Part shown: in pieces, positions 1 to 64,000 of the stretch | Position numbering within the stretch: the first letter of the stretch is position 1 | How the letters are laid out: each line of letters opens with the position of its first letter | Source: a virus | DNA length: 64,000 bases | Virus record (IMG/VR): IMGVR_UViG_3300042291_001557 | Coordinates: 1 to 64,000 of that record | Strand: one strand, 5' to 3' | Made by a program: the position numbers and the translations under genes | The notes under the pieces: model-generated | The model's input: the letters and a program-made list of their open reading frames with translations, nothing else | What the model was told of the DNA's origin: nothing | Database searches by the model: none

Positions 1-2071
1 CATCGCCGTCTTCTGAGTCGTCGTATGAGTCGTCCCTATTTCGTCTGTCGACCTTGGCCCAGATATACCCAGTAAGCAAACCCGCTAGGGCTGGGTTGTC
101 AGCAATCGTTTGCAGCAATCCAGAAGAGAACCTATCATCCCTGTCTCTCCATGTTTCTTCGTCCTGCCATGCTGCATAGTCGGCAGCTTCCTCGGGAGTC
201 ATATCAGCAAGATTTATGTTGCTTCCTGTGTCAATAGTTTCTTTTTTGGGAGCAGGCTGTTTCCCTATTGGGTTTGTCGCGTTTTCTCCTCTTGCCCTAT
301 CTGCTTCTCGCTGCTTTGCAAGCTCACGAGCGTATTCAGCATCATCCCTACCAGAAGAAAGCCTTGTAGCCTTCTTTGGGGCGTTTGACACTTTAGGGGC
401 TTTAGCCTTTGGGGTCTTTGGAGTCTTTGGCCCGTCGATTGAATTAGGGCCATCCGGTGTTGGGTCCGGCTGGGACAGGGACATGCCACGACCATCGGTA
501 AGGCCTTCGCCTACAATGCCGTTATTGTTCCTGTCCGGTGCGTTTTTTGGGTCCCACATCGTTCCATCACTGAGTCTTACTACAGCTCCCCGTGAACCAA
601 TACCGCGACTTCTTGATGCGAGGTTGGGATTCGTATCTCTTCTATTGCGCCCACTGCCGATATTTGGTCTATCTACAGCTCTGTCAACCATGTTGCCGAT
701 GCTGCGAAATACGCCCTTTGTAGCGATGTCCATTGCATCAAGGAATTCACTATCAAGCGACTTGACAATGATTCCATCTTCGGTAACCGTTGCGTCAACT
801 CTGTAGTAATCAAGAACTGGGTCAATGGCTTGCTTGACCTGAAATGCGTTTTCAATATCGACAGGGATTATGTACGTTGACTTCTCTTCAATAATCTTCT
901 CAAGGTTACTGATGACGCTATTCAGGGTTGAGGTGTCAACTTGCTGAGCAGGTATTTGCTGACCAAAACCACCCCCCCAGCTTGTATCGTCAAAAGAGAT
1001 TAGCGACTTTCCTGCGTCGAACATATCTGGATTGCTGTATCCAGCAACTTGAGGCATAGCGCCTGGCATGTCGGGAACGCTTGATTCTGGGTTCATCTGC
1101 ATGTTGATTTTTTCTGGCTTACCAAACATGAACTCGCCGTTCATGAAGTGGTAAGGAAGCTTGTATGTGCTTGAAACTCCATCAGAGGTAATTCTGTCGA
1201 AAACAACATTGTTCTCAGCTGCCGAGCGAACAATTATGTTCGAGCCGGTTCTGGCAACAAGTTCTCTTCTTATTGCTACAAGCATTGGGTTCTCTGGCAT
1301 TGATGGGACTTCTGGCTTAACAGCATCTCTTGGTGCCTGAGTTTGCATTGGCTTTGGTGCAGACGGCATCCCTGGTCCGCCGGAAGGCATCCCCACGGGC
1401 ATGTTCATGGGCATTGTTGGTCCGCATTTTTCGTCAGTTGCTACTGCCATTGTCTTGAGAGCATCAAGTACAGAAGAGAGTTCGTTTACGTTAAGACCAT
1501 CAATGGTCGGCTGCTCGTTTACTAAAACTGACGAAGACTGGTCTTCGGACTTTATTGAAATTGTTCCTGTCAGCTGATTTGCACCATGAAGGACTGGAGA
1601 AACTTCGTAAAGTTCAACTTCGTACAAAATATTTGCTTGCATTTGGGGGTCGAACTTGGCGTTAATAGTCTTGTAGCCAATTGACCACTCTTGTTCTTCG
1701 CCAAAGAATGCCACGTTTGCAAAAGCTTCACGGCCCTTTTCCGACTTCAAGTTGAACTGAACACGAGCATACAAACCGCCAATACCGGCAGCTTTCATTT
1801 TGCCAGGAAGACGAGGGTCGCTAGGCGGAACCTCATACATATCAAGGACTTTACCGATTGGGTCGTTCCAGTTGTGACCCCAAACAACGCGAGGCTTGCG
1901 TCTAATCAGGCTCTTACCAAAAGCTCCAGGGGCACAAACATCGCCTACTGAGTCTTTGTTTCCAATACCTGCGACAAAACACTCAACGATGCCTTCGGCC
2001 TCGTCAAGATTGACCATCCCTTGCGGTGCGGCCTTGTACTGAATGTCAGAATTTTTTTTCGAAGAGGGCAT
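1..2071 (-). CDS. Prohead (capsid maturation) protease, HK97/S78 type, with a >500 aa C-terminal extension; truncated by the window edge
   Basis: Not in the ORF track; translated by hand. ATG at 2071 with an AGGAG RBS, and no stop down to position 1 (>690 codons). N-terminus MPSSKKNSDIQYK...GNKDSVGDVCAPGAF...VVWGHNWNDPIGK...EWSIGY...LYEVSPVLHGAN contains the His (WGH), Ser (WSIGY) and EVSPV motifs of HK97-family proteases. Confidence 0.88.
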   Translation of the reverse strand, partial: MPSSKKNSDIQYKAAPQGMVNLDEAEGIVECFVAGIGNKDSVGDVCAPGAFGKSLIRRKPRVVWGHNWNDPIGKVLDMYEVPPSDPRLPGKMKAAGIGGLYARVQFNLKSEKGREAFANVAFFGEEQEWSIGYKTINAKFDPQMQANILYEVELYEVSPVLHGANQLTGTISIKSEDQSSSVLVNEQPTIDGLNVNELSSVLDALKTMAVATDEKCGPTMPMNMPVGMPSGGPGMPSAPKPMQTQAPRDAVKPEVPSMPENPMLVAIRRELVARTGSNIIVRSAAENNVVFDRITSDGVSSTYKLPYHFMNGEFMFGKPEKINMQMNPESSVPDMPGAMPQVAGYSNPDMFDAGKSLISFDDTSWGGGFGQQIPAQQVDTSTLNSVISNLEKIIEEKSTYIIPVDIENAFQVKQAIDPVLDYYRVDATVTEDGIIVKSLDSEFLDAMDIATKGVFRSIGNMVDRAVDRPNIGSGRNRRDTNPNLASRSRGIGSRGAVVRLSDGTMWDPKNAPDRNNNGIVGEGLTDGRGMSLSQPDPTPDGPNSIDGPKTPKTPKAKAPKVSNAPKKATRLSSGRDDAEYARELAKQREADRARGENATNPIGKQPAPKKETIDTGSNINLADMTPEEAADYAAWQDEETWRDRDDRFSSGLLQTIADNPALAGLLTGYIWAKVDRRNRDDSYDDSEDGD

Positions 2072-2170
2072 GTGGCTCCTTGTGTATTCTTCGATAATAA
2101 ACGACAAAGACTGCACCAAACGGCAAGTATTAGGGTTTTTCGGTTTGTTTACTAAAACCAAATACTAAAA

Positions 2171-4243
2171 CTATACTGTGATGTACTTTCCGTATGTCCA
2201 TGCCCGACGAGCTTCTTCTTCGGCAATTTCAGGAATTCTCTTTGCAAGCACATTTGTGTACAAAGAAACAATGTTCGACCTGAACGCTCCGGCTCTCTGG
2301 TCTTCATCGGAAATGTTCATCGAAGAAAGCATTAGTGATGTTATTTCATCCGTCAAATCCTGGTTGAGGCTTTTCATTCTCGACATTTGAGATTCAACTT
2401 GAGCAATAATGTCTGCTTCTGTATTTGAATTCTTTGCGGACTTCTTACCAACAGGAGAAGAGGCCTTCAGGGATTCTTTAACAATTGCAGTCACAACAGG
2501 CTTGATGTCTTCATCAAACTGCCTGTCCCATGTCTCCGTCGAGAGAACTGAAGGGATATCAAGAGTTCCAGCAAACAAAGCCTTCTTGGCCTTTGCTCCA
2601 CTCGACTTCTCTAGAACAACCCTTTGCTGTCTTTCAAGAACTCTTTCCATGCTTCTGACGAGAATTTCTTCCCATCTTTCCATCTCTAATTTCTGAGAAC
2701 TGTTTTCAGCCTCAAGAGACTTTGTCTCAAACTCGGAAGATTCAGCGCTTGTTGCACCCATAGGTAAAGGCTCTGCGCCAGTCATCATGCCGGGAGGCAT
2801 TCCAGGAATCGGAGACTGAGCCAACTCGCCACCCGGAGGTGCGGTTGAGCCGACTTCTGCAAGTGCTCCTGCCATTGTGTTTGGGTCCACAGGCGGTTCC
2901 CCGGGTGCTGGAGGCATGCCTGGCATTGCAGGGGCACCTGGTGGCATGCCTGGTACTCCTGGCTGTCCTGGGGCTCCAGGGACCTGAACCTGAGATGGGT
3001 CTGGCATCTTCTTCTTTGTGTTGGAGATTGGAATCAGGTTTGGGTTAGCCAGCAACGAGTCAGCCAAATCACTTTCGGTCTCTTTACGACCTGAGCCAAT
3101 TCGGTATTCGTTGTTGCTGATTAGACCTGCGTTAAACTCATCCATCAAGTAGCGATGACGCTCCTGTTCGTAGAGCATCAAAATGGGCACTTGGTCCACG
3201 TTGAAGTCAACGTAGTTGTCTACATCGAGTTCGTCTAAGGCGCGAGACAAAATTTCCAAGTGAGGAAGCATTGTCTCCATCCAGAAAACGCGGATTTCTT
3301 CAGAAGCGTTGCTGAATGTTCTTCCTGCAGCGTTTCCGATTACGGATTCAGGAACACCAAACGAAGCAAGAATTTCTTCTTTTGTAAGTTGGCGCATTTG
3401 GATGTAAGCAGCATCTCTTGGGTTTGCTGATGTGTCGATGTAGTCAACTCCATCGTCTGATGCAATAACGGAGGTATATCCAACACGAGACAAGTTTCCA
3501 CGGAATCTGCTTCTTAGCTCTTCTTTGTCATCATCATCTATTTCTCCCTTGAGAACAAGAAGACCACCAGGTCTGCCGTCATTGAGAAGATAGTTTCTGT
3601 TGTAAAGCTTTGCTAGGTTTTCTATTTCAATCGCCACTCCGCATGCTTCAAGAGGAGTTAGTGAGAGATACGGGTCAATTGGGTGAGGTCTTCTTACCCA
3701 GCAAACATCTTCTGGTTTTAGGAATATCTTATCCCCGGCAGGCATTTGGACTTCATAGCCAGAAACAAACTTTTTAGGGTCAGGGATTGGGGATGTTGAC
3801 TGTGGCGGCAGAAGGTTGAGACCGATAATGCTTCCATCACGTCCTCTTACTTTTTCAATAAAGGCACCTCTAGTGCCGAGAAGAAGCTGAGCAGAAAGCC
3901 TATATCTAAAGATGTAGGAGTTCTCACCGATGTTTGACTTGCTGTTCAAGATGTTAAGCAATGGCATCTTTTTGGCTTCTTTTATGGAAATAATTTCACC
4001 GTGCGGCGAGTTGTCTTTCCTAAGAATGATTGGGAGCCTGGCTTGGTTGCCGGCAATAGCATCAATACACCTAGAAACCCAGGTAACTTTCTGCATTCCT
4101 TCTCGATATGCGCGCTCAATATCCCATGAGTCTCTGTACGGCTTGCCTGCATATCCAGGGTTTTGGGCTACTGGCGCACCAGGTCCAATGTCTTTTTGTG
4201 CTTGGTTGTTTAGCGATTTGTTTGTGGAGGGATTCCATGCCAT
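2171..4243 (-). CDS. Portal protein (HK97 family) with a Pro/Gly/Met-rich linker and C-terminal extension
   Basis: WVSRCIDAIAGNQARLP, LLLGTRGAFI, NDGRPGGLL, EILASFGVPESVIG and GLISNNEYR motifs; lies upstream of the protease. ATG at 4243 preferred over the track GTG at 4258. Confidence 0.9.
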   Translation of the reverse strand: MAWNPSTNKSLNNQAQKDIGPGAPVAQNPGYAGKPYRDSWDIERAYREGMQKVTWVSRCIDAIAGNQARLPIILRKDNSPHGEIISIKEAKKMPLLNILNSKSNIGENSYIFRYRLSAQLLLGTRGAFIEKVRGRDGSIIGLNLLPPQSTSPIPDPKKFVSGYEVQMPAGDKIFLKPEDVCWVRRPHPIDPYLSLTPLEACGVAIEIENLAKLYNRNYLLNDGRPGGLLVLKGEIDDDDKEELRSRFRGNLSRVGYTSVIASDDGVDYIDTSANPRDAAYIQMRQLTKEEILASFGVPESVIGNAAGRTFSNASEEIRVFWMETMLPHLEILSRALDELDVDNYVDFNVDQVPILMLYEQERHRYLMDEFNAGLISNNEYRIGSGRKETESDLADSLLANPNLIPISNTKKKMPDPSQVQVPGAPGQPGVPGMPPGAPAMPGMPPAPGEPPVDPNTMAGALAEVGSTAPPGGELAQSPIPGMPPGMMTGAEPLPMGATSAESSEFETKSLEAENSSQKLEMERWEEILVRSMERVLERQQRVVLEKSSGAKAKKALFAGTLDIPSVLSTETWDRQFDEDIKPVVTAIVKESLKASSPVGKKSAKNSNTEADIIAQVESQMSRMKSLNQDLTDEITSLMLSSMNISDEDQRAGAFRSNIVSLYTNVLAKRIPEIAEEEARRAWTYGKYITV

Positions 4244-4250
4244 ATTTTTT

Positions 4251-4430
4251 TTACTCACGACCTAACAGAAAACCAAACAGGCCACACGAAACCCCTCCGA
4301 CCAGTAAACCGGAAGGGAGGTATATAAGTGCCGCACCAATACTAGATAGTATTATAAATGAAACCATGAAAAAATAAGCGAACAATGACCTGTTTAACTT
4401 GCTTTTAAATCGTAACCAGAAAATTTTCAT
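4251..4430 (-). CDS. Small membrane protein (59 aa) upstream of portal
   Basis: Hand-translated MKIFWLRFKSKLNRSLFAYFFMVSFIILSSIGAALIYLPSGLLVGGVSCGLFGFLLGRE; two hydrophobic helices; TAGTCT -10 box 8 nt upstream. Confidence 0.7.
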   Translation of the reverse strand: MKIFWLRFKSKLNRSLFAYFFMVSFIILSSIGAALIYLPSGLLVGGVSCGLFGFLLGRE

Positions 4431-4488
4431 ATGCTGCCAGACTAGCGCATTGGAGTATCATCAGGCCTAACAAAGCTGGAGATTATAA

Positions 4489-5805
4489 ATGTCAGAACCA
4501 CAAACTAACTGGGAAAACGTTCTTGAGTATCTCCAGCCAAAGATGTCTGACTATTGCCCAGAAGAGCCTTCCCTGCCCCAGAAGGTGTTCCTGAGAACCA
4601 ATGGACTAGAGGCGCTTTTTGGTGGGGCGGCAGGTGGAGGCAAGTCTTCAGCCCTCCTAATGTCTGCCATGCAATTTGTTGACATACCAGCCTATTCAGC
4701 CATTCTCTTCCGCCGTACGTTTGCCGACTTATCTCTCCCTGGAGCCTTGATGGACCGTTTTAAGTCATGGATGTCCAACTATGACGATGTCCATTGGAAC
4801 AACAATAGTTTCGTTGCCACGTTCCCGTCAGGAGCGAGAATCTCCTTTGGTTACCTAAATAATCAGTCTGACTACCTTCGCTACAAGGGTTCGGAATTCC
4901 AGTTTATTGGGATGGACGAAGTCACCGAAATTCGTGAATCTGACTATAGGTATATGTTCTCCCGTCTGCGTCGTCCTGCGACTGGACCGCTTTCTGAGGT
5001 GCCACTTCGCATGAGATGTGCCTCCAACCCCGCCCCCAACTGGGTCAGGCAAAGATTTATCGTGGAAGGAATCTCGGAGGGAAGAATCTTCGTTCCTTCG
5101 AAGCTGACCGACAACCCCGGAATCGACGTAGATTCATACCGTCAAGCCCTGCAGGCCCTCGACCCCATTGAGCGCAGGCGTCTTGAAGAGGGAGACTGGT
5201 GGAGCACCACTCTGGGAAGCCTATTTGAGCGGGAATCTGTTGTTATTATCGACCAATCCGAGGTCCCAACTATCTCAAATACAGCAAAAGTAGTCCGTTT
5301 TTGGGACCTTGCAGCCACCGAGCCAAGCGCCAACAACCCTGACCCCGACTATACGGTAGGCACATTGATGATGTTTGACGAAGGAATTGCCTACGTTATG
5401 GACGTAAAACGGGCAAGGGTCAAGGGTGAAAAGGTTGAGCAATTGATTGCCCAAACAGCCTACGAAGACGGCCTAAATACCCCAATCCTGATGGAAATGG
5501 AGCCTGGCTCTTCAGGAAAGGCTCTAGTGGACCAGTACGCCAGATACGTACTTCCTGGCTACAGTTTTGCTGGGGTGAGGGCAACGGGGGACAAGGTGAC
5601 AAGAGCCCGCCCATTCGCTGCCGCCATGGCCAATGGCAATGTCAGGGTTGTCAGAGGACCATGGCTAACTCACTGGCTTGACGAGTTCTCGTCTTTCCCT
5701 GAGGCTTGCGACCATGACGACCAAGTCGACTCCGCCGTAGGAGCTTTTACACATTTGGCAGGTTTGGGGTTGCAACAGAGAAGAAGAATTGCTATCGTCA
5801 TCTAG
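4489..5805 (+). CDS. terL: Terminase large subunit
   Basis: Walker A GGAAGGGKS, Walker B FIGMDE, ASNP coupling motif, nuclease-domain FWDLA and HDDQVD; GGAG RBS. Confidence 0.93.
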   Translation: MSEPQTNWENVLEYLQPKMSDYCPEEPSLPQKVFLRTNGLEALFGGAAGGGKSSALLMSAMQFVDIPAYSAILFRRTFADLSLPGALMDRFKSWMSNYDDVHWNNNSFVATFPSGARISFGYLNNQSDYLRYKGSEFQFIGMDEVTEIRESDYRYMFSRLRRPATGPLSEVPLRMRCASNPAPNWVRQRFIVEGISEGRIFVPSKLTDNPGIDVDSYRQALQALDPIERRRLEEGDWWSTTLGSLFERESVVIIDQSEVPTISNTAKVVRFWDLAATEPSANNPDPDYTVGTLMMFDEGIAYVMDVKRARVKGEKVEQLIAQTAYEDGLNTPILMEMEPGSSGKALVDQYARYVLPGYSFAGVRATGDKVTRARPFAAAMANGNVRVVRGPWLTHWLDEFSSFPEACDHDDQVDSAVGAFTHLAGLGLQQRRRIAIVI

Positions 5806-5843
5806 TAACGGGAAACCAATTACTAGATAGGACGGTATTAGAA

Positions 5844-6341
5844 ATGTCTTTAGAAAAAATTGCAGAACTTAGAGTTTTGATTTTTAGTCTTGAAGAAGAA
5901 ATAATGAAAACCATCGACGATGGGGCAACGCTTGAAGAGGCTGGAAACATGCTTCTTCAACTAAACCTCACCAAGCGTGACATGGGCACTGCGTATGACG
6001 CTGTTGCTCATCGCTTTGGACAAATGATGGACATGGAGTCGGTTGTTCCTCTTTCGGGAAACGCCGTAATCGAAAAGAAATCTTCGTATGAACGCAAGGC
6101 GTGGCAACACAAAGAAATAGCCCGAGCCGTTATTAGCAGGTTGGGCCAAATGTCGGTTGACATGGACACTGGCGAAGTTGTAAAGTCCCCAGAGGATATT
6201 GCAATGGAGTTAATGACTTACTGCGCTCCTTCTTACTGGAGAATCAAAGAACTAAACGGCATCGGCATTAACCCAGATATGTACTGCGAAACAGGTCAAC
6301 TAAAAACAAGCATTATCGTCAGAAAGGGCGACTCAGAATGA
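5844..6341 (+). CDS. Hypothetical phage protein (recombination module)
   Basis: 165 aa ORF overlapping the start of the annealing-protein gene (ATGA coupling). Confidence 0.7.
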   Translation: MSLEKIAELRVLIFSLEEEIMKTIDDGATLEEAGNMLLQLNLTKRDMGTAYDAVAHRFGQMMDMESVVPLSGNAVIEKKSSYERKAWQHKEIARAVISRLGQMSVDMDTGEVVKSPEDIAMELMTYCAPSYWRIKELNGIGINPDMYCETGQLKTSIIVRKGDSE

Positions 6342-6994
6342 ACACCAACATAACCCAGCTACTAGCAGAACCATTCCCACGGGAAATGGAAAAAATCCTC
6401 AAGAAGGGTGGAGCTTCTCTTACTTACATTCCAGTGAGCGAAGTTATTACGCGCCTCAACAAGGTTCTTGGAATTGACTCATGGTCGTTCAACATCCTCT
6501 CTTGCGACAGAGACTCCCTTGACCCTGAGTACATCGTTGCTCATGTTCGTTTAATATGGCACACAGACGCAACCCGTCCTGAAAGCACTGTCGTTCGTGA
6601 TGGGTTTGGTGGGCAAAAAATCAAGCGCACCAAAACCGGAGACATTGTTGACCTTGGAGACGAGATGAAGGGTGCCGTATCTGATGCACTTAAAAAAGCC
6701 GCTCAGACTCTTGGCGTAGGTCTTTACCTTGCCCGCAGTGAAGAGGCGATGGATATTGAAGAAGCAATGAGCATTTCTCCAGCAGAGCAAGGACGACTTG
6801 ACAAGTGGGAACAGTTTGCAGGACTTGCAAAGGCTCTTAACGCTGGTCAAAAAACAGAACTTAATGATTTCTGGGAAAAGCATGCTGGTGGTCGTCCAAA
6901 GCCAACTAAGTCAAACGCAACCGACCAAGACTTAGATGACCTGATTGCGGAAATTGTCCGCATCCAGTTCGGTGGCACTCTTGTCTCAGAATGA
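6338..6994 (+). CDS. Rad52/Rad22 (Sak-like) single-strand annealing protein
   Basis: LTYIPVSEVITRLNKVLG and KGAVSDALKKAAQTLGVGLYL motifs. Confidence 0.85.
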   Translation: MNTNITQLLAEPFPREMEKILKKGGASLTYIPVSEVITRLNKVLGIDSWSFNILSCDRDSLDPEYIVAHVRLIWHTDATRPESTVVRDGFGGQKIKRTKTGDIVDLGDEMKGAVSDALKKAAQTLGVGLYLARSEEAMDIEEAMSISPAEQGRLDKWEQFAGLAKALNAGQKTELNDFWEKHAGGRPKPTKSNATDQDLDDLIAEIVRIQFGGTLVSE

Positions 6995-7766
6995 GTTAAC
7001 GCCACCCCCTCACCTTTCTGCTTCTTCTATTGGGACATTTCATCAGTGCCCACTGAAGTTTAGGTATAACAAGATTGACCAAATACCCGACGTTTCTGGA
7101 GAAGCGGCAATCATGGGCAACTTTGTCCACGATGTTCTAGAGGAGCTTTACAAACTTCCGGCAATAGACAGAACTCTTGCTAATGCTAAGTTTCTTGCAA
7201 AGCAAGTATGGGATGAAGTCTGGGTTGACAAAGCAACTGCTTCTGTTAAAAATGAAAAAGAAGTTCGTCAATTCAGGTGGCGCTCATGGTTCTGTATTGA
7301 GAATCTATGGACTCTCGAAAACCCACAAGAACTAGAACCGGGCGGTCTTGAGTTTGAGGTTGTAGGAAACATTGAGGGCGTTGTAATCAAGGGCTTTATT
7401 GACCGATATTCAACACTTGGTGATGGAGAGTCGCTTATTGTAAGCGATTATAAAACTGGCAAAACACCACGCCCCCAGTATCAAGCAGACAAGTTCTTTC
7501 AGCTTTACATCTATGCCTACATGTTGGAAAAGATGGGTAAGGGAACCGCCAAGGAACTTGAGCTTCTCTATCTAAAAGATGGCGTAAGACTAAAGAAACA
7601 CGTAACCAGTCGTGAGTCAAAGAACATGATTGAACATGTTATTGAAACAAAACAACAAGTAGATGAGTGCTGTCGCACAGGAGAATTTGAGGCAAGAAAA
7701 TCGATACTCTGCAACTGGTGCAGTTATCAAGAAATTTGCCCCATGTTTGGTGGAAAAAATGATTGA
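6981..7766 (+). CDS. PD-(D/E)XK exonuclease, RecB/Cas4-like, with probable Fe-S cysteines
   Basis: HLSASS...QCP, GNFVHDVLE, GFIDR...DYKTGK, QLYIYA and C-terminal CNWCSYQEIC. Start uncertain (TTG 6981 chosen; track 6945). Confidence 0.85.
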   Translation: MSQNELTPPPHLSASSIGTFHQCPLKFRYNKIDQIPDVSGEAAIMGNFVHDVLEELYKLPAIDRTLANAKFLAKQVWDEVWVDKATASVKNEKEVRQFRWRSWFCIENLWTLENPQELEPGGLEFEVVGNIEGVVIKGFIDRYSTLGDGESLIVSDYKTGKTPRPQYQADKFFQLYIYAYMLEKMGKGTAKELELLYLKDGVRLKKHVTSRESKNMIEHVIETKQQVDECCRTGEFEARKSILCNWCSYQEICPMFGGKND

Positions 7767-8277
7767 TGAAGTTACTTTTGCTCAGATGGTTGCAGAGGAG
7801 GTCAAAAATAAACTGTCCCCCATACAAAGAGACATGCTTACAGACCCTGCGAACTGGAGTAGATGGAAGGACCACCTACAGGCCCTTGTAGACAACCTTG
7901 ATGACCAGATAGGCGACATCGAGTTTGACAACCAATCGGACATTGAGAGATTTGAGTCAATGGGTCGTGATGGGAAAATCCTTGCTCAGGAAGCGTCTAA
8001 AGCGTACGACGCAAGGAAGAAGAAGATTATTCGCTTCAGGTTTCATGTAAACAATCGTTTAGACGAAGTGTCTGCAATGATTGATACTGGAGAAACTCCA
8101 GAATCAAACGGTTGGCAGGAGATGGAAACATTTAAGAAAGCGATTATTAAACATCGTGCTCTTTTGCGTGAGTTTGACCTAGAAGAGACATCAATAGACA
8201 GGGCCTTGTGGGCTGTTCTCAATAACGAGTGGTTGTTTGATTCGATTGACGAGTCAAGCCTTTTCCCAGCAGAGTGA
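7759..8277 (+). CDS. Hypothetical helical protein
   Basis: ATG at 7759 overlaps the end of the nuclease gene; the track start at 7663 lies deep inside the upstream gene. Confidence 0.65.
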   Translation: MIDEVTFAQMVAEEVKNKLSPIQRDMLTDPANWSRWKDHLQALVDNLDDQIGDIEFDNQSDIERFESMGRDGKILAQEASKAYDARKKKIIRFRFHVNNRLDEVSAMIDTGETPESNGWQEMETFKKAIIKHRALLREFDLEETSIDRALWAVLNNEWLFDSIDESSLFPAE

Positions 8278-8648
8278 ATCGCAAGCCCTTAAAGCGGTCG
8301 GACAAGCCGCTAAAAAGAACACCCCTCAAGAAATCTTCAAAGAAGATAAATAATCGTTCTAAGAAGACTGAAGAAAAATACAAACTTCGCAGACCGTTGG
8401 TTGAAAAGCTTTTAGGGGAACGCCCGTGGTGTGAGGCTTGTCCTGTCTTTGCCCAGCATGATGAACTTGCTGTCTATCAGCAAAGACCATCATCGGATGT
8501 TCACGAACTGGTAAGACGCTCGCAGGGTGGCTCCATCCTTGATGAATCAAACCTGATGTGTGTTTGTCGTCCGTGCCATACCCGCATAGGTAATTATCCC
8601 CAGCTTGCTTTTGACCTTGGACTATCCAAGCATTCGTACGACGAATAG
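8274..8648 (+). CDS. HNH endonuclease with basic N-terminus
   Basis: CEAC...DVHE...GGS...NLMCVCRPCH. Confidence 0.8.
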   Translation: MNRKPLKRSDKPLKRTPLKKSSKKINNRSKKTEEKYKLRRPLVEKLLGERPWCEACPVFAQHDELAVYQQRPSSDVHELVRRSQGGSILDESNLMCVCRPCHTRIGNYPQLAFDLGLSKHSYDE

Positions 8649-8651
8649 ACT

Positions 8652-8897
8652 CTATGGCTCTATAAAGATGCACTCGCCAGGGCATTCTTCTGCTGACTCA
8701 ATTACGTCATCAAGTCTGTCGTCCGCAAAAGATGCTAAACCGGCTGCGCCTTCTGGGTTTCCCACAGATGAGGCAAATATCTTGTCGCCTTCTTTTACGT
8801 ACGCTAAGCCATCGTCCATCATCGTAAATACATCTGGAGCTATTTCTGCGCACAGGCCATCCCCGGTACATAGGTCTTGGTCAATCCATACTCTCAT
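8652..8897 (-). CDS. fdx: Ferredoxin (single 3Fe-4S/4Fe-4S cluster, actinobacterial type)
   Basis: CTGDGLCAEIAPDVF...AEECPGECI; Asp replaces the second Cys of the CxxCxxC motif. Confidence 0.9.
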   Translation of the reverse strand: MRVWIDQDLCTGDGLCAEIAPDVFTMMDDGLAYVKEGDKIFASSVGNPEGAAGLASFADDRLDDVIESAEECPGECIFIEP

Positions 8898-9556
8898 TTT
8901 TCTACCTCCGGCTCCAATTTTACTACAGAGCCAATACGTGGTTGTATTCGGTCGTTGTCACTAGGGTATATGTCTCGTAGTTTTTCTCCGTCCGCTGTAG
9001 TAATTGCACCACCATGAAGGACCATGCCAGGACTGAATCCGTAACATGCATTTACAACATCGCAGACGCCAAACATCATGACCGAAAGTCTCCTACGACG
9101 CCATTTTTCGGCTGTGGTTATCTGTTGAATCATTGGGTCTCCAGCACGCCAATTAATCATGGCTGCCCATGTGGACATGTACCCCTTTTCGAGAACACGA
9201 GAGGCTTCTGAGCCTTCCACTACGGTGCCCCAAGGATATCTACCATCTGCAAATCCAAGAAGTATTAAATGAGGAGGCTGAATATGTCGACCATCAAGAA
9301 GAACAAACCAAAGTTTAGTTACTTCGTCTTCTGTTCCGAAAACTTCTTCGCGGTAATACTTAACCACCAAACGGCCTTCTGCGTCGACTTCACCCCAGCC
9401 CCACTCAGTCAGGTCTTCGGTGGGAAGTTCTTCACTATTTGTATACCACCTTTTAGGGGGCGGACGCATGCCAGCAGAAAGCCAACGAATATCAAAGAAA
9501 TTATCGCTTAATTTGTTTCCAGTATCAAGCGCAAATGTTGAGGGTAGTTTTGCCAT
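8894..9556 (-). CDS. Hypothetical protein, possible degenerate GNAT-fold acetyltransferase
   Basis: IQQITTAEKWRRRRLS resembles GNAT motif A and is followed by LH...TADGEKL; TAGTCT 6 nt before the ATG. The fold call is weak. Confidence 0.5.
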   Translation of the reverse strand: MAKLPSTFALDTGNKLSDNFFDIRWLSAGMRPPPKRWYTNSEELPTEDLTEWGWGEVDAEGRLVVKYYREEVFGTEDEVTKLWFVLLDGRHIQPPHLILLGFADGRYPWGTVVEGSEASRVLEKGYMSTWAAMINWRAGDPMIQQITTAEKWRRRRLSVMMFGVCDVVNACYGFSPGMVLHGGAITTADGEKLRDIYPSDNDRIQPRIGSVVKLEPEVEK

Positions 9557-9565
9557 ACGGCAAGA

Positions 9566-10267
9566 CTAGTCGTTCCACCATGCTGTCCATGGCTTGGCTG
9601 AGGCAGATTGTGCCTCTACGTCATGAATGCCAGTGTAAGCGACCGAGATTGTGACTTTCCCTTCATTGTTGTAGTCCGTCCAGTCCCCATCGGCGTTGTA
9701 GACGAACAACTGCAACATCTCGTCTGTGTTCATAATCGCAACATCTGCGAGATAGGTATTGGCGTTGTAATCTGTTTCATTCCAACTGCTGTTTGTGGCG
9801 TGGGCTTTGTCAATAGGTGCTACTGCGGTACTGCGAAGACTTGGTGCGGAGCCAAATATGCCACCAGATGTAGAGAATGCGCCGAATTTGCCAATTCCTT
9901 CATCTGGGTTGCCGAGCCACATTGTTGGCTTTAGGGTTTCGTCAATGTTGCCGTTATATCCTGCATCGTTGAATACAGTCATTAATTCTGTTGGGTTATC
10001 GTAAATTCCGTGCTGTGTCTTGGAGTTCTTAGACTTAAATGCCGCAAGACGCAATAGTCTTTCGGTTGTCTCAAGGTCTACGGAAATGTCTCCGCCTTCA
10101 CCGTTCAGGGTATGCCAAAGACCCCATCCGTTGCTTGGTGCCTGAGTGGTAAACCAGATTTTCTCAATCTTGACTCGAAACGGGAAAGACACATTCAAGA
10201 AAGAAGGGTCTGTTTGTCTGACCGTCCAGTCGTAGTTGACGATTGACGGTGCGATGATTCCAGACAT
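9566..10267 (-). CDS. Hypothetical beta-rich protein
   Basis: 233 aa ORF with an AGGAG RBS; its ends resemble the neighbouring 116 aa protein. Confidence 0.65.
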   Translation of the reverse strand: MSGIIAPSIVNYDWTVRQTDPSFLNVSFPFRVKIEKIWFTTQAPSNGWGLWHTLNGEGGDISVDLETTERLLRLAAFKSKNSKTQHGIYDNPTELMTVFNDAGYNGNIDETLKPTMWLGNPDEGIGKFGAFSTSGGIFGSAPSLRSTAVAPIDKAHATNSSWNETDYNANTYLADVAIMNTDEMLQLFVYNADGDWTDYNNEGKVTISVAYTGIHDVEAQSASAKPWTAWWND

Positions 10268-10306
10268 TTTGTCTCCTGCTGTTGGGTAACGTTAATATTG
10301 TGACAT

Positions 10307-10346
10307 AAAAAAACCACCCCGCCCATTAAGAGCGAGGTGGTTTTTT
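10307..10346 (-). terminator. Rho-independent terminator
   Basis: Minus strand reads ACCACCTCGC-loop-GCGGGGTGGT followed by a T run, just downstream of the 10363-10713 gene; T runs on both strands suggest it may be bidirectional. Confidence 0.8.
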
Positions 10347-10362
10347 GTTGAAAAAGTTTTAT

Positions 10363-10713
10363 TTAGCCTTCAACAACCGTGAATGCAACTGTCATGTTTG
10401 TACCGGCACCACCAGAACCAACTGCTGAAACATCAAGGCTAATAAGGTCGCCTGCAACGAAGTCTGTGTTGGCTGCTGTGAGTGTTCCTGCACCAACATA
10501 TCCTGCTGCTGCAATTGAGAAAGCTGCTGCTACATCCGAGCCAACCTTGAGGTCTGCAGTAAGTGCCGAACCTTGTGGTGCGCCAGTAACTGCGACGTAT
10601 GCTCCAGTGATTCTGCCATTGAAAGGCAAAGCTACAGATACGAGGCTTGAGGTTGAAAGGGTTCCTGGGATTCCAAGAACGATGGTTGTTGGGGCAAGGA
10701 CTGCTGTTGACAT
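10363..10713 (-). CDS. Small beta-sandwich virion/decoration-like protein (116 aa)
   Basis: ATG at 10713 with an AGGAG RBS and an upstream TATTAT; Ala/Gly/Thr/Val-rich, ends GDLISLDVSAVGSGGAGTNMTVAFTV; has its own terminator. Confidence 0.7.
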   Translation of the reverse strand: MSTAVLAPTTIVLGIPGTLSTSSLVSVALPFNGRITGAYVAVTGAPQGSALTADLKVGSDVAAAFSIAAAGYVGAGTLTAANTDFVAGDLISLDVSAVGSGGAGTNMTVAFTVVEG

Positions 10714-10874
10714 GTTTTCTCCTGTGAAGGTCGTTGTATACAAATAATAACACGAAGTGATTTTCGTTTTTTGAATTATTAAGAGAATTATTTATTGTTT
10801 GTTTATTATTAACTCATGTATTCTTGAACTTAGGTACCTACAACTCGCTGTCAGAAAGGAAAGGACGGTGGTCA

Positions 10875-10919
10875 ATGTCTAGTGGCCTAACCACGGCAAT
10901 CCGGAGATTAATTTTTTAA
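10875..10919 (+). other. Micro-ORF (MSSGLTTAIRRLIF) or small RNA with extended Shine-Dalgarno-like sequence
   Basis: AGAAAGGAAAGGACGGTGGTCA directly precedes ATG 10875; TAA at 10917-10919; followed by a hairpin. Confidence 0.4.
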
Positions 10920-10926
10920 CTTCTCT

Positions 10927-10962
10927 ACAACCGCCAGTCTCTGCAGGACAGGCGGTTGTTTG
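10927..10962 (+). terminator. Terminator-like hairpin
   Basis: ACAACCGCC-A-GTC...GAC-A-GGCGGTTGT followed by TTG. Confidence 0.55.
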
Positions 10963-11029
10963 CTGTATGGGCACTGTTTGTGGTTGTTGTACAATTGTTT
11001 TAACACAAGAGAATTGTGACCGTTATAGG

Positions 11030-11065
11030 TGAAGGTCGGGTAGGACGAGTCCTGCCCGATTTTCA
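11030..11065 (+). other. Long inverted repeat / RNA hairpin
   Basis: TGAAGGTCGGGTAGGAC-GA-GTCCTGCCCGATTTTCA pairs along its length on the + strand if G-U pairs are allowed. Confidence 0.6.
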
Positions 11066-11082
11066 TGTAGTAGGGTCTTTTT

Positions 11083-11625
11083 GTGCCTGATATAAAGCTA
11101 ATAGGACTAGACCTTTCTCTAACCTCTACCGGCGTATCAATAAATGGAAAAACTTCGATTGTTTCCACTAAGGCCAAGGGCCCTGAAAGACTTTCTTACG
11201 TAAACAAGACATTGCTCCAGATATGCCTAGACGAAGAAATCGACTGCGCCATCATTGAGGGCTACTCGTTTGCGTCACGCAACTCACAAGCCCATAGTAT
11301 TGGGGAGCTTGGTGGGTGCATTAGGATGACCTTCTGGGAATGCGGGATTGCCTACGTAGAGGTCCCCCCAACCTCCAGAGCTAAATTTGCTACTGGAAAA
11401 GGCAACGCAGGAAAGACTGAAGTCATATCTGCAATCTCTTCCAAAACAGGCATGGTTTTTTCTGGCTCTGGTGCAGATGATGAATGCGATGCGTGGATTC
11501 TTGAACAGATGGGGCTTGCATATTTAGGAAAAAGCCAATACGATTGGACGGCAACACAACTCTCTTCTCTAGAAAAGATAGATTGGTCGTCGATGGATAA
11601 TACAAAGGATTCAAGTGAAAAATAG
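11083..11625 (+). CDS. RuvC-like Holliday junction resolvase
   Basis: IGLDLSLTSTG, IIEGYSF, IGELGG, KFATGKGNAGK and DECDA catalytic motifs; TAGGGT 6 nt before the GTG. Confidence 0.85.
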   Translation: MPDIKLIGLDLSLTSTGVSINGKTSIVSTKAKGPERLSYVNKTLLQICLDEEIDCAIIEGYSFASRNSQAHSIGELGGCIRMTFWECGIAYVEVPPTSRAKFATGKGNAGKTEVISAISSKTGMVFSGSGADDECDAWILEQMGLAYLGKSQYDWTATQLSSLEKIDWSSMDNTKDSSEK

Positions 11626-11956
11626 AAACCAGCCAATTAGTCAAGTTGATATTGAGAACGAACTTCTTCGCTTATTAGGAATGCTCGAAGAAGAAACAGA
11701 AGCCTTCGAGGTTCTTGCTATAGACAACGCCAAGAAAGAAGCACTTCACAAATCAAACTGGGCCAAAGAATATCTTTCAGCAAAAGGCTCAATCAAGGAA
11801 CGCGAAGCATGGGCCGACTACAAGTTGGACGAATCTTCGTTTGATTACAAAATCTCCGAAGCTCTTGTTAAATCAAAAAGAGAAAAACTACTGTCTCTAC
11901 GAACATCGGTAGATGCAATGAGAACGCTTAACGCTAACGTAAGGCATCAAGTATGA
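11615..11956 (+). CDS. Coiled-coil protein, possibly UvsY-like recombination mediator
   Basis: 113 aa all-helical ORF with KGSIKEREAWA; next to the resolvase. Function inferred. Confidence 0.5.
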   Translation: MKNRNQPISQVDIENELLRLLGMLEEETEAFEVLAIDNAKKEALHKSNWAKEYLSAKGSIKEREAWADYKLDESSFDYKISEALVKSKREKLLSLRTSVDAMRTLNANVRHQV

Positions 11957-12759
11957 GCAATGGTATTCATCCGTCACTTATAGGAATGGCTGTTGATATC
12001 AACACGCTTCTCCCACTTGAGAAGAACCCAAGAGTTGGGGACGTTGATGCTATTACTGCTTCCTATGCCGAGTTTGGACAAGTCAAGCCAATCGTTGCCA
12101 AAAGAAATGACGACGGAACAGCGACCGTCATTGCTGGTAACCACCAACTAGAAGCCGCCAAGATTCTTGGCTGGGACCAGATTGCTGTTATCTATCTCGA
12201 AGGTGACGACTCTCGCGCCGTTGCGTTTGCGCTTGCCGACAATAGAACAGTTGAGCTTGGTTACTCTGAGCCAGAAATTCTTTACGAACTAATCAGTTCT
12301 GTCAGTGAAGACTACCCAGAACTTTTAGAAGGACTCGGTTGGGATGAATTTGAGATTGCTGAATACGAGCAAGAGGCTTACAGAAACAGCAGCGAGATGT
12401 CAACTAGCGGAAGTTATGTTCCGCCAGTACTAATCGATAGAAACACAGAGATTCAAGGCTTTGACGATGTCCCTGAATTGCGTCCACAGGAGTTCACTGT
12501 CACTAGGGATAGCGAAGGTGAGAAAAGAATCGTTGCGCCTTCGTCATCTGACCAAAACGACATAGCTGTTCGTGGTTCCACAATGGCTGCAGGTGCAGCA
12601 CAACAAGCCGTGGTTCAGTTCACGCTCGTTTTTGATAACCCTGCCCAACAGTCTCGTTGGTACGACTTTATCCGCTGGCTAAGAAGCGATGTTTCGATTG
12701 TTGGTAACACAACCGCAGAACGGTTAATGGACTTCATCGGTCAGCACTCGGAGATTTGA
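11953..12759 (+). CDS. ParB/Srx N-terminal domain protein
   Basis: NPRVGDV...FGQVKPIV...VIAGNHQLEAAK...FALADNR. Confidence 0.85.
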   Translation: MSNGIHPSLIGMAVDINTLLPLEKNPRVGDVDAITASYAEFGQVKPIVAKRNDDGTATVIAGNHQLEAAKILGWDQIAVIYLEGDDSRAVAFALADNRTVELGYSEPEILYELISSVSEDYPELLEGLGWDEFEIAEYEQEAYRNSSEMSTSGSYVPPVLIDRNTEIQGFDDVPELRPQEFTVTRDSEGEKRIVAPSSSDQNDIAVRGSTMAAGAAQQAVVQFTLVFDNPAQQSRWYDFIRWLRSDVSIVGNTTAERLMDFIGQHSEI

Positions 12760-12980
12760 TGAGTCTCTGGTCGTGGGTTTTAGGAACTCTTGGAGTTACT
12801 GGTCTATTGATTGCCGGCAACAGGGTTTGGTGGGGTTGGTTAATAAACTTTGCCAATGAAATTCTCTGGGTTGTCTATGCAGTCAAAACAAAGCAGTACG
12901 GCTTTATTCTGATGGCTGCCGCATACGCTTTGGTTTACGCAAGAAACGCTAGAAATAGCTGGAAATACAATGAGTCCTGA
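12759..12980 (+). CDS. Small three-helix membrane protein (PnuC/SemiSWEET-like half unit?)
   Basis: Trp-rich hydrophobic 73 aa protein, WWGWLI...LWVVYAV...QYGF. Confidence 0.55.
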   Translation: MSLWSWVLGTLGVTGLLIAGNRVWWGWLINFANEILWVVYAVKTKQYGFILMAAAYALVYARNARNSWKYNES

Positions 12981-13089
12981 AGAAGTAATTGAACTTGAAA
13001 AACTAATAGCCGAGCGTGATGAACTACGTCGCATCGTGGATGAACTACGTGCCGAGGTTAGTCGGCTCTCACAGATTGCAAAATACTAA
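12970..13089 (+). CDS. Small coiled-coil protein (39 aa)
   Basis: Hand-translated MSPEEVIELEKLIAERDELRRIVDELRAEVSRLSQIAKY; its stop overlaps the next ATG (TAATG). Confidence 0.55.
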   Translation: MSPEEVIELEKLIAERDELRRIVDELRAEVSRLSQIAKY

Positions 13090-14228
13090 TGACTAGACAA
13101 AGAATGTTTCTTGACATGAGTTGCATTGATGCAGCCCGCCAAAGAATAAGGCACGTATACGACACGTTTGACACGGTGTGCGTTCAGTTCTCTGGAGGCA
13201 AAGACTCCTCTGCTGTCATGTATCTTGCCAAAGAAGTTCACGAAGAACGCGGCCTCGGTCCTGTAAAAGTCATCTTCAGAGACGAAGAAATGGTGAGCCC
13301 CAAGACGATTGAGTATGTTGAGAAAGTTCGTAACTACGACTGGGTTGACATGGAGTGGTATTGTCTTCCTTACCCAGCAGAGATATGGGTTCTTGGTCAA
13401 AGAGTAACTACGGTGCTCTGGAGCAACATGCGAAAGAACCAAGGACGACTTGTAAGAGACATACCGCCTTGGGCTATCACTGGGGAAGACTTTGGACTAA
13501 CCCACGACGTTTCTCTTCCAGAACAAACCGACTACTACACCATGCAAGGCAAGAAAGGAAACGTTGCCTTTATTACCGGTGTCAGGGCGAGCGAGTCAAT
13601 GGTCCGCTATAGGTCGTGCGTTCAGAAGCTTCACGAGAACTACATCGTTACTCCTTACAAACTTAAAACTGGAATTCCGATGAAGTTTGCCAAAGTGATT
13701 TATGACTGGAATACAAATGACGTATTCAAGTTTCTAATCGAAGAGCATGGGTCCGAGTACTGCGAGTACTACGACCTCGCTGCACAGACACAAAGCAATA
13801 CAAGAATCGGTATCCCTCTTCACAGCATTGCAATTCGCAGAATTGGTGACGTAGTCGCTACGGAGCCGGAGTTCTACGACAGGCTTGTTGAGTGCTTCCC
13901 ACACATAGACGCTCAGCGTAGATGGTGGCCTGAGTTTGATATTGAAAAACTCATAAATGAATACTCCGGGCTTGGCCTAGAGGGTGCTTCAATGTTTATT
14001 GAGGACTACCTTGTTGGCGAGCGCAGGCAAATGGAAGCGAAGGCATACGTGTCCAAGTTTCGCAAAAAACATTTGGAAGACCAGCGTGGATACCCAATCA
14101 GTCTTCTAATTAGAACCCTTGTCCTAAATGAGATAGATGGTGGTTCACCTTCACCAGTTGGACCAGGGACCAGGGCCTACACAGTAAGAAACAATGACGA
14201 AGAAATGGATGCAACTTATGAAGTATGA
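13089..14228 (+). CDS. PAPS-reductase-family PP-loop protein, IbrA/YbdN-like
   Basis: VQFSGGKDS PP-loop, FRDEE, EWYCLP, GVRASES, IYDW...DVFKF. Confidence 0.85.
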   Translation: MTRQRMFLDMSCIDAARQRIRHVYDTFDTVCVQFSGGKDSSAVMYLAKEVHEERGLGPVKVIFRDEEMVSPKTIEYVEKVRNYDWVDMEWYCLPYPAEIWVLGQRVTTVLWSNMRKNQGRLVRDIPPWAITGEDFGLTHDVSLPEQTDYYTMQGKKGNVAFITGVRASESMVRYRSCVQKLHENYIVTPYKLKTGIPMKFAKVIYDWNTNDVFKFLIEEHGSEYCEYYDLAAQTQSNTRIGIPLHSIAIRRIGDVVATEPEFYDRLVECFPHIDAQRRWWPEFDIEKLINEYSGLGLEGASMFIEDYLVGERRQMEAKAYVSKFRKKHLEDQRGYPISLLIRTLVLNEIDGGSPSPVGPGTRAYTVRNNDEEMDATYEV

Positions 14229-14772
14229 AATAGAGGAAGTTGACCCATCAACGCTAGTTGTTCCATCATGGAGGGCGACCTACATACTGAGACCGGACCT
14301 TTTAGTTCTTTCTGCATCACTTACCGATTTTGGCTTTATCCAACCAATCCATGTTTCTTCAAGGACTGGAGAAATCATCGACGGCTCTGAACGTTATTTA
14401 CTGGCTACAAACGTAAAGCAAATAATGGACATAGTCGGAAGAACAATCCCGGTCATAAAGCACGACATTGGAACCATGGAAGCAATGGAAATGCATCTTC
14501 GCCTCAATAGGGGGCGAGGTTCGGTGGTTGCCAAACCAATGTCTTCGATAATTAAAAAACTCGTTAGGTCTAGGGCCGCCACCCAAAAGAGCCTGGAAAG
14601 AACGCTGTGCATGAAGGGCAATGAATATTCTTTAATGATTGACGGAACAATACTGAAGTCAAGAAATATTAAGGAATATACCTACTCAAGAGCATGGGTT
14701 CCGGTTGAGGCTCCTCCAGGAACTCTTGACAAGGGGCCAGCAATAGAGTCCCCACCAAACAGCGACAGATAG
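14218..14772 (+). CDS. ParB-like protein, IbrB/YbdM-like
   Basis: FGFIQPI...IIDGSERY...HLRLNRGRG; overlaps the end of the IbrA-like gene. Start uncertain (14194-14218). Confidence 0.75.
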   Translation: MKYEIEEVDPSTLVVPSWRATYILRPDLLVLSASLTDFGFIQPIHVSSRTGEIIDGSERYLLATNVKQIMDIVGRTIPVIKHDIGTMEAMEMHLRLNRGRGSVVAKPMSSIIKKLVRSRAATQKSLERTLCMKGNEYSLMIDGTILKSRNIKEYTYSRAWVPVEAPPGTLDKGPAIESPPNSDR

Positions 14773-14857
14773 GCCCTTGTTGGCGCGGCTATTTATTAAT
14801 AGCTTGGCGCTGTATGGTAAACTTCTTTAAAATGTTTCTCAAAGGAGTTGGCTTATT

Positions 14858-15472
14858 ATGCCTAGAGTAAGATACGGCCCGGACATTACAGACGACGCAG
14901 ACTCACTATTGCTCGATGATAGTCGAATCAAAAATCAGCTTAGAGGCGCAACTGGTCCAAAAAGGGTAAAACTCCTTAAAGAAAAGGACCTCGTAAACAA
15001 GGCAATCAAGGATGTTTTTGGTTCTAGAGCCAATGCCAGAAAATTGGCTGCAGAGTCAGTTAGACGACAGGGCTACATGTCGTCCGCGGATGCTAGGGCC
15101 ATTGGAGCCAAAAGAAACCAGAAACTCAAGGGCAAGGGACCACTTGGTCTTGCCGCTACCCCAGGCCGTGGCAGTCAGCAGATTGGTCGCAAGAAGGGCT
15201 ACAAGGTTCGTCAAGGTACAAATAACGAGGACCTCTTTAGGTCGGCAACGGCAAAAGCCAAGTCTTCTGACATCATGCGCCGCGTAAAGGCTCAGAAAAC
15301 TCAAGCTCAAAAATCCAAGAGCAGTGCTCAAAAAGCTGCCAAAAAAATTGGTGGAGCAAAGAAAGCCGCGCCGGCTAAAAAAGCAGCACCAGCCAAGAAG
15401 GCAGCAGCAGTTAAAAAAGCAGCAGTCAAGAAGGCTCCAGCCAAGAAGGCCACACCAAGAAAAAAGCGTTAA
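14858..15472 (+). CDS. Basic histone H1-like protein
   Basis: Lys/Arg/Ala-rich with C-terminal AKKAAPAKKAAPAKKAAAVKKAAVKKAPAKK; AAGGAG and TGGTAAACT upstream. Confidence 0.75.
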   Translation: MPRVRYGPDITDDADSLLLDDSRIKNQLRGATGPKRVKLLKEKDLVNKAIKDVFGSRANARKLAAESVRRQGYMSSADARAIGAKRNQKLKGKGPLGLAATPGRGSQQIGRKKGYKVRQGTNNEDLFRSATAKAKSSDIMRRVKAQKTQAQKSKSSAQKAAKKIGGAKKAAPAKKAAPAKKAAAVKKAAVKKAPAKKATPRKKR

Positions 15473-15513
15473 GTCGGTCCTTGTGACTGATTAACGCCTA
15501 ATGGAGGTATCAA

Positions 15514-16161
15514 GTGCTAGCAACCAGAGCAGACCTTATTAACTATATGGACATAAAGCTGTCCCTGCGTCAGCAGGATGCGGCCGACATGATTCTTGCA
15601 GGACTCCAATCCGAGATGGAGGCGTACCTTCGTCGACCTGTTGAGGTTGAAGAATTTGAAGAACAGCATGTTATTGAGTCAATGTTTCATGGAGTGCCGA
15701 TGGGAACCTTTCTAAGTGCCCCTTCCGGTGCCTATACCGACTCGTTCTCTGAGTCAAGCATGGTCGACAGCACAACATGGGCAACCCCTCCAAATACTGT
15801 CTATTTGCGCAACTCTCCCGTAGTTGAAGTTACATCAGTTACGGTAAAGCCGGTAGACGGTGTACTTAGGACTCTTGTGGTCGATGAGGAATACATAGTT
15901 CGTAGATTCGGAATTGACTACTTTTACGCCCTGGATGGCGACATTGTCACTGTTACTTATACTGCGGGTCTGGATGGTTCAGCCATCCCAATGTTCAAGC
16001 TCCTCATCCTGAGGGCTGCATCTAGAGAGATGCAGAACATGCACGACGATGTTGTAGGGCTTAAAGACATCACAACACGAAACGTTGGCCCCCTGGTCAC
16101 TGGATTCCTAGATACTGAACTTATGTCCTTGAGAAAGTACAGACGAAGTAGAATAGCGTAA
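15514..16161 (+). CDS. Head-tail connector/adaptor
   Basis: LATRADLINY...EAYLRRPV...LRNSPVVEVTSV...VTVTYTAG; GGAGG RBS; position in the neck region. Confidence 0.75.
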   Translation: MLATRADLINYMDIKLSLRQQDAADMILAGLQSEMEAYLRRPVEVEEFEEQHVIESMFHGVPMGTFLSAPSGAYTDSFSESSMVDSTTWATPPNTVYLRNSPVVEVTSVTVKPVDGVLRTLVVDEEYIVRRFGIDYFYALDGDIVTVTYTAGLDGSAIPMFKLLILRAASREMQNMHDDVVGLKDITTRNVGPLVTGFLDTELMSLRKYRRSRIA

Positions 16162-16163
16162 TC

Positions 16164-16637
16164 ATGTCGGGAGTCAGAATAGACGTTGAGGTCAGGATTG
16201 AAAAAGTCCAGAACCTCATTGACGACATTGGTGATAGATGCACGGACGTCAAGCCCGTGTTTCAATGGGCGCATCAAGTATTAAAGAAAACTTTTGCGGA
16301 GAACTTTGCCAGCAATGGCCTCCCTGTTGGTGGCTGGTCTCCTCTTGATGCCGAATACGCCGCATGGAAGGCTAGGGCGCTCCCAGGCAGAACAACGCTC
16401 ATTCGTAGCGGAGAGCTGTTTAGAAGCCTCTCCGAGCTCTCTGACCCCTCTGTGAACGAAATAAACAAGCTAAGCGCAACATTCGGAACTGGATTAAACT
16501 ATGCTCCGTTCCACCAGAATGGAACCCCAAACATGCCTAAGCGTCAAATTCTTTTTATTCCACAATCCTTCATTAGCGAGTTTGCAGAGAAAGTGGCAAA
16601 CTACATCGTTGAAGGCAATGAAGGGTTGACAGCTTAA
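16164..16637 (+). CDS. Virion morphogenesis (neck/tail completion) protein
   Basis: WSPLDAEY...LIRSGELFRSL...GTGLNYAPFHQNGTPNMPKRQIL. Confidence 0.8.
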   Translation: MSGVRIDVEVRIEKVQNLIDDIGDRCTDVKPVFQWAHQVLKKTFAENFASNGLPVGGWSPLDAEYAAWKARALPGRTTLIRSGELFRSLSELSDPSVNEINKLSATFGTGLNYAPFHQNGTPNMPKRQILFIPQSFISEFAEKVANYIVEGNEGLTA

Positions 16638-17257
16638 TGCCTACAGTTCCTGGATATCCGTTAATGCATGGCGCTCAGTTCGCCAAGCAGTACGTAAATA
16701 ATTATCTTTCAGAAGACATTCCCGTGAGAATCATTGATTATCGCAACGGATGGAGTGTTGATGACATTACCCTCCCAACCCCTGAAGGTTTTACAACATA
16801 CGAGCCGTTCGCTATCGACACGTGGCCCCTTGTTATCACTGTAGTTATTGCTTCTACGGCTTTTAACCGCATTGGTTTTGACGGTCCGGACCCTCTTTAC
16901 AGAGTTTCATACTCAATGCGAACCTACGTCTGGGTCAAGACGGAAGGCTCCGAAGAGTGCACAATCATGCGAGACAGGCTCACGACAGTCTTGAGGTCGG
17001 CTCTTCTCGACTATCCGTGCCTAAAAGCGTATGACGAGAGAGCATCTTTTAGGGTAGTAATTGACGAGGGTTCACTTCGTGAAGAGTTTTCTGATTTAAC
17101 ACTGCTTAAAGGCGACAGAATCATGGCTGGAGCATATATTTCCTACAATATGGAGATAGATGAGGTCGTTTCTCGTAAGCCAATTGGCATTGTGTCAAGC
17201 ATTGATTTAGAAATAGATGGCGGCGGCAACTCGGCCACGCCGCTTCCGGTTCTGTAA
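16637..17257 (+). CDS. Probable tail terminator/completion protein
   Basis: Position immediately before the sheath gene; TAATG coupling. Confidence 0.55.
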   Translation: MPTVPGYPLMHGAQFAKQYVNNYLSEDIPVRIIDYRNGWSVDDITLPTPEGFTTYEPFAIDTWPLVITVVIASTAFNRIGFDGPDPLYRVSYSMRTYVWVKTEGSEECTIMRDRLTTVLRSALLDYPCLKAYDERASFRVVIDEGSLREEFSDLTLLKGDRIMAGAYISYNMEIDEVVSRKPIGIVSSIDLEIDGGGNSATPLPVL

Positions 17258-17382
17258 TTGACTATGTCGTATTTTATTTATACAGCATTCTTTTTAACAG
17301 TTGCAATAATCAACCTCAAATCATCTGTACAATATAAACCGTTGGCGGCATTGTCACTCAACACGAACCACAGGAAGGTCTT

Positions 17383-18900
17383 ATGCCAGGCGTAGTTATC
17401 TCCACAGCAGTCAGAACAGGCCCATCTTCCGCGACAGTGCGCGAATCTTCGCAGCTTTTTGTTGTCGGATTAGCGGAACGAGGAGCTTCTGGTGAAGCAA
17501 TCCTTGTTCAGAGCCTCGCAGAATTTGAACAAATGTTCGGCGGATACGTTTCGTATTCGTACCTACACCCAACAGTCGAGACCTTCTTTGAAGAGGGTGG
17601 CACTCAGTGCTACATCTCCAGAGTTGTAGGCCCTGACGCAACAGCAGGAACACTTGTTCTTGAAGATGCCACAGACCCAGTCATGACAGTTGACGCCAAT
17701 GGCGCAGGTGCATGGAGCGCAGATGTTGAAGTTACTGTTACTCACCCAACAGCAACAACATTTACAGTTTCCGTCTCTTACGATGGCGACGTTGTCTACA
17801 CCACAGGGAACGTTACCTCGGTAGCGCAAGCTGCTGGTCGTATCAACTTGAGCTCAGTTGCTTCTCGCTACGTAACAGCAACAGCTGTCACCGGTGCAAC
17901 AACTAGACCAGTGGTTCTAGCCTCAACGCCCCTCTCGGCAGGCGACGATGACCTTCTTGCCGTAGACGACGACGTTCTAATCGCCGGCCTTGATGTCTTC
18001 AACGACTCTCTCGGAACTGGTGCGGTTGCAATCCCAGACGCAGAAACGGCTACTCGCCTTACTGTTGGTGGTCCGGTAACTGACTACGACGGCACGCTGA
18101 AGGCCACACAGGACGTATCAACCGCCCTTATTGCTCACGCAAACACCAACAACAGAATCGCCATCTTGCATGGTGGTGTTGCTGACACTCCAGCGTTCGT
18201 AATTGCTAAGGGTGACACACTCAAAGCTCTTGACTCTACCGAGCATGCTGCAATGTACTACCCATGGGTTTTCGTTCCAACAACCACCGCCGGTGTAAGC
18301 AGACTAATCCCGCCAGACGGCTATGTTGCCGCCAAGCGCGCCCTGGCCCATAACCAAGGTGGAGCACATGTTCCAGCAGCCGGTTTGATTTCTGTAGCAA
18401 AGTTTGTTTCAGGAACCGCTCGCGACATCAACAAAACAGATGGTGACGCACTTGATACCGACCAGATTAACTCAATCAGAATCATTCAGAACTCTGTGAG
18501 AATCTACGGTGCTCGTTCATTGTCGGTTGACACTGAAAACTTCCGCTACATCACGACTCAGGAAATCATCAACCACATCGTTGTTGCTTCCCAGCGGTCC
18601 CTCGAAGACCTTGTCTTCGGTGTAATCGACGGACGCGACACAATCTTCTCGGCAATTACGTCAAGATTGATTGCAATCCTTGCGCCATTGCGTGAAGAAG
18701 GTGCCTTGTTCCAGGCTTTTGATGCCAACGGCAAGAAAGTCGACAATGGATACACAGTCCGTTGCGATGCCTACCTCAACCCAGTCAGCCAACTAGCAGG
18801 CGGTACCGTCAAGGCCAAAGTTGGTGTTCGCACCAGCGGTGTCGGCGACAAAATCGAAGTCGACATTATCAAGTCGAATCTGACCGCCAGCGTCGTCTAA
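17383..18900 (+). CDS. Contractile tail sheath protein
   Basis: MPGV, FVVGLAERG, TFFEEGGTQCYISRV, AMYYPWV, IPPDGYVAA, RIYGARSL motifs. Confidence 0.92.
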   Translation: MPGVVISTAVRTGPSSATVRESSQLFVVGLAERGASGEAILVQSLAEFEQMFGGYVSYSYLHPTVETFFEEGGTQCYISRVVGPDATAGTLVLEDATDPVMTVDANGAGAWSADVEVTVTHPTATTFTVSVSYDGDVVYTTGNVTSVAQAAGRINLSSVASRYVTATAVTGATTRPVVLASTPLSAGDDDLLAVDDDVLIAGLDVFNDSLGTGAVAIPDAETATRLTVGGPVTDYDGTLKATQDVSTALIAHANTNNRIAILHGGVADTPAFVIAKGDTLKALDSTEHAAMYYPWVFVPTTTAGVSRLIPPDGYVAAKRALAHNQGGAHVPAAGLISVAKFVSGTARDINKTDGDALDTDQINSIRIIQNSVRIYGARSLSVDTENFRYITTQEIINHIVVASQRSLEDLVFGVIDGRDTIFSAITSRLIAILAPLREEGALFQAFDANGKKVDNGYTVRCDAYLNPVSQLAGGTVKAKVGVRTSGVGDKIEVDIIKSNLTASVV

Positions 18901-18914
18901 AGAAGGATATAAAC

Positions 18915-19394
18915 ATGCCAAAAGTATCTCAGCGCCAAGTACTCGCATCGGTCGTACCGGTCGAAGCAGCGAAGCACCCGAAGTGGACAGGTTTTTACTT
19001 TGCCCAGGTTTCTGGTGGAGAAATTACTGCATCCGTAGAAAAGATTTACGAAGGCGGCAAGCTCCGTCCTACCGTTCTCTGTGCCCCATCTGAAGTTGGC
19101 GACATTACGCTGACCGCTCATTATGACGACGACAGAAACGCAGCAGACGGCCCAACAGGAATTGCAGAAAAAATTGCAACACTCCGCCCGTTGGTTGGTC
19201 GCGCTTCGTATGACATTACGATTGAGACCTTTGACTGTGACCTCAAGGTTCCAGGCACTGACCGCGTGTACTCAAAGGCCCTCTTGGTCGGTATCACAGA
19301 GCCAGACGGCGACTCATCTTCGGGTGCTCCTGCGACTTTCTCGCTAACATTTGCCATCTCGGACGTTGAGTCCGGTGCTGGCGCAGCTGGCTGA
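18915..19394 (+). CDS. Tail tube protein
   Basis: ATG at 18915 after AGAAGGA; FAQVSGGEI...GDITLT...PDGDSSSG...FSLTF; follows the sheath. Confidence 0.8.
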   Translation: MPKVSQRQVLASVVPVEAAKHPKWTGFYFAQVSGGEITASVEKIYEGGKLRPTVLCAPSEVGDITLTAHYDDDRNAADGPTGIAEKIATLRPLVGRASYDITIETFDCDLKVPGTDRVYSKALLVGITEPDGDSSSGAPATFSLTFAISDVESGAGAAG

Positions 19395-19451
19395 TAAATC
19401 TTCTCTTCTGAGTTCCATCACTGGCATGAGTGATGTGCTAGGTTTTCTGTC

Positions 19452-19991
19452 ATGACAGAAAACTCTGAACTCTACACAACATCCACAGAAGATTCTTCTC
19501 CTAAGGGCAAGCAGAATAAACCTGCTGTTACCGTAGAAGAAACTCCACTTCAGAAGCTTACGAGCATCGTGAAGAAAAAGGTTGAGCGCCAGGTTGTGCT
19601 TATTCCTGTTCCAGAACGTCCTGGCGTAAAAATCAAAATCAGTCCAAACATTACCCAGAATCAAATGAAGAACTGGCGTAAGCAAGCTGGTGAAGACACC
19701 CGTAACGGCATGGACGGAACTCGTTTCGCCTGCTCAGTTATTGGTCATACAACCGTTGGAATCTTGTTTGATGACGAAGAAGTATTCGATGATGCCGGTA
19801 ACGAGCTGTCATTCGCTTCTCCAGTCATTCTTGAAATGACCAACACTACTCGCCCGCTCCCTGACTGTGTCAAGGAATTCTTTGGAGTTGACCCTCATAT
19901 CGAGGCTGCCGCTCTTTCAATTCTTGACGCTGCTGGATATTCTGATTCGGTGGACGTTGAGGACCCTACGAAGGGGTCTTCGACGAACTAG
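19452..19991 (+). CDS. Tail assembly chaperone (G-like)
   Basis: Lies between tube and tape measure; ends ...EDPTKGSSTN. Confidence 0.75.
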   Translation: MTENSELYTTSTEDSSPKGKQNKPAVTVEETPLQKLTSIVKKKVERQVVLIPVPERPGVKIKISPNITQNQMKNWRKQAGEDTRNGMDGTRFACSVIGHTTVGILFDDEEVFDDAGNELSFASPVILEMTNTTRPLPDCVKEFFGVDPHIEAAALSILDAAGYSDSVDVEDPTKGSSTN

Positions 19992-20155
19992 TTGAAGACC
20001 CGCTCGTCATCTCGGCAGCAAGATTAGGCGAACTGTTCGGGACAGACCCAGTCAGACTTTTGGATTCAACAGAAACTGAATGGCTCATAAGGCTTGCTTG
20101 TGCTAAAGTAATAAGTAACGACCGCGAAGAGCAGGAACGCAAATCTAGGCAATAA
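19961..20155 (+). CDS. -1 frame extension of the tail assembly chaperone (GT-like frameshift product)
   Basis: Open -1 frame with no ATG, from just after TGA 19958-19960 to TAA 20153-20155: ...YEGVFDELVEDPLVISAARLGELFGTDPVRLLDSTETEWLIRLACAKVISNDREEQERKSRQ. Confidence 0.7.
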   Translation, partial: GPYEGVFDELVEDPLVISAARLGELFGTDPVRLLDSTETEWLIRLACAKVISNDREEQERKSRQ

Positions 20156-20223
20156 ACTAGATTTCCTTCCTACACTCACGCGATTTTCCCAAAAATCGTC
20201 AGATGAGCGTGTGAGGTCTATAC

Positions 20224-23200
20224 GTGGCCAGGGCTGAAGGTACAGTCAATATTGAGGTTAAGGGTGCCCTACAGGGTGCCCTTGAAGTACGCACCCTAAG
20301 CAAGGCTCTCGACAAGCTTGATAACTCAGGCAAGAAGCTAAGTAGCGGCGCTAAAACAATACAGACTTACACCCAAAATCTGACGACCGCAGGAGTAAAA
20401 ACCCGTAAAGTTTTTGACTCCATGGACAAGGGCATAAAGATGATGGGCATGGGCTTAACCAAGGGCCTCATGCTTGCCCTAAAAGCTACAGTTCTTCAGT
20501 TTGGTGTATTTTCCCTCGCCCTAATGGGTGTTCATGCGTTATTCATTGCAGGAAAGTATCTACATAAAGCCTATTCATGGGGAATGACTGCAATGGCCGG
20601 CGCGGCCGCTAGCGCTGCAGTAGCACTTGGAACAGCCGCTGCTGCTATCCGTGAACAACAAGCAGCAATGTTCGCGTTCACAAAGGGTGGAGCTGGAGAG
20701 TTTATTTCTGGGACAAATCAGGCCAGAAACGCAATGAGAACATTGCAAGCTGATTCACAGTTGGCAGGACTTGGCGTAGCTGCCTTAAACAAAGCCTACG
20801 CATCAATGGCTAAGTCAATGAAGTCTTCGCAGATTGCGCAAAGCGGAGCAATGCTAAAGAACCTCATGGACTTTGGTGCTGCAGGGCAAGACCCAGCAGC
20901 AGCAGCCGACAAGGTTGGAGCACTTATTGAAGCCCTCAACAACTCCAAGACAAGCATGGCAAGCGTTAAGCAAGCGGCAAAAGCGCTTGGCCCACAAATG
21001 GAACAAGCTCTCAAAAAAGCAAAAGTAACCAGCAAAAAACAGATGAAAGAACTCATCATGTCTGGCGAGCTTGCTAAAGCTGGTGGAGTCGCTGGACAAT
21101 TTGAAGCGGTCAACTCAACGCTGATTGGGCAAGCCAAATCTTTCTTTACTCAAATAAAAGGCGAATTTGCAGACTTTGGTCAACAGTTTCTTGAACCAGC
21201 AAAAGTTGCAATGCAAAAAATCTTTAAGATTATTAGAACTGACCTTTTGCGTGTCAGTGGTTCTTTGGGTGAATTCGGAAAAGGCGCTTTCTTTGACGGA
21301 CTTGTAAGCGGAGTTGAAAAAATATCAAACTTTTTTGTAAAACTCATGAGAGAATGGTTGCCAAAGACTGATGGCTTTTTCAAAAACATGTCTGGCGGCT
21401 GGGAAAAGTTTGCTAGATGGTTCAGAATTTCAAGAGAACAACTTAGACCGTTTGTTGAAGGTGCCAAAGCCGTAGAGGGAATCTTTAAGCCGATTCTTTC
21501 GGCTTTGAAGTCTGGGTTTCTAGATTCATTCAAAGACTTCAATGAAGGTGCTATTAGCAATAAGGAAACGTTTGCCGAAATAGGACAAAGCCTTGGTGGC
21601 TTAATTACTGAGCTATTTAAACTTTCAGACATATTCAGTACGGCATTTATGGATGCATTGCCTTTCCTTAATGATGTTATTAAAGGCATAACCAGTGTCG
21701 TCAGTATGATGACTGGTCTTCTTTCCAAGTTCAGTGGGATTCTTGGCGGACCAATGGCTTACATGGCTCTACTCATGATGGGCCGCAACATGAAGAACAA
21801 CAAGGGTGGGTTCCTTGGCAAAGAACGCGCCCCCGTAAACACGATGAACGTTACTGCCACCAACGTAAACATTGGCGGCAAACCAATACCCGGTGGTCCT
21901 GGTGGACCCCCACCCGGCGGCCCTGGTGGACCAAAACCCATACCTACTGGCCCAAGACCAATTGGTCCAGGAGGAAAGCCGATACCAATTGGTCCAGGAA
22001 GACCACCACTTGCACTGGGCCCTGCCAAGGGCAATATCAACTACGACGTACATGGGAGCCCTCTATACGGAGGTCGCAGATGGGGCGGAGATTCAAGAAC
22101 AGGAGAATTCGATGCCCACGGAAGACCTGTTACATGGGGGAAGGATTACCCCAACCCTGATGCAAAACTTGTAGGAAGAGCTGGTGGCTGGAGAACAAGA
22201 AAAGACGGAAGCAGATACTTCAACAAAGGTATGTGGACAAAAAAAACCCCAGGCACTGGCGACGTTGGAATAACGGGTCGAGGTGGCATGCCTTACTCTG
22301 GTTCCCCAATGCTCGCCATAGGTGCAGGACCAACCGCAGCAGGAACTGCTGGAGCAACAGACGGAGCCATTCAGGCAGCAAGTGGCGCAAATGCTCGCCG
22401 GGTATTGTTAATGCAACAGAGATACCAGAACTTAGGACCAGGCGTAGAAAGAGACCAAGCAGCAGCATGGCTTTCTGGTCGTGGTCACGCATTAACCCCA
22501 CCGGCCGGTGGCGGTGGAGGAACAAGGTTCTCTTCTGGCGCAACACCCGGACCTAGCGGCGGCGGTGGTGGAATGCCAGGTCCTGGTGGTCCAGGCACGG
22601 CACCTCCAGGAGCTGGTGGACCAGGAACCCAAGGCGCATACAGAAGGAACGGCCTATGGGCTCGCATGAATGCCGGTGCCGCCCAGCAGGCTCAGGGCAA
22701 TACTGGACTTGGTAATGACTTGTTCAGAACAAAAATTACTGGTCGTCGATTTGCAACAGCAGAAACTGATGCAAACGGTGAATACACCGGCCGAGTAATG
22801 AATCTAAGTAGAAAAATTGACCCAATCACGGGCAATAGGATTACAACCGGTCAAGGCGCTACTTATGACCCACAAACAGGCTTTGTTTCCACAAAAGGCA
22901 TGAGCGTTGGAAACAAGATTAAGTACTCCGGCATGACTACCCGCTCAATAAGAAACGGTGCTCTTGGTTCTGCAGTTCTTGGGAATGCCGAAAAAGGTAT
23001 TGGCGGATTAAATAACAGCATGGGTGCGAAGATGGCTGTTGGTATGGGTATGTCAGCATTGTCTCAAAAGATGCCAGAAGAAGCACAAGGGGCAATGGCT
23101 CTTGGCGGAATGGTTGGTCAATTCAACCCACTGGCGGGTATGGCAGTTGGCCTTGGTGGGGCTGCTCTCAAATCAAGAACTGCTGGCGGTGGAGCGATGA

Positions 23201-25431
23201 CTGGTGCTGGGGCTGGTGCAGCAATAGGAACAATGATTGCTCCAGGAATTGGTACTGCCGTGGGTGCAGCGCTTGGTGCAATAACTGGCGCGCTCGCTGG
23301 TTTTGTTGGAGGAATGCGACAAAGGGCAAAAGAAGCAAAAGACGCAATGGGGTCTTTCTTAAACGGAATAGCAACACGCGAATTTGTTAATGCTCAGGGT
23401 GCAATCGTTAGTCAAGAAAAAGCTGCAGCTGCTGGAGAAAATTTATCTGGACGAAGTGGAGCGCTTGAAGGCGTTGCTGGAAGAACTGCTGAAAAATACC
23501 AGAAACTGAGCAACACTCTCAAAGCAAAAAACTTTGGTGGGAAATACAGCACAGAAACAGGCGAGTCAGCGGTTAGTGGCGCAAAAGGTGGCGCTTTGGC
23601 TGGAATGACATTGGGTGCTGGTGCCGGAGCAATCGTAGGAACAGCAATACCAATACCTGCGATTGGAACACTCACCGGCGCCCTAATAGGTGGAGCAATT
23701 GGTCTTGTCGGCGGAGCTCTTGTGGGTGGTGTTGGTGGCGCAATAAAAGGATGGCTTGGTAGCGGCAAGCGGAAAAAGCAACAAGCAAAAGATTTTAGCA
23801 TTCTTGAGGAAATAAATAAAGACCCTGCGTTTAAAGGAATTATTTCCGATACTGACATGAAATCTATTAGGAAAGATAAAGGCGCTGCCCTTGAAAAAAT
23901 GGGCAAAGACCTTCCAGAAAAACTAGCAGCAGCCACAGAGGTAAGTGACCAACAAGCCAAACGTATGGAACTGCTTAAAAAAATGAGTGGCAAGTCAGGT
24001 GCGGAACTTGAAGTTCTAGCCAAGAAGATGGGCGTCAATCTTTATGATGCGGCAGCAAAGACTAGTGACATCGTTGAAAAACTTGGAATGACAATGGTTA
24101 AAACGGCTAACGAAATGAAGGACGCAAACATTGACGTGTCCGTTAATTCAATTAATACCGCTTTTGATGACATCATAAAAAGAGTCAACGCCCCTAAGAT
24201 TTACAGCGAGAGAGGGCGGCAAGTAGGCGACGTAATTAGGGGTGGAGGAGATGCTGGCTCTATTCTCGAGGCATTAAAAGGGTTCCAAGAATCGTCGCTC
24301 GGAATGGGCGATAGCCCCATAGATTCCTTCTACGGGCAAATGGAGCAAGTTGGGTCACTTGCCAACCCAGGAAAACTTTTCCAAAAAGGTGGCGCATGGG
24401 ATGATATTGACCCAGCCAAATTCTTTACCCCTGAAGTTTCAGCAGCGCTAGCCAAACAAGCGCAAGAAACCGAAAAAGGATTTACGACAAACGCAACCGG
24501 ACAAATTTCTGGAATGATGGCCAAATCTGGAATGTATGCAAACGAAAACCAGATGAACGCCATGATTGGGAGCATGGACGCCCCAAACAAGGAAAGATTC
24601 CTCAGAGACATGGAGTCTGGGGCTTTCAACATAACAGACCCGTTTGCAAACAAAACCGACGAAGAAGCTAAGAAAATATATAGCGCTAAAGGTTTTGACA
24701 GCAAAGAAGCATATATGTCGGCTGAAGTAAACTCCAAGTTTGCTTCTTATGGTGTAAATAATCCGAAGCTTGATTTTGCAAGCATCGATAAAGATACCAA
24801 TGCTGTTGCCGACAAGATGAGTACCGCCTCGGATACTTTTGCTGCTGCTGTTACAACATTCTCTACCAATATGGGTTCCTACTTTACTGACTCTGCCGGA
24901 AAACCTGAGTGGTGGACCAAAGAAGCCATGAAGGAAATCATGAATGGCGACACAAGCACCCCTCGTGGTGGCTCTATAGGAGATACAACTTCATCAAGAC
25001 TTAGTCAGACAATGGCTAGACACAATTCTATTAACGGTTCAATTGCTGGCAACAGGTCAATAACCTCTTCTTATAGAACCTACGGTCTTGGCTCTCTGAA
25101 CTCCGACCATGTGACAGGAAGAGCAATAGACCTTGTTGGGCAAAACCTCGGCTCCTATGCTGTCGCCACTCGTAATGCTGGTGGATTTGCGGAGTTCCAC
25201 GGAAGCGGAAACGCAAGACACCTTCACGCGGTCCCAGGAGCTGGAGCAATCGGCGACACGCTTACTCCAGTTTCTAACCAAACAGGTGGGGCAACTAGCG
25301 CTACTGTTACGTCCGGAAGTAACTCGTTTACCTTCCATATCAATGGTGGACAGAATAACCCTGAAGAGATAGCAAACATGGTGATGGCGAAGATACAGAA
25401 CTCTGAACAGAGAATTAGAGAGAGAATCTAA
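20224..25431 (+). CDS. Tape measure protein with C-terminal M15-type (SxHxxGxAxD...HxH) peptidase domain
   Basis: 1735 aa Ala/Gly-rich helical protein after the chaperone; glycine-zipper hydrophobic segments; NSDHVTGRAIDL...RHLH near the C-terminus. Confidence 0.88.
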   Translation: MARAEGTVNIEVKGALQGALEVRTLSKALDKLDNSGKKLSSGAKTIQTYTQNLTTAGVKTRKVFDSMDKGIKMMGMGLTKGLMLALKATVLQFGVFSLALMGVHALFIAGKYLHKAYSWGMTAMAGAAASAAVALGTAAAAIREQQAAMFAFTKGGAGEFISGTNQARNAMRTLQADSQLAGLGVAALNKAYASMAKSMKSSQIAQSGAMLKNLMDFGAAGQDPAAAADKVGALIEALNNSKTSMASVKQAAKALGPQMEQALKKAKVTSKKQMKELIMSGELAKAGGVAGQFEAVNSTLIGQAKSFFTQIKGEFADFGQQFLEPAKVAMQKIFKIIRTDLLRVSGSLGEFGKGAFFDGLVSGVEKISNFFVKLMREWLPKTDGFFKNMSGGWEKFARWFRISREQLRPFVEGAKAVEGIFKPILSALKSGFLDSFKDFNEGAISNKETFAEIGQSLGGLITELFKLSDIFSTAFMDALPFLNDVIKGITSVVSMMTGLLSKFSGILGGPMAYMALLMMGRNMKNNKGGFLGKERAPVNTMNVTATNVNIGGKPIPGGPGGPPPGGPGGPKPIPTGPRPIGPGGKPIPIGPGRPPLALGPAKGNINYDVHGSPLYGGRRWGGDSRTGEFDAHGRPVTWGKDYPNPDAKLVGRAGGWRTRKDGSRYFNKGMWTKKTPGTGDVGITGRGGMPYSGSPMLAIGAGPTAAGTAGATDGAIQAASGANARRVLLMQQRYQNLGPGVERDQAAAWLSGRGHALTPPAGGGGGTRFSSGATPGPSGGGGGMPGPGGPGTAPPGAGGPGTQGAYRRNGLWARMNAGAAQQAQGNTGLGNDLFRTKITGRRFATAETDANGEYTGRVMNLSRKIDPITGNRITTGQGATYDPQTGFVSTKGMSVGNKIKYSGMTTRSIRNGALGSAVLGNAEKGIGGLNNSMGAKMAVGMGMSALSQKMPEEAQGAMALGGMVGQFNPLAGMAVGLGGAALKSRTAGGGAMTGAGAGAAIGTMIAPGIGTAVGAALGAITGALAGFVGGMRQRAKEAKDAMGSFLNGIATREFVNAQGAIVSQEKAAAAGENLSGRSGALEGVAGRTAEKYQKLSNTLKAKNFGGKYSTETGESAVSGAKGGALAGMTLGAGAGAIVGTAIPIPAIGTLTGALIGGAIGLVGGALVGGVGGAIKGWLGSGKRKKQQAKDFSILEEINKDPAFKGIISDTDMKSIRKDKGAALEKMGKDLPEKLAAATEVSDQQAKRMELLKKMSGKSGAELEVLAKKMGVNLYDAAAKTSDIVEKLGMTMVKTANEMKDANIDVSVNSINTAFDDIIKRVNAPKIYSERGRQVGDVIRGGGDAGSILEALKGFQESSLGMGDSPIDSFYGQMEQVGSLANPGKLFQKGGAWDDIDPAKFFTPEVSAALAKQAQETEKGFTTNATGQISGMMAKSGMYANENQMNAMIGSMDAPNKERFLRDMESGAFNITDPFANKTDEEAKKIYSAKGFDSKEAYMSAEVNSKFASYGVNNPKLDFASIDKDTNAVADKMSTASDTFAAAVTTFSTNMGSYFTDSAGKPEWWTKEAMKEIMNGDTSTPRGGSIGDTTSSRLSQTMARHNSINGSIAGNRSITSSYRTYGLGSLNSDHVTGRAIDLVGQNLGSYAVATRNAGGFAEFHGSGNARHLHAVPGAGAIGDTLTPVSNQTGGATSATVTSGSNSFTFHINGGQNNPEEIANMVMAKIQNSEQRIRERI

Positions 25432-27077
25432 TGGCAGTTTTAGCTCAGCCCATTCAGAATACTTATTTCTATAAAGAAATTCGCAAAACACAGCCCGGGG
25501 TTGGGGTCATTTATCCCGGCTACCCTGTTTACCACTTGTATAAAAACATTCCAGATGGTGCGCCGTATAGGTTGGACGAAATTGAATACTGGATGCCCCT
25601 TCCAGGACTAAACGTATACAAAGAATACACATCCGGCGATGAAAACGTTTTAGCCGAAAGAACTAAGTACGAGCCACGACTTGAACTAGGAGTTAAAAAA
25701 GGTCGTAGGTATTACTCGGACAGGTTTGATGTTTACACTCATAAGTATTGTGGGACCAAGCTTTACGTTGCAACTGGAAGAACCCGTCTTTATCCTCTGT
25801 CTCCAGATACAAATCCATATTCGTATAGAAATATTCAGATTTGGATTGAGAGTCCAGAGACATACGTAAATACGTATGACAGTTATGGAACGTTAATCGT
25901 TCCGTCCTATTGGTATCACCCTTTCAACAACATGTTTTACCCTTTTGGCAACCTGCAGACTTTTGGAATCACAGACAGTCAGTACCTTATTGACAGCCTG
26001 TTCACTAGGGATACGTCTGGCAAGAGCGACGAAGCCTTGATGGCCAATGCTGCAGAATCGATAAGAATTGCCCAAATAGACGAACTGATGTCCAAGGGGA
26101 GCAGTAGGGAAGAAGCAGTTGCGTTGATTAATGCCAATGCTCAATCTGCCCTAACAACAAGAGCAGCGCAATCATTGATTACCCCAAACTCAATAACAGC
26201 AAGACGCCCAGTAAAAAGTCAAAACATAGCAGTGAACGTCAGAGCATCCTCCCTCAGGGGTGTTTCGGCAAGTTCGGTATCTATTTCAGCATCACAAAAT
26301 CCAAAACTTGTTCAGACGACAACTTCGGGACAAGAGCCATTAGTGTACGAGTTCCTTCATAGACCAAATCAAATTTCATACAGCAACATAGGTTCAGAGT
26401 GGTCGCCAATAGACAGGGCGGCAAATAGGCCTATGATTGACTGGAAAGCATACAAGCTTATGAATGTCTCCTTTAGTTTCATTGTTGCCGCTGATGGCGC
26501 GGGAAGCCTTGATACGGCAATAGATGGCAAGGTAATAACAACAAGCATTGATGCAGAACTTAAAACTTTGCGTCAAATGGCAACAAGCCCATTCCCTGTT
26601 GTTTTTATGGGATTTGACAAACTGTTGGAAGAGCCAGTCAGGTTTCCATTTAATAACGATGCCGGAAAAGGTTCCTTGTTTGTTATAGCCGACTTTAGCG
26701 TTAGCTCTATCTATAGAAGCTCTACTGGGGCAATAAGCCGCGCATCATGCGACATAACGCTTACCGAGTATCCAAAAGAAATGATAAAGCTAATTGAGTT
26801 TCCAAAACTCAAACCAATACCGGAAATACCGCCACCACCGCCAGGCAACAAGGGCATGTGCGATAGTACCCTTGCAGAGACAACATGGAATAGAAAAACA
26901 GTTAGTGAGGACTTGTTAGCAGAAATGGCAAGACTTGGGTTCATAACGTACAACGGAAAATGCAGCAGCATAATTCCTTTCAATCAAGATGTGTATCAAA
27001 AAATTGTCAATAACCCTAGTCTTATCTACAGAATTGATAAAGCGGGCAACACCGGCATGGGGGGCCGTTTAACATAA
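25431..27077 (+). CDS. Baseplate tube-initiator-like protein with N-terminal extension
   Basis: Follows the tape measure; middle region PNQISYS...VSFSF...FVIADFSVSS...RASCDITLTEY resembles a tube-initiator fold. Confidence 0.55.
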   Translation: MAVLAQPIQNTYFYKEIRKTQPGVGVIYPGYPVYHLYKNIPDGAPYRLDEIEYWMPLPGLNVYKEYTSGDENVLAERTKYEPRLELGVKKGRRYYSDRFDVYTHKYCGTKLYVATGRTRLYPLSPDTNPYSYRNIQIWIESPETYVNTYDSYGTLIVPSYWYHPFNNMFYPFGNLQTFGITDSQYLIDSLFTRDTSGKSDEALMANAAESIRIAQIDELMSKGSSREEAVALINANAQSALTTRAAQSLITPNSITARRPVKSQNIAVNVRASSLRGVSASSVSISASQNPKLVQTTTSGQEPLVYEFLHRPNQISYSNIGSEWSPIDRAANRPMIDWKAYKLMNVSFSFIVAADGAGSLDTAIDGKVITTSIDAELKTLRQMATSPFPVVFMGFDKLLEEPVRFPFNNDAGKGSLFVIADFSVSSIYRSSTGAISRASCDITLTEYPKEMIKLIEFPKLKPIPEIPPPPPGNKGMCDSTLAETTWNRKTVSEDLLAEMARLGFITYNGKCSSIIPFNQDVYQKIVNNPSLIYRIDKAGNTGMGGRLT

Positions 27078-27078
27078 A

Positions 27079-28680
27079 ATGGAGGTAGACAACAGAATCC
27101 CCATTGAATTATGGAAGCAGATTCCGCGTTCTCTTGAGCGCCAGTACGGCGGCGTTATATTCTTCATGGACGAAAAAAAAGAAGAGATAGCTGATGTAAG
27201 AGAACGTCTTATTAGTGTAAACGTAAGCTACACGATGAACATGGCTAGCGAGCTGTCGTTTACGGTTCTTGACGAAGGTCTTAAAATGATTTCCAAGAAC
27301 TATTTTAATATAGGTCGTGTTGTTGCCTATGTTAGCGAGACATTCGGAACCATAGAAAAAACAACACTTCCAGAAACATCACAACGCCAATTACAGCTCT
27401 TTGAGATATCCAACGTTGGCGTATCTCAGGGTTCTGGCGAAAACCCCGTAATAACAGTTACATGTTATTCCCGTGCCGTACAGCAAATGAAGAGAGATAG
27501 AAAACCTGGAACTATTGGTGGTTCCGGAACCGAGTTTGTAAAAAGGGCCGCAAAAAAATATGGACTCAAATTTTGGGGTGAAACCACTTCAAAGTCGCAA
27601 CACATAAATAAGGCTTCAGCAGGCTCTAAGGCCGAATCTCTTTGGGATGTCATCGGTAGCCTTGCGAAAGATGCAAAGTTTGTTGTTTACGAAGTGGATG
27701 GATATTTAATATTTGCATCTCAAAAATACATTCTCAAAAGATGGGGAACCCATGAAGCGCCATTAACTGACGCTCAAAAGAAAAGTAAAGACAAAAGAGT
27801 AAAAACTCAAAACAAGTACATACCTCTTACATGGAAAAACAAAAAACTTGACTCTGCAGACCTAAGAGAAGACCTTCAGCTTCTCGAAATTCCAAGCATT
27901 ACAATTACTGAAAATAACCCATGGGATGCTTCCGGTTCGGCACTGATAGATAGATTTAATGCTGTTCGTCTCAGGCCCGGGATGACAATAAAACTTGGTG
28001 GGATGTCCGACTACAACGGCTACTACTTAATAGAATCTGTTTCTTTTTCAGACATATCCCCAGACCCAGTGAGTATTTCATTTAAAAAGCCTGAACCAGC
28101 TAAAGCCACAGACGTTAAGGACCTTCCAATTGGGGCACGTGGCCCTCAGGTAATTGACATAACCGACCAAATTGGAATAACGGCCAGAGATAGAACATAC
28201 GAGGTAACTGAGGCTGGGTCAAAGTTCTTTAGCAAAAGAACTTACAAAGGCATATTCCCATTACCGGACGCCGACAATAGAACCAGCCGTTATCCATTAG
28301 CCACAACAGGAGTATTCGCACAGGGGAATGTAGACCTCTACGGAAGACCAGTGCTTGTATCTGGTTCTAACGTAAAGACAACACATTCGATAACTATCTA
28401 TCCATGGACCGAAGCAGGGGTGAATAATGGTAAACCGTTCTCTCTTCTCCTAACACCAATATGGACAGTTGGTGGTGTCCCTGTGGAGTTAAACCAAGCC
28501 CAAACTATTGCTAAATATCAATCTGATGGAAAGTTTTTGGCAAAAGCAAGAGGAAAATCTAAAGTAGAATCTATTTTAAATGCTGGGGTTTACGGGGAGC
28601 TAATACACGGTCAACAGCAAGAGATAATGAAAAAAAAATTCCCTAACGGAAAATACGTCACCACTGCTGGGAGCGAATAA
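27079..28680 (+). CDS. Baseplate hub (gpD/gp27-like) with extra C-terminal domain
   Basis: [19 protein letters not shown]...[21 protein letters not shown]...GYYLIESV. Confidence 0.7.
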
Positions 28681-30683
28681 TGCTTACTCCTCCACAGCCA
28701 CAGACAGTACGTAGAGACAATGCCTTCTCTGTTCGCAAAGACCCGGGCGAAATATTTAACTGTATTGTTACGCGAGTAACTGCGGATGGGCGCGTTCACG
28801 TTCACGTTCCTGAACTTGGTAGCGATTTGGGCCCAATTCTTCCTCTTGATACAGACCTAACCAAGAAGTACAAAGTAGAAGACACGGTTGTTGGCACTTT
28901 CCTGACGTCAGCAATGAGTAGCTTTGTCATCTTTGGATTAAGCAAGTCATCTAATCGTTCTTCTATCCTTATTTTTGCAACAGAAGCAGAAAGAACCGCA
29001 TCGCTTGGTACATCTCCAAGTACTGGAATATTCACATACGTGACTGCTACTTCCGCTGTTCAATACTGGAATGGTTCGGCATGGATGTCGATAGGTGGAG
29101 GCGTAAGAGTATCCGACACCGCACCAACGTCTCCAATGCAGGGTGATTTGTGGTTTGAATCAGACACAAGCCTTACGTTTGTTTACTACGATTCAGCATG
29201 GGTCGAGGTTGGACCACAGCCAGCAACTGGCCCCACTGGACCCACTGGACCCTCCGGCGGGCCAACAGGACCAACTGGCGTAACCGGTGCAACTGGACCG
29301 GCAGGAGCAACAGGAGCAACAGGCGCAACGGGCGCAACAGGTCCTGTCGGCCCTACTGGCATTACGGGTCCTACCGGTCCTGCAGGTGCAACTGGGGCAA
29401 CCGGCCCCCAAGGGGACCCAGGATTTAATGGTCTACCTGGGTTGGATGGAGCAACCGGGCCAACTGGTCCTGCTGGAGACACGGGAGCAACGGGTCCTTC
29501 TGGTCCCTCCGGTCCTGCAGTTGTTTCTGTTGGAACAGTAAGCGACGGTGCTACTGGTTCTGTTGTAAATAGCGGAACAGCTGGGGCTGCGATACTCGAC
29601 TTTGTGTTGCCTATTGGGGCTACTGGGAATACTGGCCCAGTAGGTGCCACTGGTGCAACGGGTTCCGGCTACTCGGGCGTAACATCAACAACTCAACACA
29701 ATATAGCCGTTTCAGGTGTAAAAGCTTTTACACTTAACACCGCCAATAGCGCATTTACCACTGGACAAAGAGTTCGTGCTGCTACTCCATTAGCTCCAGC
29801 AAACTACGTTGAAGGCATTGTTACTGTAACAAGCACGACCTTAACAATGACAGTAGACACCACCGGTGGCGCTGGTATTTACAACTCGTGGGCATTTTCT
29901 ACTGCAGGAAATGTTGGGGCAACTGGACCTTCTGGAGTCCCAGGTTCAAACGGTGTAACCTCACTAACGGGCGGTACAGGAGTTTCTGTATCTAGTTCTA
30001 CAGGTGCAGTAACTGCGAGTATTGGGCAATCAGTTGCCACCACGGCAAATCCAACTTTTGGAAACATAACCGCATCAGGTTCCGGAGATACGAGTGTCAG
30101 AATTAACTCTACCAGTGGTTATGCCATTCAGTATTTTTCAATAAATGGCACCAATAGATGGCATTATGAAGTCACCCCTTCTTACCAATCGTGGGGGCTT
30201 GTTGAAACTGGTATCGCTCAACGAATGACGGTTAACGCTGGTACCGGTAATGCAACTTTTACTGGAGCCGTAACAGCTTCTGGTGCGGCATCAATGGGTG
30301 CACTCCGTAGTACTGATTTGTCGTATAACAACTCTTCCCAAAATGTGCCTATAAGATTTGACCAAATTGGTTACAATATTGGCAGCCACTACAACGCTGC
30401 CACTGGATTACTGACCGCCCCCCTTGCTGGCGATTATGCTGTTTCGTGTGGCGTTTACAATGCCGCAAACGTAGACGTAAGTCAATTATGGAGCGTACAA
30501 AATGGTGCACGAGGACCAAGCATTGCTTTGACCAGTTCCGCAAATGGCAACCTGGCCGGTTCCGGAGTATTCCGTCTGGCTGCGGGCGACACCCTGGGAA
30601 TGGCCGCATGGTTTGGTGGCGCTACAGTAACAATTACGTCTAACTACTTCCATACTTTTTTGAAAATTAGATACATAGGATAG
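28680..30683 (+). CDS. Central spike/fibre: gpV-like N-terminus, collagen (G-X-Y) stalk, C-terminal C1q-like domain
   Basis: Position between hub and gp25; [11 protein letters not shown]-terminus; GPT/GAT repeats about 29229-29520; C-terminus IRFD...[16 protein letters not shown]...LAAGDTL...TFLKIRYIG. Confidence 0.7.
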
Positions 30684-30689
30684 GAAATA

Positions 30690-30977
30690 ATGAACACTTT
30701 TACAGTAACTCTTACAGACGCAGAACTTAAAGCATTGGCCCATGTTGCCTATGAGCCGCAAGACTGGATTGATAATGTTGTCCATGAACGCTGCCGTATC
30801 GCCATGGAAGAAATATTTGCAGCAGAGGTGGCCCGAATGGTTGCAGACCCGACCACGACCTCAATCCCTGCCGACCGTGAAGAAGTTGTTCTAGCGGCGG
30901 ACATCAAGACAGCTAAAGAAATACACGAAGAGAACATGCTCCCCCCCGTCACACAAACACCAGACCCTATGGGATAA
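30690..30977 (+). CDS. Small protein following the C1q-like fibre (putative chaperone/cap)
   Basis: 95 aa, AGGA RBS, directly downstream of the fibre gene. Confidence 0.6.
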   Translation: MNTFTVTLTDAELKALAHVAYEPQDWIDNVVHERCRIAMEEIFAAEVARMVADPTTTSIPADREEVVLAADIKTAKEIHEENMLPPVTQTPDPMG

Positions 30978-30983
30978 TTGAAT

Positions 30984-31280
30984 ATGGACACTATTAAATT
31001 CCCAATTAAATTTGACACATCTGGCGTCCAGAAGCTCTATGACGGCACTTACGATTTCTACTCTCAACTATTGACAGTTGCCTTATTGACCGAGCCTCGA
31101 AGCCATCCGTTTACTCCAAGATTTGGAGTTAGCGACCCGACCTTCACAACTATAGATAAAGGCCTATTTGTTCTCAATGCTTCTCGTTTTGTCCCAGAAG
31201 TTGAAATAACATCACTTAACATATCGGAAGACAATGGGACAATAGGTGTTCAGTTTTCTTTTGTAATAACGGAAGAGTAA
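30984..31280 (+). CDS. Baseplate gp25-like (sheath initiator) protein
   Basis: IKFPIKF...LLTEPRSHPFTPRFGV; size and position. Confidence 0.75.
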   Translation: MDTIKFPIKFDTSGVQKLYDGTYDFYSQLLTVALLTEPRSHPFTPRFGVSDPTFTTIDKGLFVLNASRFVPEVEITSLNISEDNGTIGVQFSFVITEE

Positions 31281-31284
31281 ATCC

Positions 31285-32772
31285 ATGCCAGCAGATTTTT
31301 CACAATACGTAGACCTAACTATCTACGACAAAGAGCCAGGCGACATGTACTTGGAAGCCATAGAGATGGCTCGCTTAACCCTGCCCGAATTCTCCCTTAG
31401 AACAGGAACTGTAGAAGACGCCATATTCCAGGCGATGGCATGGATTGGTTGGGTTAACGCAACCTCTGTAAATAGAATCCCGGACAGATTAATGGCCGGA
31501 ATACTTTCAATGATGGGCGTCACCATTAACTTGTCGTCTTCAGCGCAAATGAACATTACCGTCACGGCCGACTCCTACGAAGGTGCGACTATCCCGGTCG
31601 GAACAGTATTCGGATACACCAGTATTTTTGAAGACGAAGTAATCGAGTATGTATTTATGACGGTTGAGGCGCTTGAGATTGCAGCAGATGAATCACCTGC
31701 TCCTGGTGACCCTTTCCCGTCAGGGGTCGTTCTTGCTGAATGTATAACCCCAGGAGTTATTCCGTCAATTACCCCGGCAACTCCGTTAACCCTACTCACC
31801 CCGTCGACTTCTATTATTAGTGCAGAATCCAGTTCTGGTGTAAGCACCTCTGGCGCACCTCTTGCATATTTCCAAAATGGAGTAAATAACGAAACATCGT
31901 CTGGTTTCCTATCTAGGGCGGTTTCGTATCTGTCATCTCTTTCGTCAACATTGGTTAAAGCCAGCCAGGTTGATTCATTCGTTGCCAATACATATTCTGG
32001 TTTAGTTGGACGAGTTCGCACATACGACTTGACAGATGGTGACCCAGACACTGGAGACATCGCAACAAGTAAAACCAAAACAATTACAAACGTTTCCAGA
32101 GTTGTATCCCCCAGTCAAATTGCAACAGTAACAATTGGCTCCAATCATCAGTTCCAAGCAGGAGACAGGGTTGATATTTCTGGATTAACAAATACCACAT
32201 ACAACGGTGTTGGTATTGAATTAACGAGTGTTAGTGCAACAACTATATCTTATGCCAATTCTGGTTCTATACAGACTTCTACTGCTGACTCTGGAACCGT
32301 CACTAAGGGAATTGAGTCAGTTGGAAATATTGCTGTTTTTGTTTACGGAAACGGCGACTTCGTGGATACGTTGATTCAAATACCGGACATACAAAGCGCA
32401 ATCATTGACAAAGCACTTCCGGGTCTTATCGTAAACGTGAGCAACTTTGAACTTCTTTCCGCCACGATTGTTGCGTCGGTTGTTCTTGATTCAAACTACG
32501 ACCAGGAACCACTGGAGCAAACAGTAGAAAACTCGATTATCGAGTACCTGAGTCCTGGTGTTTACCCAACTTCGGAAGACGTCCTTAGGGCCAATCAAAT
32601 CATTGCTTTGATTAGTGCTATCCCAGGCGTTAGATACGTTTCATCATTCGCGCTAACCCCAGGAACCAGTAACTGGCTTCCTCAGATTGATGAAAACTTA
32701 GAACCAGCAAACAAGGGATGGGCTCCAAGAATCACGCCCGGCGATTTAACTATCTCATACACGGTGGTATAG
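31285..32772 (+). CDS. Baseplate J-like wedge protein
   Basis: GTVEDAIFQA, TIPVGTVF, GVNNETSSGFLSRA, ISAIPGVRYV; follows gp25. Confidence 0.82.
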   Translation: MPADFSQYVDLTIYDKEPGDMYLEAIEMARLTLPEFSLRTGTVEDAIFQAMAWIGWVNATSVNRIPDRLMAGILSMMGVTINLSSSAQMNITVTADSYEGATIPVGTVFGYTSIFEDEVIEYVFMTVEALEIAADESPAPGDPFPSGVVLAECITPGVIPSITPATPLTLLTPSTSIISAESSSGVSTSGAPLAYFQNGVNNETSSGFLSRAVSYLSSLSSTLVKASQVDSFVANTYSGLVGRVRTYDLTDGDPDTGDIATSKTKTITNVSRVVSPSQIATVTIGSNHQFQAGDRVDISGLTNTTYNGVGIELTSVSATTISYANSGSIQTSTADSGTVTKGIESVGNIAVFVYGNGDFVDTLIQIPDIQSAIIDKALPGLIVNVSNFELLSATIVASVVLDSNYDQEPLEQTVENSIIEYLSPGVYPTSEDVLRANQIIALISAIPGVRYVSSFALTPGTSNWLPQIDENLEPANKGWAPRITPGDLTISYTVV

Positions 32773-32774
32773 CC

Positions 32775-34745
32775 GTGGCGAAAACTTTTAACAGGCTTTC
32801 TCAGTTCAACGGCCTAGAGACAAACGACAGGCTTACCGGTCTTTCTATACCGCTAACAAGCAATGCTTACCCTGTTGTTCAGTGGTCTATTGACGAAGAC
32901 GTGTCCTATACAGAAAACCACCTAGTTTTAAAGATTCTTAAAACTTATCTACCAAGCATCGACGACCCGATAACCGTCTCGGGTATAGCGTTTGAAGATG
33001 TTGCCGGGTACACCCCAATTAGCACCGACCCAAACCCAGTAGCACTAAACAAAAACTACAGAATTGTAGATATAGATATAGACTCAGACCCTACCCATTA
33101 CTACCTTCACTGCGAAACCGAACTGGACTGGTCGATGGGTGAAATATTCTCTACCCCCCACGGCTCGTATGCGGTATCTGTTTATTTCCTGTATCCCCAG
33201 AGATGGGAATGTGACGGTGGAACAATATCTACAGTTGCAGATACTTTTGACGTAAAGTCCAGATACGCAATAAAAATAAACCCTTCAACATCTGGGCCCG
33301 TAACCCTAAGACTAGTTGGCCACAGCCCCATGCTTCTTGAAGACAACGGCAAGGACTTTTCTTTTAACGGCAAAATTTACTGCACAGAGCAAACTAGTGT
33401 TATGTGCAGGCTTGTTTACTCGGAATGGATTGGCGTAGAAGAAGAAGAGCCCGGTTTTGCAACTATTTATCCAGGAAGATTTGCCGCGTTTAGAAGCAAC
33501 GTGGAAATGCTGCCTTTATCCGAAGAAGATACTTATGGTTTTGACGTAATAATTACACTGACTAATCATGGTGGACAAGTCGTGTATCTAACTTCTCCGC
33601 ACTTAATAGAAGACTTTCTTTACTATTCAAACCCATACGTTTATAGCGCTCGCAGTTCTATGCCTGACTTTTACTGGGAGATGGACTCAAACCAAACAAA
33701 CCCATCAGCTCCATTGCATAGGTTTATTGACTGCCTGATGACCGGCGCTAGTGATGTTTACGAAGAATACCTGCGCATTTATCACTACGAACCTAGACAA
33801 CTAGGAATACTTGCAGAGCAGTACGAATCAAACGACACCCACAGTACTTTGGTTAATCCACAATATGTTGACTCAAGGTACGCTCCGTGGCTTTCTCAGT
33901 TCAACGGCCACAGACTAAAGAAGAATATTAAATACCTGTACAACGGCTTAACGGACACTACATACGCGACAAACCAAGACATGTTTACGTCTACTGGGGC
34001 AGTTGAGTCTTATGTTCGGTGGCAGCTTTCCAATGGCTACTACGGTCGAGCAGCAGGGACAACCGAAGCAATTAGAGAGGCCGCCAAACAGGTGCTTCAC
34101 TACACAAAAAACGGAAATAACTCAACCTATTTTGTTTCGATAACCGCCCACTACCAGAGCGACCCTTTCAAAATTCTGATTCGCACCCTACTGAATGAGA
34201 CCTTTGACTGTGAATCAAATGGTGACGAAAGCTACGCATTGCTTGACGCAGTAGAGATGGCAAAACCTATGGGTTACAAGATTTATCACGAGGCCGTAGC
34301 TGTTGTTGAGTTTAGAATCGGCGACGTAATCCCGGGAACAAAAACAGACGGAACCGAGCTCCCAGGAAACCCAATAGGCAACACCTCGGACGGCATGTAC
34401 CCACTAGGAAACGTCGTCCCCAATGACGCAACAGGAACCCCTGAATCAGGAATAGTTATTGCCTCGGTGACCTCAGCGGCGTTCACCATGCTGGCCGGCG
34501 ATACGTCGGTAACGATTACGCTTACTGGTGGAACGTTTAAAGCTGGCGCAATAGTTGCAGGCGATTTCACGTTTGCAGGCACGGACGCAACGGCTTTAGC
34601 GGCCGGAATATTCACTAGAACTGGTAACACTGTTGTGACAATTACTGGCCTTAGCGGGCTTGTCGGAACGGACAATACCGTGCTCGTCAAGACTTCTACG
34701 CAAGCAACTCAGGCAAGTGCCGTTGTTGGCGCAGGAACTACATAA
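32775..34745 (+). CDS. Baseplate wedge (gpI-like) protein with additional domains
   Basis: APWLSQFNG...AGTTEAIREAAKQVL...AKPMG; GTG at 32775 just after the J stop. Confidence 0.65.
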   Translation: MAKTFNRLSQFNGLETNDRLTGLSIPLTSNAYPVVQWSIDEDVSYTENHLVLKILKTYLPSIDDPITVSGIAFEDVAGYTPISTDPNPVALNKNYRIVDIDIDSDPTHYYLHCETELDWSMGEIFSTPHGSYAVSVYFLYPQRWECDGGTISTVADTFDVKSRYAIKINPSTSGPVTLRLVGHSPMLLEDNGKDFSFNGKIYCTEQTSVMCRLVYSEWIGVEEEEPGFATIYPGRFAAFRSNVEMLPLSEEDTYGFDVIITLTNHGGQVVYLTSPHLIEDFLYYSNPYVYSARSSMPDFYWEMDSNQTNPSAPLHRFIDCLMTGASDVYEEYLRIYHYEPRQLGILAEQYESNDTHSTLVNPQYVDSRYAPWLSQFNGHRLKKNIKYLYNGLTDTTYATNQDMFTSTGAVESYVRWQLSNGYYGRAAGTTEAIREAAKQVLHYTKNGNNSTYFVSITAHYQSDPFKILIRTLLNETFDCESNGDESYALLDAVEMAKPMGYKIYHEAVAVVEFRIGDVIPGTKTDGTELPGNPIGNTSDGMYPLGNVVPNDATGTPESGIVIASVTSAAFTMLAGDTSVTITLTGGTFKAGAIVAGDFTFAGTDATALAAGIFTRTGNTVVTITGLSGLVGTDNTVLVKTSTQATQASAVVGAGTT

Positions 34746-34794
34746 CAAATCAAATTGCCTTAGATGGTAAAATTAGAGCAATAACGGAGGAAAA

Positions 34795-35694
34795 ATGGCT
34801 GGCGCAGGAATAAAGAAGTTCACGGTGGGGGAAACCCTTTCGGATGCTGAGATTAATACATACCTCATGGACCAGACCGTCCCTGTTTTCGTAAACGCTG
34901 CAGCCAGGGACTCGGCTTTTGGTGGGGCAGGAGAACCAACCCTTTCCGAAGGACGTCTTTGCTACCTACAAAGCACCAAAAAGGTTCAATACTACAACGG
35001 CGTTACGTGGAGCGACTCTGGGCAGTTCACCGTTGCTGACGGCGATATTACTACAGACAAGCTATATGGGGTTGCCGGTTCAGAGGCGGTAACAACAGCA
35101 AAGATAAGAAACAGTGCTATCACTACGGACAAGCTAGATGGAACCGCCCTATCCGAAGCCGTTACTACGGCAAAGATTAGAAATGGTGCTGTCGATTCAA
35201 GCAAGCTTGCATCAAACCTGACGCTTACTGGAACAACCGTAATTGCGGCTACAGGAAAAGTTCAGCAACTTTTGGAAAAAGCTGTTTACTCAGCTACTCC
35301 ACTTACCACTACACCGACAACGCTCATCAACGTAATAAACGGAGCCGTCTACTATTACTACGCCGAATCAGCCCTTGATTTCTCAATAAACATTACCGCC
35401 ACAACAACCGGAGTTGCAGACCTTAACGCGCTTATGTCGGTTCAGGAAGCGCTGACCATTGTTGTGTTTACTGCACAAGGTGCTGCTGCAAAAAGACTGA
35501 CAGCCATAACAGTGGACGGTCTCACTTCCGGCATTCCGGGTACACCGGGCGTACAAGTTGGGGTTCGTTGGTTTGGTGGAGTTTCCTACCCATCGGGAAA
35601 TGCAAGCTCTGTTGACGCCTACACAATTACCATTCTCAAAACCGGTACTAACGCTTTCGAAGTTTTTGCTAGCCAGTCCTCATTTAAGGCATAA
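34795..35694 (+). CDS. Tail fibre / fibre adapter
   Basis: N-terminal KKFTVGETLSDAEINTYLMDQ, AVTTAKI repeats, C-terminal WFGG..PSGNASSVDAYTITILKT; GGAGG RBS and TGGTAAAAT upstream. Confidence 0.7.
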   Translation: MAGAGIKKFTVGETLSDAEINTYLMDQTVPVFVNAAARDSAFGGAGEPTLSEGRLCYLQSTKKVQYYNGVTWSDSGQFTVADGDITTDKLYGVAGSEAVTTAKIRNSAITTDKLDGTALSEAVTTAKIRNGAVDSSKLASNLTLTGTTVIAATGKVQQLLEKAVYSATPLTTTPTTLINVINGAVYYYYAESALDFSINITATTTGVADLNALMSVQEALTIVVFTAQGAAAKRLTAITVDGLTSGIPGTPGVQVGVRWFGGVSYPSGNASSVDAYTITILKTGTNAFEVFASQSSFKA

Positions 35695-35696
35695 CA

Positions 35697-38186
35697 ATGC
35701 CTCTTCTTGGAGCTAGAGCTACAGCCTCTAGGGGATATTTTGGTGGAGGGACCAAACCTGGTGCACCCATAATTACCAGCTCTACGCAGGGTGTTGCTTC
35801 GTTATCTATTGCTTTTACTGCTCCAGTTTTTAACGGCGGCCTTTTAATTAGCAAGTATGAATACGCTGTTTCGATAAACAACTCCACATGGACTACGTTC
35901 GCTACTGCTGTTTCGGGAACTAACCCACCAACATCTCCGGTGACTATTTCTGGTTTAACAAACGGGCAGCCGTACTACGTAAAACTTAGAGCAGTCAACG
36001 GTCTAGGTTTTGGACCGGATTCAAACGTCTGGAGCACGACCACCACTCCAAGAACAACGCCCGATGCACCAACACTAACTTCTGTTACTCGTGGTTTTAG
36101 AAGACTCACTGCGGCATTTACGGCCCCAGCTTTTAACGGTGGAAGTGCAATAACAGACTATGAGTACTCAATAAACGGAGGTACGACATGGGCATCAATG
36201 GTGCAGGCAACAACTGCTGATTATCCGATTACTGGTCTCTCCGACTTTACGTCCTACGATGTGCGTGTGAGAGCCATGAACGTAGCTCCAGGCGGAGGAA
36301 CGCGCAGCGCCTTAATAAACGCTTACACTGCTGGAATCCCAGGAACCGTAACTGGCGTTAGTGGAACATCCAACGCTAACGCAGCGTCCGTGGTTTCATG
36401 GACTGCGCCAGATGCAAACGGTGACGGGATAGATGACTACACGATTCAGTACTCAACTACTTCAGACTTTTCTTCTGATATAAATACTTTTGCCCATACG
36501 GCATCCGCTGCTACTTCACAATCTATTCCACTCACAAACGGAACGACTTATTATTTTAGAGTTAAAGCAGTAAACGCAGTTGGTTCATCCCTTGACTGGT
36601 CAGCTATTTCGGGAGGTGCAAGACCAGCAATTATTGCAGGAATACCAACTTCGATTACTCAAAGCTCAGGAAATGGCTCTTACACAATCGGATGGACAGC
36701 CCCAACGGGCACTCCGCCATTCTCTTATGTTGTTCAAATAACCACCGCAAACGAGACCGCATGGGACACGGCAAAAGAAGTTACCGTAACGTCTCTTAGT
36801 AAAACCTTTACTGGCCTGTCTAACGGTTCTTCTTACCGAGCCAGAGTTTATGCTTACAACGCTGCGGGAGCAACTGCTCCGTATTGGGTTGAAAGCACGG
36901 CGCAAACGCCATCCACGGTTCCTGACAACGTCGCAACTCCTACATCGTCTGCAGGAGATAGATTCTTTAAAATTGACTGGGTAGCACCAACAGGAACTGG
37001 AACTGGTGGCTCACCAATAACAACGTATTGGGCTCAATATTCTACTGACAATGTCAATTGGGTAGGGACTGTGGATGTTGGAAACGTTCTTACCAAAACA
37101 TGGACCAGCAATGGTACCACTTTCAAAAATGACGGAACAACTTATTATGGACGTGTTATAGCATTTAACGTCAGAGGCAATAGCGTTGCATGGTCGGCTG
37201 GGTCACCTGGAAGAGCGCCAGCAATGGTTATTCCAACAATGAACTGGGTTGATTCTTCAGCTACAAAATATTCAGACTGGAGCATGTCCTGGTCTGGAAC
37301 AACTGGATATACGTACCAAACTCAGAAGTATTACACCTCATGGGCAGACTTCGGGGGCTCACAAAGCGGTTCTGGTGCAAAAACAAGCGACTCGTTTACT
37401 GTTGGGTATGGGGCGTCTGTTTATGGCAGAGTAAAAGTAACGGACCCTGATGGTGTTGTTGATTACACGAACCAAAGGTATGTTACCGCCGGAAGAGCTG
37501 CCGGTTCAGATACCGACACATATAGCTGGAATGACTGGGTGTACACAAACGGAACTGCTACCGGGAGTGTCATTGCTTCCAATCGGAGCTACGATACTGA
37601 GGAACAGTTTAACGGAGAATCCTCCACAAATGTCTATCCCATTTCGTACCCTCACGTTTTTGATGACAACACCGACGGAACGCTTGGCTCCACCAACGGT
37701 AACATAGTCTATGTTTATGCCGTAAGAATAAGAATGACCCGTGCCAACAGTGAGGTATTTGACCTCACAGCCAATACTCAAACTAACACAACTGGAAGAA
37801 AAGTTTTCTTCTATGGTCCTGGAAGTCTCGGGATGCGCCTCTGGAAACAGACCGATGGTACACCAGTGGGCCAAAGCTGGGGAACCCCAGACCAAACAGT
37901 CAACTCCTTCTGGACCGGAACGGCCCAAAAGGAGCACACATGGAATGTCGACAATACCGTTACCGGTAACGTACTTGTTAATGGCGTGCGCTGTTTGCGA
38001 GCTCCCGGTAATGAATGGTTTATATCCGGGAGCAATGCCGCTGGAACTGTATACTCCACCAACTGGGGTACCGTTGTGAGCGGTGCAGCAACAACCGTAG
38101 CGCTCACCGTGTATTATTTCCGTGCCACCAGGACATTCACTACATACGCCAATGATTACGGCGCAACAAATTCAACCTATGGCTGA
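35697..38186 (+). CDS. Fibronectin type III repeat protein (about five repeats) with unique C-terminal domain
   Basis: Repeated P.AP...W/FTAP..NGG..I..Y...GL.NG..Y..RV.A.N. Confidence 0.82.
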   Translation: MPLLGARATASRGYFGGGTKPGAPIITSSTQGVASLSIAFTAPVFNGGLLISKYEYAVSINNSTWTTFATAVSGTNPPTSPVTISGLTNGQPYYVKLRAVNGLGFGPDSNVWSTTTTPRTTPDAPTLTSVTRGFRRLTAAFTAPAFNGGSAITDYEYSINGGTTWASMVQATTADYPITGLSDFTSYDVRVRAMNVAPGGGTRSALINAYTAGIPGTVTGVSGTSNANAASVVSWTAPDANGDGIDDYTIQYSTTSDFSSDINTFAHTASAATSQSIPLTNGTTYYFRVKAVNAVGSSLDWSAISGGARPAIIAGIPTSITQSSGNGSYTIGWTAPTGTPPFSYVVQITTANETAWDTAKEVTVTSLSKTFTGLSNGSSYRARVYAYNAAGATAPYWVESTAQTPSTVPDNVATPTSSAGDRFFKIDWVAPTGTGTGGSPITTYWAQYSTDNVNWVGTVDVGNVLTKTWTSNGTTFKNDGTTYYGRVIAFNVRGNSVAWSAGSPGRAPAMVIPTMNWVDSSATKYSDWSMSWSGTTGYTYQTQKYYTSWADFGGSQSGSGAKTSDSFTVGYGASVYGRVKVTDPDGVVDYTNQRYVTAGRAAGSDTDTYSWNDWVYTNGTATGSVIASNRSYDTEEQFNGESSTNVYPISYPHVFDDNTDGTLGSTNGNIVYVYAVRIRMTRANSEVFDLTANTQTNTTGRKVFFYGPGSLGMRLWKQTDGTPVGQSWGTPDQTVNSFWTGTAQKEHTWNVDNTVTGNVLVNGVRCLRAPGNEWFISGSNAAGTVYSTNWGTVVSGAATTVALTVYYFRATRTFTTYANDYGATNSTYG

Positions 38187-38198
38187 TAATGTTTTGTC

Positions 38199-38417
38199 AT
38201 GCGTGAACAAATAGGCAAAAACCAAAAATCTAGTCCTACTGACTTTTTAAAATCAGATACAGAATTTGCGCCGACTACACTTCAACGCGAGCGTTACTCA
38301 ATCTGCAAGGAATGCCCAGAACTTACGAAAGTTACAAAGCAATGCAAGCAATGTGGTTGTTTTATGAACTTAAAAGTGAAGCTTGGTCATGCAGTCTGCC
38401 CACTAGGTAAGTGGTGA
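38199..38417 (+). CDS. Small Cys-rich (CxxC...CxxCGC...CP..KW) protein
   Basis: RYSICKECPEL...QCKQCGCFM...CPLGKW; TAATGT 6 nt before the ATG. Confidence 0.75.
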   Translation: MREQIGKNQKSSPTDFLKSDTEFAPTTLQRERYSICKECPELTKVTKQCKQCGCFMNLKVKLGHAVCPLGKW

Positions 38418-39473
38418 TTTCAGCTCGTAGAAACCTTTGCCCCACAAAGTCATAAGGCGAGTGAAGTACTTTTCATAGAGAAGCGCATTTGTTTCCAAGC
38501 CGAACCTATCGACCGCATACTCACGAATGGCCTTGCGGTCCAAGCTCGGTGCCGCAACTGCTGCGTCAATGAATTCCTGCAATGTCCTGCAGCGAAAGCC
38601 GTTGACCCCATGAACTACGTTTTCGGGAAAAGCGCCCCAATCGGTTGTGATAACCGGAGTGCCACAGGCCATCGCCTCAGCCACAACTAAACCAAAAGGC
38701 TCGGTGTAAATAGTTGGCACAAATGAGGCAATTGCCCCACCCATGAGCCTTGCTCGCTCTTCGGTTCCAACCACCCCAACATACTCTCCGTAAGCAGGCG
38801 GAGTTCCCTGTCCAGCGACCACCAGACGCTTCCCAAGGGCCTTACAGACGTCTGCGGCTATCTGATAGCCCTTTCGCTCTATAAGGCGTCCTATGAACAA
38901 ATAGTAGTCATCTGGGGTTTCCCTGAATGGGAAGTCATTGATGTCCACATGGCCCGGAATTACGTCGTCATAGAACTGCCCGTCTACGTCATGTGGGTTG
39001 GTGACCGCTGCTCCGTAGCAGACATGCATCCATGCGTAGGACTCAAAAACCTTGTATTTGGCAAAGATGCCACCATAGCCAACCTCAAACTCCACGGTCA
39101 TATTGTTGGGAAAGGCGTCGGCTACTCCCTTGTGTGCCAGCCCGCCAATAACGCAAATAAAGTCTTTTGGTTGGATTCTTTTACCTATCTCGGCAATGAT
39201 GTTCTTATTCATATTCTGCCAATGGGGCAAGGAATAGTCAAAAGAGGCGAGAGTGTAGTGGTTCCCGTTTAAGGACTGAAGACGCTCTTCTTCGGTGATG
39301 CACATAACGTGCTCAGTGCAGGGGGCTTCATTAAACTCCCCGCTGTACAAGAAAACTTCATGACTCAAAGACGTCATCATTATTGCAAACTTACGGACAT
39401 TCTCCGTAAACGCACATGACGTAAATTCTTTTGTCGTATTTGTGTGGGGGAGGCTAATTAGGTGAAATCTCAT
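38403..39473 (-). CDS. Glycosyltransferase, GT-B fold (GT4-like)
   Basis: LFIGRLIERKG, EPFGLVVAEAMACGTPVITTDWGAFPE. Confidence 0.92.
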   Translation of the reverse strand: MRFHLISLPHTNTTKEFTSCAFTENVRKFAIMMTSLSHEVFLYSGEFNEAPCTEHVMCITEEERLQSLNGNHYTLASFDYSLPHWQNMNKNIIAEIGKRIQPKDFICVIGGLAHKGVADAFPNNMTVEFEVGYGGIFAKYKVFESYAWMHVCYGAAVTNPHDVDGQFYDDVIPGHVDINDFPFRETPDDYYLFIGRLIERKGYQIAADVCKALGKRLVVAGQGTPPAYGEYVGVVGTEERARLMGGAIASFVPTIYTEPFGLVVAEAMACGTPVITTDWGAFPENVVHGVNGFRCRTLQEFIDAAVAAPSLDRKAIREYAVDRFGLETNALLYEKYFTRLMTLWGKGFYELKSPLT

Positions 39474-39498
39474 TTATGACCTCGATTAAACATTTCTA

Positions 39499-40185
39499 TC
39501 ACGGCATTAGAACTGATGATTTGAAATGCCCGACTTTAACCGCAGTGTCAACAACCGCATCAAAACCTGCATCTTTGGCTCTTTTAAACATTGCCGTATC
39601 TTCTGAAGTGACTATTCTCTTCATTACCCTTCCGTCGCTCGTTATGGTTTCTTCTTCTGCGTCGGCAAAATATGGGTTGTGGATGTTCTCGAAGACGCCC
39701 TGCTTGAAGCATACAAACCCAAAGCCGGCAGCATCTATGTTTACGTACTTTACGCTGGTGTTAAAATCTTCCATCTTTGCAAACCTGTAATCAAATATTG
39801 AGGCTTCCGAATCGTTGGCTGTTTCTTCCAAAATCTGCTGAGGGCTCTTCTTCACGACAACAGACAGGCTTCCGTCGCCCCTAATTACATAAATTCCACT
39901 AGTAATCGTGTGTGGAGATTCAATAAGCGAACAAAAATCAGACACAGACCATTCGATGTCGCTATCTATCCAGAACATGTGGGTGTAGTCAGGGTGCTCA
40001 GTGAGGGCGCGAAATGCCAACTTGTCACGCAGTTGACCAACATGGGCTCCGCTTTCGTGAAGAAAGCTTAGTTCTATATTGTTTTGCGAACAGTATTTAA
40101 CCGTGTCAAAAAAAGACCTTACATAACATGGGGAAAATTCTCGGGCAGGAGTGACGATAACGACATTCCTATTGCTCTGAATCAT
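39499..40185 (-). CDS. Glycosyltransferase, GT-A fold (GT2-like)
   Basis: IVTPA, HMFWIDSDI (DxD), AGFGFVCF, SEDTAMF, VKVGH. Confidence 0.8.
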   Translation of the reverse strand: MIQSNRNVVIVTPAREFSPCYVRSFFDTVKYCSQNNIELSFLHESGAHVGQLRDKLAFRALTEHPDYTHMFWIDSDIEWSVSDFCSLIESPHTITSGIYVIRGDGSLSVVVKKSPQQILEETANDSEASIFDYRFAKMEDFNTSVKYVNIDAAGFGFVCFKQGVFENIHNPYFADAEEETITSDGRVMKRIVTSEDTAMFKRAKDAGFDAVVDTAVKVGHFKSSVLMP

Positions 40186-40954
40186 CTGTCAAATCTTTGC
40201 TTTGGGCTTCCGTCCATGTGAACTCGGTTTTTGGTTCCTCAAACACTTCGTGGTTAATAGTATTTACTGGCGTGTCGTCAGTATTTTCCTCAAAGTCCAA
40301 ACTCGTCGTGACAAAACAGCTAATTATCCACTTGTCCGAAGAATAAGGGACCAATCCCATGTGTGGGTGAGTCCAACTTGTAGGAAACAAAACAATTTTA
40401 CCGATTTCCGCATCGACAGAACAATCATGAATTCTAAAACTTGTCCCCCCGCCATCGGTAACGGTATTTAGGTAGACGACGACAGCTAAAACTCTTGTGT
40501 GGTTTTTGCCGTTTTCGTCCGGCCTTGGATAGTCCCATGGTAAACCGTCGACATGCTCTCTATAGAAACCGTCATTTTTAAAGTACCTCTGAATTCTTAA
40601 TCCAGTAATGTCCAGATTCGGGACAGACCAGAATTGTGGAAACATTTGGATGTAATCATTTATGCACGACCATATGCGCGCATAGAGGTACTCACTGACT
40701 GCCGCATACTGGTGGTAATACTTGGTGGAATCAACCGTGTATATATTTGGGTCCATCAACCCAGTGTCCATACAGCGTTTAATGCCTGTATTCACGCCAC
40801 CTATAGTCGGCCCCTGAGTAAAAAAGCCAACGTTTAAAAAATCTTCCAAAAGGTTAGACACTAAAGATTCACATCTTTCTGCATCTAGAGCCTCCTTGTA
40901 TTCGGCTATATATGAATATTTTCCAAGAGGAAAAGATGCTTTGGTTAATCCCAT
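40169..40954 (-). CDS. 2OG-Fe(II) oxygenase (prolyl-hydroxylase-like)
   Basis: RIQRY...EHVD...RVLAVVVYLN...GGGTSF...FPTSWTHPHMG...KW; ATG 40954 overlaps the upstream stop. Confidence 0.88.
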   Translation of the reverse strand: MGLTKASFPLGKYSYIAEYKEALDAERCESLVSNLLEDFLNVGFFTQGPTIGGVNTGIKRCMDTGLMDPNIYTVDSTKYYHQYAAVSEYLYARIWSCINDYIQMFPQFWSVPNLDITGLRIQRYFKNDGFYREHVDGLPWDYPRPDENGKNHTRVLAVVVYLNTVTDGGGTSFRIHDCSVDAEIGKIVLFPTSWTHPHMGLVPYSSDKWIISCFVTTSLDFEENTDDTPVNTINHEVFEEPKTEFTWTEAQSKDLTDDSEQ

Positions 40955-41724
40955 TTGCGTTGTTCCTTTCTGTATTTGCCCCTGCGCCAACTAGGGAGAA
41001 GAGGAATTGGTCCACCAAAACCTCTTTCGTAAATAAGCTTAAATACGTTCTCGTCACCAACGTGCATTTTTGAAACATTATCAGAACGTTTAAAAAAAGT
41101 CATTTGGGCAATAGGGGTCCCCTGAGGAATGTAGAACTCTTTGTCCGTCAACACGTTTAAAATTATATTGACCGTATGGTAATAATCCGTGTTTATTACT
41201 CCCGGGATTACGTCAAACTCGGGCCTTGGATTAAGAAGCGAACCAGTCAGAATGCTTGAATATCCTTTTGGCGTCATAAAGCAAAACGGATTCCCAAGCT
41301 TTATGTATTGCCCTTCGCCAACAGATGGGTTTCTTCTTTCCGTAAACGGACAGTCCCCTGTTTGTTTTCTTTCAAAATGCTGTATTGAGCCCATAATTTT
41401 TATGTTTTTTCTGTCGACATTAAACTCAGACTGAATGTCAATACCATTGGGATGAGGCCTTACTCGTAGGTCGGCCCACAATGGGATGGTCACACCGTTA
41501 TGCATCAGGTCTTGTCCGCCAGGGCAATACCTATAACCGTCCTCTAGAGGGGTTTTGGTCGTCCAGTCGTCTTTGGAGAACTTGTTCATGTAGGGCATAA
41601 TATCTTCATCGCCTAACAACCTATTGTCTTCTGCGGTTATTAATATTTCCCCTGGCTTCAACTTGGGTAACTGGTTTACCCTGGATACGCCATCTAGATA
41701 AACAACATTTTTAGAAGATTTCAT
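40945..41724 (-). CDS. DUF6065-like protein (cassette A)
   Basis: RYCPG...GVTIPLWAD...KLGNPF..MTPKGYS...PGVINTDYYH...GTPIAQ..FKR; paralogue of 50916-51710. Family name from recall. Confidence 0.6.
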   Translation of the reverse strand: MKSSKNVVYLDGVSRVNQLPKLKPGEILITAEDNRLLGDEDIMPYMNKFSKDDWTTKTPLEDGYRYCPGGQDLMHNGVTIPLWADLRVRPHPNGIDIQSEFNVDRKNIKIMGSIQHFERKQTGDCPFTERRNPSVGEGQYIKLGNPFCFMTPKGYSSILTGSLLNPRPEFDVIPGVINTDYYHTVNIILNVLTDKEFYIPQGTPIAQMTFFKRSDNVSKMHVGDENVFKLIYERGFGGPIPLLPSWRRGKYRKEQRKWD

Positions 41725-43147
41725 GGTGGTATACGGTTTCAAGGTTCATGTTTGATTGTCTTATTTCGGAGAGACTAGATGAAGCATAGTGCCGATTCTG
41801 ATAATAATCAAGAGACCGAGAACATGATTCCTTTGTTATCAAACCCTGCCCTTGCGCCACATGCCAGAAGTGCGCTATCTGAAAAAGTTCATATCCACTC
41901 TGAGGGACGTCATTGGTGGAAGGGGGCCTTTCTGACCACAACTCTAAGAGCTCGGAAAGCAAAGGGGACCTTGGGGCACTTGCTGCGTCTTTCCAGAAAC
42001 TGGTATCCCTTCTGTCCGATATGTAATGCATGCTCACCATGGCTATGAGGTTCTCGTGAAAACTTTCCATAATCGAATTGTACTTTCGGGAAAGAGACGT
42101 AGAGCCGGGTTTGAAAAATGGAATAAAACTAGATAGCGCCTTAGCCTGCTGAATTGCCGTAGAAATACTCGTAGCCTCAAGTGGCTCCATAAAAGAACTG
42201 CTCAACCCAATGGCAACACAGTTGTTTACCCACTGCTTACTGGTGTACCCAGGATTAAACTTTATAACTCTTGGCTTATCGAGAACATGACCAGTGACTT
42301 GTTCTATCTCTTTTATTGCTTGCTCTTCGTCTAGATGACCAGATGAGAAGACGTAACCATTCCCACGTCTTTCCTGGGTAGGAATCTCCCACATCCAACC
42401 AGACGACATGGCGATAGCCCTGGTGTACTGCCTTATCAGACCGTTCGGGTCAGGTTTTGTCGGGAAAGGTATAGCCGTATCCGTAAGTAAATATCGTGAT
42501 GCATCCACCCATTTGGCTTCGTCAAAATTCTTAATTAGGAACTTTGAAAACCCCGAAGCGTCTATCCAGAAATCAGAATAATATGTTTCTGAATTTGACG
42601 CAACCGACTGTATGTACCCGGTTTCATCAATCAAAGAAGAGACTAAGTCATCTATGAAAATCTTTATATTTTTCCTGGAACAAATTTTTTGAAGATAATG
42701 ATTCAGCTTAAATGTGTCAAAATGATATTGATTTGTGTTTCTATGGATATGTTCTGATTTGACTACTTTTGTTTCAATAAACCCAGGATGAGTTATTGTG
42801 TTGGTGAGCAGCTTGCCTTGCTCATGAATGTATTCATACAGAGGTATGTTTTCATTTTTAATAAAATAACCACTAATACTGTGAAAATAATCAGGAGTGT
42901 GATTGGTCCATTTCTCAAACCGAATACCAAGTTTGTGCGTAGCGGCAGTTTCCCTGACCATCTCATCAATGTCTATTCCTGCTATTTCAACAAAGCTATG
43001 CCAATGCTCCGTACTACCTTCGCCAACTCCAATTATGCCAATAGTTTTTGACTCAATAATTGAAACGTCAAGCAAGGGAAGCTTGCTTTTTAGAACTATC
43101 GCCGCAACAAGACCAGCAGTCCCTGCCCCTACAACCATAACCTTCAT
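41711..43147 (-). CDS. Flavin-dependent halogenase, tryptophan-halogenase family (cassette A)
   Basis: GAGTAG FAD motif, IGVGEGS, ATHKLGIRF (catalytic Lys), YHFD, GWMWEIP, FMEPLEATSI (catalytic Glu). Confidence 0.92.
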   Translation of the reverse strand: MKVMVVGAGTAGLVAAIVLKSKLPLLDVSIIESKTIGIIGVGEGSTEHWHSFVEIAGIDIDEMVRETAATHKLGIRFEKWTNHTPDYFHSISGYFIKNENIPLYEYIHEQGKLLTNTITHPGFIETKVVKSEHIHRNTNQYHFDTFKLNHYLQKICSRKNIKIFIDDLVSSLIDETGYIQSVASNSETYYSDFWIDASGFSKFLIKNFDEAKWVDASRYLLTDTAIPFPTKPDPNGLIRQYTRAIAMSSGWMWEIPTQERRGNGYVFSSGHLDEEQAIKEIEQVTGHVLDKPRVIKFNPGYTSKQWVNNCVAIGLSSSFMEPLEATSISTAIQQAKALSSFIPFFKPGSTSLSRKYNSIMESFHENLIAMVSMHYISDRRDTSFWKDAASAPRSPLLSELLELWSERPPSTNDVPQSGYELFQIAHFWHVAQGQGLITKESCSRSLDYYQNRHYASSSLSEIRQSNMNLETVYHHEIF

Positions 43148-43150
43148 GAG

Positions 43151-43777
43151 CTACCTAAGCCATGTTACGAAGGCATACTTGATGCCAAAATTGTTTTCCT
43201 CTACGGGGTGAGCTGTATGTCTATACAAATAGTTTGACGGAAACAAAACCATAGAACCAGCAGAGGGAGAAACCTTTATGCCGAAATAATCAAACTCCAA
43301 TTCGCCTCCGTTGAAGTCGTCATTAAACCACCCGACACAGCTAAGAATGCGACCATTTTCCGAGCCGTAATCACAATGAGAACTGTATTCTCCACCGCTT
43401 GGGTATTTTAATACTCTGTATCCTTCGTCGGTAGACAGCTCAAGGCTGTACTTATCACGATAATGATAAACCGCTGCGTCTATGTTCTTGAATATTTTTT
43501 TCCAGAGTACTGCTGCCGGTTTCATTCTTGGAATATTTTCTATTTTGTTAGCTTGCAGGGGGTTCAACTCCATTTGTACAGACATTCTGTACGATGAAAT
43601 TTTACCGTTGTCAGTTTCTGAATTTTCCCACATCAAGTATGGCCAGTCTTCTTTTGACTCAGATTCAATAAGTTCTATGATGTTTTCAGGTGAAAATATG
43701 TTTTTGTACATAATTACGCCAGGGGCCAACTCTACTATTTCTGAGCTTTCTATAATTTCGTTAACAGACATCATCAT
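43151..43777 (-). CDS. 2OG-Fe(II) oxygenase (cassette A)
   Basis: LKY...HCD...GGELEF...FPSNYLYRHTAHPV...KY..VTW. Confidence 0.9.
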   Translation of the reverse strand: MMMSVNEIIESSEIVELAPGVIMYKNIFSPENIIELIESESKEDWPYLMWENSETDNGKISSYRMSVQMELNPLQANKIENIPRMKPAAVLWKKIFKNIDAAVYHYRDKYSLELSTDEGYRVLKYPSGGEYSSHCDYGSENGRILSCVGWFNDDFNGGELEFDYFGIKVSPSAGSMVLFPSNYLYRHTAHPVEENNFGIKYAFVTWLR

Positions 43778-44204
43778 TTACCGTAAAATCAAAAGTGTGA
43801 ATAATCTTATCTTTATACCAAACGCAAATAGCACAATCTCCCGGCGCACCAAAATTAAGCCCAAAATGAATAGAATGCCTATTTATTTTTTTTACATCTA
43901 GAAATCTGTGCCCATTTGGCTCTCCCACAATGTAGAGAAAAAGACTAATTTTTACATCATCATCAAATACGAGAAATTCGTTTTTGTAATCAATCCGAAT
44001 TAATTGATTTACCTTGACAGGAGAATGAGAAAACTTTATTGAATGCTCTGTTGGGATAGAAATCGGACGAGGGGTGTCTCTGTCAAAAATCAAATCTTTG
44101 GTTCTCTCGTTGTCGCCGATAAGTATGGGGGCGACGTGGAGTCTAGATAATTCCTCTGCTGTGGGAAGCATTTCTTCTGTTGGACAAAAAATTACTGTAT
44201 CCAT
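43761..44204 (-). CDS. Hypothetical protein (cassette A; paralogue of 53802-54218)
   Basis: ATG 44204 with TATTGT 8 nt upstream; AEELSR...ILIGDN resembles AIELAK...IQVGEDN. Confidence 0.65.
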   Translation of the reverse strand: MDTVIFCPTEEMLPTAEELSRLHVAPILIGDNERTKDLIFDRDTPRPISIPTEHSIKFSHSPVKVNQLIRIDYKNEFLVFDDDVKISLFLYIVGEPNGHRFLDVKKINRHSIHFGLNFGAPGDCAICVWYKDKIIHTFDFTVNDDVC

Positions 44205-44230
44205 AAATAGACACAATAGCAGTTAATTCT

Positions 44231-44479
44231 TTATTCCGCCTGAAGTCGAGCAAGGCTGGCCCGTGTAGTCTTTATTCCTACAACCAACATTCGGAAATGA
44301 GTTGAATACATATAAGACTCGCCGTCTTCAGGAACTTCAAAAGTATCCATGTCTACGGTGAGAGGGTCTATCCCTGACTGTATGCAAGTTGTGAAAAAAT
44401 TAGAGTACGCGGTCTCTAGCGCTTTGGTAAGGAGATTTACTGTTTCTTCTGTCGTTATTTCGTCTCTTAGTTCTGGCAT
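44231..44479 (-). CDS. Small acidic helical protein (cassette A; paralogue of 54215-54442)
   Basis: GIDPLTVD resembles NVDPETFD; GAGG RBS; directly after the Gly-rich gene. Confidence 0.7.
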   Translation of the reverse strand: MPELRDEITTEETVNLLTKALETAYSNFFTTCIQSGIDPLTVDMDTFEVPEDGESYMYSTHFRMLVVGIKTTRASLARLQAE

Positions 44480-44488
44480 TTTTCCTCT

Positions 44489-46618
44489 TTAAGCGTTAAT
44501 TATTATTTTTGTACTAGAAGACAAGGATTGAGTAAGCCCCCATGAATCAGTAACAACAATTATACCGCCTTCTAGGCCGGTAGAACCAGCGTTACCCATG
44601 GTCCCCGCTAGACCATTGGTGCCAGCATTGGGTGCTCCATTGGTTCCGGGGTTCCCAGGGTTGCCTGCACCACCAACCGTTCCTGCGTTACCGGCAGCTC
44701 CAGGATTTCCTGCTGCGCCTCCGTGTCCAGTTCCGTTATTCCCATGATTACCTGCTACGCCGGCGTTGCCGGCAGTTCCATGGTTCCCTGCTGTTCCTGC
44801 TGCGCCGTTATGCCCATGACCATTTGTACCAGAATTACCGGCTGCGCCACCATAACTGGTCGCAACAGCATTCTGCCCGTAGTGGGTGTTATGGTTATGC
44901 CCTGCACCGTGTCCGTTGAATTCATTATGTCCTAAACCTATGAAAAAGTGGTTGACGTTTGCTGGGTTTGCGCCACGAGGCCATGTTCTGTTTGCGGGTG
45001 CACCAGTATAGTGAAAAGCATGTTCGGTCGAGTTTCTCCATGAATGTCTAGGAAAATGTGCACTGTTTGATTCGTTAGCAGGGCGACCACCGGAACCACC
45101 AAATGTTCTCATATGACTATAACCTGAGACATGGAACGCATGGGCGTTGGAAGCAGCATTGGGGTTTCCTGCCTGCGAGACATACTGGTAATAAGTGTCA
45201 TTTACTCCCGCATTGCCAGCTGCACCTGCAGTGGCCCCAGTTCCGTTAGCGGCCCCCGTTCCTGCTGTTCCATTTGTTCCTGCGTTGGCTACTCCAGGGT
45301 TTGCTCCGCCTGCGGTGGCACCGCTTCCGCCGTGGCCTCCAGTTCCTACGTTTCCGGGGTTTCCTGCATTGCCTGGGACGAGAGTTCCCACAACTCCGGC
45401 CCCACCGGACGTAGCACCAGTCCCTGCAATCCCAGGATTACCTGACGCACCTGCAGTTCCATGAGAACCAACCCCGCCAGGTTGTCCAACATTAACAACA
45501 GAGCCAGAGCCAGAAATATATTTAGCCACAATCAAAACAACGGGTCCTCCTCTTCCTCCCGTGCCACTTACTCCAGGGTTTCCTGCGTTGCCTGCGGCTC
45601 CAACAGTTCCAGCGTTGCCCGCTAAACCTGCCGCACCAAAATGTCCTGCGTTGGGCGCACCACTGTTTCCTGGGTTACCTGCATTGCCTGCGTTTCCTGC
45701 CGTACCGGCATTTCCTGCTGCACCCGCGTGTCCAGTTCCGCCATGTCCTGTTCCGTTGGTTCCTGGATTGCCATGGTTTCCTGCAGTGCCTGCGTTCCCT
45801 GCTGCACCATTGTTGCCGTGGTTTCCGGCGTGCCCATAACCATAAAGACCATAAGAATTGTGTGTGTTGCCGTGGTTCGAACCAGACGGAATGTGTATTC
45901 CACCAGCAGTAGCTCCCGTTCCTGCCGCTCCTGGGTTGGCCCCACCAGCACCTCCTGCGGTAGCTCCACTTCCTCCGTGCCCACCAGTACCGTTACTGCC
46001 ACCTGTTCCTGGGTTTCCTGCATTTGCTACTCCAGCTCCTCCAGCACCACCAAGGTTTGCTCCAGTTCCAGCAATTCCAGGATTGCCTCCCGTGCCAGGA
46101 TTTCCTGCAACCCCTGGAACTAGGGTTCCTGGATTTCCTAGCGTGCCACTGGTTGCACCACTTCCATCTGCACCCTTGTCGCCACCAGAAAGCACACGAA
46201 TCGAACCAGCATTATCTACAAAATAACCACGAATTGATTTTTCCAAATCATTCAGTGTTGCCAGGTCGATTGGATTAGCTGAAGTCTGACTCAAGCTGTA
46301 AGTAACAATAGAAGCAGCCCCACCAGCCACTGTTCCTGACGGGATTAAGGACGTATGCGAAAGAGTGGCTCCGATGGTTCCGTTGTTGGTTAAGGTCCCT
46401 TTAACAAAGACTCGAAAGCCGTTTGTGATTACAGTGCAACCGCTGTTGACCGTTAGGTTTTCGTAGTACATGTCTCTGGACAAAACAGTTGGAGTTCCAG
46501 TGTTTGAAACAATTACAGTTCCGTCTGTCCCTTGTCCATACACAGAGTCGTTTCCAAGTCTCTGTGTGTACTCTTTAGATTCCGTACCAGGTCTAAACCT
46601 GACAACTCCAATTCCCAT
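44489..46618 (-). CDS. Glycine-rich (G-X-X) putative adhesin/fibre tip, 709 aa, with two His/aromatic loops (cassette A)
   Basis: Scaffold motifs RLGND..YGQGTDG, DMYY.NLTVNSG, TNG.RVFVK, VVLIVAK, IIVVTDS; long GNP/GNA/GTA/GNH runs. Confidence 0.75.
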   Translation of the reverse strand: MGIGVVRFRPGTESKEYTQRLGNDSVYGQGTDGTVIVSNTGTPTVLSRDMYYENLTVNSGCTVITNGFRVFVKGTLTNNGTIGATLSHTSLIPSGTVAGGAASIVTYSLSQTSANPIDLATLNDLEKSIRGYFVDNAGSIRVLSGGDKGADGSGATSGTLGNPGTLVPGVAGNPGTGGNPGIAGTGANLGGAGGAGVANAGNPGTGGSNGTGGHGGSGATAGGAGGANPGAAGTGATAGGIHIPSGSNHGNTHNSYGLYGYGHAGNHGNNGAAGNAGTAGNHGNPGTNGTGHGGTGHAGAAGNAGTAGNAGNAGNPGNSGAPNAGHFGAAGLAGNAGTVGAAGNAGNPGVSGTGGRGGPVVLIVAKYISGSGSVVNVGQPGGVGSHGTAGASGNPGIAGTGATSGGAGVVGTLVPGNAGNPGNVGTGGHGGSGATAGGANPGVANAGTNGTAGTGAANGTGATAGAAGNAGVNDTYYQYVSQAGNPNAASNAHAFHVSGYSHMRTFGGSGGRPANESNSAHFPRHSWRNSTEHAFHYTGAPANRTWPRGANPANVNHFFIGLGHNEFNGHGAGHNHNTHYGQNAVATSYGGAAGNSGTNGHGHNGAAGTAGNHGTAGNAGVAGNHGNNGTGHGGAAGNPGAAGNAGTVGGAGNPGNPGTNGAPNAGTNGLAGTMGNAGSTGLEGGIIVVTDSWGLTQSLSSSTKIIINA

Positions 46619-46620
46619 TG

Positions 46621-47355
46621 TTATACCAACTGCATGTAGTTATAAGTACCAGTATTCGCTCCGGTTACATCTGTAGAGACATTGCTCGGCAAGGAAGAAC
46701 CGCTAGAAATAACAAGAATTACTCCGCCGCCGCCAGGAGAGGTTGCTGGTGCCGCAATTTTAGCATTCACGGATACTGCTGTAGAAACAATGTAGCGAGC
46801 AGCGATTATTACTACTCCTCCGCCTGCCTGCCCTGTTCCGCCTGCTCCACCGCGAAGAAAAGTTGGTCCACCAGACGCTGTAATCGAATATCCGCGAATT
46901 GCTTGAATTGGCTGTTTGTAGTACTCAACCCCACCCATGGCGGCAGTTGGTGGCGTAGCGGTGTAAGTAGCCAAAGCGTTCCCGCCGAGACTATGGGTTA
47001 CTGAAGTAGCAGCGGCTCCGCCTTGCTCTATGGAGCCTGCAGTCGAAAACCCAGTCGTGTAACCGATTACTGAAGCCTCGCCAAGACTTAGCTGTCCCTT
47101 TACCAATATCCTGTAACCAGCCGGGTCTAGACGAATAGACGTATCGATAGATAATGAATCAAGAAACAAGTCTCTGGTCATTGTAAAAACAGAAGAAGAA
47201 TAAGTTAACCCAAGAGAAGCAGAGTACGTTCCTCCACTCCCAGACGTTGTTGACAGAACTGCAGCACCATCGGCCCCTGTTCCGTAAATGGAATCAGGAG
47301 CGTCAATGAAAGCCGAGAAGGCCGTCAACACTGGATATCTTGATACTCCGGCCAT
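46621..47355 (-). CDS. Short glycine-rich scaffold protein (cassette A)
   Basis: MAGVSRYP...YGTGADG...NYMQLV; close paralogue of 56063-56770. Confidence 0.75.
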   Translation of the reverse strand: MAGVSRYPVLTAFSAFIDAPDSIYGTGADGAAVLSTTSGSGGTYSASLGLTYSSSVFTMTRDLFLDSLSIDTSIRLDPAGYRILVKGQLSLGEASVIGYTTGFSTAGSIEQGGAAATSVTHSLGGNALATYTATPPTAAMGGVEYYKQPIQAIRGYSITASGGPTFLRGGAGGTGQAGGGVVIIAARYIVSTAVSVNAKIAAPATSPGGGGVILVISSGSSLPSNVSTDVTGANTGTYNYMQLV

Positions 47356-47357
47356 GA

Positions 47358-47693
47358 CTAAAGGGTGTAGCCGTTTACCGTTACCGTAATAGCGGCATTC
47401 TCACTGACAAAATAAATAATGTCGTCTAGGGCTAGAGAAGTGTTCGTGTTGTAAGTAATCGTCTCTTTAGGGGAAACGCTCATTTGTGACAAGATTCTTT
47501 GCGCAGCAACATCGCTGGATACGGTATTAGCGGCGACACCTACTGTTATCCAGTATGCGGTACTTGCGCTTGTGTTGCAGATGATTATCTGCTTTACTAC
47601 TCCGGCAGCCGTGGCTGTATAGGCACCTGTAGCCCCAGAACTAAAAGTTGTAACGGTGGCCTTGGGACCGAACCGATAAGGAACTACTGACAT
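47358..47693 (-). CDS. Small beta-sandwich connector (cassette A)
   Basis: YTA...VVKQIIICNT...ETI...ITVTVNG; paralogue of 56770-57144 and 60148-60453. Confidence 0.75.
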   Translation of the reverse strand: MSVVPYRFGPKATVTTFSSGATGAYTATAAGVVKQIIICNTSASTAYWITVGVAANTVSSDVAAQRILSQMSVSPKETITYNTNTSLALDDIIYFVSENAAITVTVNGYTL

Positions 47694-47933
47694 TTAGATG
47701 ACCTCCATGAGAAATATTACTTCAGTATCGTCTGCACGCACGTTAGTCGGGCCACTTGCTCCGGGGACTCCAGACGAACCTACAGGACCAGTTGGGCCTG
47801 AAGGACCTTCAGGGCCCTGGGTCCCACCAATCCCAACATTGAGTGCCCACTTGCCGTCCGTGTACGACCAGGTTTTGCCGTCAACTGTAAAGTTGTCACC
47901 GGGAGCAGGGGAGTTGGGAAAATCGATAGCCAT
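47694..47933 (-). CDS. Short collagen-like adapter (79 aa), MAIDFPNSP...FLMEVI (cassette A)
   Basis: ATG 47933 lies 7 nt after TATAAT; the N-terminus is near-identical to that of 48301-49317. Confidence 0.75.
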   Translation of the reverse strand: MAIDFPNSPAPGDNFTVDGKTWSYTDGKWALNVGIGGTQGPEGPSGPTGPVGSSGVPGASGPTNVRADDTEVIFLMEVI

Positions 47934-47960
47934 GCCTGCAATTATACCCTGAACTGATTG
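47934..47960 (-). promoter_or_regulatory. Leaderless-type promoter, copy 1
   Basis: Minus strand CAATCAGTTCAGGG-TATAAT-TGCAGGC-ATG. Confidence 0.7.
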
Positions 47961-48024
47961 AGGGGAACCATAAGAAACAAGGTGGCAATATAATGCCAAT
48001 TGAAGAAATCAAAAACTATGGTCG

Positions 48025-48291
48025 TTACGCTTCCAACGCTGCTTTAGCAGCTAGGTATGCTGCTCTCTGCTCATTTTGGTCATACACGGGAGCGTCATAA
48101 GCATCTCCGTTGTCCTTTATTGCTTGAATGGTTTCTTCAGCCCATTGTTCAGCGTCTTCTTTTGTCCACGGCATCCAGTTGTGAGGGAAGTTAAATTGAC
48201 TTATTGTGCGAGAAAAAGAAGAACCATTAATTTCCCCAGTCCATGTAATGGTTGCTTCATTTTTGTCGTTTACTTCATATGTGTATTCCAT
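48025..48291 (-). CDS. Small acidic protein (putative fibre chaperone)
   Basis: 88 aa, GGAG RBS, QFNFPHNWMPWTKEDAEQWAE; directly follows the collagen/Gly fibre. Confidence 0.65.
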   Translation of the reverse strand: MEYTYEVNDKNEATITWTGEINGSSFSRTISQFNFPHNWMPWTKEDAEQWAEETIQAIKDNGDAYDAPVYDQNEQRAAYLAAKAALEA

Positions 48292-48300
48292 AATATCTCC

Positions 48301-49317
48301 CTAGACAACATACTCAATAATGACAGCGCCATTTGAACCCATGTTCGCAAGGGTGGTGCCTGTGTACCCATTAGCCATGCCCACGGTAAACGAGTAGACA
48401 GTTGACGGAACGGTAGTTACTTGAAAAACTTCCGTTACTCCATCCTGCCCACGACTCGCTTCTATTCTTCCCGAAACCCTAGTATAAACAAGGTCACCAC
48501 TATCCTGCTCTCTAGTCTCCACAGCAACAGCAGTTGCGACACCACCAATTCCTCCAGAGCCAGGGTATCTATTTTCTGCGTCAAAATTGGATGTATTGTT
48601 ACTTGAACTGCCACTAAGTTTAGTTCCGTAAATAATATCACCAGTAATAGTCTCGGTTTTAATCGGTCCCTGTTTGCCCCCAAGAGCGGTATATGTAGTC
48701 CCACCAGCAACAAAGGTTGTTGAGCCACCATCTTCGTAGCCCATCATGGAAGTCGCGGATACAGTAGCGTAGTTGGTTACTGTAAGTGTGGCAAATCCTT
48801 GCCCACCGCCTGCACCAATAAGTGTCAGTTTTATTTGCGTGACACCAGCAGGACAAGTCCATGTTCCGCTACCGTTTGTTGTGTACTTTGTAACATAGAT
48901 TTTGGGGTCCACAGCACTGACTCCTGGGACTCCGCTAACCCCAGGCACGCCACTAACCCCTTGCGGACCAGTTGCACCGGTCGGTCCTCCCGCAGGACCC
49001 GTGGCTCCCGTTAAGCCAGTCGGACCAGTCGGACCTGTCAGACCAGTGGGCCCAGCTATTCCTGTTGGTCCAGTAATTCCTGTTGGTCCAGCAATTCCTG
49101 TTGGCCCTGTTGCCCCAGTCAAACCTGTTGGTCCAGTTGCACCAGTAGGCCCAGTGGGACCCCCTGCAGGCCCTGTTGCTCCTGTTGGACCTGTCGGGCC
49201 AACAACGCCCATAGTGCTTACAAAAAGAGCCCATTTTCCGTCAGTGAATGTCCACGTTTTATTGTTTGTCGTAAACGATGCGCCCGGCGCAGGTGAGTTG
49301 GGGAAATCGATAGCCAT
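48301..49317 (-). CDS. Collagen-like fibre with glycine-rich tip domain
   Basis: [13 protein letters not shown] repeats about 48930-49205, then [21 protein letters not shown]...GAVIIEY. Confidence 0.78.
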
Positions 49318-49344
49318 AGGGCTAATTATACCCCGAACTGATTG
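49318..49344 (-). promoter_or_regulatory. Leaderless-type promoter, copy 2
   Basis: Minus strand CAATCAGTTCGGGG-TATAAT-TAGCCCT-ATG. Confidence 0.7.
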
Positions 49345-49350
49345 TGAGGC

Positions 49351-49635
49351 TTAAAACCACCAGAAGTGTTTAAGAATTGAAAGGCTAGCCAAAATCACCC
49401 ACATAACATTGAAAAGGATAATCGTGGGGAGCGTCTTTTCGGTAGATGACCAAATTAGGGCGATACTCGAAGCGATGGCAAATATATAAACCCACCACCA
49501 CTGGTACCCAAGAAGCAGGCCGGGAAAGATGATGGCGATTTTGGTAGCAAAGCCCCAAGCTTCTACGACGTTTGGTCTAGTCCAGTATCCCTTGTGGGAC
49601 ATTGTCTTTGTTGCCTGTATTACCTTTTTCAGCAT
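49351..49635 (-). CDS. Small membrane protein
   Basis: Three hydrophobic segments; GAGG RBS. Confidence 0.65.
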   Translation of the reverse strand: MLKKVIQATKTMSHKGYWTRPNVVEAWGFATKIAIIFPGLLLGYQWWWVYIFAIASSIALIWSSTEKTLPTIILFNVMWVILASLSILKHFWWF

Positions 49636-49792
49636 TTTTCCTCGCTTTATATTCCAGTGTCAACAGGTGAAAAATTGTTAATATTGCACCGCCGGAAAAG
49701 TGTAACTTCCACCCTAACTTTTTCCAACCCTCTTCCGTATTGGGGAAGACTAAGTTATCTGTTTGATAACGGTAATCGCCAAACTTGGACAT
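49577..49792 (-). CDS. Possible hypothetical protein (71 aa)
   Basis: ATG 1 nt after the upstream stop, but overlaps the next gene by 59 nt. Confidence 0.3.
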   Translation of the reverse strand: MSKFGDYRYQTDNLVFPNTEEGWKKLGWKLHFSGGAILTIFHLLTLEYKARKNAEKGNTGNKDNVPQGILD

Positions 49793-49793
49793 T

Positions 49794-50912
49794 TTAGTTA
49801 TAGGTCATATAAGAAAGAAGTGCTTTTTTTGCTGCTATTTCCTCGGCACCTGTTGGGCGCACTGTTGGAATAAGTAAGTTTTCGGACTTCTCAATAAACT
49901 CAAAAATTTCTTCTGCCGTCGTATTGCTGCTGTCTATCTTAAAATCCAAACAAGTTTTATATATAACGCCTTCTATTTTAGAATTCTCTACCGCTAAAAC
50001 GTTTGAATCAATGGTTATATCCTGTGGGTAATTTGCAACGAGGGAATTCAGGGAAATATAGCGCAGTTTTTTTCTAAGCCAGTCAAGAAATAGTGGGCTT
50101 ATGTCTATCTGTTCAATAAAGTCTTGCCTCGGGTTATCTGTTTCTAGGAGGTATCTGTAAACCGGCATGTTTTCTTGATACTCGTTAATCTCGTCAATAA
50201 CTTCTGGGGGCATTTTTATCGCCTCAAGATAACTCTTTGCATCAAGCGCTATTTCATCCGTAACGTTAAAAGGTTCTTCGGCCAAAGAAGCCCACTCGAT
50301 TACTAGTTTCATGCAGCCCATAAAAGTCTTTGACATGCCAACCACGGCAGGCCAGTCTCTATAGGAAGTTCCGATATCGGAAACCCGCATGTAGCTGACA
50401 GTAGATGTTCCAGCAACACTCAGCAAGCTTGCAACCCGTTTAATTGTGTTGTTGTTTATTTTATTTAGGTCAGCTATGAATGGTTTTATCCCATCTCCCA
50501 CCGGATACGCCATCGCCATGAATAAATGTGTTTCGCACCTGTTCTTGTAGTCCCAATACGCATTGACAAATTTTGACTCTACTTGCTGCTTCATTGACAC
50601 TGAATTATAGAAAGAAAACGTATCACTTTCAAGATGACTGGACATAAATGCATATTCATAAAAATGCTCGTAAGGCATCCACTGGACGATTGATTCGCCC
50701 TCTTCGTTAACGAGAACATAATTGTAGTCAGTCTTTCCCAGGTCGAAATTACGAAAAGCAATTATCTGGTAGTTATCTGCAATAAAGATGTCATATTCCG
50801 TATATTCAACATCTCCGTTTGGGTGTCTTATGTAAAGTTTGAAGTCGTCCAAGGATTCATGAACGTAGTAGCAACCATAAAGAGATGGGTCTATTTGAGA
50901 CGTGTTATTCAC
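49794..50912 (-). CDS. Hypothetical protein (372 aa, end of cassette B)
   Basis: Long ORF 3 nt after the DUF6065-like gene; no motif recognised. Confidence 0.7.
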   Translation of the reverse strand: MNNTSQIDPSLYGCYYVHESLDDFKLYIRHPNGDVEYTEYDIFIADNYQIIAFRNFDLGKTDYNYVLVNEEGESIVQWMPYEHFYEYAFMSSHLESDTFSFYNSVSMKQQVESKFVNAYWDYKNRCETHLFMAMAYPVGDGIKPFIADLNKINNNTIKRVASLLSVAGTSTVSYMRVSDIGTSYRDWPAVVGMSKTFMGCMKLVIEWASLAEEPFNVTDEIALDAKSYLEAIKMPPEVIDEINEYQENMPVYRYLLETDNPRQDFIEQIDISPLFLDWLRKKLRYISLNSLVANYPQDITIDSNVLAVENSKIEGVIYKTCLDFKIDSSNTTAEEIFEFIEKSENLLIPTVRPTGAEEIAAKKALLSYMTYN

Positions 50913-50915
50913 TTT

Positions 50916-51710
50916 TTACTTCCTTTTGAGTATTTTTTTAATTATACCTTTTTGTTCAGACTGCTTATCTAAAGCATTATCAACAATTACCCTATTGCGA
51001 CGATAAGGACCAGCAGTCCCATCGCTTGGGGCAACGTGCCCTGTCCCAAACCCTGTTGTAGCAACGTATTTAAAGTAAGACTCGTCGTTGAAGATTATTT
51101 CCCCAAAGTCGGAGTTGCGCTTAAACGGAACTACCTGACACATCGGTGTTCCGTATTTTATGGAAAACGGCCTATCACCAATAGGGTTAATAACCATGTT
51201 TGCTAAGTGGTAGAAATCCGTATGAACGATTGACGGAACGAGCGTGTAGTCCTCGTTTGGTTCCCAGTACGGTGGGAGAATCATCGACGACCAGCCTGGG
51301 GCTGTTTCAAAGCGCCACGGATTAATTATCTTTGGGTATTGGCCCGTTGCTACTTTTCTGACAGCAGTCATTGGGCATTCACCGGTGGAGTGAGCAGAAA
51401 ATCCTGATATTGAATTTATCCCAGCTTGTGGTGCAAAATCGTCCCCCGCCGTTTCCCATGTCTCGCCATTTGGGTCTAGACGGAATCTAAAATTTGTCCA
51501 CATAGGAATAGTGACGCCAGCAGTAAGAAAATCTATTGTTCCAGCGCATTTGCGAATGGAGCCCTGATGCTTACCAATTTTCTTAAACCACATAGGAGGA
51601 TTCTGTACTGTGTTAACAAATGGAGGCATCTCCATCAATCTGTTATCCATCGGTGTGAATCTTATTTGTCCAGGTTTTACTGGCGGCATCTTGGTCATTA
51701 TTGGTTCCAT
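50916..51710 (-). CDS. DUF6065-like protein (cassette B)
   Basis: PMWFKK...IRKCAG..DF..AGVTIPMW...KIINPWRFETAPGWS...VHTDFYH...GTPMCQVVPFKR. Confidence 0.65.
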   Translation of the reverse strand: MEPIMTKMPPVKPGQIRFTPMDNRLMEMPPFVNTVQNPPMWFKKIGKHQGSIRKCAGTIDFLTAGVTIPMWTNFRFRLDPNGETWETAGDDFAPQAGINSISGFSAHSTGECPMTAVRKVATGQYPKIINPWRFETAPGWSSMILPPYWEPNEDYTLVPSIVHTDFYHLANMVINPIGDRPFSIKYGTPMCQVVPFKRNSDFGEIIFNDESYFKYVATTGFGTGHVAPSDGTAGPYRRNRVIVDNALDKQSEQKGIIKKILKRK

Positions 51711-53206
51711 TCTTTGTCAATCAACACAATTTCCCGCAAAGCAGTAGCGTGGTCGACTTGTTCGCCACTATTCCGATTTGCTTTGTATTCTGCAATTTTT
51801 TTCTCAACGCTTTGCCGTATCCCAAGCCTATTGAGGGCAGTGGTGGCCGCATCTGGATTGATGGCGTTTTGACCTTGAGCAACATGCCACAAGTGTGCCG
51901 ACAAAAACATCTCGCCGTTTAATGCACTAAAATCAAATCTGGTTGGTGGACGCTCCGCCCATAACTCAATCATCTCCTGCAATTCTTCATTGAGTGGCGT
52001 TACTGACATTTCCCGCCAAAATGGAGTGTCCTGCCTATCCGAATAATAATGGAGACGAACCATCGTAAGAATATTGCGCATCATCAGCTTCATGCTGGCG
52101 TTAAAGTGTTTCTGAGATGCTGTGTGCCCAGGTTGATACGAAGCAAGATAGGGGACAATTTGTTTTACTTGCTGAATTGTTGAACCTATGCTAGAGGCCT
52201 CTAATGGCTCCACAAAAGAAGAAGCCAGCCCGATTGCACAACAGTTCTTTACCCATGTGTTCTTTAGATAGCCCGCGTCAAAATTAATAACACGATGGGC
52301 TTCAATCTTGTAGCCGGACATCTCTTCGGCTTCACGTACCGCTTCTTCTTCGGTTATAAATTTAGACGAAAATACGTATCCGTTTCCACGCCGTTCTTGA
52401 GTGGGGAGTTCCCAGAGCCACCCGGAAGAGGCAGCACGAGCACGTGTGTAGGGACGAATTCTTCCGTTGGGGTCAGATTCCGTAGGAAACGCAATTGCCG
52501 TATCGCACAAAAGATGGTCACTGAAAGAAGACCAATCATCTGCCCCAAGTTTTTTCATCAATATTCTGCTAAAGCCACTAGCGTCAAACCAAAAGTCTGA
52601 CGCAATGGTTTCATTTGATTTGGTTACTACGGATAGTATATTTCCGTTTTCGCTATCAAGATTAATAGAATCTACTTCTGCCTCAATAAACTCAATCTGT
52701 CTCTTGAACGCCAGAGTAATTAGATAATTATTTAGCTTATGCGTATCAAAATGGTATTGATTTGTAGACCGGTGCATTCCCGCTTTGCTGATTTTGTCTT
52801 TTACCAATGCAACGTTCGTAATCTGTGGGGTCAAAAGCTTCCCCTCTTCCAGATATTGCATATAAGTTGCGTGTGCTCCAAAAGCATAAATATCATCTAC
52901 GTCACCTACGCTATGAAAATAGTCAGGATTTTTTGTTGTCCAGTTTTCAAATCTAATTCCGTACTTATGCGTACCAGCTGTCTCGACAAGCATTTCTTCA
53001 ATAGGGATGTCACATAGGTCAGCAAACTGACGCCAGTGTTCCGTGCTTCCCTCCCCCACGCCAATAATCCCAATTTTTGAGGACGATACAACTTTTATTC
53101 CCGCTATGGGAAAGGCTTTGCGCAAAATCAAAGAAGCAAGTAGTCCTGCTGTTCCAGACCCGACGATGGTAATAATAAATGGTTTTTTTTCTTGTTTGTA
53201 ATCCAT
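51698..53206 (-). CDS. Flavin-dependent halogenase, tryptophan-halogenase family (cassette B)
   Basis: GSGTAG, IGVGEGS, GTHKYGIRF, YHFD, GWLWELP, FVEPLEASSI. Confidence 0.92.
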   Translation of the reverse strand: MDYKQEKKPFIITIVGSGTAGLLASLILRKAFPIAGIKVVSSSKIGIIGVGEGSTEHWRQFADLCDIPIEEMLVETAGTHKYGIRFENWTTKNPDYFHSVGDVDDIYAFGAHATYMQYLEEGKLLTPQITNVALVKDKISKAGMHRSTNQYHFDTHKLNNYLITLAFKRQIEFIEAEVDSINLDSENGNILSVVTKSNETIASDFWFDASGFSRILMKKLGADDWSSFSDHLLCDTAIAFPTESDPNGRIRPYTRARAASSGWLWELPTQERRGNGYVFSSKFITEEEAVREAEEMSGYKIEAHRVINFDAGYLKNTWVKNCCAIGLASSFVEPLEASSIGSTIQQVKQIVPYLASYQPGHTASQKHFNASMKLMMRNILTMVRLHYYSDRQDTPFWREMSVTPLNEELQEMIELWAERPPTRFDFSALNGEMFLSAHLWHVAQGQNAINPDAATTALNRLGIRQSVEKKIAEYKANRNSGEQVDHATALREIVLIDKEWNQ

Positions 53207-53223
53207 AACTGAATCTTACTCTA

Positions 53224-53805
53224 CTAGCAAAACCATGTCACTAGAGAGTGCTTAACGCCTTCAAGGACGGGATGGGCAACATGCAAGTAGGGGAAATTTG
53301 AAGGAAACATAAGAACCGAACCTGTTTTCAGCTTGACGGTCACATCAAAGGTGGGAAACTCTAATTCTCCGCCACTTTCGGCTTCCCCAAGGGATGCGAC
53401 AATACTAAAAACACGCCTATTGTCTCTCCAGTGGTCATAGTGAGCACGATATTCTCCTCCTTGGTAGTATTTGAGGATTGCAAATTCTTCAGGGATGGCG
53501 TCCTCTATCATGAATTCTTGACGGTAATCTTCGGCGACCGCCATGCAGGGTAAAAAAATGTTTTTTTGGTAGAAATCAGATAATTCAGTTTTTTCATACG
53601 GAGGGAGCAAAGACGTAAGAACACAATTAATAGAAGTTCTAGTATCGGTCGTTGACCCTGCTCCGGTTTTACCGTAGTCCCATTCGAGGCCGGACCACTC
53701 GTTCGCAGTTTCTTCTTCTACTTTAGCTAAGAACTCAATCGCTACTGATTCAGGGAACACGTCTTCATACAGGGATACGCACGGTGCTATTTTTGTATTT
53801 TTCAT
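53224..53805 (-). CDS. 2OG-Fe(II) oxygenase (cassette B)
   Basis: LKY...HYD...GGELEF...FPSNFPYLHVAHPV...KH..VTW. Confidence 0.9.
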   Translation of the reverse strand: MKNTKIAPCVSLYEDVFPESVAIEFLAKVEEETANEWSGLEWDYGKTGAGSTTDTRTSINCVLTSLLPPYEKTELSDFYQKNIFLPCMAVAEDYRQEFMIEDAIPEEFAILKYYQGGEYRAHYDHWRDNRRVFSIVASLGEAESGGELEFPTFDVTVKLKTGSVLMFPSNFPYLHVAHPVLEGVKHSLVTWFC

Positions 53806-54218
53806 ATAACCCTAAATTCCCCAGAACAATAGTCTTCTGTTTCAGAAACAGTAATTTTATACTTCCAATTTCCCAGACTAACGTATCTTGAACGAAAACG
53901 CAAGCTATGAACCTGACGAACGGAAGGTTTTGTAATTACCGTTTCCCCGGTTTCTGAAGTAGCAATCAATCGAGCATCGCGTCCAAAAAAAACAAATTCG
54001 TCTGTCAGGTCAATGCAGAAAACGTATCCAGACTCAACGGTAGGCGGTATTTCTACCACTTTTTTGTATGGGACACTAACGATGCAAATATCTGTGTATT
54101 TGTTGTCTTCCCCAACCTGTATGGACAGCATTGTTTTTTTTGCCAACTCTATGGCCTTTAAGGGGATTTCATTGTTTTCCAGAAGTAGGGATACTGGAAC
54201 ATGAATAAATCTTTTCAC
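53802..54218 (-). CDS. Hypothetical protein (cassette B; paralogue of 43761-44204)
   Basis: GTGA/ATGA coupling on both sides; same slot as in cassette A. Confidence 0.65.
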   Translation of the reverse strand: MKRFIHVPVSLLLENNEIPLKAIELAKKTMLSIQVGEDNKYTDICIVSVPYKKVVEIPPTVESGYVFCIDLTDEFVFFGRDARLIATSETGETVITKPSVRQVHSLRFRSRYVSLGNWKYKITVSETEDYCSGEFRVI

Positions 54219-54442
54219 GACAGTTCGGTGATTTTTACTTTTACCCGATTGAGAGCATTTACTAACTCTTGAATACGAATGTACTCACCAGTGAAATTTG
54301 TTCCAGTAAAGCCAACTTCTTCATCAAAAGTTTCTGGGTCAACATTCAAACGAACAAGAAGCGTATACAGCTCTTTTTCTATTCCGGATTTTGAACTTTG
54401 ACAAAGTTCAATTTTTTCTGCTTGCGTTAAGTTGAATTCCAT
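54215..54442 (-). CDS. Small acidic helical protein (cassette B)
   Basis: AGGAG RBS; LNVDPETFD motif. Confidence 0.72.
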   Translation of the reverse strand: MEFNLTQAEKIELCQSSKSGIEKELYTLLVRLNVDPETFDEEVGFTGTNFTGEYIRIQELVNALNRVKVKITELS

Positions 54443-54450
54443 GATTTCTC

Positions 54451-56061
54451 CTACGAATTAATTAATACGTACGCTGCACCCGCGGAGGCAACATAGTTGT
54501 CTGAGTCGACCGTTAGTCCTGCGCGAGTATCGTAAGTGATTGTGTTTGCTATTGAGTCCGTGACGATAAGGATAGCACCGCCGCCACCGGCCCCACCACG
54601 TTTTCCATTTGGACCAGCAATCGCTGGCCCTCCTGCTCCTCCTGCCCCTCCTGCTCCGCCTGGATATACTGTTGGCGCAACATGTGTTGAAACGCTATTG
54701 GGGTGATGAGAATGTCTTGCGGTAGTCCCTGAGGGTCCTGCATAAAAAACGGCCCCAACGCCAACTCCGTTATTGTGATGAGGGTGGTTATTGCCAAAGT
54801 GAATATGGTTGTCACTCCCTCCGGCATTACCTATCCAATCCATGTGGTGATTATGACCCGTGGTCGCGCCGTGTGAATGGCCACCATGGCTGTTTGGTTT
54901 TTGATGATAGTGAGGAAATGGATAATGATGAGTTATCTGAAAATAAGCGTGCCACCAGTGCGGTTCCCAGTGGTGTGCTCCACCGTGGGGTCCATCGTTG
55001 TGGGGGGAATGGTGATGGCCATTGTGGTGGTGATGAGGGGTCGCGTGGTGATGCGGGGTTCCTCTATGAAAGTGGTGAGGGGTCGAGTGGGCACCATGAG
55101 CCCCATGCTTGGCGTCGGTAAGGGCATGAACATGCTCTTGAACGTTTTCGTGTTGCTGGACGTGCTGCCGAACGCCATGCTTATGCATGTTTGAGTGATT
55201 AGTGTAATAGTGATGATGGTCAGGGTTATGGGTTGCGGGATGCGCAACGTTAACGTTCGGATTGGGGTGTGAGTAAGCAGGGGCGGGTGTTCCCGTACCA
55301 CCCGCAGTACCCGCAGTACCTGCGCCACCCGCCGTTCCTGCGACACCCGACATTCCCAGTGAAATTATTTTCCCTGTTCCTACAACCGTTTTAGCTACTA
55401 CACAAACAACTGCTCCACCTGCTCCGCCAATTCCACTGACTCCGGAAGTTCCAGGCGTCCCAGCATTTCCAGTTCCACCAGTCCCCCCTCTGCCTCCGAC
55501 TGCACCAACAGTGTGTGCGTTTGGAGCGTACGAACCAGCCGCTCCTGCTGTGCCTGGACTTCCTGGAGACGGTGCGGCTCCTGCGGTTGGAGCACCAGCA
55601 GTACCTCCAACTCCTCCACCTATGTTTTGAAAACCTGACGGGGTTGGAACTAAGCCACCAGCCATCGCATCGATTGACTTAAATAAATACAGCGGGAGCG
55701 GATTGCCGCCTGGGTTTGTTCCGCCTCCGCCCACTCCACCAGCGTTGTAGGTAATAGGAACGGTGTTTGTTCCCACAGTAGTTTTAGTTGTTACTGCGGT
55801 CGGCTCTCCAACTACACCTGCAGTAACAGAACCGGAACCAATATAGCCATTTAGCGTTAGTGTGTTTTTAACAAAAACTCTGTAGCCGTTTGTCTTTAAC
55901 AAAACTCCCGAGTTTACAGTGAGGTTGTTGTAGTACATATCGCTCGTTATGGAAGTATCTGACGAAACAGTAACGTTTCCATCAGTACCCTGACCATAGA
56001 TGTCGTCGTTACCTAGTCTTTGCGAAAAGCTTTGAGTCCTAAACTTCTCTATGCCAGCCAT
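54451..56061 (-). CDS. Glycine-rich putative adhesin/fibre tip, 536 aa, with an extremely His-rich insert (cassette B)
   Basis: Same scaffold motifs as 44489-46618; insert about 54664-55278 has roughly 54 His in 205 residues (hand count). Confidence 0.78.
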   Translation of the reverse strand: MAGIEKFRTQSFSQRLGNDDIYGQGTDGNVTVSSDTSITSDMYYNNLTVNSGVLLKTNGYRVFVKNTLTLNGYIGSGSVTAGVVGEPTAVTTKTTVGTNTVPITYNAGGVGGGGTNPGGNPLPLYLFKSIDAMAGGLVPTPSGFQNIGGGVGGTAGAPTAGAAPSPGSPGTAGAAGSYAPNAHTVGAVGGRGGTGGTGNAGTPGTSGVSGIGGAGGAVVCVVAKTVVGTGKIISLGMSGVAGTAGGAGTAGTAGGTGTPAPAYSHPNPNVNVAHPATHNPDHHHYYTNHSNMHKHGVRQHVQQHENVQEHVHALTDAKHGAHGAHSTPHHFHRGTPHHHATPHHHHNGHHHSPHNDGPHGGAHHWEPHWWHAYFQITHHYPFPHYHQKPNSHGGHSHGATTGHNHHMDWIGNAGGSDNHIHFGNNHPHHNNGVGVGAVFYAGPSGTTARHSHHPNSVSTHVAPTVYPGGAGGAGGAGGPAIAGPNGKRGGAGGGGAILIVTDSIANTITYDTRAGLTVDSDNYVASAGAAYVLINS

Positions 56062-56062
56062 T

Positions 56063-56770
56063 TTAAACCAACTGCATGTAATTTACAGTGCCAGGATTCT
56101 GTCCAGTTACATCTGTTGTGACGTTTGCAGGAAGACCGGCTGCCGACGAAACCACAAGGACAACTCCCCCGCCAGCAGGGGCAGTTGCTTTTGCTGAAAT
56201 CTCGGCCGTGCCGCTTAGTGGACCCGAGATATACCTTGCGGCGACTATTACTATTCCGCCACCTTTTTGTCCAGCGCCACCGGCTCCACCACGAAGATAT
56301 GTTGGGCCACCCGAAGCAGTAAGAGAATATCCTAGAACCGCATTTCTTGGTTGCTGGAAATACTTAGCTCCTCCCAAGGAGTCTAATGGGGCAGTTGCCG
56401 TATAGCCAGTTGCTGAACCACCAAGAGAATGAGCAACAGCCAAGGAAGCTACCTGTCCCTGGAGTATTGAGCCACTGTCCGAATACCCAGTTATGTATCC
56501 AATACGGGAAGATGTTCCTAGTGTGAGTATGTTTTTGACAAACAAACGATATCCGTTTGGTTTTAAATGAATGTTGTCATTAATCGTTAGGTTGAACAGA
56601 TACAAGTCCGCAACCATGGAATAAACGTTTGATGCCGGAATCATCCCCAAAACAGTGGATGAGCCATTAAGGGTCGCTGAACCATCAGCCCCAGAACCGT
56701 AAACAGAATCGGCAGCATCAATGAATTGCCCAAAAGCATTCAAGGCTGGATAGCGGGCCACGCCAGCCAT
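56063..56770 (-). CDS. Short glycine-rich scaffold protein (cassette B)
   Basis: MAGVARYP...YGSGADG...NYMQLV. Confidence 0.75.
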   Translation of the reverse strand: MAGVARYPALNAFGQFIDAADSVYGSGADGSATLNGSSTVLGMIPASNVYSMVADLYLFNLTINDNIHLKPNGYRLFVKNILTLGTSSRIGYITGYSDSGSILQGQVASLAVAHSLGGSATGYTATAPLDSLGGAKYFQQPRNAVLGYSLTASGGPTYLRGGAGGAGQKGGGIVIVAARYISGPLSGTAEISAKATAPAGGGVVLVVSSAAGLPANVTTDVTGQNPGTVNYMQLV

Positions 56771-57144
56771 TATGTCTCTTCTATGCCGACGATTGTGATG
56801 TTTACCGAAGTGGCAACACTGGCAAACGCAGTCAGCTGGTCACTGTTTGTAGCATTTGCTGTCGAACCGTTATTGTTTAAAACCAACGAACAATTGAAAG
56901 CCATCGTCTCATTTGCTGCAATTGCAACAGAACTAAGAATGTCATGCGTTGCTACTTCTGCTACACCTAGCGGTTTGAGTCGCACGGTAACGGTCTTTGC
57001 TGCGGACGTAGTATTAGTGAGAATGATTTGCTTTACGACGGTCGTTGTGTCGAGCGGAACTGTGTAGTAGACAACAGACGTTGCCGACAGTTGCTGTGGC
57101 GACGGAGCCCCACTAACATAAAGACGTTTTTGAACTATGGCCAT
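56770..57144 (-). CDS. Small beta-sandwich connector (cassette B)
   Basis: YTVP..TTTVVKQIILTNT...AANET...VNITIVG.EE; TAATG couplings. Confidence 0.75.
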   Translation of the reverse strand: MAIVQKRLYVSGAPSPQQLSATSVVYYTVPLDTTTVVKQIILTNTTSAAKTVTVRLKPLGVAEVATHDILSSVAIAANETMAFNCSLVLNNNGSTANATNSDQLTAFASVATSVNITIVGIEET

Positions 57145-57401
57145 TAGAAAACCTCCATGGATAAGCGGATGTAGTTATCCCTAACAAGAGAGCTAGGTAC
57201 ATACTGACTTCCGTCATAAGCAACTACCTGGTCAACCGCGGCACCGGCAGTATCTATTTGAGCAAGGGTAATAGAACCGTTAACCACGGCTGTTGGAATA
57301 GTTATAACCGTCCATGCGTATCCGGTATATTTCCACGTTTTACCAGAGTCTGTAAAAGTGTCTCCCGTAGTGGGCGAGTTGGGAAAGTCAATAAGAGGCA
57401 T
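57144..57401 (-). CDS. Short adapter (85 aa), MPLIDFPNSP...LSMEVF (cassette B)
   Basis: ATG 57401, 2 nt after the upstream stop; shares both termini with 47694-47933. Confidence 0.72.
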   Translation of the reverse strand: MPLIDFPNSPTTGDTFTDSGKTWKYTGYAWTVITIPTAVVNGSITLAQIDTAGAAVDQVVAYDGSQYVPSSLVRDNYIRLSMEVF

Positions 57402-57403
57402 GA

Positions 57404-60148
57404 TTAAGCCTGCGCTTCCGTCCAAGAAAGACGACTAAATACGGTGGCCGACAAACTTCCCAAGTTGGTTACCGAGATTATCAACACGTCAGGACCATCC
57501 GGATAAATGCCGCTCGATGTGTCAGAACCACCTCCGCCAAGAACGCAGTTTCCCAAGTCTCGTACCGGGTTTAGGTCGATTGAGTTTGCTCCCGTGCTAA
57601 CGAAAAACCCACCCGTTACCTCACCGCCAGTAACGGTTGCTCCAGATGTAAAGTTGGCTACCTGAGCAAGACTTGATGTTGACACAGAAGGCTTAGTCCA
57701 GGTTCTTGTCTGGCTTGGCGTTCCATTCAATGTTGCAGTTACTAGCAGGTTGGCGTTACTAGTAGTTGTTGTTAAGTCAAGAGCACGCAAAATTAACTGC
57801 ATTCTATTTATCAACTCACGGCTACCAAAAACACCTGAGGTTCCGTTGTCCACCGACGGGGACACTCTAATTGCAAGAATTGCGTTAGTTGCTCCTGCGG
57901 CTACGGACACACCAGTTGACTGGCCATAGGTAAAAACCAAAGACTTATCATCGTCGAATCTGCCGTCCATGATGATTGATGTACCCCAGTGGGAGATGGA
58001 TGGGGCATATGTAGGATAAGCAAGCTCTACGTTGACAGGGTTGGTTGATGAATAGTTAAACGTAACTGGAGCACCGGCCATGGGAATGGCTGCAACAGTA
58101 GGACTTGATGCCGTTACTGCTTGGCTTAGCTCGATTGTTGTCGAGTTAGTAATTTTGGAGATAAACGTTCCTTCGGGAATGTTTAGACCAGAAAGACGCT
58201 GACCAACTTGTAAGTTTGCAATCGACGCCACGGTACACACGTTACTTCCAGTTGAAACAGTCAGAGCAAGGCTGGGGTTTCCGGTTTGTGCACGGGTAAT
58301 CCCAGTAAATGTCGTTTCTGTTTTTCCTGTGTAGTTGATAAATTCCCAACCATACAGGTTGTTCGACACCACTAATGTTCCAGCAGACGGGAAACCGTTA
58401 GTACTCGTAACATAAAGCGTTGTTGCTGACGAAGAAAATGTTTGAGTTATTTCCGTATCAGGCGGCTGAGTCATTGATTCGTATCGTCCAGGCAAGTTTC
58501 CTGAGCGCATAAACGATTCACTGTTGGTGTTGTTGTTCAACATTTTGTGACAATACGTTACGTTTCCATCTGCGGCACGAAGCCCCCATCTGACAGAACC
58601 TGCTCCATACCATGAATAGTCAATGTAAAACATTTGCATTTTACTTAAATCAAGATTGTATCCGCTAGGGCCTGTGCCGTCGAATTTATCTACGTTCCAA
58701 TTTGCTTGGGCAATTTTCGTATCTATGGTTTTAGATACGATAACCATGTCAGCAGTTGCACCTCTATATGCGGGGTTGATTGTCATGTTGGTGTCGCTGG
58801 ATATGTCCATAACTCTGTATGACTGACCGCGCAAAACAATATAGTCACCTGTTTTTAACTGTTTAGCAAACCTTGTGGGAAAAGATGCATCGGTTTGGTT
58901 TATGTCGCAACTTCCGTTAGTCGCACTAACTTTTCCGGATATCTGAAAAGTTGACGAGCGCCTTACAGCCCATAGTGTCACTCCGTCGAACTCAAAGAAC
59001 ATTCCGTTTTGTTGGTCAAAAATACCAATTCTGTTTACGCAGCCGTACCACGTGGAAACCGTAATGTAATACTGCCCGGAAGCCGTTGAAGCACTTGGAA
59101 CACTTAGTGCTATGTAGGTCAAGGTGTTGTAACCAGTAACCGTATAAACAGTAAATGTTCCGTTGTATGCGGTTTCGTTAGCGTCGTGAACGAAAATAGT
59201 AGAGCCGGGCTGAAGGTTGTGTTTTTCTTTTGTTTGTACAGTTACTGTTGTTCCGACTGAAGTTAGTGAATCCAACTGAAGGTCGGGTTTCAGCAACGTT
59301 CCTGAACTCATCTGCACACCCTTACCGGACTGGTATCGGAAGTAACGACGTGTTTGACGAATTGCTGATTCGAAGTTTGATGTTCCGTTGGATGAGAAAA
59401 TTACACCACCATCAAACGGCCTGTGCAAGAACTGAGCCTGCGGCCGTGTGAAAACTTTTCCAACCGAGAAACCAATTGTGCCTGTTGGAGCTGTAATAAC
59501 GTTGTATCTAAACGTCACCGCATCTACGATTCCCGTAACGGCAAAAGAACCGTTAGGTGCGTTGGTTGACGCAGTCAGACCCATTACGGCTATTTCGTTT
59601 CCGAGTGACAGTCCGTGAGGAACCGTAGTCACGACAAGAATCGTTGTCCCGGAATAAGTAACGCTAGATGGGGCGGCACCTATTTGGGCACCGGTATATA
59701 TTGCCCCAGTAGAGAAGATTGTTTTGTTGGCATCAAAGATGTTGATGACAGTGCTCGTGTTAACCGCTTTTGCGGTATACGTGAATGAAGTAGAACCGTT
59801 CGATGTTTCCACAAGGTAGTTTCCGTTGGCGATAGCAAGAAAGGTGTCCTGAACAGACACTGCAGTATTGACTGCAGGCGCTCCACTTGAGCAAGTTACG
59901 GTTACTGTTCGTGAACCAGTTGGCTGACTGACTGCTGTTACCGTAGTAATAGGAACCTGGGTGTTATAAACAAATGGACGGTTGTTGGTTAAACCAAGGT
60001 TTTCCCATTTTGAGATTTGTGTACCGTACTCAAAGTCAGTGTCGATAAGTGCCTGAGGCTGAGATACACGAAACCTGTTAACTGGGTCAACAAGAACAGG
60101 CGTTCCATTGACAATTGTGTCACTAGGCGGAAACTGAGATACACCCAT
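57404..60148 (-). CDS. Large virion structural / receptor-binding protein with repeated small beta-barrel domains
   Basis: 914 aa Thr/Ser-rich; repeats such as T..PHGLS.G..I...NG.F.V; FRYQSGKG and YSWYGAG motifs typical of phage virion proteins. Confidence 0.7.
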   Translation of the reverse strand: MGVSQFPPSDTIVNGTPVLVDPVNRFRVSQPQALIDTDFEYGTQISKWENLGLTNNRPFVYNTQVPITTVTAVSQPTGSRTVTVTCSSGAPAVNTAVSVQDTFLAIANGNYLVETSNGSTSFTYTAKAVNTSTVINIFDANKTIFSTGAIYTGAQIGAAPSSVTYSGTTILVVTTVPHGLSLGNEIAVMGLTASTNAPNGSFAVTGIVDAVTFRYNVITAPTGTIGFSVGKVFTRPQAQFLHRPFDGGVIFSSNGTSNFESAIRQTRRYFRYQSGKGVQMSSGTLLKPDLQLDSLTSVGTTVTVQTKEKHNLQPGSTIFVHDANETAYNGTFTVYTVTGYNTLTYIALSVPSASTASGQYYITVSTWYGCVNRIGIFDQQNGMFFEFDGVTLWAVRRSSTFQISGKVSATNGSCDINQTDASFPTRFAKQLKTGDYIVLRGQSYRVMDISSDTNMTINPAYRGATADMVIVSKTIDTKIAQANWNVDKFDGTGPSGYNLDLSKMQMFYIDYSWYGAGSVRWGLRAADGNVTYCHKMLNNNTNSESFMRSGNLPGRYESMTQPPDTEITQTFSSSATTLYVTSTNGFPSAGTLVVSNNLYGWEFINYTGKTETTFTGITRAQTGNPSLALTVSTGSNVCTVASIANLQVGQRLSGLNIPEGTFISKITNSTTIELSQAVTASSPTVAAIPMAGAPVTFNYSSTNPVNVELAYPTYAPSISHWGTSIIMDGRFDDDKSLVFTYGQSTGVSVAAGATNAILAIRVSPSVDNGTSGVFGSRELINRMQLILRALDLTTTTSNANLLVTATLNGTPSQTRTWTKPSVSTSSLAQVANFTSGATVTGGEVTGGFFVSTGANSIDLNPVRDLGNCVLGGGGSDTSSGIYPDGPDVLIISVTNLGSLSATVFSRLSWTEAQA

Positions 60149-60453
60149 TACGCTATTTCCATTCCACTTATATGAAAGTTTACTGCGACGGAGGAAGCTC
60201 CGCCTTTGATTGTTTCGCCGGCTTCAATGACCTGCTTGACGTCAAAAACGGCCATGGAGTTACCTGCAATTACGATGTTTGGAGACATGACGATGTTGTT
60301 CAAAGTCAGGGTGTAGGTAGCCGGAGCACCTGCCGTATTAGCGATGACGATGCTGGTTACAACTGCCGTCGTGCTAGCGGGGGCAGTATATAGAACCGTA
60401 GAAAGCGTGGTCGATGCCACTCCACGAAAAAGAGGTTTTGCGGTGTTAGCCAT
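60148..60453 (-). CDS. Small beta-sandwich connector (third copy)
   Basis: LYTAPASTTAVVTSIVIANT...VNFHISGMEI. Confidence 0.75.
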   Translation of the reverse strand: MANTAKPLFRGVASTTLSTVLYTAPASTTAVVTSIVIANTAGAPATYTLTLNNIVMSPNIVIAGNSMAVFDVKQVIEAGETIKGGASSVAVNFHISGMEIA

Positions 60454-60471
60454 TATTGTCTTTCATAATTA

Positions 60472-62241
60472 CTAGAATGCTCCCATTATAACCGCTATGG
60501 CGGCATTGTTGCTTACCGAGTCGGCGCTTACCCACTTGAGACCCGTTGCCTGTGATGAATCGGACTGCAAAACATACCCATTCTGAATTGTTGATAAAGC
60601 AGCAACGGCACCGCTGCCTATTCCGACAACAATATCACCCTTGACAGCAAGGGGGAGCGACCCTGCAAGCGTTGCCGCACCCACTTGAACCCACGCACCG
60701 CCGTAATAAACAGACAATGTCTGACTGGTTGAGTTGTACCACGCTTGACCATTGGCAGGGTTTGGTGGAGCACTGCTTCCAGTCACCACGCCGATTCCCG
60801 AAGTTCCTATTTCAATCCAGAAACTGTCGTATCTAACGAAAGTCAAACCACTGTCAGACTCAAACCACAAGTCCCCCTCATATGGGTCCGCAGGAGGCGT
60901 AGTGGACACGGTCATCAGCGCCGAGCCAATTCTGTAGTAGTAGGTACCGTCGTTGGTGTACTCCCAGAGGTCTAGGGTTTCATTCCATCGAAGTCTTACG
61001 TCGGCGCTTGAACCGCGGTTAATCTCAATTTCACCCGTAGAAGTAGGGGCCCCTGTCACGTTTGCGTTAAGGGTGATTTTGTTGTTGGCTACGTCAAGTG
61101 TTGCCGTGGTTTGGTTGACAGTGCTACCGGTTACGGTCAGGTTTCCCCCGACCGTAACGTTGTTGAAAATTACGTTGTCGTTAGGAGAGACTGCTTGCCC
61201 AATGCTTATGGTTGGGCTAGCCGTTTCACCAGTGTTGTTGATAATCGTTACGCCGGTTCCCTCAGTTAAAGAGGCTACGTAATCTCCTGTTGTATCTGTT
61301 CCGAGGTTGATGACATCGTTAACCCAGGCTGTTCCATCCCACTTTAAGTAGTCTCCAGATGAAGGAGTAGGAACGGTCGTATCTGACAAGTTGTCTAAAG
61401 TTGCATTAAGCGCAACCTCGGCCGATGAACCCTCACCAGGCGTATGAGTGACCGTTATTCCTGTTCCTTGCGTAACGCCAGAAACATAGTTGCCTGTGGT
61501 CTGTGTTCCCAGTGCTACAGAATCGTTGGCGATTAACGTAGCAATAGATACGTTGCCGCTGAGGTCTGTATTGACCGTTCCGGTAACACTGCCTGTGAGG
61601 GCTATTGTTCTTGTGTAGAAAAGCGCTGAAGCAGTATCGGCGTTACCAATTAATGCTCCACGGAAGTTGGTTGCCTGAATATCTCCCGCAGCTCCCGATA
61701 TAACGTTTGCCGTATTTACTGCCTGAGGGATAAAGGTGAAATATCCTGTCGAGTCGTCAAACCCAAAAAATCCTGTTTTAGCTGCTGCTCCAGTGTGCCA
61801 ACGAAACTCAACACCTCTGTCTTTATTGTCATCGGAAACAAGGGTTGCCATGCCGCCGATGGTGATGATTTTGTCAGCAGTGAAGTCTGGGTCATTAACC
61901 CAACCGGTTCCGTTCCATTTAAGAATGTCACCGGTGGCGATGTTTGTTACGACTACGTCTTTGAGAGCTTCGAGGTTTGTCTCAGAGTATTGAGCCATCA
62001 CAAACGCAGTTGTGGCTACCTGTGTGGAGTTGGTATTTACGGCCGCTGTAGGGGCCGTAGGGGTGCCTGAGATGCCTTGGGGCATGGTAACGGCCCCACT
62101 GCTGTGAATCGTGAATAAAGCGGAACCATCGTGGTCTTTAACTTCAAACAGGGATACGTCAGAACCTTGTACTTTTTGAACAACTATTGACTGGTCGTCA
62201 ATGTTGAATACCGGAGCGGTGTCAAACCTTTTACGAGCCAT
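60472..62241 (-). CDS. Tail fibre shaft/adapter with docking-like repeats
   Basis: GTPTAPTA..NTNSTQVATTAFV; two GD.LKW.GT.WVN repeats; GDLWFESD and GQAWYNS modules; ends IAVIMGAF; AGGAG RBS. Confidence 0.72.
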   Translation of the reverse strand: MARKRFDTAPVFNIDDQSIVVQKVQGSDVSLFEVKDHDGSALFTIHSSGAVTMPQGISGTPTAPTAAVNTNSTQVATTAFVMAQYSETNLEALKDVVVTNIATGDILKWNGTGWVNDPDFTADKIITIGGMATLVSDDNKDRGVEFRWHTGAAAKTGFFGFDDSTGYFTFIPQAVNTANVISGAAGDIQATNFRGALIGNADTASALFYTRTIALTGSVTGTVNTDLSGNVSIATLIANDSVALGTQTTGNYVSGVTQGTGITVTHTPGEGSSAEVALNATLDNLSDTTVPTPSSGDYLKWDGTAWVNDVINLGTDTTGDYVASLTEGTGVTIINNTGETASPTISIGQAVSPNDNVIFNNVTVGGNLTVTGSTVNQTTATLDVANNKITLNANVTGAPTSTGEIEINRGSSADVRLRWNETLDLWEYTNDGTYYYRIGSALMTVSTTPPADPYEGDLWFESDSGLTFVRYDSFWIEIGTSGIGVVTGSSAPPNPANGQAWYNSTSQTLSVYYGGAWVQVGAATLAGSLPLAVKGDIVVGIGSGAVAALSTIQNGYVLQSDSSQATGLKWVSADSVSNNAAIAVIMGAF

Positions 62242-62292
62242 TATGTTCTCCTAGTTGGCTTTCTAGCCAGATTGCGTATTCTTTGTAAGCCA

Positions 62293-63150
62293 TCAGAACG
62301 TAACCGTTCCTGTTCCTGCTGTAAAACTATAAACTTTATAACCTGCTGGAGTGGTTTTTGTGTAAGTTAAACCGGCACTGACAGAAGTCAAGTCAGCATA
62401 GGAGTTTGGGTAAGAAATAATAACAACCCCGCTACCACCAGCGCCACCTCCAGCAGTTTGAAAACCTGTATGTGGGTTTGATTCGCCACCTCCACCTCCA
62501 CCGCCGCCAAGGTTGGTCCCTCCGGCTGTAGGCATATCTGAGTAAGCGGTACCATTGCCCCCACCACCTGTACCGCCAAAGCCAAAAGTTGTATAACCGC
62601 CTGCACCGCCACCGCCAGCGTAAGTAATAGATGTTCCTGTAATGGAACTTGCAAGTCCGTTACCACCATTAAGAACTGAACCAGCAGCGCCTGCGCCACC
62701 GCCTCCACCACCACGGTTATTATGAATTCCTATTGCGCCGCTATTGCCTTGACCCACTGTTCCAGCCCCAGCATTTTGCTGAGAAGGCTGGTTGGTTCCA
62801 CCTCCACCTCCGCCTCCTGAACCACCGCCTGTTGCAACATCGTTTTGACCACCGCTACTACCGCCGCCGATAGAAGTAATGGAACTGAAAACAGAATTTT
62901 GACCAGCACCGGAAGCAGAATAACCACCAGCAGGCCATGAGCCCCCACCGATACCACCAGCACCGACAGTTACGGTAATTGGAACACCTGTGCTAACACT
63001 AAATCCTGTTGCGGTGCGGTATCCGCCTCCGCCTCCGCCTCCGCCTGCACCGCCAGATGCTCCTCCTCCTCCCGCTACAACAAGATATTCGACAGTAGAT
63101 GGAGGAATTCTTTTCATGACTCCGATTAGTCCAGAGATAACGCCAGCCAT
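62293..63150 (-). CDS. Glycine-rich domain fibre-tip protein
   Basis: VEYLVVAGGGG...ITVTVGAGG...YAGGGG...GGSGVVIISY...YSFTAGTGTVTF. Confidence 0.78.
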   Translation of the reverse strand: MAGVISGLIGVMKRIPPSTVEYLVVAGGGGASGGAGGGGGGGGYRTATGFSVSTGVPITVTVGAGGIGGGSWPAGGYSASGAGQNSVFSSITSIGGGSSGGQNDVATGGGSGGGGGGGTNQPSQQNAGAGTVGQGNSGAIGIHNNRGGGGGGAGAAGSVLNGGNGLASSITGTSITYAGGGGAGGYTTFGFGGTGGGGNGTAYSDMPTAGGTNLGGGGGGGGESNPHTGFQTAGGGAGGSGVVIISYPNSYADLTSVSAGLTYTKTTPAGYKVYSFTAGTGTVTF

Positions 63151-64000
63151 TAGGTCAACCCATTTCCGCTAATCATCCATGATGTTGAGGTTATTTTTAC
63201 AGCAGTTGCCATTCCAAAAGGAGCAAGAGTTCTAGAGCCAGTCGTTCCTGGGCCAGCAAGATACAGGTCGTCCGATGTGATTGCGATAGTTACCGTTGCA
63301 CCCGTGCCAGCAATAAATACAATAGTTGCGCCAATAGGCATAGCAACTGTTGCGTTGGCAGGGATAGTTACCGTACGGGTTGCAGTTGAGTAAATGTGTG
63401 TCCCAGCGTCGGCAGCAACGACCCCGTAAGCGCCTGTAGTAGTAGTGTTTTGTGGTAATCCCATATAACCAAAACCGCTAGTGCCAGTTGAAGTTGTTCC
63501 AGCGGCAGGACTGCCGGTAACCGTTCCGGTAAATATTGGGCTCGCTAAGTTGGCTTTTAAGTTATCTGCAGTTGTTACAAAAGCCGTTGTAGCAATGGCG
63601 GTTGTACTATCCGCAGCAGTCTGTGTGGTGGCGATTGTTCCGGTAGGGAGAGTCGGGGTGCCCGTAAAGGTCGGCGAGTCGGCCTTTGCCATAACATACC
63701 AAGCTCCACCATGGGCATAGTACATAAGACCCGTTGCGTTGACGTGGGCAACCATTCCGTGCCTAGTGCTAGCTATTGGCAGGTCCCCAAAGACGTCATA
63801 GACGTTCCATGCCAAATCAGCACTTGCTACTGTCCCAGAAGGGAGAACAACCGTGCCTGTAAAAGTTGGAGAGGCCAGTGGCGCTTTGGCGTCAATTTGT
63901 GTTTGGATTGAAGAAGTAACGCCATTTAGGTAGCCAATTTCGGTATCAGAAACATCAGCAACTCTTGCTTGAATCGTTGTCGTATCAACCGAAAGCACAT
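63150..64000 (-). CDS. Tail fibre, C-terminal part (5' end outside the window)
   Basis: EIGYLNGVTSSIQTQID, APLASPTFTG repeats, C-terminal TVTIPANA...W.ISGNGLT; the frame is open to the window edge. Confidence 0.75.
   Translation of the reverse strand, partial: VLSVDTTTIQARVADVSDTEIGYLNGVTSSIQTQIDAKAPLASPTFTGTVVLPSGTVASADLAWNVYDVFGDLPIASTRHGMVAHVNATGLMYYAHGGAWYVMAKADSPTFTGTPTLPTGTIATTQTAADSTTAIATTAFVTTADNLKANLASPIFTGTVTGSPAAGTTSTGTSGFGYMGLPQNTTTTGAYGVVAADAGTHIYSTATRTVTIPANATVAMPIGATIVFIAGTGATVTIAITSDDLYLAGPGTTGSRTLAPFGMATAVKITSTSWMISGNGLT

What the first reader, a model, noticed from the sequence alone, without database searches (positions are those of the whole stretch)
38403..57401. Nine-gene cassette present twice: each Gly/His-rich fibre tip has its own halogenase and oxygenase tailoring set
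Seen: two minus-strand blocks with identical gene order. B = 57401-57144, 57144-56770, 56770-56063, 56061-54451, 54442-54215, 54218-53802, 53805-53224 (2OG-Fe), 53206-51698 (halogenase), 51710-50916 (DUF6065-like). A = 47933-47694, 47693-47358, 47355-46621, 46618-44489, 44479-44231, 44204-43761, 43777-43151 (2OG-Fe), 43147-41711 (halogenase), 41724-40945 (DUF6065-like). Most genes abut or overlap. Scaffold parts are conserved (MAGV.RYP...NYMQLV; RLGND..YGQGTDG), but the His/Trp/Tyr/Asn/Pro-rich inserts of the long protein are unrelated between copies. Established: PrnA/RebH-family enzymes halogenate aromatic rings, some on ribosomal peptides (MibH); 2OG-Fe(II) enzymes hydroxylate Pro/Asn/Asp/His in proteins; both families occur in phage variable regions. 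Inference: keeping a diverged enzyme set beside each diverged tip suggests cognate enzyme-substrate pairs, a RiPP-like system that chemically decorates or cross-links a virion adhesin instead of making a small molecule. I do not know of a description of this module.
Basis: partly seen in the sequence, partly recalled or inferred. Interest (0 to 1): 0.93.

Follow-up and report, generated by a model that had tools for sequence, protein, structure and literature searches.

The report
Fibre-tip cassette with dedicated halogenase
A lake-water phage of Actinobacteria carries two diverged copies of a nine-gene block in which a glycine/histidine-rich tail-fibre tip protein is followed by its own oxygenase, halogenase and dUTPase-like protein. 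The same block recurs in about a hundred other lake phages, which suggests, but does not prove, that these enzymes chemically tailor the fibre.

Summary
All nine gene positions of block A (47933-40945) and block B (57401-50916) are homologous and in the same order. The block is a widespread unit. In 55 non-redundant viral or metagenome loci with enough downstream DNA, the B3/B4 fibre pair has a halogenase and a B9 protein downstream in 53 and a 2OG oxygenase in 50. The other two loci keep the enzymes next door in a rearranged form. Starting from B9, 60 of 60 loci have the fibre pair and the halogenase. The block also sits in actinophages that share no detectable portal or sheath with this one. 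Ten long relatives carry one halogenase each, so two copies look unusual.

- The "DUF6065-like" protein has a dUTPase fold.
- Trp cannot be the universal target, because five B4 proteins have none.
- The His-rich insert is a family trait with conserved motifs, so metal binding is likely.

The variable part of B4 co-varies with the halogenase and B9 more than with its own N-terminus.

That the enzymes modify the fibre protein remains an inference (about 0.45). Rival readings are a small-molecule or nucleotide pathway, or modification of the host receptor. I found no paper describing the module. This scan's earlier notes on it are unchecked first-reader notes on this same genome; none concerns other DNA.

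The parts
57144..57401 (-). B1: 85-aa protein with the fibre N-terminal 'plug' motif (PNSP..G..F...GKTW.Y.G..W)
   Evidence: jackhmmer links B1, A1 and B12
56770..57144 (-). B2: 124-aa protein, phrog_20100, function unknown; precedes the fibre pair in many loci
56063..56770 (-). B3: 235-aa Gly-rich beta-helix scaffold protein (MAGV.RYP...NYMQLV family; at least 679 unnamed relatives)
   Evidence: model of paralogue A3
54451..56061 (-). B4: 536-aa long tip protein. B3-like N- and C-terminal rungs, Gly-X-Y tracts and a roughly 200-aa insert of about 25% His (about 54664-55278)
54215..54442 (-). B5: 75-aa acidic protein present in 55/55 loci; guessed to be an assembly factor (inference only)
53802..54218 (-). 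B6: 138-aa protein of unknown family (43/55 loci)
53224..53805 (-). B7: 2OG-Fe(II) oxygenase, prolyl-4-hydroxylase-like
   Evidence: Pfam PF13640 E 3e-11; nearest solved structures are Bacillus anthracis P4H, E 1.5e-4
51698..53206 (-). B8: flavin-dependent halogenase, Trp_halogenase family, catalytic motifs intact
   Evidence: Pfam PF04820 E 1e-100; alignment to RebH; invariant residues
50916..51710 (-). B9: dUTPase-fold protein whose start overlaps the end of the halogenase gene by 13 nt
   Evidence: AF2 pLDDT 84; Foldseek E 3e-5 to dUTPases; phrog_7084
49794..50912 (-). B10: 372-aa unknown protein, an optional cassette member (33/55 loci, before the halogenase or after B9)
48301..49317 (-). 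B12: collagen-like tail fibre (backbone gene). Its N-terminus resembles A1, which marks the likely joint where cassette A entered
47694..47933 (-). A1: 79-aa plug-motif protein with a short collagen-like run
47358..47693 (-). A2: homologue of B2
46621..47355 (-). A3: 244-aa beta-helix scaffold, 57% identical to B3
44489..46618 (-). A4: 709-aa long tip protein with two Gly-X-Y arms and aromatic/His/Asn-rich loops unrelated to those of B4
44231..44479 (-). A5: homologue of B5
43761..44204 (-). A6: homologue of B6
43151..43777 (-). A7: 2OG-Fe(II) oxygenase
   Evidence: Pfam PF13640 E 2e-13
41711..43147 (-). A8: flavin-dependent halogenase
   Evidence: Pfam PF04820 E 9e-99
40945..41724 (-). A9: dUTPase-fold protein
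   Evidence: Pfam dUTPase 28.9 bits, above the 22-bit cut-off
40169..40990 (-). A10: second 2OG-Fe(II) oxygenase. A second oxygenase gene follows B9 in 11 of 55 loci
39499..40185 (-). A11: phrog_1574 protein with weak glycosyltransferase similarity; travels with A-type cassettes
38403..39473 (-). A12: GT4/GT-B glycosyltransferase. A backbone gene, also present after single-cassette loci, so not cassette-specific

Best explanation
This is a self-contained, horizontally exchanged receptor-binding-tip module of freshwater actinophages, present twice in this phage in two old, diverged versions. Shown: small adaptor proteins (positions 1, 2), a beta-helix scaffold protein (3) and a long paralogue (4) are followed in one tightly packed late operon by two small proteins (5, 6), a P4H-like 2OG-Fe(II) oxygenase (7), an intact flavin-dependent halogenase (8) and a dUTPase-fold protein (9). 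The long paralogue carries Gly-X-Y stalks and a His-rich, probably metal-binding, insert. Inferred: genes 5-9 are maturation factors for protein 4. On this reading the oxygenase hydroxylates Pro (or Asn/His) in the Gly-X-Pro-Gly tracts. The halogenase, working with its co-evolving dUTPase-fold partner and host-reduced flavin, halogenates or oxidatively cross-links aromatic or imidazole side chains (Tyr/His, and Trp where present) of the insert. This would harden or tune the tip that contacts the host. Each tip version would keep matched enzymes because the enzymes must recognise a fast-diverging substrate.
For: Linkage in both directions. In 55 non-redundant loci with at least 5.5 kb after gene 4, B5 is present in 55, the halogenase in 53, B9 in 53 and a 2OG oxygenase in 50. 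The two exceptions keep the enzymes adjacent in another arrangement: an inverted block in L088 and an upstream block in L138. Starting from B9, 60/60 loci have B3/B4 and the halogenase. The linkage survives rearrangement, with 16 gene orders seen. It also crosses phage backbones: G004 (203 kb) and G008 (94 kb, complete) have no detectable homologue of this phage's portal or sheath, yet they carry the cassette, and all are WhiB-carrying actinophages. When a second tip is present, a second full enzyme set comes with it, whereas ten long relatives have one halogenase each. Distances for the variable part of B4 correlate with the halogenase (r 0.74) and B9 (0.75) more than with B4's own N-terminus (0.57). 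The partial Mantel values are 0.62 against 0.27. The halogenase and B9 co-vary at r 0.91-0.93. The enzymes diverge faster (58% and 49% mean identity) than scaffold B3 (72%) or flanking B11 (79%). The enzymes lie inside the fibre operon with overlapping stops and starts, between fibre genes on both sides. The halogenase's catalytic Lys and Glu are invariant. B7's nearest solved relatives are collagen-type prolyl hydroxylases, and protein 4 has Gly-X-Pro-Gly tracts. The number of oxygenase genes rises weakly with Pro% and GxPG count of protein 4 (rho about 0.25, p about 0.02, not corrected for relatedness). Flavin-dependent halogenases that act on ribosomal peptides and whole proteins are established (MibH, SrpI, ChlH: PMC12615548, PMC10858898).
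Against: There is no direct evidence of any modification. Everything lying between two conserved recombination anchors (the B3/B4 N-terminus and B11) would co-transfer and co-vary whether or not it is functionally tied. Near-identical halogenases (0-10% distance) go with B4 variable parts that differ strongly in score (L016/L017/L021/L023/L027/L060), so strict sequence-specific pairing is unlikely. Five B4 proteins have no Trp, the residue targeted by the peptide halogenases named above, as I recall. A flavin-dependent halogenase acting on protein His, or on Tyr of a folded protein, would be unprecedented as far as I know. Three loci lack the oxygenase. The role of a dUTPase-fold protein in protein tailoring is unexplained. 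It keeps dUTPase motifs III and IV and a motif-V-like GFGxG, its distant relatives lie next to ribonucleotide reductase genes, and four near-complete relatives have no other dUTPase; all of this points to nucleotides. More distant phage halogenases are not fibre-linked. That B3 and B4 are virion proteins rests on context and a modest beta-helix model (pLDDT 66, Z 5-6.4).
Confidence: 0.45

Rival explanations
1. The enzyme trio (oxygenase, halogenase, dUTPase-fold protein) is a late-expressed small-molecule or nucleotide pathway that merely resides in the variable island beside the fibre-tip genes. Possible roles are halogenation or hydroxylation of a base, nucleotide or metabolite, or B9 acting as the phage's own dUTPase or as a sanitiser of halogenated dNTPs made by leaking hypohalous acid. 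It co-transfers with the tip only because it lies between the same recombination anchors.
For: B9 has a true dUTPase fold and keeps motifs III, IV and V-like. Its distant homologues in cyanophage S-RIM4 and in haloviruses lie next to ribonucleotide reductase genes. Four near-complete relatives have no other dUTPase. In HTVC008M and P-SSM2 a halogenase is paired with PhyH/2OG dioxygenases with no fibre gene in the unit, so the halogenase-dioxygenase pairing can exist without a tip. The literature treats phage halogenases as auxiliary metabolic genes whose natural substrate is unknown.
Against: A nucleotide or metabolite pathway has no reason to be duplicated along with each tip. It has no reason to stay beside the B3/B4 pair through inversions and permutations and across unrelated backbones, or to diverge faster than the structural scaffold. 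It lies inside the fibre operon, not with replication genes or in an auxiliary-gene island as in cyanophages. B9 lacks the motif-II arginine (my own reading of the alignment, not a tool result) and scores far below the NCBIfam dut cut-offs.
Confidence: 0.27
2. The enzymes act on the host rather than the virion. They would modify a cytoplasmic precursor of the cell-envelope receptor that the adjacent tip recognises. This would block superinfection or prevent progeny from sticking to debris, in the way T5 Llp is encoded next to, and matched with, its receptor-binding protein.
For: This would also explain why the enzyme set co-varies with the variable tip, why each tip keeps its own set, and why the whole block moves between phages of one host group. 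Glycosyltransferases follow cassette A.
Against: Nothing marks these enzymes as envelope-directed. As far as I know, no receptor-masking system uses a halogenase. Expression from the late fibre operon is late for exclusion. The dUTPase-fold partner is unexplained on this reading as well.
Confidence: 0.12
3. The two-copy arrangement is an assembly chimera of two co-occurring phage strains that each carry one cassette.
For: Ten long relatives have a single halogenase. Logan contig pieces break inside the collagen-like repeat at 48835-48868, where depth rises.
Against: Depth of A and B is equal in four independent runs. The junction is orderly: backbone genes B11 and B12, then A1 to A11, then backbone gene A12, as in single-cassette relatives. 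A 134,255-bp contig from another source appears to hold close relatives of both A3 and B9.
Confidence: 0.04

Closest known systems
Peptide- and protein-modifying flavin-dependent halogenases of RiPP pathways (MibH, SrpI, ChlH)
   Same: Same enzyme family (PF04820, catalytic Lys/Glu). The enzyme is encoded next to a ribosomally made polypeptide that is the presumed substrate, and those enzymes accept large peptides or proteins (PMC12615548, PMC10858898, 10.1101/2025.01.12.632611).
   Different: The presumed substrate here is a 536-709-aa structural protein, not a leader-core precursor. I recognised no leader, recognition element, protease or exporter. Those enzymes target Trp, while several B4 proteins have none. 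The obligatory dUTPase-fold neighbour has no counterpart that I know of.
Tail-fibre tip plus co-transferred accessory gene modules (T4 gp37/gp38/gp57A, Mu/P2 fibre plus Tfa chaperone); T2/S16 gp38 Gly-rich adhesin with hypervariable loops (my own knowledge)
   Same: A conserved N-terminal anchor and a variable distal part exchanged together with the downstream genes needed to mature it (pattern seen). A Gly-rich scaffold carries variable aromatic-rich loops.
   Different: The accessory genes here are redox enzymes rather than only chaperones. No sequence or fold match to gp38 or Tfa was found.
T4 gp37/gp12 metal-binding HxH needle (my own knowledge; also raised in earlier scan notes)
   Same: Dense HxH/HH pairs in a fibre tip, so metal coordination is the simplest reading of the His-rich insert. 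Conserved motifs such as H-N-D-G-P-H-G and C-C occur within it.
   Different: About 50 His in a roughly 200-aa insert on a beta-helix scaffold, with no homology to gp37. Metal binding was not tested.
Cyanophage and pelagiphage 'tryptophan halogenase' auxiliary genes (PrnA-like; VirX1 of Syn10)
   Same: Phage-borne members of the same family, 25-38% identical (PDB 6qgm). They are often beside 2OG/PhyH dioxygenases. Their natural substrate is unknown.
   Different: Those genes lie in auxiliary-gene islands (talC, hli, tRNAs) or between packaging genes, not in a fibre operon. No B3/B4 or close B9 homologue accompanies them.
Viral collagen-type hydroxylation (PBCV-1 prolyl 4-hydroxylase, mimivirus L230 hydroxylase-glycosyltransferase; my own knowledge) and Bacillus anthracis P4H
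   Same: A P4H-like 2OG oxygenase is encoded by a virus that also encodes Gly-X-Y proteins. Cassette A is followed by an extra oxygenase and glycosyltransferases.
   Different: Similarity to P4H is weak (E 1.5e-4). Hydroxyproline was not shown. A12 is a backbone gene, not cassette-specific.
Nereis jaw protein Nvjp-1 (Gly/His-rich, Zn-binding, halogenated and cross-linked; PMC13120676 and Birkedal 2006 cited there)
   Same: A functional analogy only: a Gly- and His-rich structural protein whose hardness comes from metal coordination plus halogenation and cross-linking.
   Different: An animal extracellular material. No homology; the halogenating agent there is not a flavin-dependent halogenase as far as I know.

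Membership tests
Flavin-dependent halogenase (Trp_halogenase, PF04820) | Profile match over the whole domain above the curated cut-off | tested here: met
   B8 338 bits and A8 332 bits against a cut-off of 21
Flavin-dependent halogenase (Trp_halogenase, PF04820) | GxGxxG FAD motif, WxWxIP motif, catalytic Lys (RebH K79) and Glu (RebH E357) | tested here: met
   Aligned to RebH. G16/G18/G21, K81, W263, P268 and E336 are invariant and W265 is at least 90% conserved in 24 cassette halogenases
Flavin-dependent halogenase (Trp_halogenase, PF04820) | Halide-dependent halogenation of a defined substrate; a partner flavin reductase | not testable with these tools
   No Flavin_Reduct gene in this phage or in four relatives, so a host reductase is presumed
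2OG-Fe(II) oxygenase, prolyl-4-hydroxylase-like (PF13640) | Profile match above the cut-off; HxD...H iron triad | tested here: met
   B7 44.5, A7 51.8 and A10 39 bits against a cut-off of 27. HYD/HCD and a distal His are visible in the sequences
2OG-Fe(II) oxygenase, prolyl-4-hydroxylase-like (PF13640) | Hydroxylates Pro in collagen-like X-Pro-Gly | tested here: inconclusive
   Nearest solved structures are P4Hs, but only at E 1.5e-4. Weak trend between oxygenase gene number and GxPG count
dUTPase superfamily (PF00692) | Trimeric-type dUTPase beta-barrel fold | tested here: met
   B9 model pLDDT 84. Foldseek E 3e-5, target-normalised TM 0.6-0.68 to many dUTPases
dUTPase superfamily (PF00692) | Five conserved motifs and a family-level score | tested here: inconclusive
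   A9 passes the Pfam cut-off (28.9 against 22) but B9 gives no Pfam hit. NCBIfam dut scores 22 against a cut-off of 103. Motifs III (TD[FY]Y), IV (GTPxAQ) and V-like (GFGxG) are conserved; the motif-II Arg is not
   No such hit for A9 or B9 even at E up to 5. None of the 120 listed relatives of the family carries a Pfam domain
RiPP biosynthetic system | Short precursor with leader and core, recognition element, leader protease or export | tested here: inconclusive
   The presumed substrate is a 536-709-aa protein. Pfam, PHROGs and NCBIfam show no protease, RRE or transporter in the cassette. B5, B6 and B10 remain unassigned
Phage tail fibre / receptor-binding protein | Virion location and receptor binding | not testable with these tools
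   Context only: directly downstream of a phrog_5838 virion structural protein and among collagen-like fibre genes. The A3 model resembles adhesin and tailspike beta-helices at Z 5-6.4
Collagen triple-helix repeat (PF01391) | Gly-X-Y repeats scoring above the cut-off | tested here: inconclusive
   A4 scores 23.7 and A1 22.5 bits against a cut-off of 27.2. Uninterrupted Gly-X-Y runs reach 32 triplets in B4 homologues

The most novel reading that the evidence does not exclude
The cassette is the first dedicated system for post-translational halogenation (plus hydroxylation) of a virus structural protein. On this reading a flavin-dependent halogenase works with an obligatory dUTPase-fold partner on Tyr/His (and Trp) of a metal-binding His-rich fibre tip. 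It would give viral halogenases of this clade a natural substrate and add protein halogenation to the ways phages build and diversify host-recognition organs.
Probability: 0.35. Interest if true: 0.92.

Novelty: new variant of a known kind. Interest (0 to 1): 0.78.

Why it matters
Phage-encoded flavin-dependent halogenases have been known since the first cyanomyovirus genomes, and one of them (VirX1) is a useful biocatalyst. Their natural substrates and their value to the phage are still unknown, and they are routinely filed as auxiliary metabolic genes. This clade shows an essentially obligatory link, robust to rearrangement, to one protein family. That turns the open question into a direct experiment: does protein 4 carry halogen or hydroxyl groups? 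If it does, this would be a new kind of virion maturation. It would also yield a protein-directed halogenase with a new type of partner protein, of interest for late-stage protein and peptide halogenation. And it would give a chemical dimension to host-range evolution in the phages of very abundant freshwater Actinobacteria. If it does not, the dUTPase-fold/halogenase pair still points to an undescribed nucleotide or small-molecule chemistry.

Tried and rejected
- ESM Atlas gave nothing usable for B6 (best score 0.78) or for B10.
- Foldseek of the A3 model against PDB gave no match at E <= 0.001. Only the VIA wide search gave beta-helix matches, at modest Z.
- A3 has no tblastn match in 50,697 phage records, so no cultured carrier of the module was found there.
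- Pfam, PHROGs and NCBIfam give nothing for B3, B5, B6, B10, B11 or B13. B4 has only a weak hit (E 1e-5) to an unknown-function PHROG, and A4 only a sub-threshold collagen hit.
- The promoter and terminator scan found no more sites than shuffled sequence gives, so it says nothing about transcription units.
- No RNA holder was listed among the public runs.
- Weak NCBIfam hits of the halogenases to the protein-modifying flavoenzymes QhpG and LodB lie far below cut-off. I read them as a shared FAD fold, not as evidence.
- A halogenase lies 2-3 kb from the homologous virion structural gene in S-PM2, S-RIM44 and the Sf phages. I rejected this as a fibre link because the halogenase sits on the other strand in an hli/talC/tRNA island.
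- The careful maximum-likelihood trees for the halogenase and B9 did not finish. Only a quick halogenase tree was obtained.
- One 'Actinomycetia' phage record was tallied among the B8 matches at the 1e-5 limit but is absent from the A8 search at 1e-20. I never saw its row, so I do not treat it as a carrier of the module.

Full report
**What the window is.** The window is the first 64 kb of a single 100,256-bp viral contig, which CheckV estimates as 63% complete. It encodes a portal, a large terminase, a tail sheath and several fibre proteins. The portal and terminase are closest to those of Gordonia and Brevibacterium phages. The contig carries two WhiB genes. Its DNA is held almost complete by at least ten lake-water metagenome runs beyond the four runs marked as possible sources. 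It is therefore a freshwater actinophage with a contractile tail. From 63,998 down to 38,403 all genes are on the minus strand and form one block of late structural genes.

**Check of the observation.**
- blastp between the two blocks gives A3/B3 57% over the full length, A8/B8 47%, A9/B9 34% and A7/B7 33%.
- It also gives A2/B2 40% over 60 aa, A4/B4 57% over the first 81 residues only, and A1/B1 62% over 29 aa.
- A5/B5 and A6/B6, which blastp misses, are joined by iterated profile search at E 1e-12 to 1e-26.

So nine of nine positions are homologous and collinear. DNA similarity between the blocks is almost nil, so the second block is old or was acquired separately. Genes abut or overlap; the halogenase and B9 genes overlap by 13 nt.

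The two blocks have equal depth in four independent runs. Tiling is broken only inside a collagen-like repeat. Close relatives of A3 (97%) and of B9 (90%) both report a longest contig of 134,255 bp. A chimeric assembly is therefore unlikely.

**What the parts are.**
- Position 8 is a flavin-dependent halogenase (PF04820, E 1e-100). Aligned to RebH, it keeps GxGxxG, the catalytic Lys, WxWxIP and the Glu. These residues are invariant or nearly so in 24 cassette homologues.
- Position 7, and A10, are 2OG-Fe(II) oxygenases of the Oxy_3 type. Their nearest solved relatives are collagen-type prolyl 4-hydroxylases, though only weakly (E 1.5e-4).
- Position 9 is not DUF6065-like. Pfam shows no such hit even at E 5, whereas A9 passes the dUTPase cut-off. 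An AlphaFold model of B9 (pLDDT 84) matches dUTPases at Foldseek E 3e-5. The family alignment keeps counterparts of dUTPase motifs III, IV and V and adds two invariant Cys. All 120 relatives listed (of 207 found) are unnamed and carry no Pfam domain.
- Position 3 (A3 model, pLDDT 66) resembles beta-helix adhesins, autotransporters, bactofilin and tailspikes at Z 5-6.4.
- Position 4 shares the N-terminal cap and the Gly-rich rungs of position 3. It also carries Gly-X-Y tracts and a large insert.
- A12 is a GT4 glycosyltransferase. A11 is a phrog_1574 protein with weak glycosyltransferase similarity.
- B5, B6 and B10 match nothing known.

**Does the module recur?**
- The A3/B3 family has at least 679 unnamed members.
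- A profile scan of IMG/VR returned 80 loci, plus one from a single-sequence scan. A scan of JGI metagenomes returned 80 more, reaching down to about 41% identity.
- I called genes uniformly with HMMs built from the cassette families. In 55 non-redundant loci with at least 5.5 kb beyond gene 4, B5 is present in 55, the halogenase in 53, B9 in 53 and an oxygenase in 50.
- The two apparent exceptions keep the enzymes next door. In L088 the enzyme block is inverted and lies between two fibre sets. In L138 it lies upstream.
- Sixteen gene orders occur. The oxygenase can lie before the halogenase or after B9, B10 can lie on either side, and a second oxygenase follows B9 in 11 loci. In same-strand cassettes the halogenase is always followed directly by B9; in the inverted block of L088 the two are adjacent in the reverse order.
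- Searching from the enzyme side with the B9 profile, 60 of 60 loci with enough upstream DNA hold B3/B4 and the halogenase.

**Is this only shared ancestry of closely related phages?** No.
- Among ten long relatives (seven at least 90% complete), genome sizes run from 94 to 203 kb.
- Two near-complete relatives (G004 at 96%, G008 at 100%) have no detectable homologue of this phage's portal or sheath, yet they carry the cassette at 55-60% identity. All tested relatives carry WhiB. The block therefore moves between actinophage lineages as a unit.
- Each of the ten has one halogenase, so a double cassette is uncommon.
- In the window the arrangement is B-cassette, B10, B11, B12, B13, A1 to A11, A12. 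Single-cassette relatives show B9, B10, B11, B12, A12 (L028) or A9, A10, A11, B11, A12 (L005).
- A1 resembles the N-terminus of B12 even at DNA level (75% over 122 bp). That is the likely recombination joint through which cassette A entered.

**Co-variation.**
- Pairwise distances of the halogenase and B9 correlate at r 0.91-0.93. Scaffold against enzymes gives about 0.55-0.60. Enzymes against the flanking gene B11 gives about 0.35.
- The variable part of protein 4 tracks the halogenase (0.74) and B9 (0.75) better than it tracks its own N-terminal domain (0.57). The partial Mantel values are 0.62 against 0.27.
- Trees agree that cassette A groups with the A-type loci L005 and L007 for both scaffold and halogenase. 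Elsewhere scaffold and enzyme trees disagree.
- The exchanged unit is thus the variable part of protein 4 plus everything downstream. The conserved N-termini serve as the recombination anchor, which is the pattern known for fibre tips and their chaperones.
- The enzymes diverge faster (58% and 49% mean identity) than scaffold B3 (72%) or B11 (79%). That is unusual for housekeeping-type auxiliary genes.

These statistics fit a functional tie. They are also what simple residence between two anchors would give, and I mark them as suggestive only.

**The insert.**
- Nearly all complete homologues of protein 4 have a window of 14-23 His in 50 residues. The His-rich insert is a family trait, not a peculiarity of copy B.
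- Inserts of B-type proteins share motifs such as H-(N/H)-D-G-P-H-G and C-C, and have an aromatic residue just before the (GGA)n rung.
- A-type inserts (the window's A copy and L005) share a different conserved stretch.
- Metal coordination, as in the HxH needle of T4 gp37 (my own knowledge), is the simplest reading.
- Five proteins have no Trp at all although each has a halogenase. If protein 4 is the substrate, the target must therefore be Tyr or His, at least in those phages. That would be new chemistry for this enzyme family.
- The number of oxygenase genes rises weakly with Pro content and GxPG count (rho about 0.25, p about 0.02, uncorrected for relatedness).

**Comparison with other phage halogenases.** Homologues at 25-38% identity occur in cyanomyoviruses and in pelagiphage HTVC008M. 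There they lie beside PhyH/2OG dioxygenases (HTVC008M, P-SSM2) or in islands with talC, hli and tRNA genes, on the strand opposite the structural genes. No B3/B4 or close B9 homologue accompanies them. Distant B9 relatives in S-RIM4 and in haloviruses lie next to ribonucleotide reductase genes. Four near-complete relatives of this phage have no other dUTPase and no flavin reductase. These facts keep a nucleotide or small-molecule role alive for the enzyme trio.

**Literature.** Reviews and genome papers treat phage halogenases as auxiliary genes of unknown natural substrate (PMC2984593; PMC10452541). One lake actinophage genome paper lists a tryptophan 7-halogenase as an auxiliary metabolic gene (PMC10611076). 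Searches that combined halogenase, phage, tail fibre, oxygenase, prolyl hydroxylase and collagen-like found no description of a fibre-linked module. Peptide- and protein-directed halogenases are established in RiPP pathways. A Gly/His-rich, metal-binding, halogenated structural protein is known from Nereis jaws. That last case is an analogy, not a relative.

**Verdict.** This is a widespread, mobile nine-gene fibre-tip module that survives rearrangement, and this phage carries two versions of it. The mechanistic claim, that the enzymes tailor the tip protein, is the best single explanation (about 0.45), but it rests entirely on genomic context. The main rivals are a co-resident nucleotide or small-molecule pathway (about 0.27) and modification of the host receptor (about 0.12). 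I found no published description.

Noticed in passing
window 49351-49635 (-): B11, a 94-aa protein with predicted membrane helices, is up to 94-95% identical across phages whose neighbouring fibre and enzyme genes are only 50-65% identical (mean pairwise identity 79%). It has no family match. It may be a holin or another strongly constrained membrane protein, and it acts as the downstream anchor of the variable block.
   Followed up: partly
window 57404-60148 (-): The 914-aa virion structural protein directly upstream of cassette B (phrog_5838, E 1e-272) is 43-47% identical over 96-99% of its length to structural proteins of T4-like marine cyanophages such as S-PM2, S-RSM4 and S-RIM44. This indicates that fibre modules are shared between actinophages and cyanophages.
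   Followed up: partly
L088:12300-21063 and L138:3800-12600: Two rearranged versions of the module. In L088 the enzyme block is inverted (with B9 before the halogenase) and lies between the B3/B4 set and a second, different set of small Trp-containing fibre proteins. In L138 the enzymes lie upstream of B2-B3-B4-B5.
   Followed up: partly
L085 (S-RIM4) 4917-5711; L086 (HRTV-5) 4827-5669: Distant homologues of B9 (24-27% identity) in a marine cyanophage and in haloarchaeal tailed viruses lie next to ribonucleotide reductase genes. This hints that the wider family has a nucleotide-related role.
   Followed up: partly
window 47842-47960 vs 49226-49344: A 122-bp stretch is 75% identical between the start of A1 and the start of the collagen-like fibre gene B12. 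It is the probable recombination joint at which cassette A was inserted into a single-cassette backbone.
   Followed up: partly
window 54664-55278 and B4 homologues in L016, L028, L053, L074, L010, L013, L032: Within the His-rich inserts there are recurring short motifs: H-(N/H/S)-(N)-D-G-(P)-H-G, an adjacent Cys-Cys pair, and a Tyr or Trp just before the (GGA)n tract. They suggest a folded metal-binding domain rather than a disordered His tract.
   Followed up: no
window 13089-14228 (+): A gene resembling phosphoadenosine-phosphosulfate reductase (phrog_2302, E 7e-75) sits among the structural genes.
   Followed up: no
window 4489-5805 (+): The large terminase is 42% identical to those of Methanobacterium phages psiM2 and psiM100, as close as to those of Gordonia phages.
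   Followed up: no
genome contig C1:79747-79938 (+) and 92462-92653 (-), outside the window: There are two WhiB-family genes. Each of five relatives tested also has two.
   Followed up: partly
window 20224-25431 (+): A 1,735-aa ORF lies downstream of the sheath gene. It is probably the tape-measure protein or a large tail protein. I did not examine it.
   Followed up: no

What the first reader, a model, noticed from the sequence alone, without database searches (positions are those of the whole stretch)
54664..55278. About 205-residue insert that is roughly one quarter histidine, on a G-X-X stalk
Seen: AYSHPNPNV...PHHFHRGTPHHHATPHHHHNGHHHSPH...HHWEPHWWHAYF...HVAPTVY has about 54 His (hand count), many HxH and HH pairs and four Trp, flanked by Gly-X-X runs. 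It is not a simple tandem repeat. Established: HxH pairs chelate Fe/Zn in the T4 gp37 and gp12 fibre tips. Inference: a metal-loaded needle or sponge for binding a host metal-uptake receptor or mineral surface, and the likeliest substrate of the neighbouring halogenase and oxygenase.
Basis: partly seen in the sequence, partly recalled or inferred. Interest (0 to 1): 0.75.

Follow-up and report, generated by a model that had tools for sequence, protein, structure and literature searches.

The report
Conserved histidine-rich module in phage fibre protein
A lake-water phage encodes a fibre-type protein whose middle 205 residues are 26% histidine; this module is conserved in dozens of related phages and always sits next to a halogenase and an oxygenase, so it is probably a metal-binding, possibly enzyme-modified, surface module of a kind not yet described.

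Summary
The segment lies on the minus strand in a 536-aa ORF (54451-56061). Residues 262-466 hold 54 His in 205 (26%) and 4 Trp; the other 331 residues hold one His.

It is a conserved domain, not a chance low-complexity run. In 50 relatives from viral contigs the insert is 17-36% His, 33 of the 54 His positions are His in at least half of them, and dN/dS is 0.17, the same as the scaffold's 0.16. The HxH and HH counts only match what the composition predicts.

AlphaFold2 models the flanks, Gly-rich runs included, as a confident single-chain beta-helix-like scaffold. The insert is modelled poorly. The same site holds Phe/Pro-rich or acidic/Trp-rich modules in other clades.

Every locus over 15 kb with a His-rich version carries the same downstream genes: a P4H-like 2OG-Fe(II) oxygenase, a flavin-dependent halogenase and a dUTPase-fold protein. 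A clade with no His has a GlcNAc-transferase in place of the halogenase.

My best reading is an exposed metal-binding module on a virion adhesin or fibre protein, probably tailored by the neighbouring enzymes. Neither metal binding nor modification is shown. The comparison with the T4 gp37 iron needle is not supported. The first-stage scan had already noted the duplicated cassette on this same DNA.

The parts
54451..56061 (-). Whole gene for the 536-aa Gly/His-rich scaffold protein (P0001)
   Evidence: Single open frame. It has 274 homologues at E<=1e-3 in the 90% clusters and 1294 in the 50% representatives. The only family hit is PHROG 13336, of unknown function, on res 22-76; Pfam and NCBIfam give nothing.
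55834..56010 (-). N-terminal module of about 55-60 aa (res 18-76), core motif GND..YG.G.DG...DMYYNNLT
   Evidence: This is the most conserved part. It recurs inside many longer proteins and in MAGs of many bacterial phyla. The paralogues at 56063-56770 and 44489-46618 share it.
55279..56061 (-). N-terminal scaffold part (res 1-261), ending in the G-X-X run at res 235-261 (55279-55359)
   Evidence: AF2 pLDDT is mostly above 90 from res 20. The best structural matches are beta-helix/solenoid proteins at middling Z: 7.4 bactofilin 6ria_A, 7.2 IcsA 3ml3_A, 5.1 S16 gp38 6f45_D.
54664..55278 (-). His-rich insert (res 262-466): 54 His, 4 Trp, 8 Tyr, 17 Pro, 18 Asn
   Evidence: Composition. AF2 pLDDT is 35-64. 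In 50 relatives it is 130-242 aa long and 17-36% His. Median NG86 omega is 0.17 against 0.16 for the scaffold.
54871..55053 (-). Conserved core of the insert (res 337-397), consensus about HHHH.G(H).HHPHNDGPHGG.HHW..H.WHA...P.PH.H.KPNGH
   Evidence: Alignments A1 and c2. H345, H346, H351, H354 and H359 are His in at least 90% of 50 relatives. G348, P353, G360, K388 and N390 are conserved in at least 75%.
55027..55089 (-). Short 'TPHHH' peptide repeat, 3 copies (res 325-345), in the length-variable part of the insert
   Evidence: Self-comparison. The alignment shows gaps and a variable copy number here; P0084 has about 5 copies.
54454..54663 (-). C-terminal scaffold part (res 467-536): a Gly run (GGAGGAGGAGG...GKRGGAGGGG) followed by beta strands
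   Evidence: pLDDT 87-97. G468, G469, G471, G472, G486, G489 and G492-495 are invariant in A1.
56063..56770 (-). Short paralogue (235 aa) directly upstream: the same scaffold without inserts
   Evidence: Matches res 1-82 of P0001. It lies upstream of the His-rich gene in all 80 loci.
54215..54442 (-). 75-aa acidic helical protein downstream
   Evidence: Present in 46 of 80 loci, always directly after the His-rich gene. No family hit.
53802..54218 (-). 138-aa protein of unknown function
   Evidence: Present in 52 of 80 loci in the same position. No family hit.
53224..53805 (-). P4H-like 2OG-Fe(II) oxygenase (193 aa)
   Evidence: PF13640, E 3e-11. The HxD motif is at H122/D124. Present in 69 of 80 loci.
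51698..53206 (-). Flavin-dependent (Trp-type) halogenase (502 aa)
   Evidence: PF04820, E 1e-100. GSGTAG, THK(81)YG, WLWELP and EPLE motifs are intact. PDB relatives are RebH/PyrH/PrnA/BrvH at about 1e-52 to 1e-54 and VirX1 at 4e-42. Present in 67 of 80 loci and in all 50 loci over 15 kb.
50916..51710 (-). 264-aa conserved protein with a dUTPase-like fold (distant DUF6065 relative)
   Evidence: AF2 pLDDT 86. dUTPase matches: Z 10.7 to 7pwx_HHH and Foldseek E 3e-5. Distant hits carry PF19541. Present in 63 of 80 loci.

Best explanation
The segment is a conserved histidine-rich domain of about 200 aa. It is inserted between two Gly-rich rungs of a single-chain beta-helix-like scaffold protein, encoded in the tail and fibre gene block of an uncultured lake-water myovirus.

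The insertion site works as an exchangeable module slot. Other clades of the same scaffold carry Phe/Pro-rich or acidic/Trp-rich modules there. The His-rich module is therefore most likely the exposed, functional end of a virion adhesin or fibre-accessory protein.

Its chemistry is about 50 imidazoles, with conserved HH/HxH, PH, W and KPNG positions and almost no hydrophobic core. That points to folding around, or cross-linking by, divalent metal ions (Zn, Ni, Cu or Fe). This would explain why structure predictors that see no metal fail on it.

The protein is co-inherited with a tailoring set. The P4H-like oxygenase probably hydroxylates Pro in the Gly/Pro-rich arms. The flavin-dependent halogenase probably halogenates Trp, Tyr or His side chains in the insert.

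Shown here: the composition, its conservation, purifying selection, the scaffold-plus-insert architecture and the conserved gene order. Inferred: location in the virion, metal binding, the host-contact role and modification by the neighbouring enzymes.
For: Composition and clustering of His; P = 8e-24.

Conservation:
- Most full-length homologues have 20-39 His per 100 aa in the same place.
- In 50 relatives the insert is 17-36% His.
- 33, 18 and 6 of the 54 His positions are His in at least 50%, 75% and 90% of them, and there is a conserved core motif.

Selection:
- Omega is 0.17 in the insert and 0.16 in the scaffold over 29 pairs.
- Insert identity is 0.46 where scaffold identity is 0.59.
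- All homologous frames are intact.

Architecture:
- AF2 models the scaffold at pLDDT above 90, Gly runs included, and the insert at 35-64.
- The best matches are beta-helix adhesins, tailspikes and bactofilin, Z 5-7.4.

Module slot:
- The P0098 clade has a Phe/Pro-rich insert with 0 His.
- P0065 and P0089 have acidic/Trp-rich inserts.
- Nucleotide identity dips only over the insert in otherwise 93-98% identical loci.

Structural context:
- The gene lies among fibre-like and collagen-like genes.
- It is near a 914-aa homologue (about 45% identity) of proteins annotated as virion structural proteins in S-PM2 and S-RSM4.

Cassette:
- The order is u124, 235-aa paralogue, His-rich gene, 75-aa, 138-aa, 2OG, halogenase, 264-aa protein. 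It holds in all 50 loci over 15 kb and is duplicated in the window with a His/Tyr-rich paralogue.
- The His-free clade keeps the 2OG gene and the 264-aa homologue. In place of the halogenase it has a PF11397 gene, the Pfam 'Glycosyltransferase (GlcNAc)' family.
- The halogenase motifs are intact.
- The natural substrate of the one characterised viral halogenase, VirX1, is not listed, and its active site is described as large and accessible (PMC8407142).
Against: - No metal-binding, virion or modification data exist for any member. No relative was found among 50,697 deposited phage records, so no proteomics can be borrowed.
- The insert is predicted with low confidence and could be intrinsically disordered.
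- HxH and HH pairs are no more frequent than composition predicts.
- The halogenase also accompanies a marine clade whose insert has only 9 His. It is therefore tied to the scaffold family or to aromatic residues, not to histidine as such.
- The 2OG oxygenase accompanies every insert type, so it probably does not act on the His-rich part specifically.
- The structural matches of the scaffold are middling (Z at most 7.4), which is in the range of common arrangements.
Confidence: 0.5

Rival explanations
1. T4 gp37-like metal needle. Three chains intertwine, and regularly spaced HxH pairs from each chain coordinate a column of Fe or Zn ions. This forms a rigid receptor-binding tip, possibly aimed at a host metal-uptake receptor ('Ferrojan horse').
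For: - HxH pairs bind seven Fe ions in the T4 gp37 tip, and similar motifs have been proposed for marine phages (PMC11705849).
- Five HxH pairs of the insert are positionally conserved: 293/295, 343/345 and 419/421 in at least 75% of relatives, 395/397 and 403/405 in at least 50%.
- Several of these fall in or next to strands of the low-confidence AF2 model.
Against: - A profile of 79 family members matches no solved structure, gp37 and gp12 included.
- The number of HxH pairs equals the shuffle expectation.
- His density is far higher and less regular than I recall for gp37 (my own knowledge, not tested here).
- The flanking scaffold is confidently modelled as one chain folding on itself, and the insert leaves and re-enters the same chain. 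That topology is a loop domain, not a fibre shaft.
Confidence: 0.1
2. Metal-free, intrinsically disordered poly-imidazole region that acts as a pH or charge switch. It would be near neutral in alkaline lake water and strongly cationic (up to about +50) below pH 6. It could then stick to anionic envelope polysaccharide, or change conformation at the cell surface to trigger infection.
For: - Low pLDDT across the insert.
- Only 8 acidic and 6 basic residues against 54 His.
- Insert length varies from 130 to 242 aa, with an expandable TPHHH repeat.
- The habitat is lake water.
Against: - A well-conserved core motif with invariant His, Gly and Pro positions, and omega 0.17. That is more constraint than a purely compositional disordered region usually shows.
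- Conserved Trp and Pro positions suggest a defined structure.
Confidence: 0.2
3. The insert is mainly a substrate platform for covalent chemistry. The halogenase and oxygenase convert His, Trp, Tyr or Pro side chains into halogenated or hydroxylated residues. These cross-link or harden the fibre tip, as in the Gly/His-rich, halogen- and Zn-containing jaw proteins of Nereis worms. Metal binding would be secondary.
For: - Strict co-occurrence of the halogenase with His/aromatic-rich inserts in three clades, and its replacement by a glycosyltransferase in the His-free clade.
- Two complete enzyme sets for the two paralogous proteins in the window.
- The analogy to the Gly/His-rich halogenated jaw proteins is from my own knowledge and was not tested here.
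Against: - The evidence is gene neighbourhood only.
- No flavin reductase was recognised in the cassette.
- The PDB relatives are annotated as tryptophan or small-molecule halogenases.
- The halogenase is no closer to 5uao, which I recall as the peptide-acting MibH (6e-41), than to RebH.
Confidence: 0.15
4. Not a virion part. It would be an intracellular metal sponge, in the manner of Hpn or HypB His-rich proteins, that sequesters or delivers Ni, Zn, Cu or Fe during infection, for example to supply the Fe(II)-dependent oxygenases encoded next to it.
For: - Extreme His content.
- Three 2OG-Fe(II) oxygenase genes lie nearby in the window.
Against: - The His-rich part is grafted onto a beta-helix scaffold shared with fibre-like paralogues and with proteins that carry quite different inserts.
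- The gene sits inside the tail and fibre block.
- A sponge would not need this scaffold.
Confidence: 0.05

Closest known systems
T4 gp37 long-tail-fibre tip (HxH iron-binding needle) and the proposed HxH fibres of marine phages
   Same: A phage fibre-region protein in which histidines are likely metal ligands. Some HxH pairs are positionally conserved (PMC11705849).
   Different: - No sequence match.
- HxH is not enriched over composition.
- 26% His over 205 aa, rather than a few spaced pairs.
- The topology is an insert in a single-chain scaffold, not a trimeric shaft.
gp38-type adhesins of T-even phages (S16 gp38: Gly-rich motifs forming a polyglycine-II sandwich that displays hypervariable loops)
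   Same: - Gly-rich conserved runs alternate with a variable segment that differs in kind between clades.
- The Gly runs are modelled with high confidence but without alpha or beta structure.
- 6f45_D appears among the structural matches: Z 5.1, rmsd 3.9 over 121 residues.
   Different: - The match is weak and other beta-solenoids score higher.
- There is no sequence homology.
- The variable segment here is 130-242 aa and conserved within its clade, rather than short hypervariable loops.
Beta-helix adhesins, tailspikes and bactofilin
   Same: These are the best structural matches of the scaffold: 6ria_A Z 7.4, 3ml3_A Z 7.2, 2iou_H Z 7.1, 4oj5_A Z 5.7.
   Different: - Z is below 8, in the range of a common arrangement.
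- None of them carries a His-rich insert or the Gly-run rungs.
His-rich metal-binding proteins and biomaterials (Hpn, HypB/SlyD tails, histidine-rich glycoprotein, Nereis jaw protein Nvjp-1, mussel preCol His-rich flanks); comparison from my own knowledge
   Same: Comparable His fraction. In Nvjp-1 and the preCols, His is combined with Gly-rich or collagen-like sequence, metal cross-linking and (in Nereis) halogenation.
   Different: Compositional and chemical analogy only. No homology was tested or expected, and the organisms and context differ.
Viral flavin-dependent halogenase VirX1 (cyanophage Syn10), as the closest studied relative of the neighbouring enzyme
   Same: Same family as the neighbour gene: 6qgm at E 4e-42 and about 26% identity to the Syn10/Syn9 gene. 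The natural substrate of VirX1 is not listed in the review (PMC8407142).
   Different: In P-SSM2 and S-H38 the halogenase sits among other genes, and no relative of the Gly/His-rich protein was found anywhere in deposited phage records. The conserved cassette appears specific to the uncultured lineages.

Membership tests
T4 gp37/gp12-type HxH metal-binding fibre tip | Sequence homology to the gp37 or gp12 C-terminal domains | tested here: not met
   A profile of 79 family members searched against all PDB chain sequences gave no fibre-tip match at E<=1. Pfam, PHROGs and NCBIfam gave no such family.
T4 gp37/gp12-type HxH metal-binding fibre tip | Recurrent HxH motif as a specific signal, beyond composition | tested here: not met
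   14 HxH observed against 13.9 +/- 2.8 in 5000 shuffles (P = 0.56). Five HxH pairs are positionally conserved, so some may still be ligands.
T4 gp37/gp12-type HxH metal-binding fibre tip | Homotrimeric intertwined chain with octahedral six-His metal sites | not testable with these tools
   This needs an oligomeric state and a metal analysis. The monomer model shows the insert leaving and re-entering one chain's scaffold.
gp38-type adhesin (Gly-rich motifs plus variable segments, PGII sandwich) | Conserved Gly-rich motifs bracketing variable segments | tested here: met
   Invariant Gly columns flank the insert. The insert type differs between clades.
gp38-type adhesin (Gly-rich motifs plus variable segments, PGII sandwich) | Structural similarity to S16 gp38 (6f45_D) | tested here: inconclusive
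   VIA Z 5.1, rmsd 3.9, 121 aligned. Foldseek E 7.7.
Collagen triple helix (PF01391) | Long uninterrupted Gly-X-Y repeat recognised by the Pfam model | tested here: not met
   P0001 has no Pfam hit, and its G-X-X runs are only about 7 and about 4 triplets. The paralogue at 44489-46618 has a sub-threshold hit: 23.7 bits against a cut-off of 27.2.
Single-chain beta-helix/solenoid adhesin fold | Stacked beta rungs, with structural similarity to known beta-helices | tested here: inconclusive
   The top 50 VIA matches are nearly all beta-helices, but Z is at most 7.4. Foldseek finds nothing at E<=0.001.
Flavin-dependent halogenase (neighbour gene 51698-53206) | GxGxxG FAD motif, WxWxIP, catalytic Lys and Glu | tested here: met
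   PF04820, E 1e-100. GSGTAG at 16, K81 in THKYG, WLWELP at 263, EPLE at 333.
P4H-like 2OG-Fe(II) oxygenase (neighbour gene 53224-53805) | PF13640 domain with the HxD...H iron triad | tested here: met
   PF13640, E 3e-11. H122-x-D124 and a downstream His are present. The substrate was not tested.

The most novel reading that the evidence does not exclude
The His/Trp-rich module is the natural protein substrate of a viral flavin-dependent halogenase, with a P4H-like oxygenase acting on the same protein. The phage would then build a halogenated, hydroxylated, metal-cross-linked tip on a virion protein. That would be the first enzymatic halogenation of a viral structural protein, and an answer to what phage-encoded 'tryptophan halogenases' are for.
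Probability: 0.25. Interest if true: 0.9.

Novelty: new variant of a known kind. Interest (0 to 1): 0.62.

Why it matters
Phage fibre and adhesin proteins with exchangeable receptor-binding modules are well known. A conserved 200-residue module that is one quarter histidine has not been described, and it has no relative in Pfam, in the PDB or in deposited phage genomes.

If it binds metal, these abundant lake phages carry tens of metal ions per protein copy. That would bear on how phages recognise hosts and on trace-metal pools in fresh water.

The fixed partnership with a halogenase and a prolyl-hydroxylase-like oxygenase gives a concrete, testable candidate for the unknown natural substrate of viral halogenases such as VirX1. 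It also suggests that some phages enzymatically tailor their virion proteins.

Tried and rejected
- tblastn against 50,697 deposited phage records found no match for the whole protein, its N-terminal 130 aa or the 235-aa paralogue. No cultured relative or proteomic evidence could be used.
Contexts came from the search for related loci instead.
- Foldseek against the PDB gave nothing at E<=0.001.
- BFVD gave only collagen-like or glycine-rich viral proteins with low TM (0.12-0.36) and high rmsd, so the similarity is compositional.
- The PDB profile search gave nothing relevant.
- The ESM Atlas search with the insert gave no usable hit.
- A search for the insert (res 270-460) inside longer proteins found none.
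- Complex prediction with 3 copies of res 255-475 plus 4 Zn gave no verdict (score 0.00; controls not run). The partner's own fold was uncertain.
- The look-up of sequencing runs listed no RNA holder; the DNA holders are lake-water metagenomes.
- No psbA was found in the 100-kb record, which is 63% complete, so the host stays unknown.
- The bacterial genome scan found only the N-terminal module of about 55 aa, in MAGs of many phyla. The fuller scaffold appeared in one Gammaproteobacteria MAG. This gives no host clue.

Rejected readings:
- A chance or non-coding low-complexity tract. The frame is intact in all relatives, omega is 0.17 and positions are conserved.
- A simple tandem repeat.
- A codon-slippage tract, because the His codons are balanced.

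Caveat: synonymous divergence in the insert is 3-5 times that of the scaffold in some close pairs. NG86 on a His-rich region, where every His site is two-fold degenerate, may inflate dS. I therefore treat recombination of the insert as a hint, supported by the local dip in nucleotide identity, not as shown.
Full report
**Where it is.** The + strand of 54664-55278 translates to a frame full of stops. The feature is on the minus strand, inside a 536-aa ORF at 54451-56061 (P0001). The given coordinates correspond exactly to residues 262-466.
- That segment has 54 His in 205 residues (26%), 4 Trp, 8 Tyr, 17 Pro and 18 Asn. The remaining 331 residues have one His, and the protein is 19% Gly overall.
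- The clustering is far beyond chance (hypergeometric P = 8e-24).
- The flanks are Gly-rich with G-X-X periodicity (res 235-261 and 467-495). Tandem Repeats Finder finds repeats only there, and none in the insert.
- Inside the insert the only repeat is a short 'TPHHH' motif, three copies at res 325-345.
- His codons are balanced (29 CAC, 26 CAT), so the tract was not made by codon slippage.
- The HxH (14) and HH (15) counts are exactly what the composition gives (13.9 and 14.0 in shuffles). They are not a signal in themselves.

**Origin.** The window is part of a 100-kb IMG/VR virus record estimated 63% complete.
- It holds a terminase, a tail sheath and tail-fibre genes.
- The 914-aa neighbour at 57404-60148 is about 45% identical to proteins annotated as virion structural proteins in Synechococcus myoviruses S-RSM4 and S-PM2.
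- The stretch is held by lake-water metagenomes.
- No psbA is present in the fragment, so the host is unknown.

**It is a family, and the histidines are conserved.**
- The protein has 274 homologues at E<=1e-3 in the 90%-identity clusters and 1294 in the 50% representatives. None has a Pfam domain, apart from an extra N-terminal PF07603 in some.
- Most full-length homologues have 20-39 His per 100 residues in the same central position.
- In 50 relatives taken from viral contigs, the insert is 130-242 aa long and 17-36% His (median 26%).
- Of the 54 His positions, 33 are His in at least 50% of relatives, 18 in at least 75% and 6 in at least 90% (H345, H346, H351, H354, H359, H429).
- There is a recognisable core motif around res 337-397. 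It has conserved Gly, Pro, Lys and Asn positions, and Trp at several positions.
- Nei-Gojobori dN/dS over 29 pairs is 0.17 in the insert and 0.16 in the scaffold. Amino-acid identity is 0.46 in the insert where it is 0.59 in the scaffold.
- The insert is therefore under purifying selection as a protein sequence.

**Architecture.** AlphaFold2 with a 79-sequence alignment gives mean pLDDT 75.
- Residues 20-270 and 460-536, including both Gly runs, are mostly above 90. Residues 273-456 score 35-64.
- Foldseek finds nothing in the PDB.
- The independent aligner lists almost only beta-helix or solenoid proteins, but at middling Z. Examples are bactofilin 6ria_A Z 7.4, IcsA autochaperone Z 7.2, the pertactin complex chain 2iou_H Z 7.1, the CBA120 tailspike Z 5.7 and S16 gp38 Z 5.1.
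- I read the scaffold as a single-chain beta-helix-like body. The Gly runs are part of that body rather than a free stalk, and the His-rich part is an excursion that leaves and re-enters it.
- A profile of the family matches no solved structure by sequence.

**The insertion site is a module slot.**
- More distant scaffold relatives carry quite different sequences at the same place. One clade has a Phe/Pro/Asn-rich module with no His at all (P0098). Others have acidic, Trp- and Cys-containing modules (P0065, P0089).
- The paralogue in the window (44489-46618, 709 aa) has two such inserts, rich in His, Tyr and Asn (31 His, 17 Tyr). The short paralogues at 56063-56770 and 46621-47355 have none.
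- In loci that are otherwise 93-98% identical, nucleotide identity drops to 82-87% only over the insert. Synonymous divergence is 3-5 times higher there in several close pairs.
- This hints that the insert is exchanged by recombination. Part of the dS excess may be a method artefact in a His-rich region.
- A conserved scaffold with a swappable module is the usual design of phage receptor-binding proteins.

**The gene neighbourhood is remarkably fixed.**
- All 50 related viral loci longer than 15 kb show the same order: 124-aa protein, 235-aa paralogue, His-rich protein, (75-aa), (138-aa), 2OG-Fe(II) oxygenase, halogenase, 264-aa protein.
- Over all 80 loci, including short ones, the 2OG gene is found in 69, the halogenase in 67 and the 264-aa gene in 63. 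The misses are contigs that end too early.
- The window holds a second, paralogous copy of the whole set around the 709-aa protein. First-stage notes had also seen this.
- The oxygenase is PF13640 (prolyl-4-hydroxylase-like) with an HxD motif.
- The halogenase is PF04820 with GxGxxG, the catalytic Lys, WxWxLP and EPLE intact. It is related to RebH, PyrH, PrnA, BrvH and VirX1.
- The 264-aa protein is confidently modelled (pLDDT 86) with a dUTPase-like fold (Z 10.7; Foldseek E 3e-5). It is distantly related to DUF6065.

**A natural comparison.**
- The His-free clade (loci L087-L093) keeps the 2OG oxygenase and a homologue of the 264-aa protein. It has no halogenase hit. In L093, the one locus I annotated, a 409-aa PF11397 GlcNAc-transferase lies between them.
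- From my own knowledge, PF11397 includes the enzyme that glycosylates hydroxyproline on Skp1. Its pairing with a P4H-like oxygenase strongly suggests that these cassettes tailor the adjacent Gly/Pro-rich protein.
- However, a marine clade whose insert has only 9 His (but 4 Trp) does have the halogenase, together with two oxygenases.
- The halogenase therefore goes with some insert types, not with histidine as such. The oxygenase goes with all insert types and more likely acts on the shared Gly/Pro arms.
- In the cultured cyanophages I examined (P-SSM2, S-H38) the halogenase sits in an unrelated context. The review I read lists no natural product for VirX1 and describes a large, open active site (PMC8407142).

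**Interpretation.** I commit to the following reading, at about 50%.
- The His-rich module is an exposed, metal-binding domain of a virion adhesin or fibre-accessory protein. It is kept by selection and probably needs metal ions (and perhaps enzymatic modification) to fold. That would explain the failure of metal-blind predictors.
- The T4 gp37 'iron needle' analogy (PMC11705849) is a fair functional lead for His-metal chemistry, but it fails as a family assignment. There is no homology and no HxH enrichment, and the topology is a loop rather than a shaft.
- The rivals are a metal-free pH or charge switch, a mainly covalent cross-linking platform, and an intracellular metal sponge.

**Literature.** I found no paper on histidine-rich cyanophage proteins, or on halogenases acting on virion proteins, in the library.

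**Limits.**
- Nothing here shows metal binding, virion location or modification.
- The complex prediction of three insert copies with zinc gave no verdict.
- Model coordinates could not be inspected to see where the insert emerges from the scaffold.

Noticed in passing
window 40169-47355 (minus strand): A second, paralogous copy of the cassette. In order: a 244-aa short scaffold, a 709-aa scaffold protein with two His/Tyr/Asn-rich inserts and collagen-like G-X-Y arms, small ORFs, a 2OG oxygenase (43151-43777), a halogenase (41711-43147), a dUTPase-like 265-aa protein (40945-41742) and a further 2OG oxygenase (40169-40990).
   Followed up: partly
L093:13501-16587 (also L087-L092): Relatives with a His-free, Phe/Pro-rich insert keep the 2OG oxygenase and the dUTPase-fold protein. 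L093 carries a PF11397 GlcNAc-transferase where the halogenase would be. This resembles a hydroxyproline-then-GlcNAc pathway.
   Followed up: partly
window 50916-51710 (minus strand): The conserved 264-aa cassette protein has a confident dUTPase-like fold plus a long C-terminal helix. Cys55, Asp165, Tyr167 and Arg198 are invariant. Its function in a protein-tailoring cassette is unexplained.
   Followed up: partly
window 55834-56010; L113-L144: The N-terminal module of about 55 aa (GND..YG.G.DG...DMYYNNLT...NG[FY]R[VI]FVK) is very widespread. It has 1294 representatives, lies inside proteins of up to 1764 aa, and occurs in MAGs of Planctomycetota, Patescibacteria, Chloroflexota, Acidobacteria and others. 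It has no Pfam family.
   Followed up: partly
L099:11877-13160: A marine clade of the cassette has two tandem 2OG oxygenases and a halogenase next to a scaffold protein with an acidic, Trp-containing, His-poor insert.
   Followed up: partly
L015/L023/L028, about 11400-11900 in locus coordinates: Nucleotide identity dips to 82-87% only over the His-rich insert, while the flanks and downstream enzyme genes are 93-98% identical. This suggests patch-wise exchange of the insert.
   Followed up: partly
P0009, P0025, P0036, P0068, P0070 and others: Some homologues of 660-740 aa carry an extra N-terminal PF07603 (DUF1566 / Lcl C-terminal-like) domain ahead of the scaffold.
   Followed up: no
window 13089-14228 (+): A PAPS-reductase-like auxiliary metabolic gene (phrog_2302, E 7e-75) lies in the same phage fragment.
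   Followed up: no
window 48301-49317 (minus strand) and 28680-30683 (+): Further collagen-like and tail-fibre genes in the window. These are possible additional substrates for the three P4H-like oxygenases.
   Followed up: no
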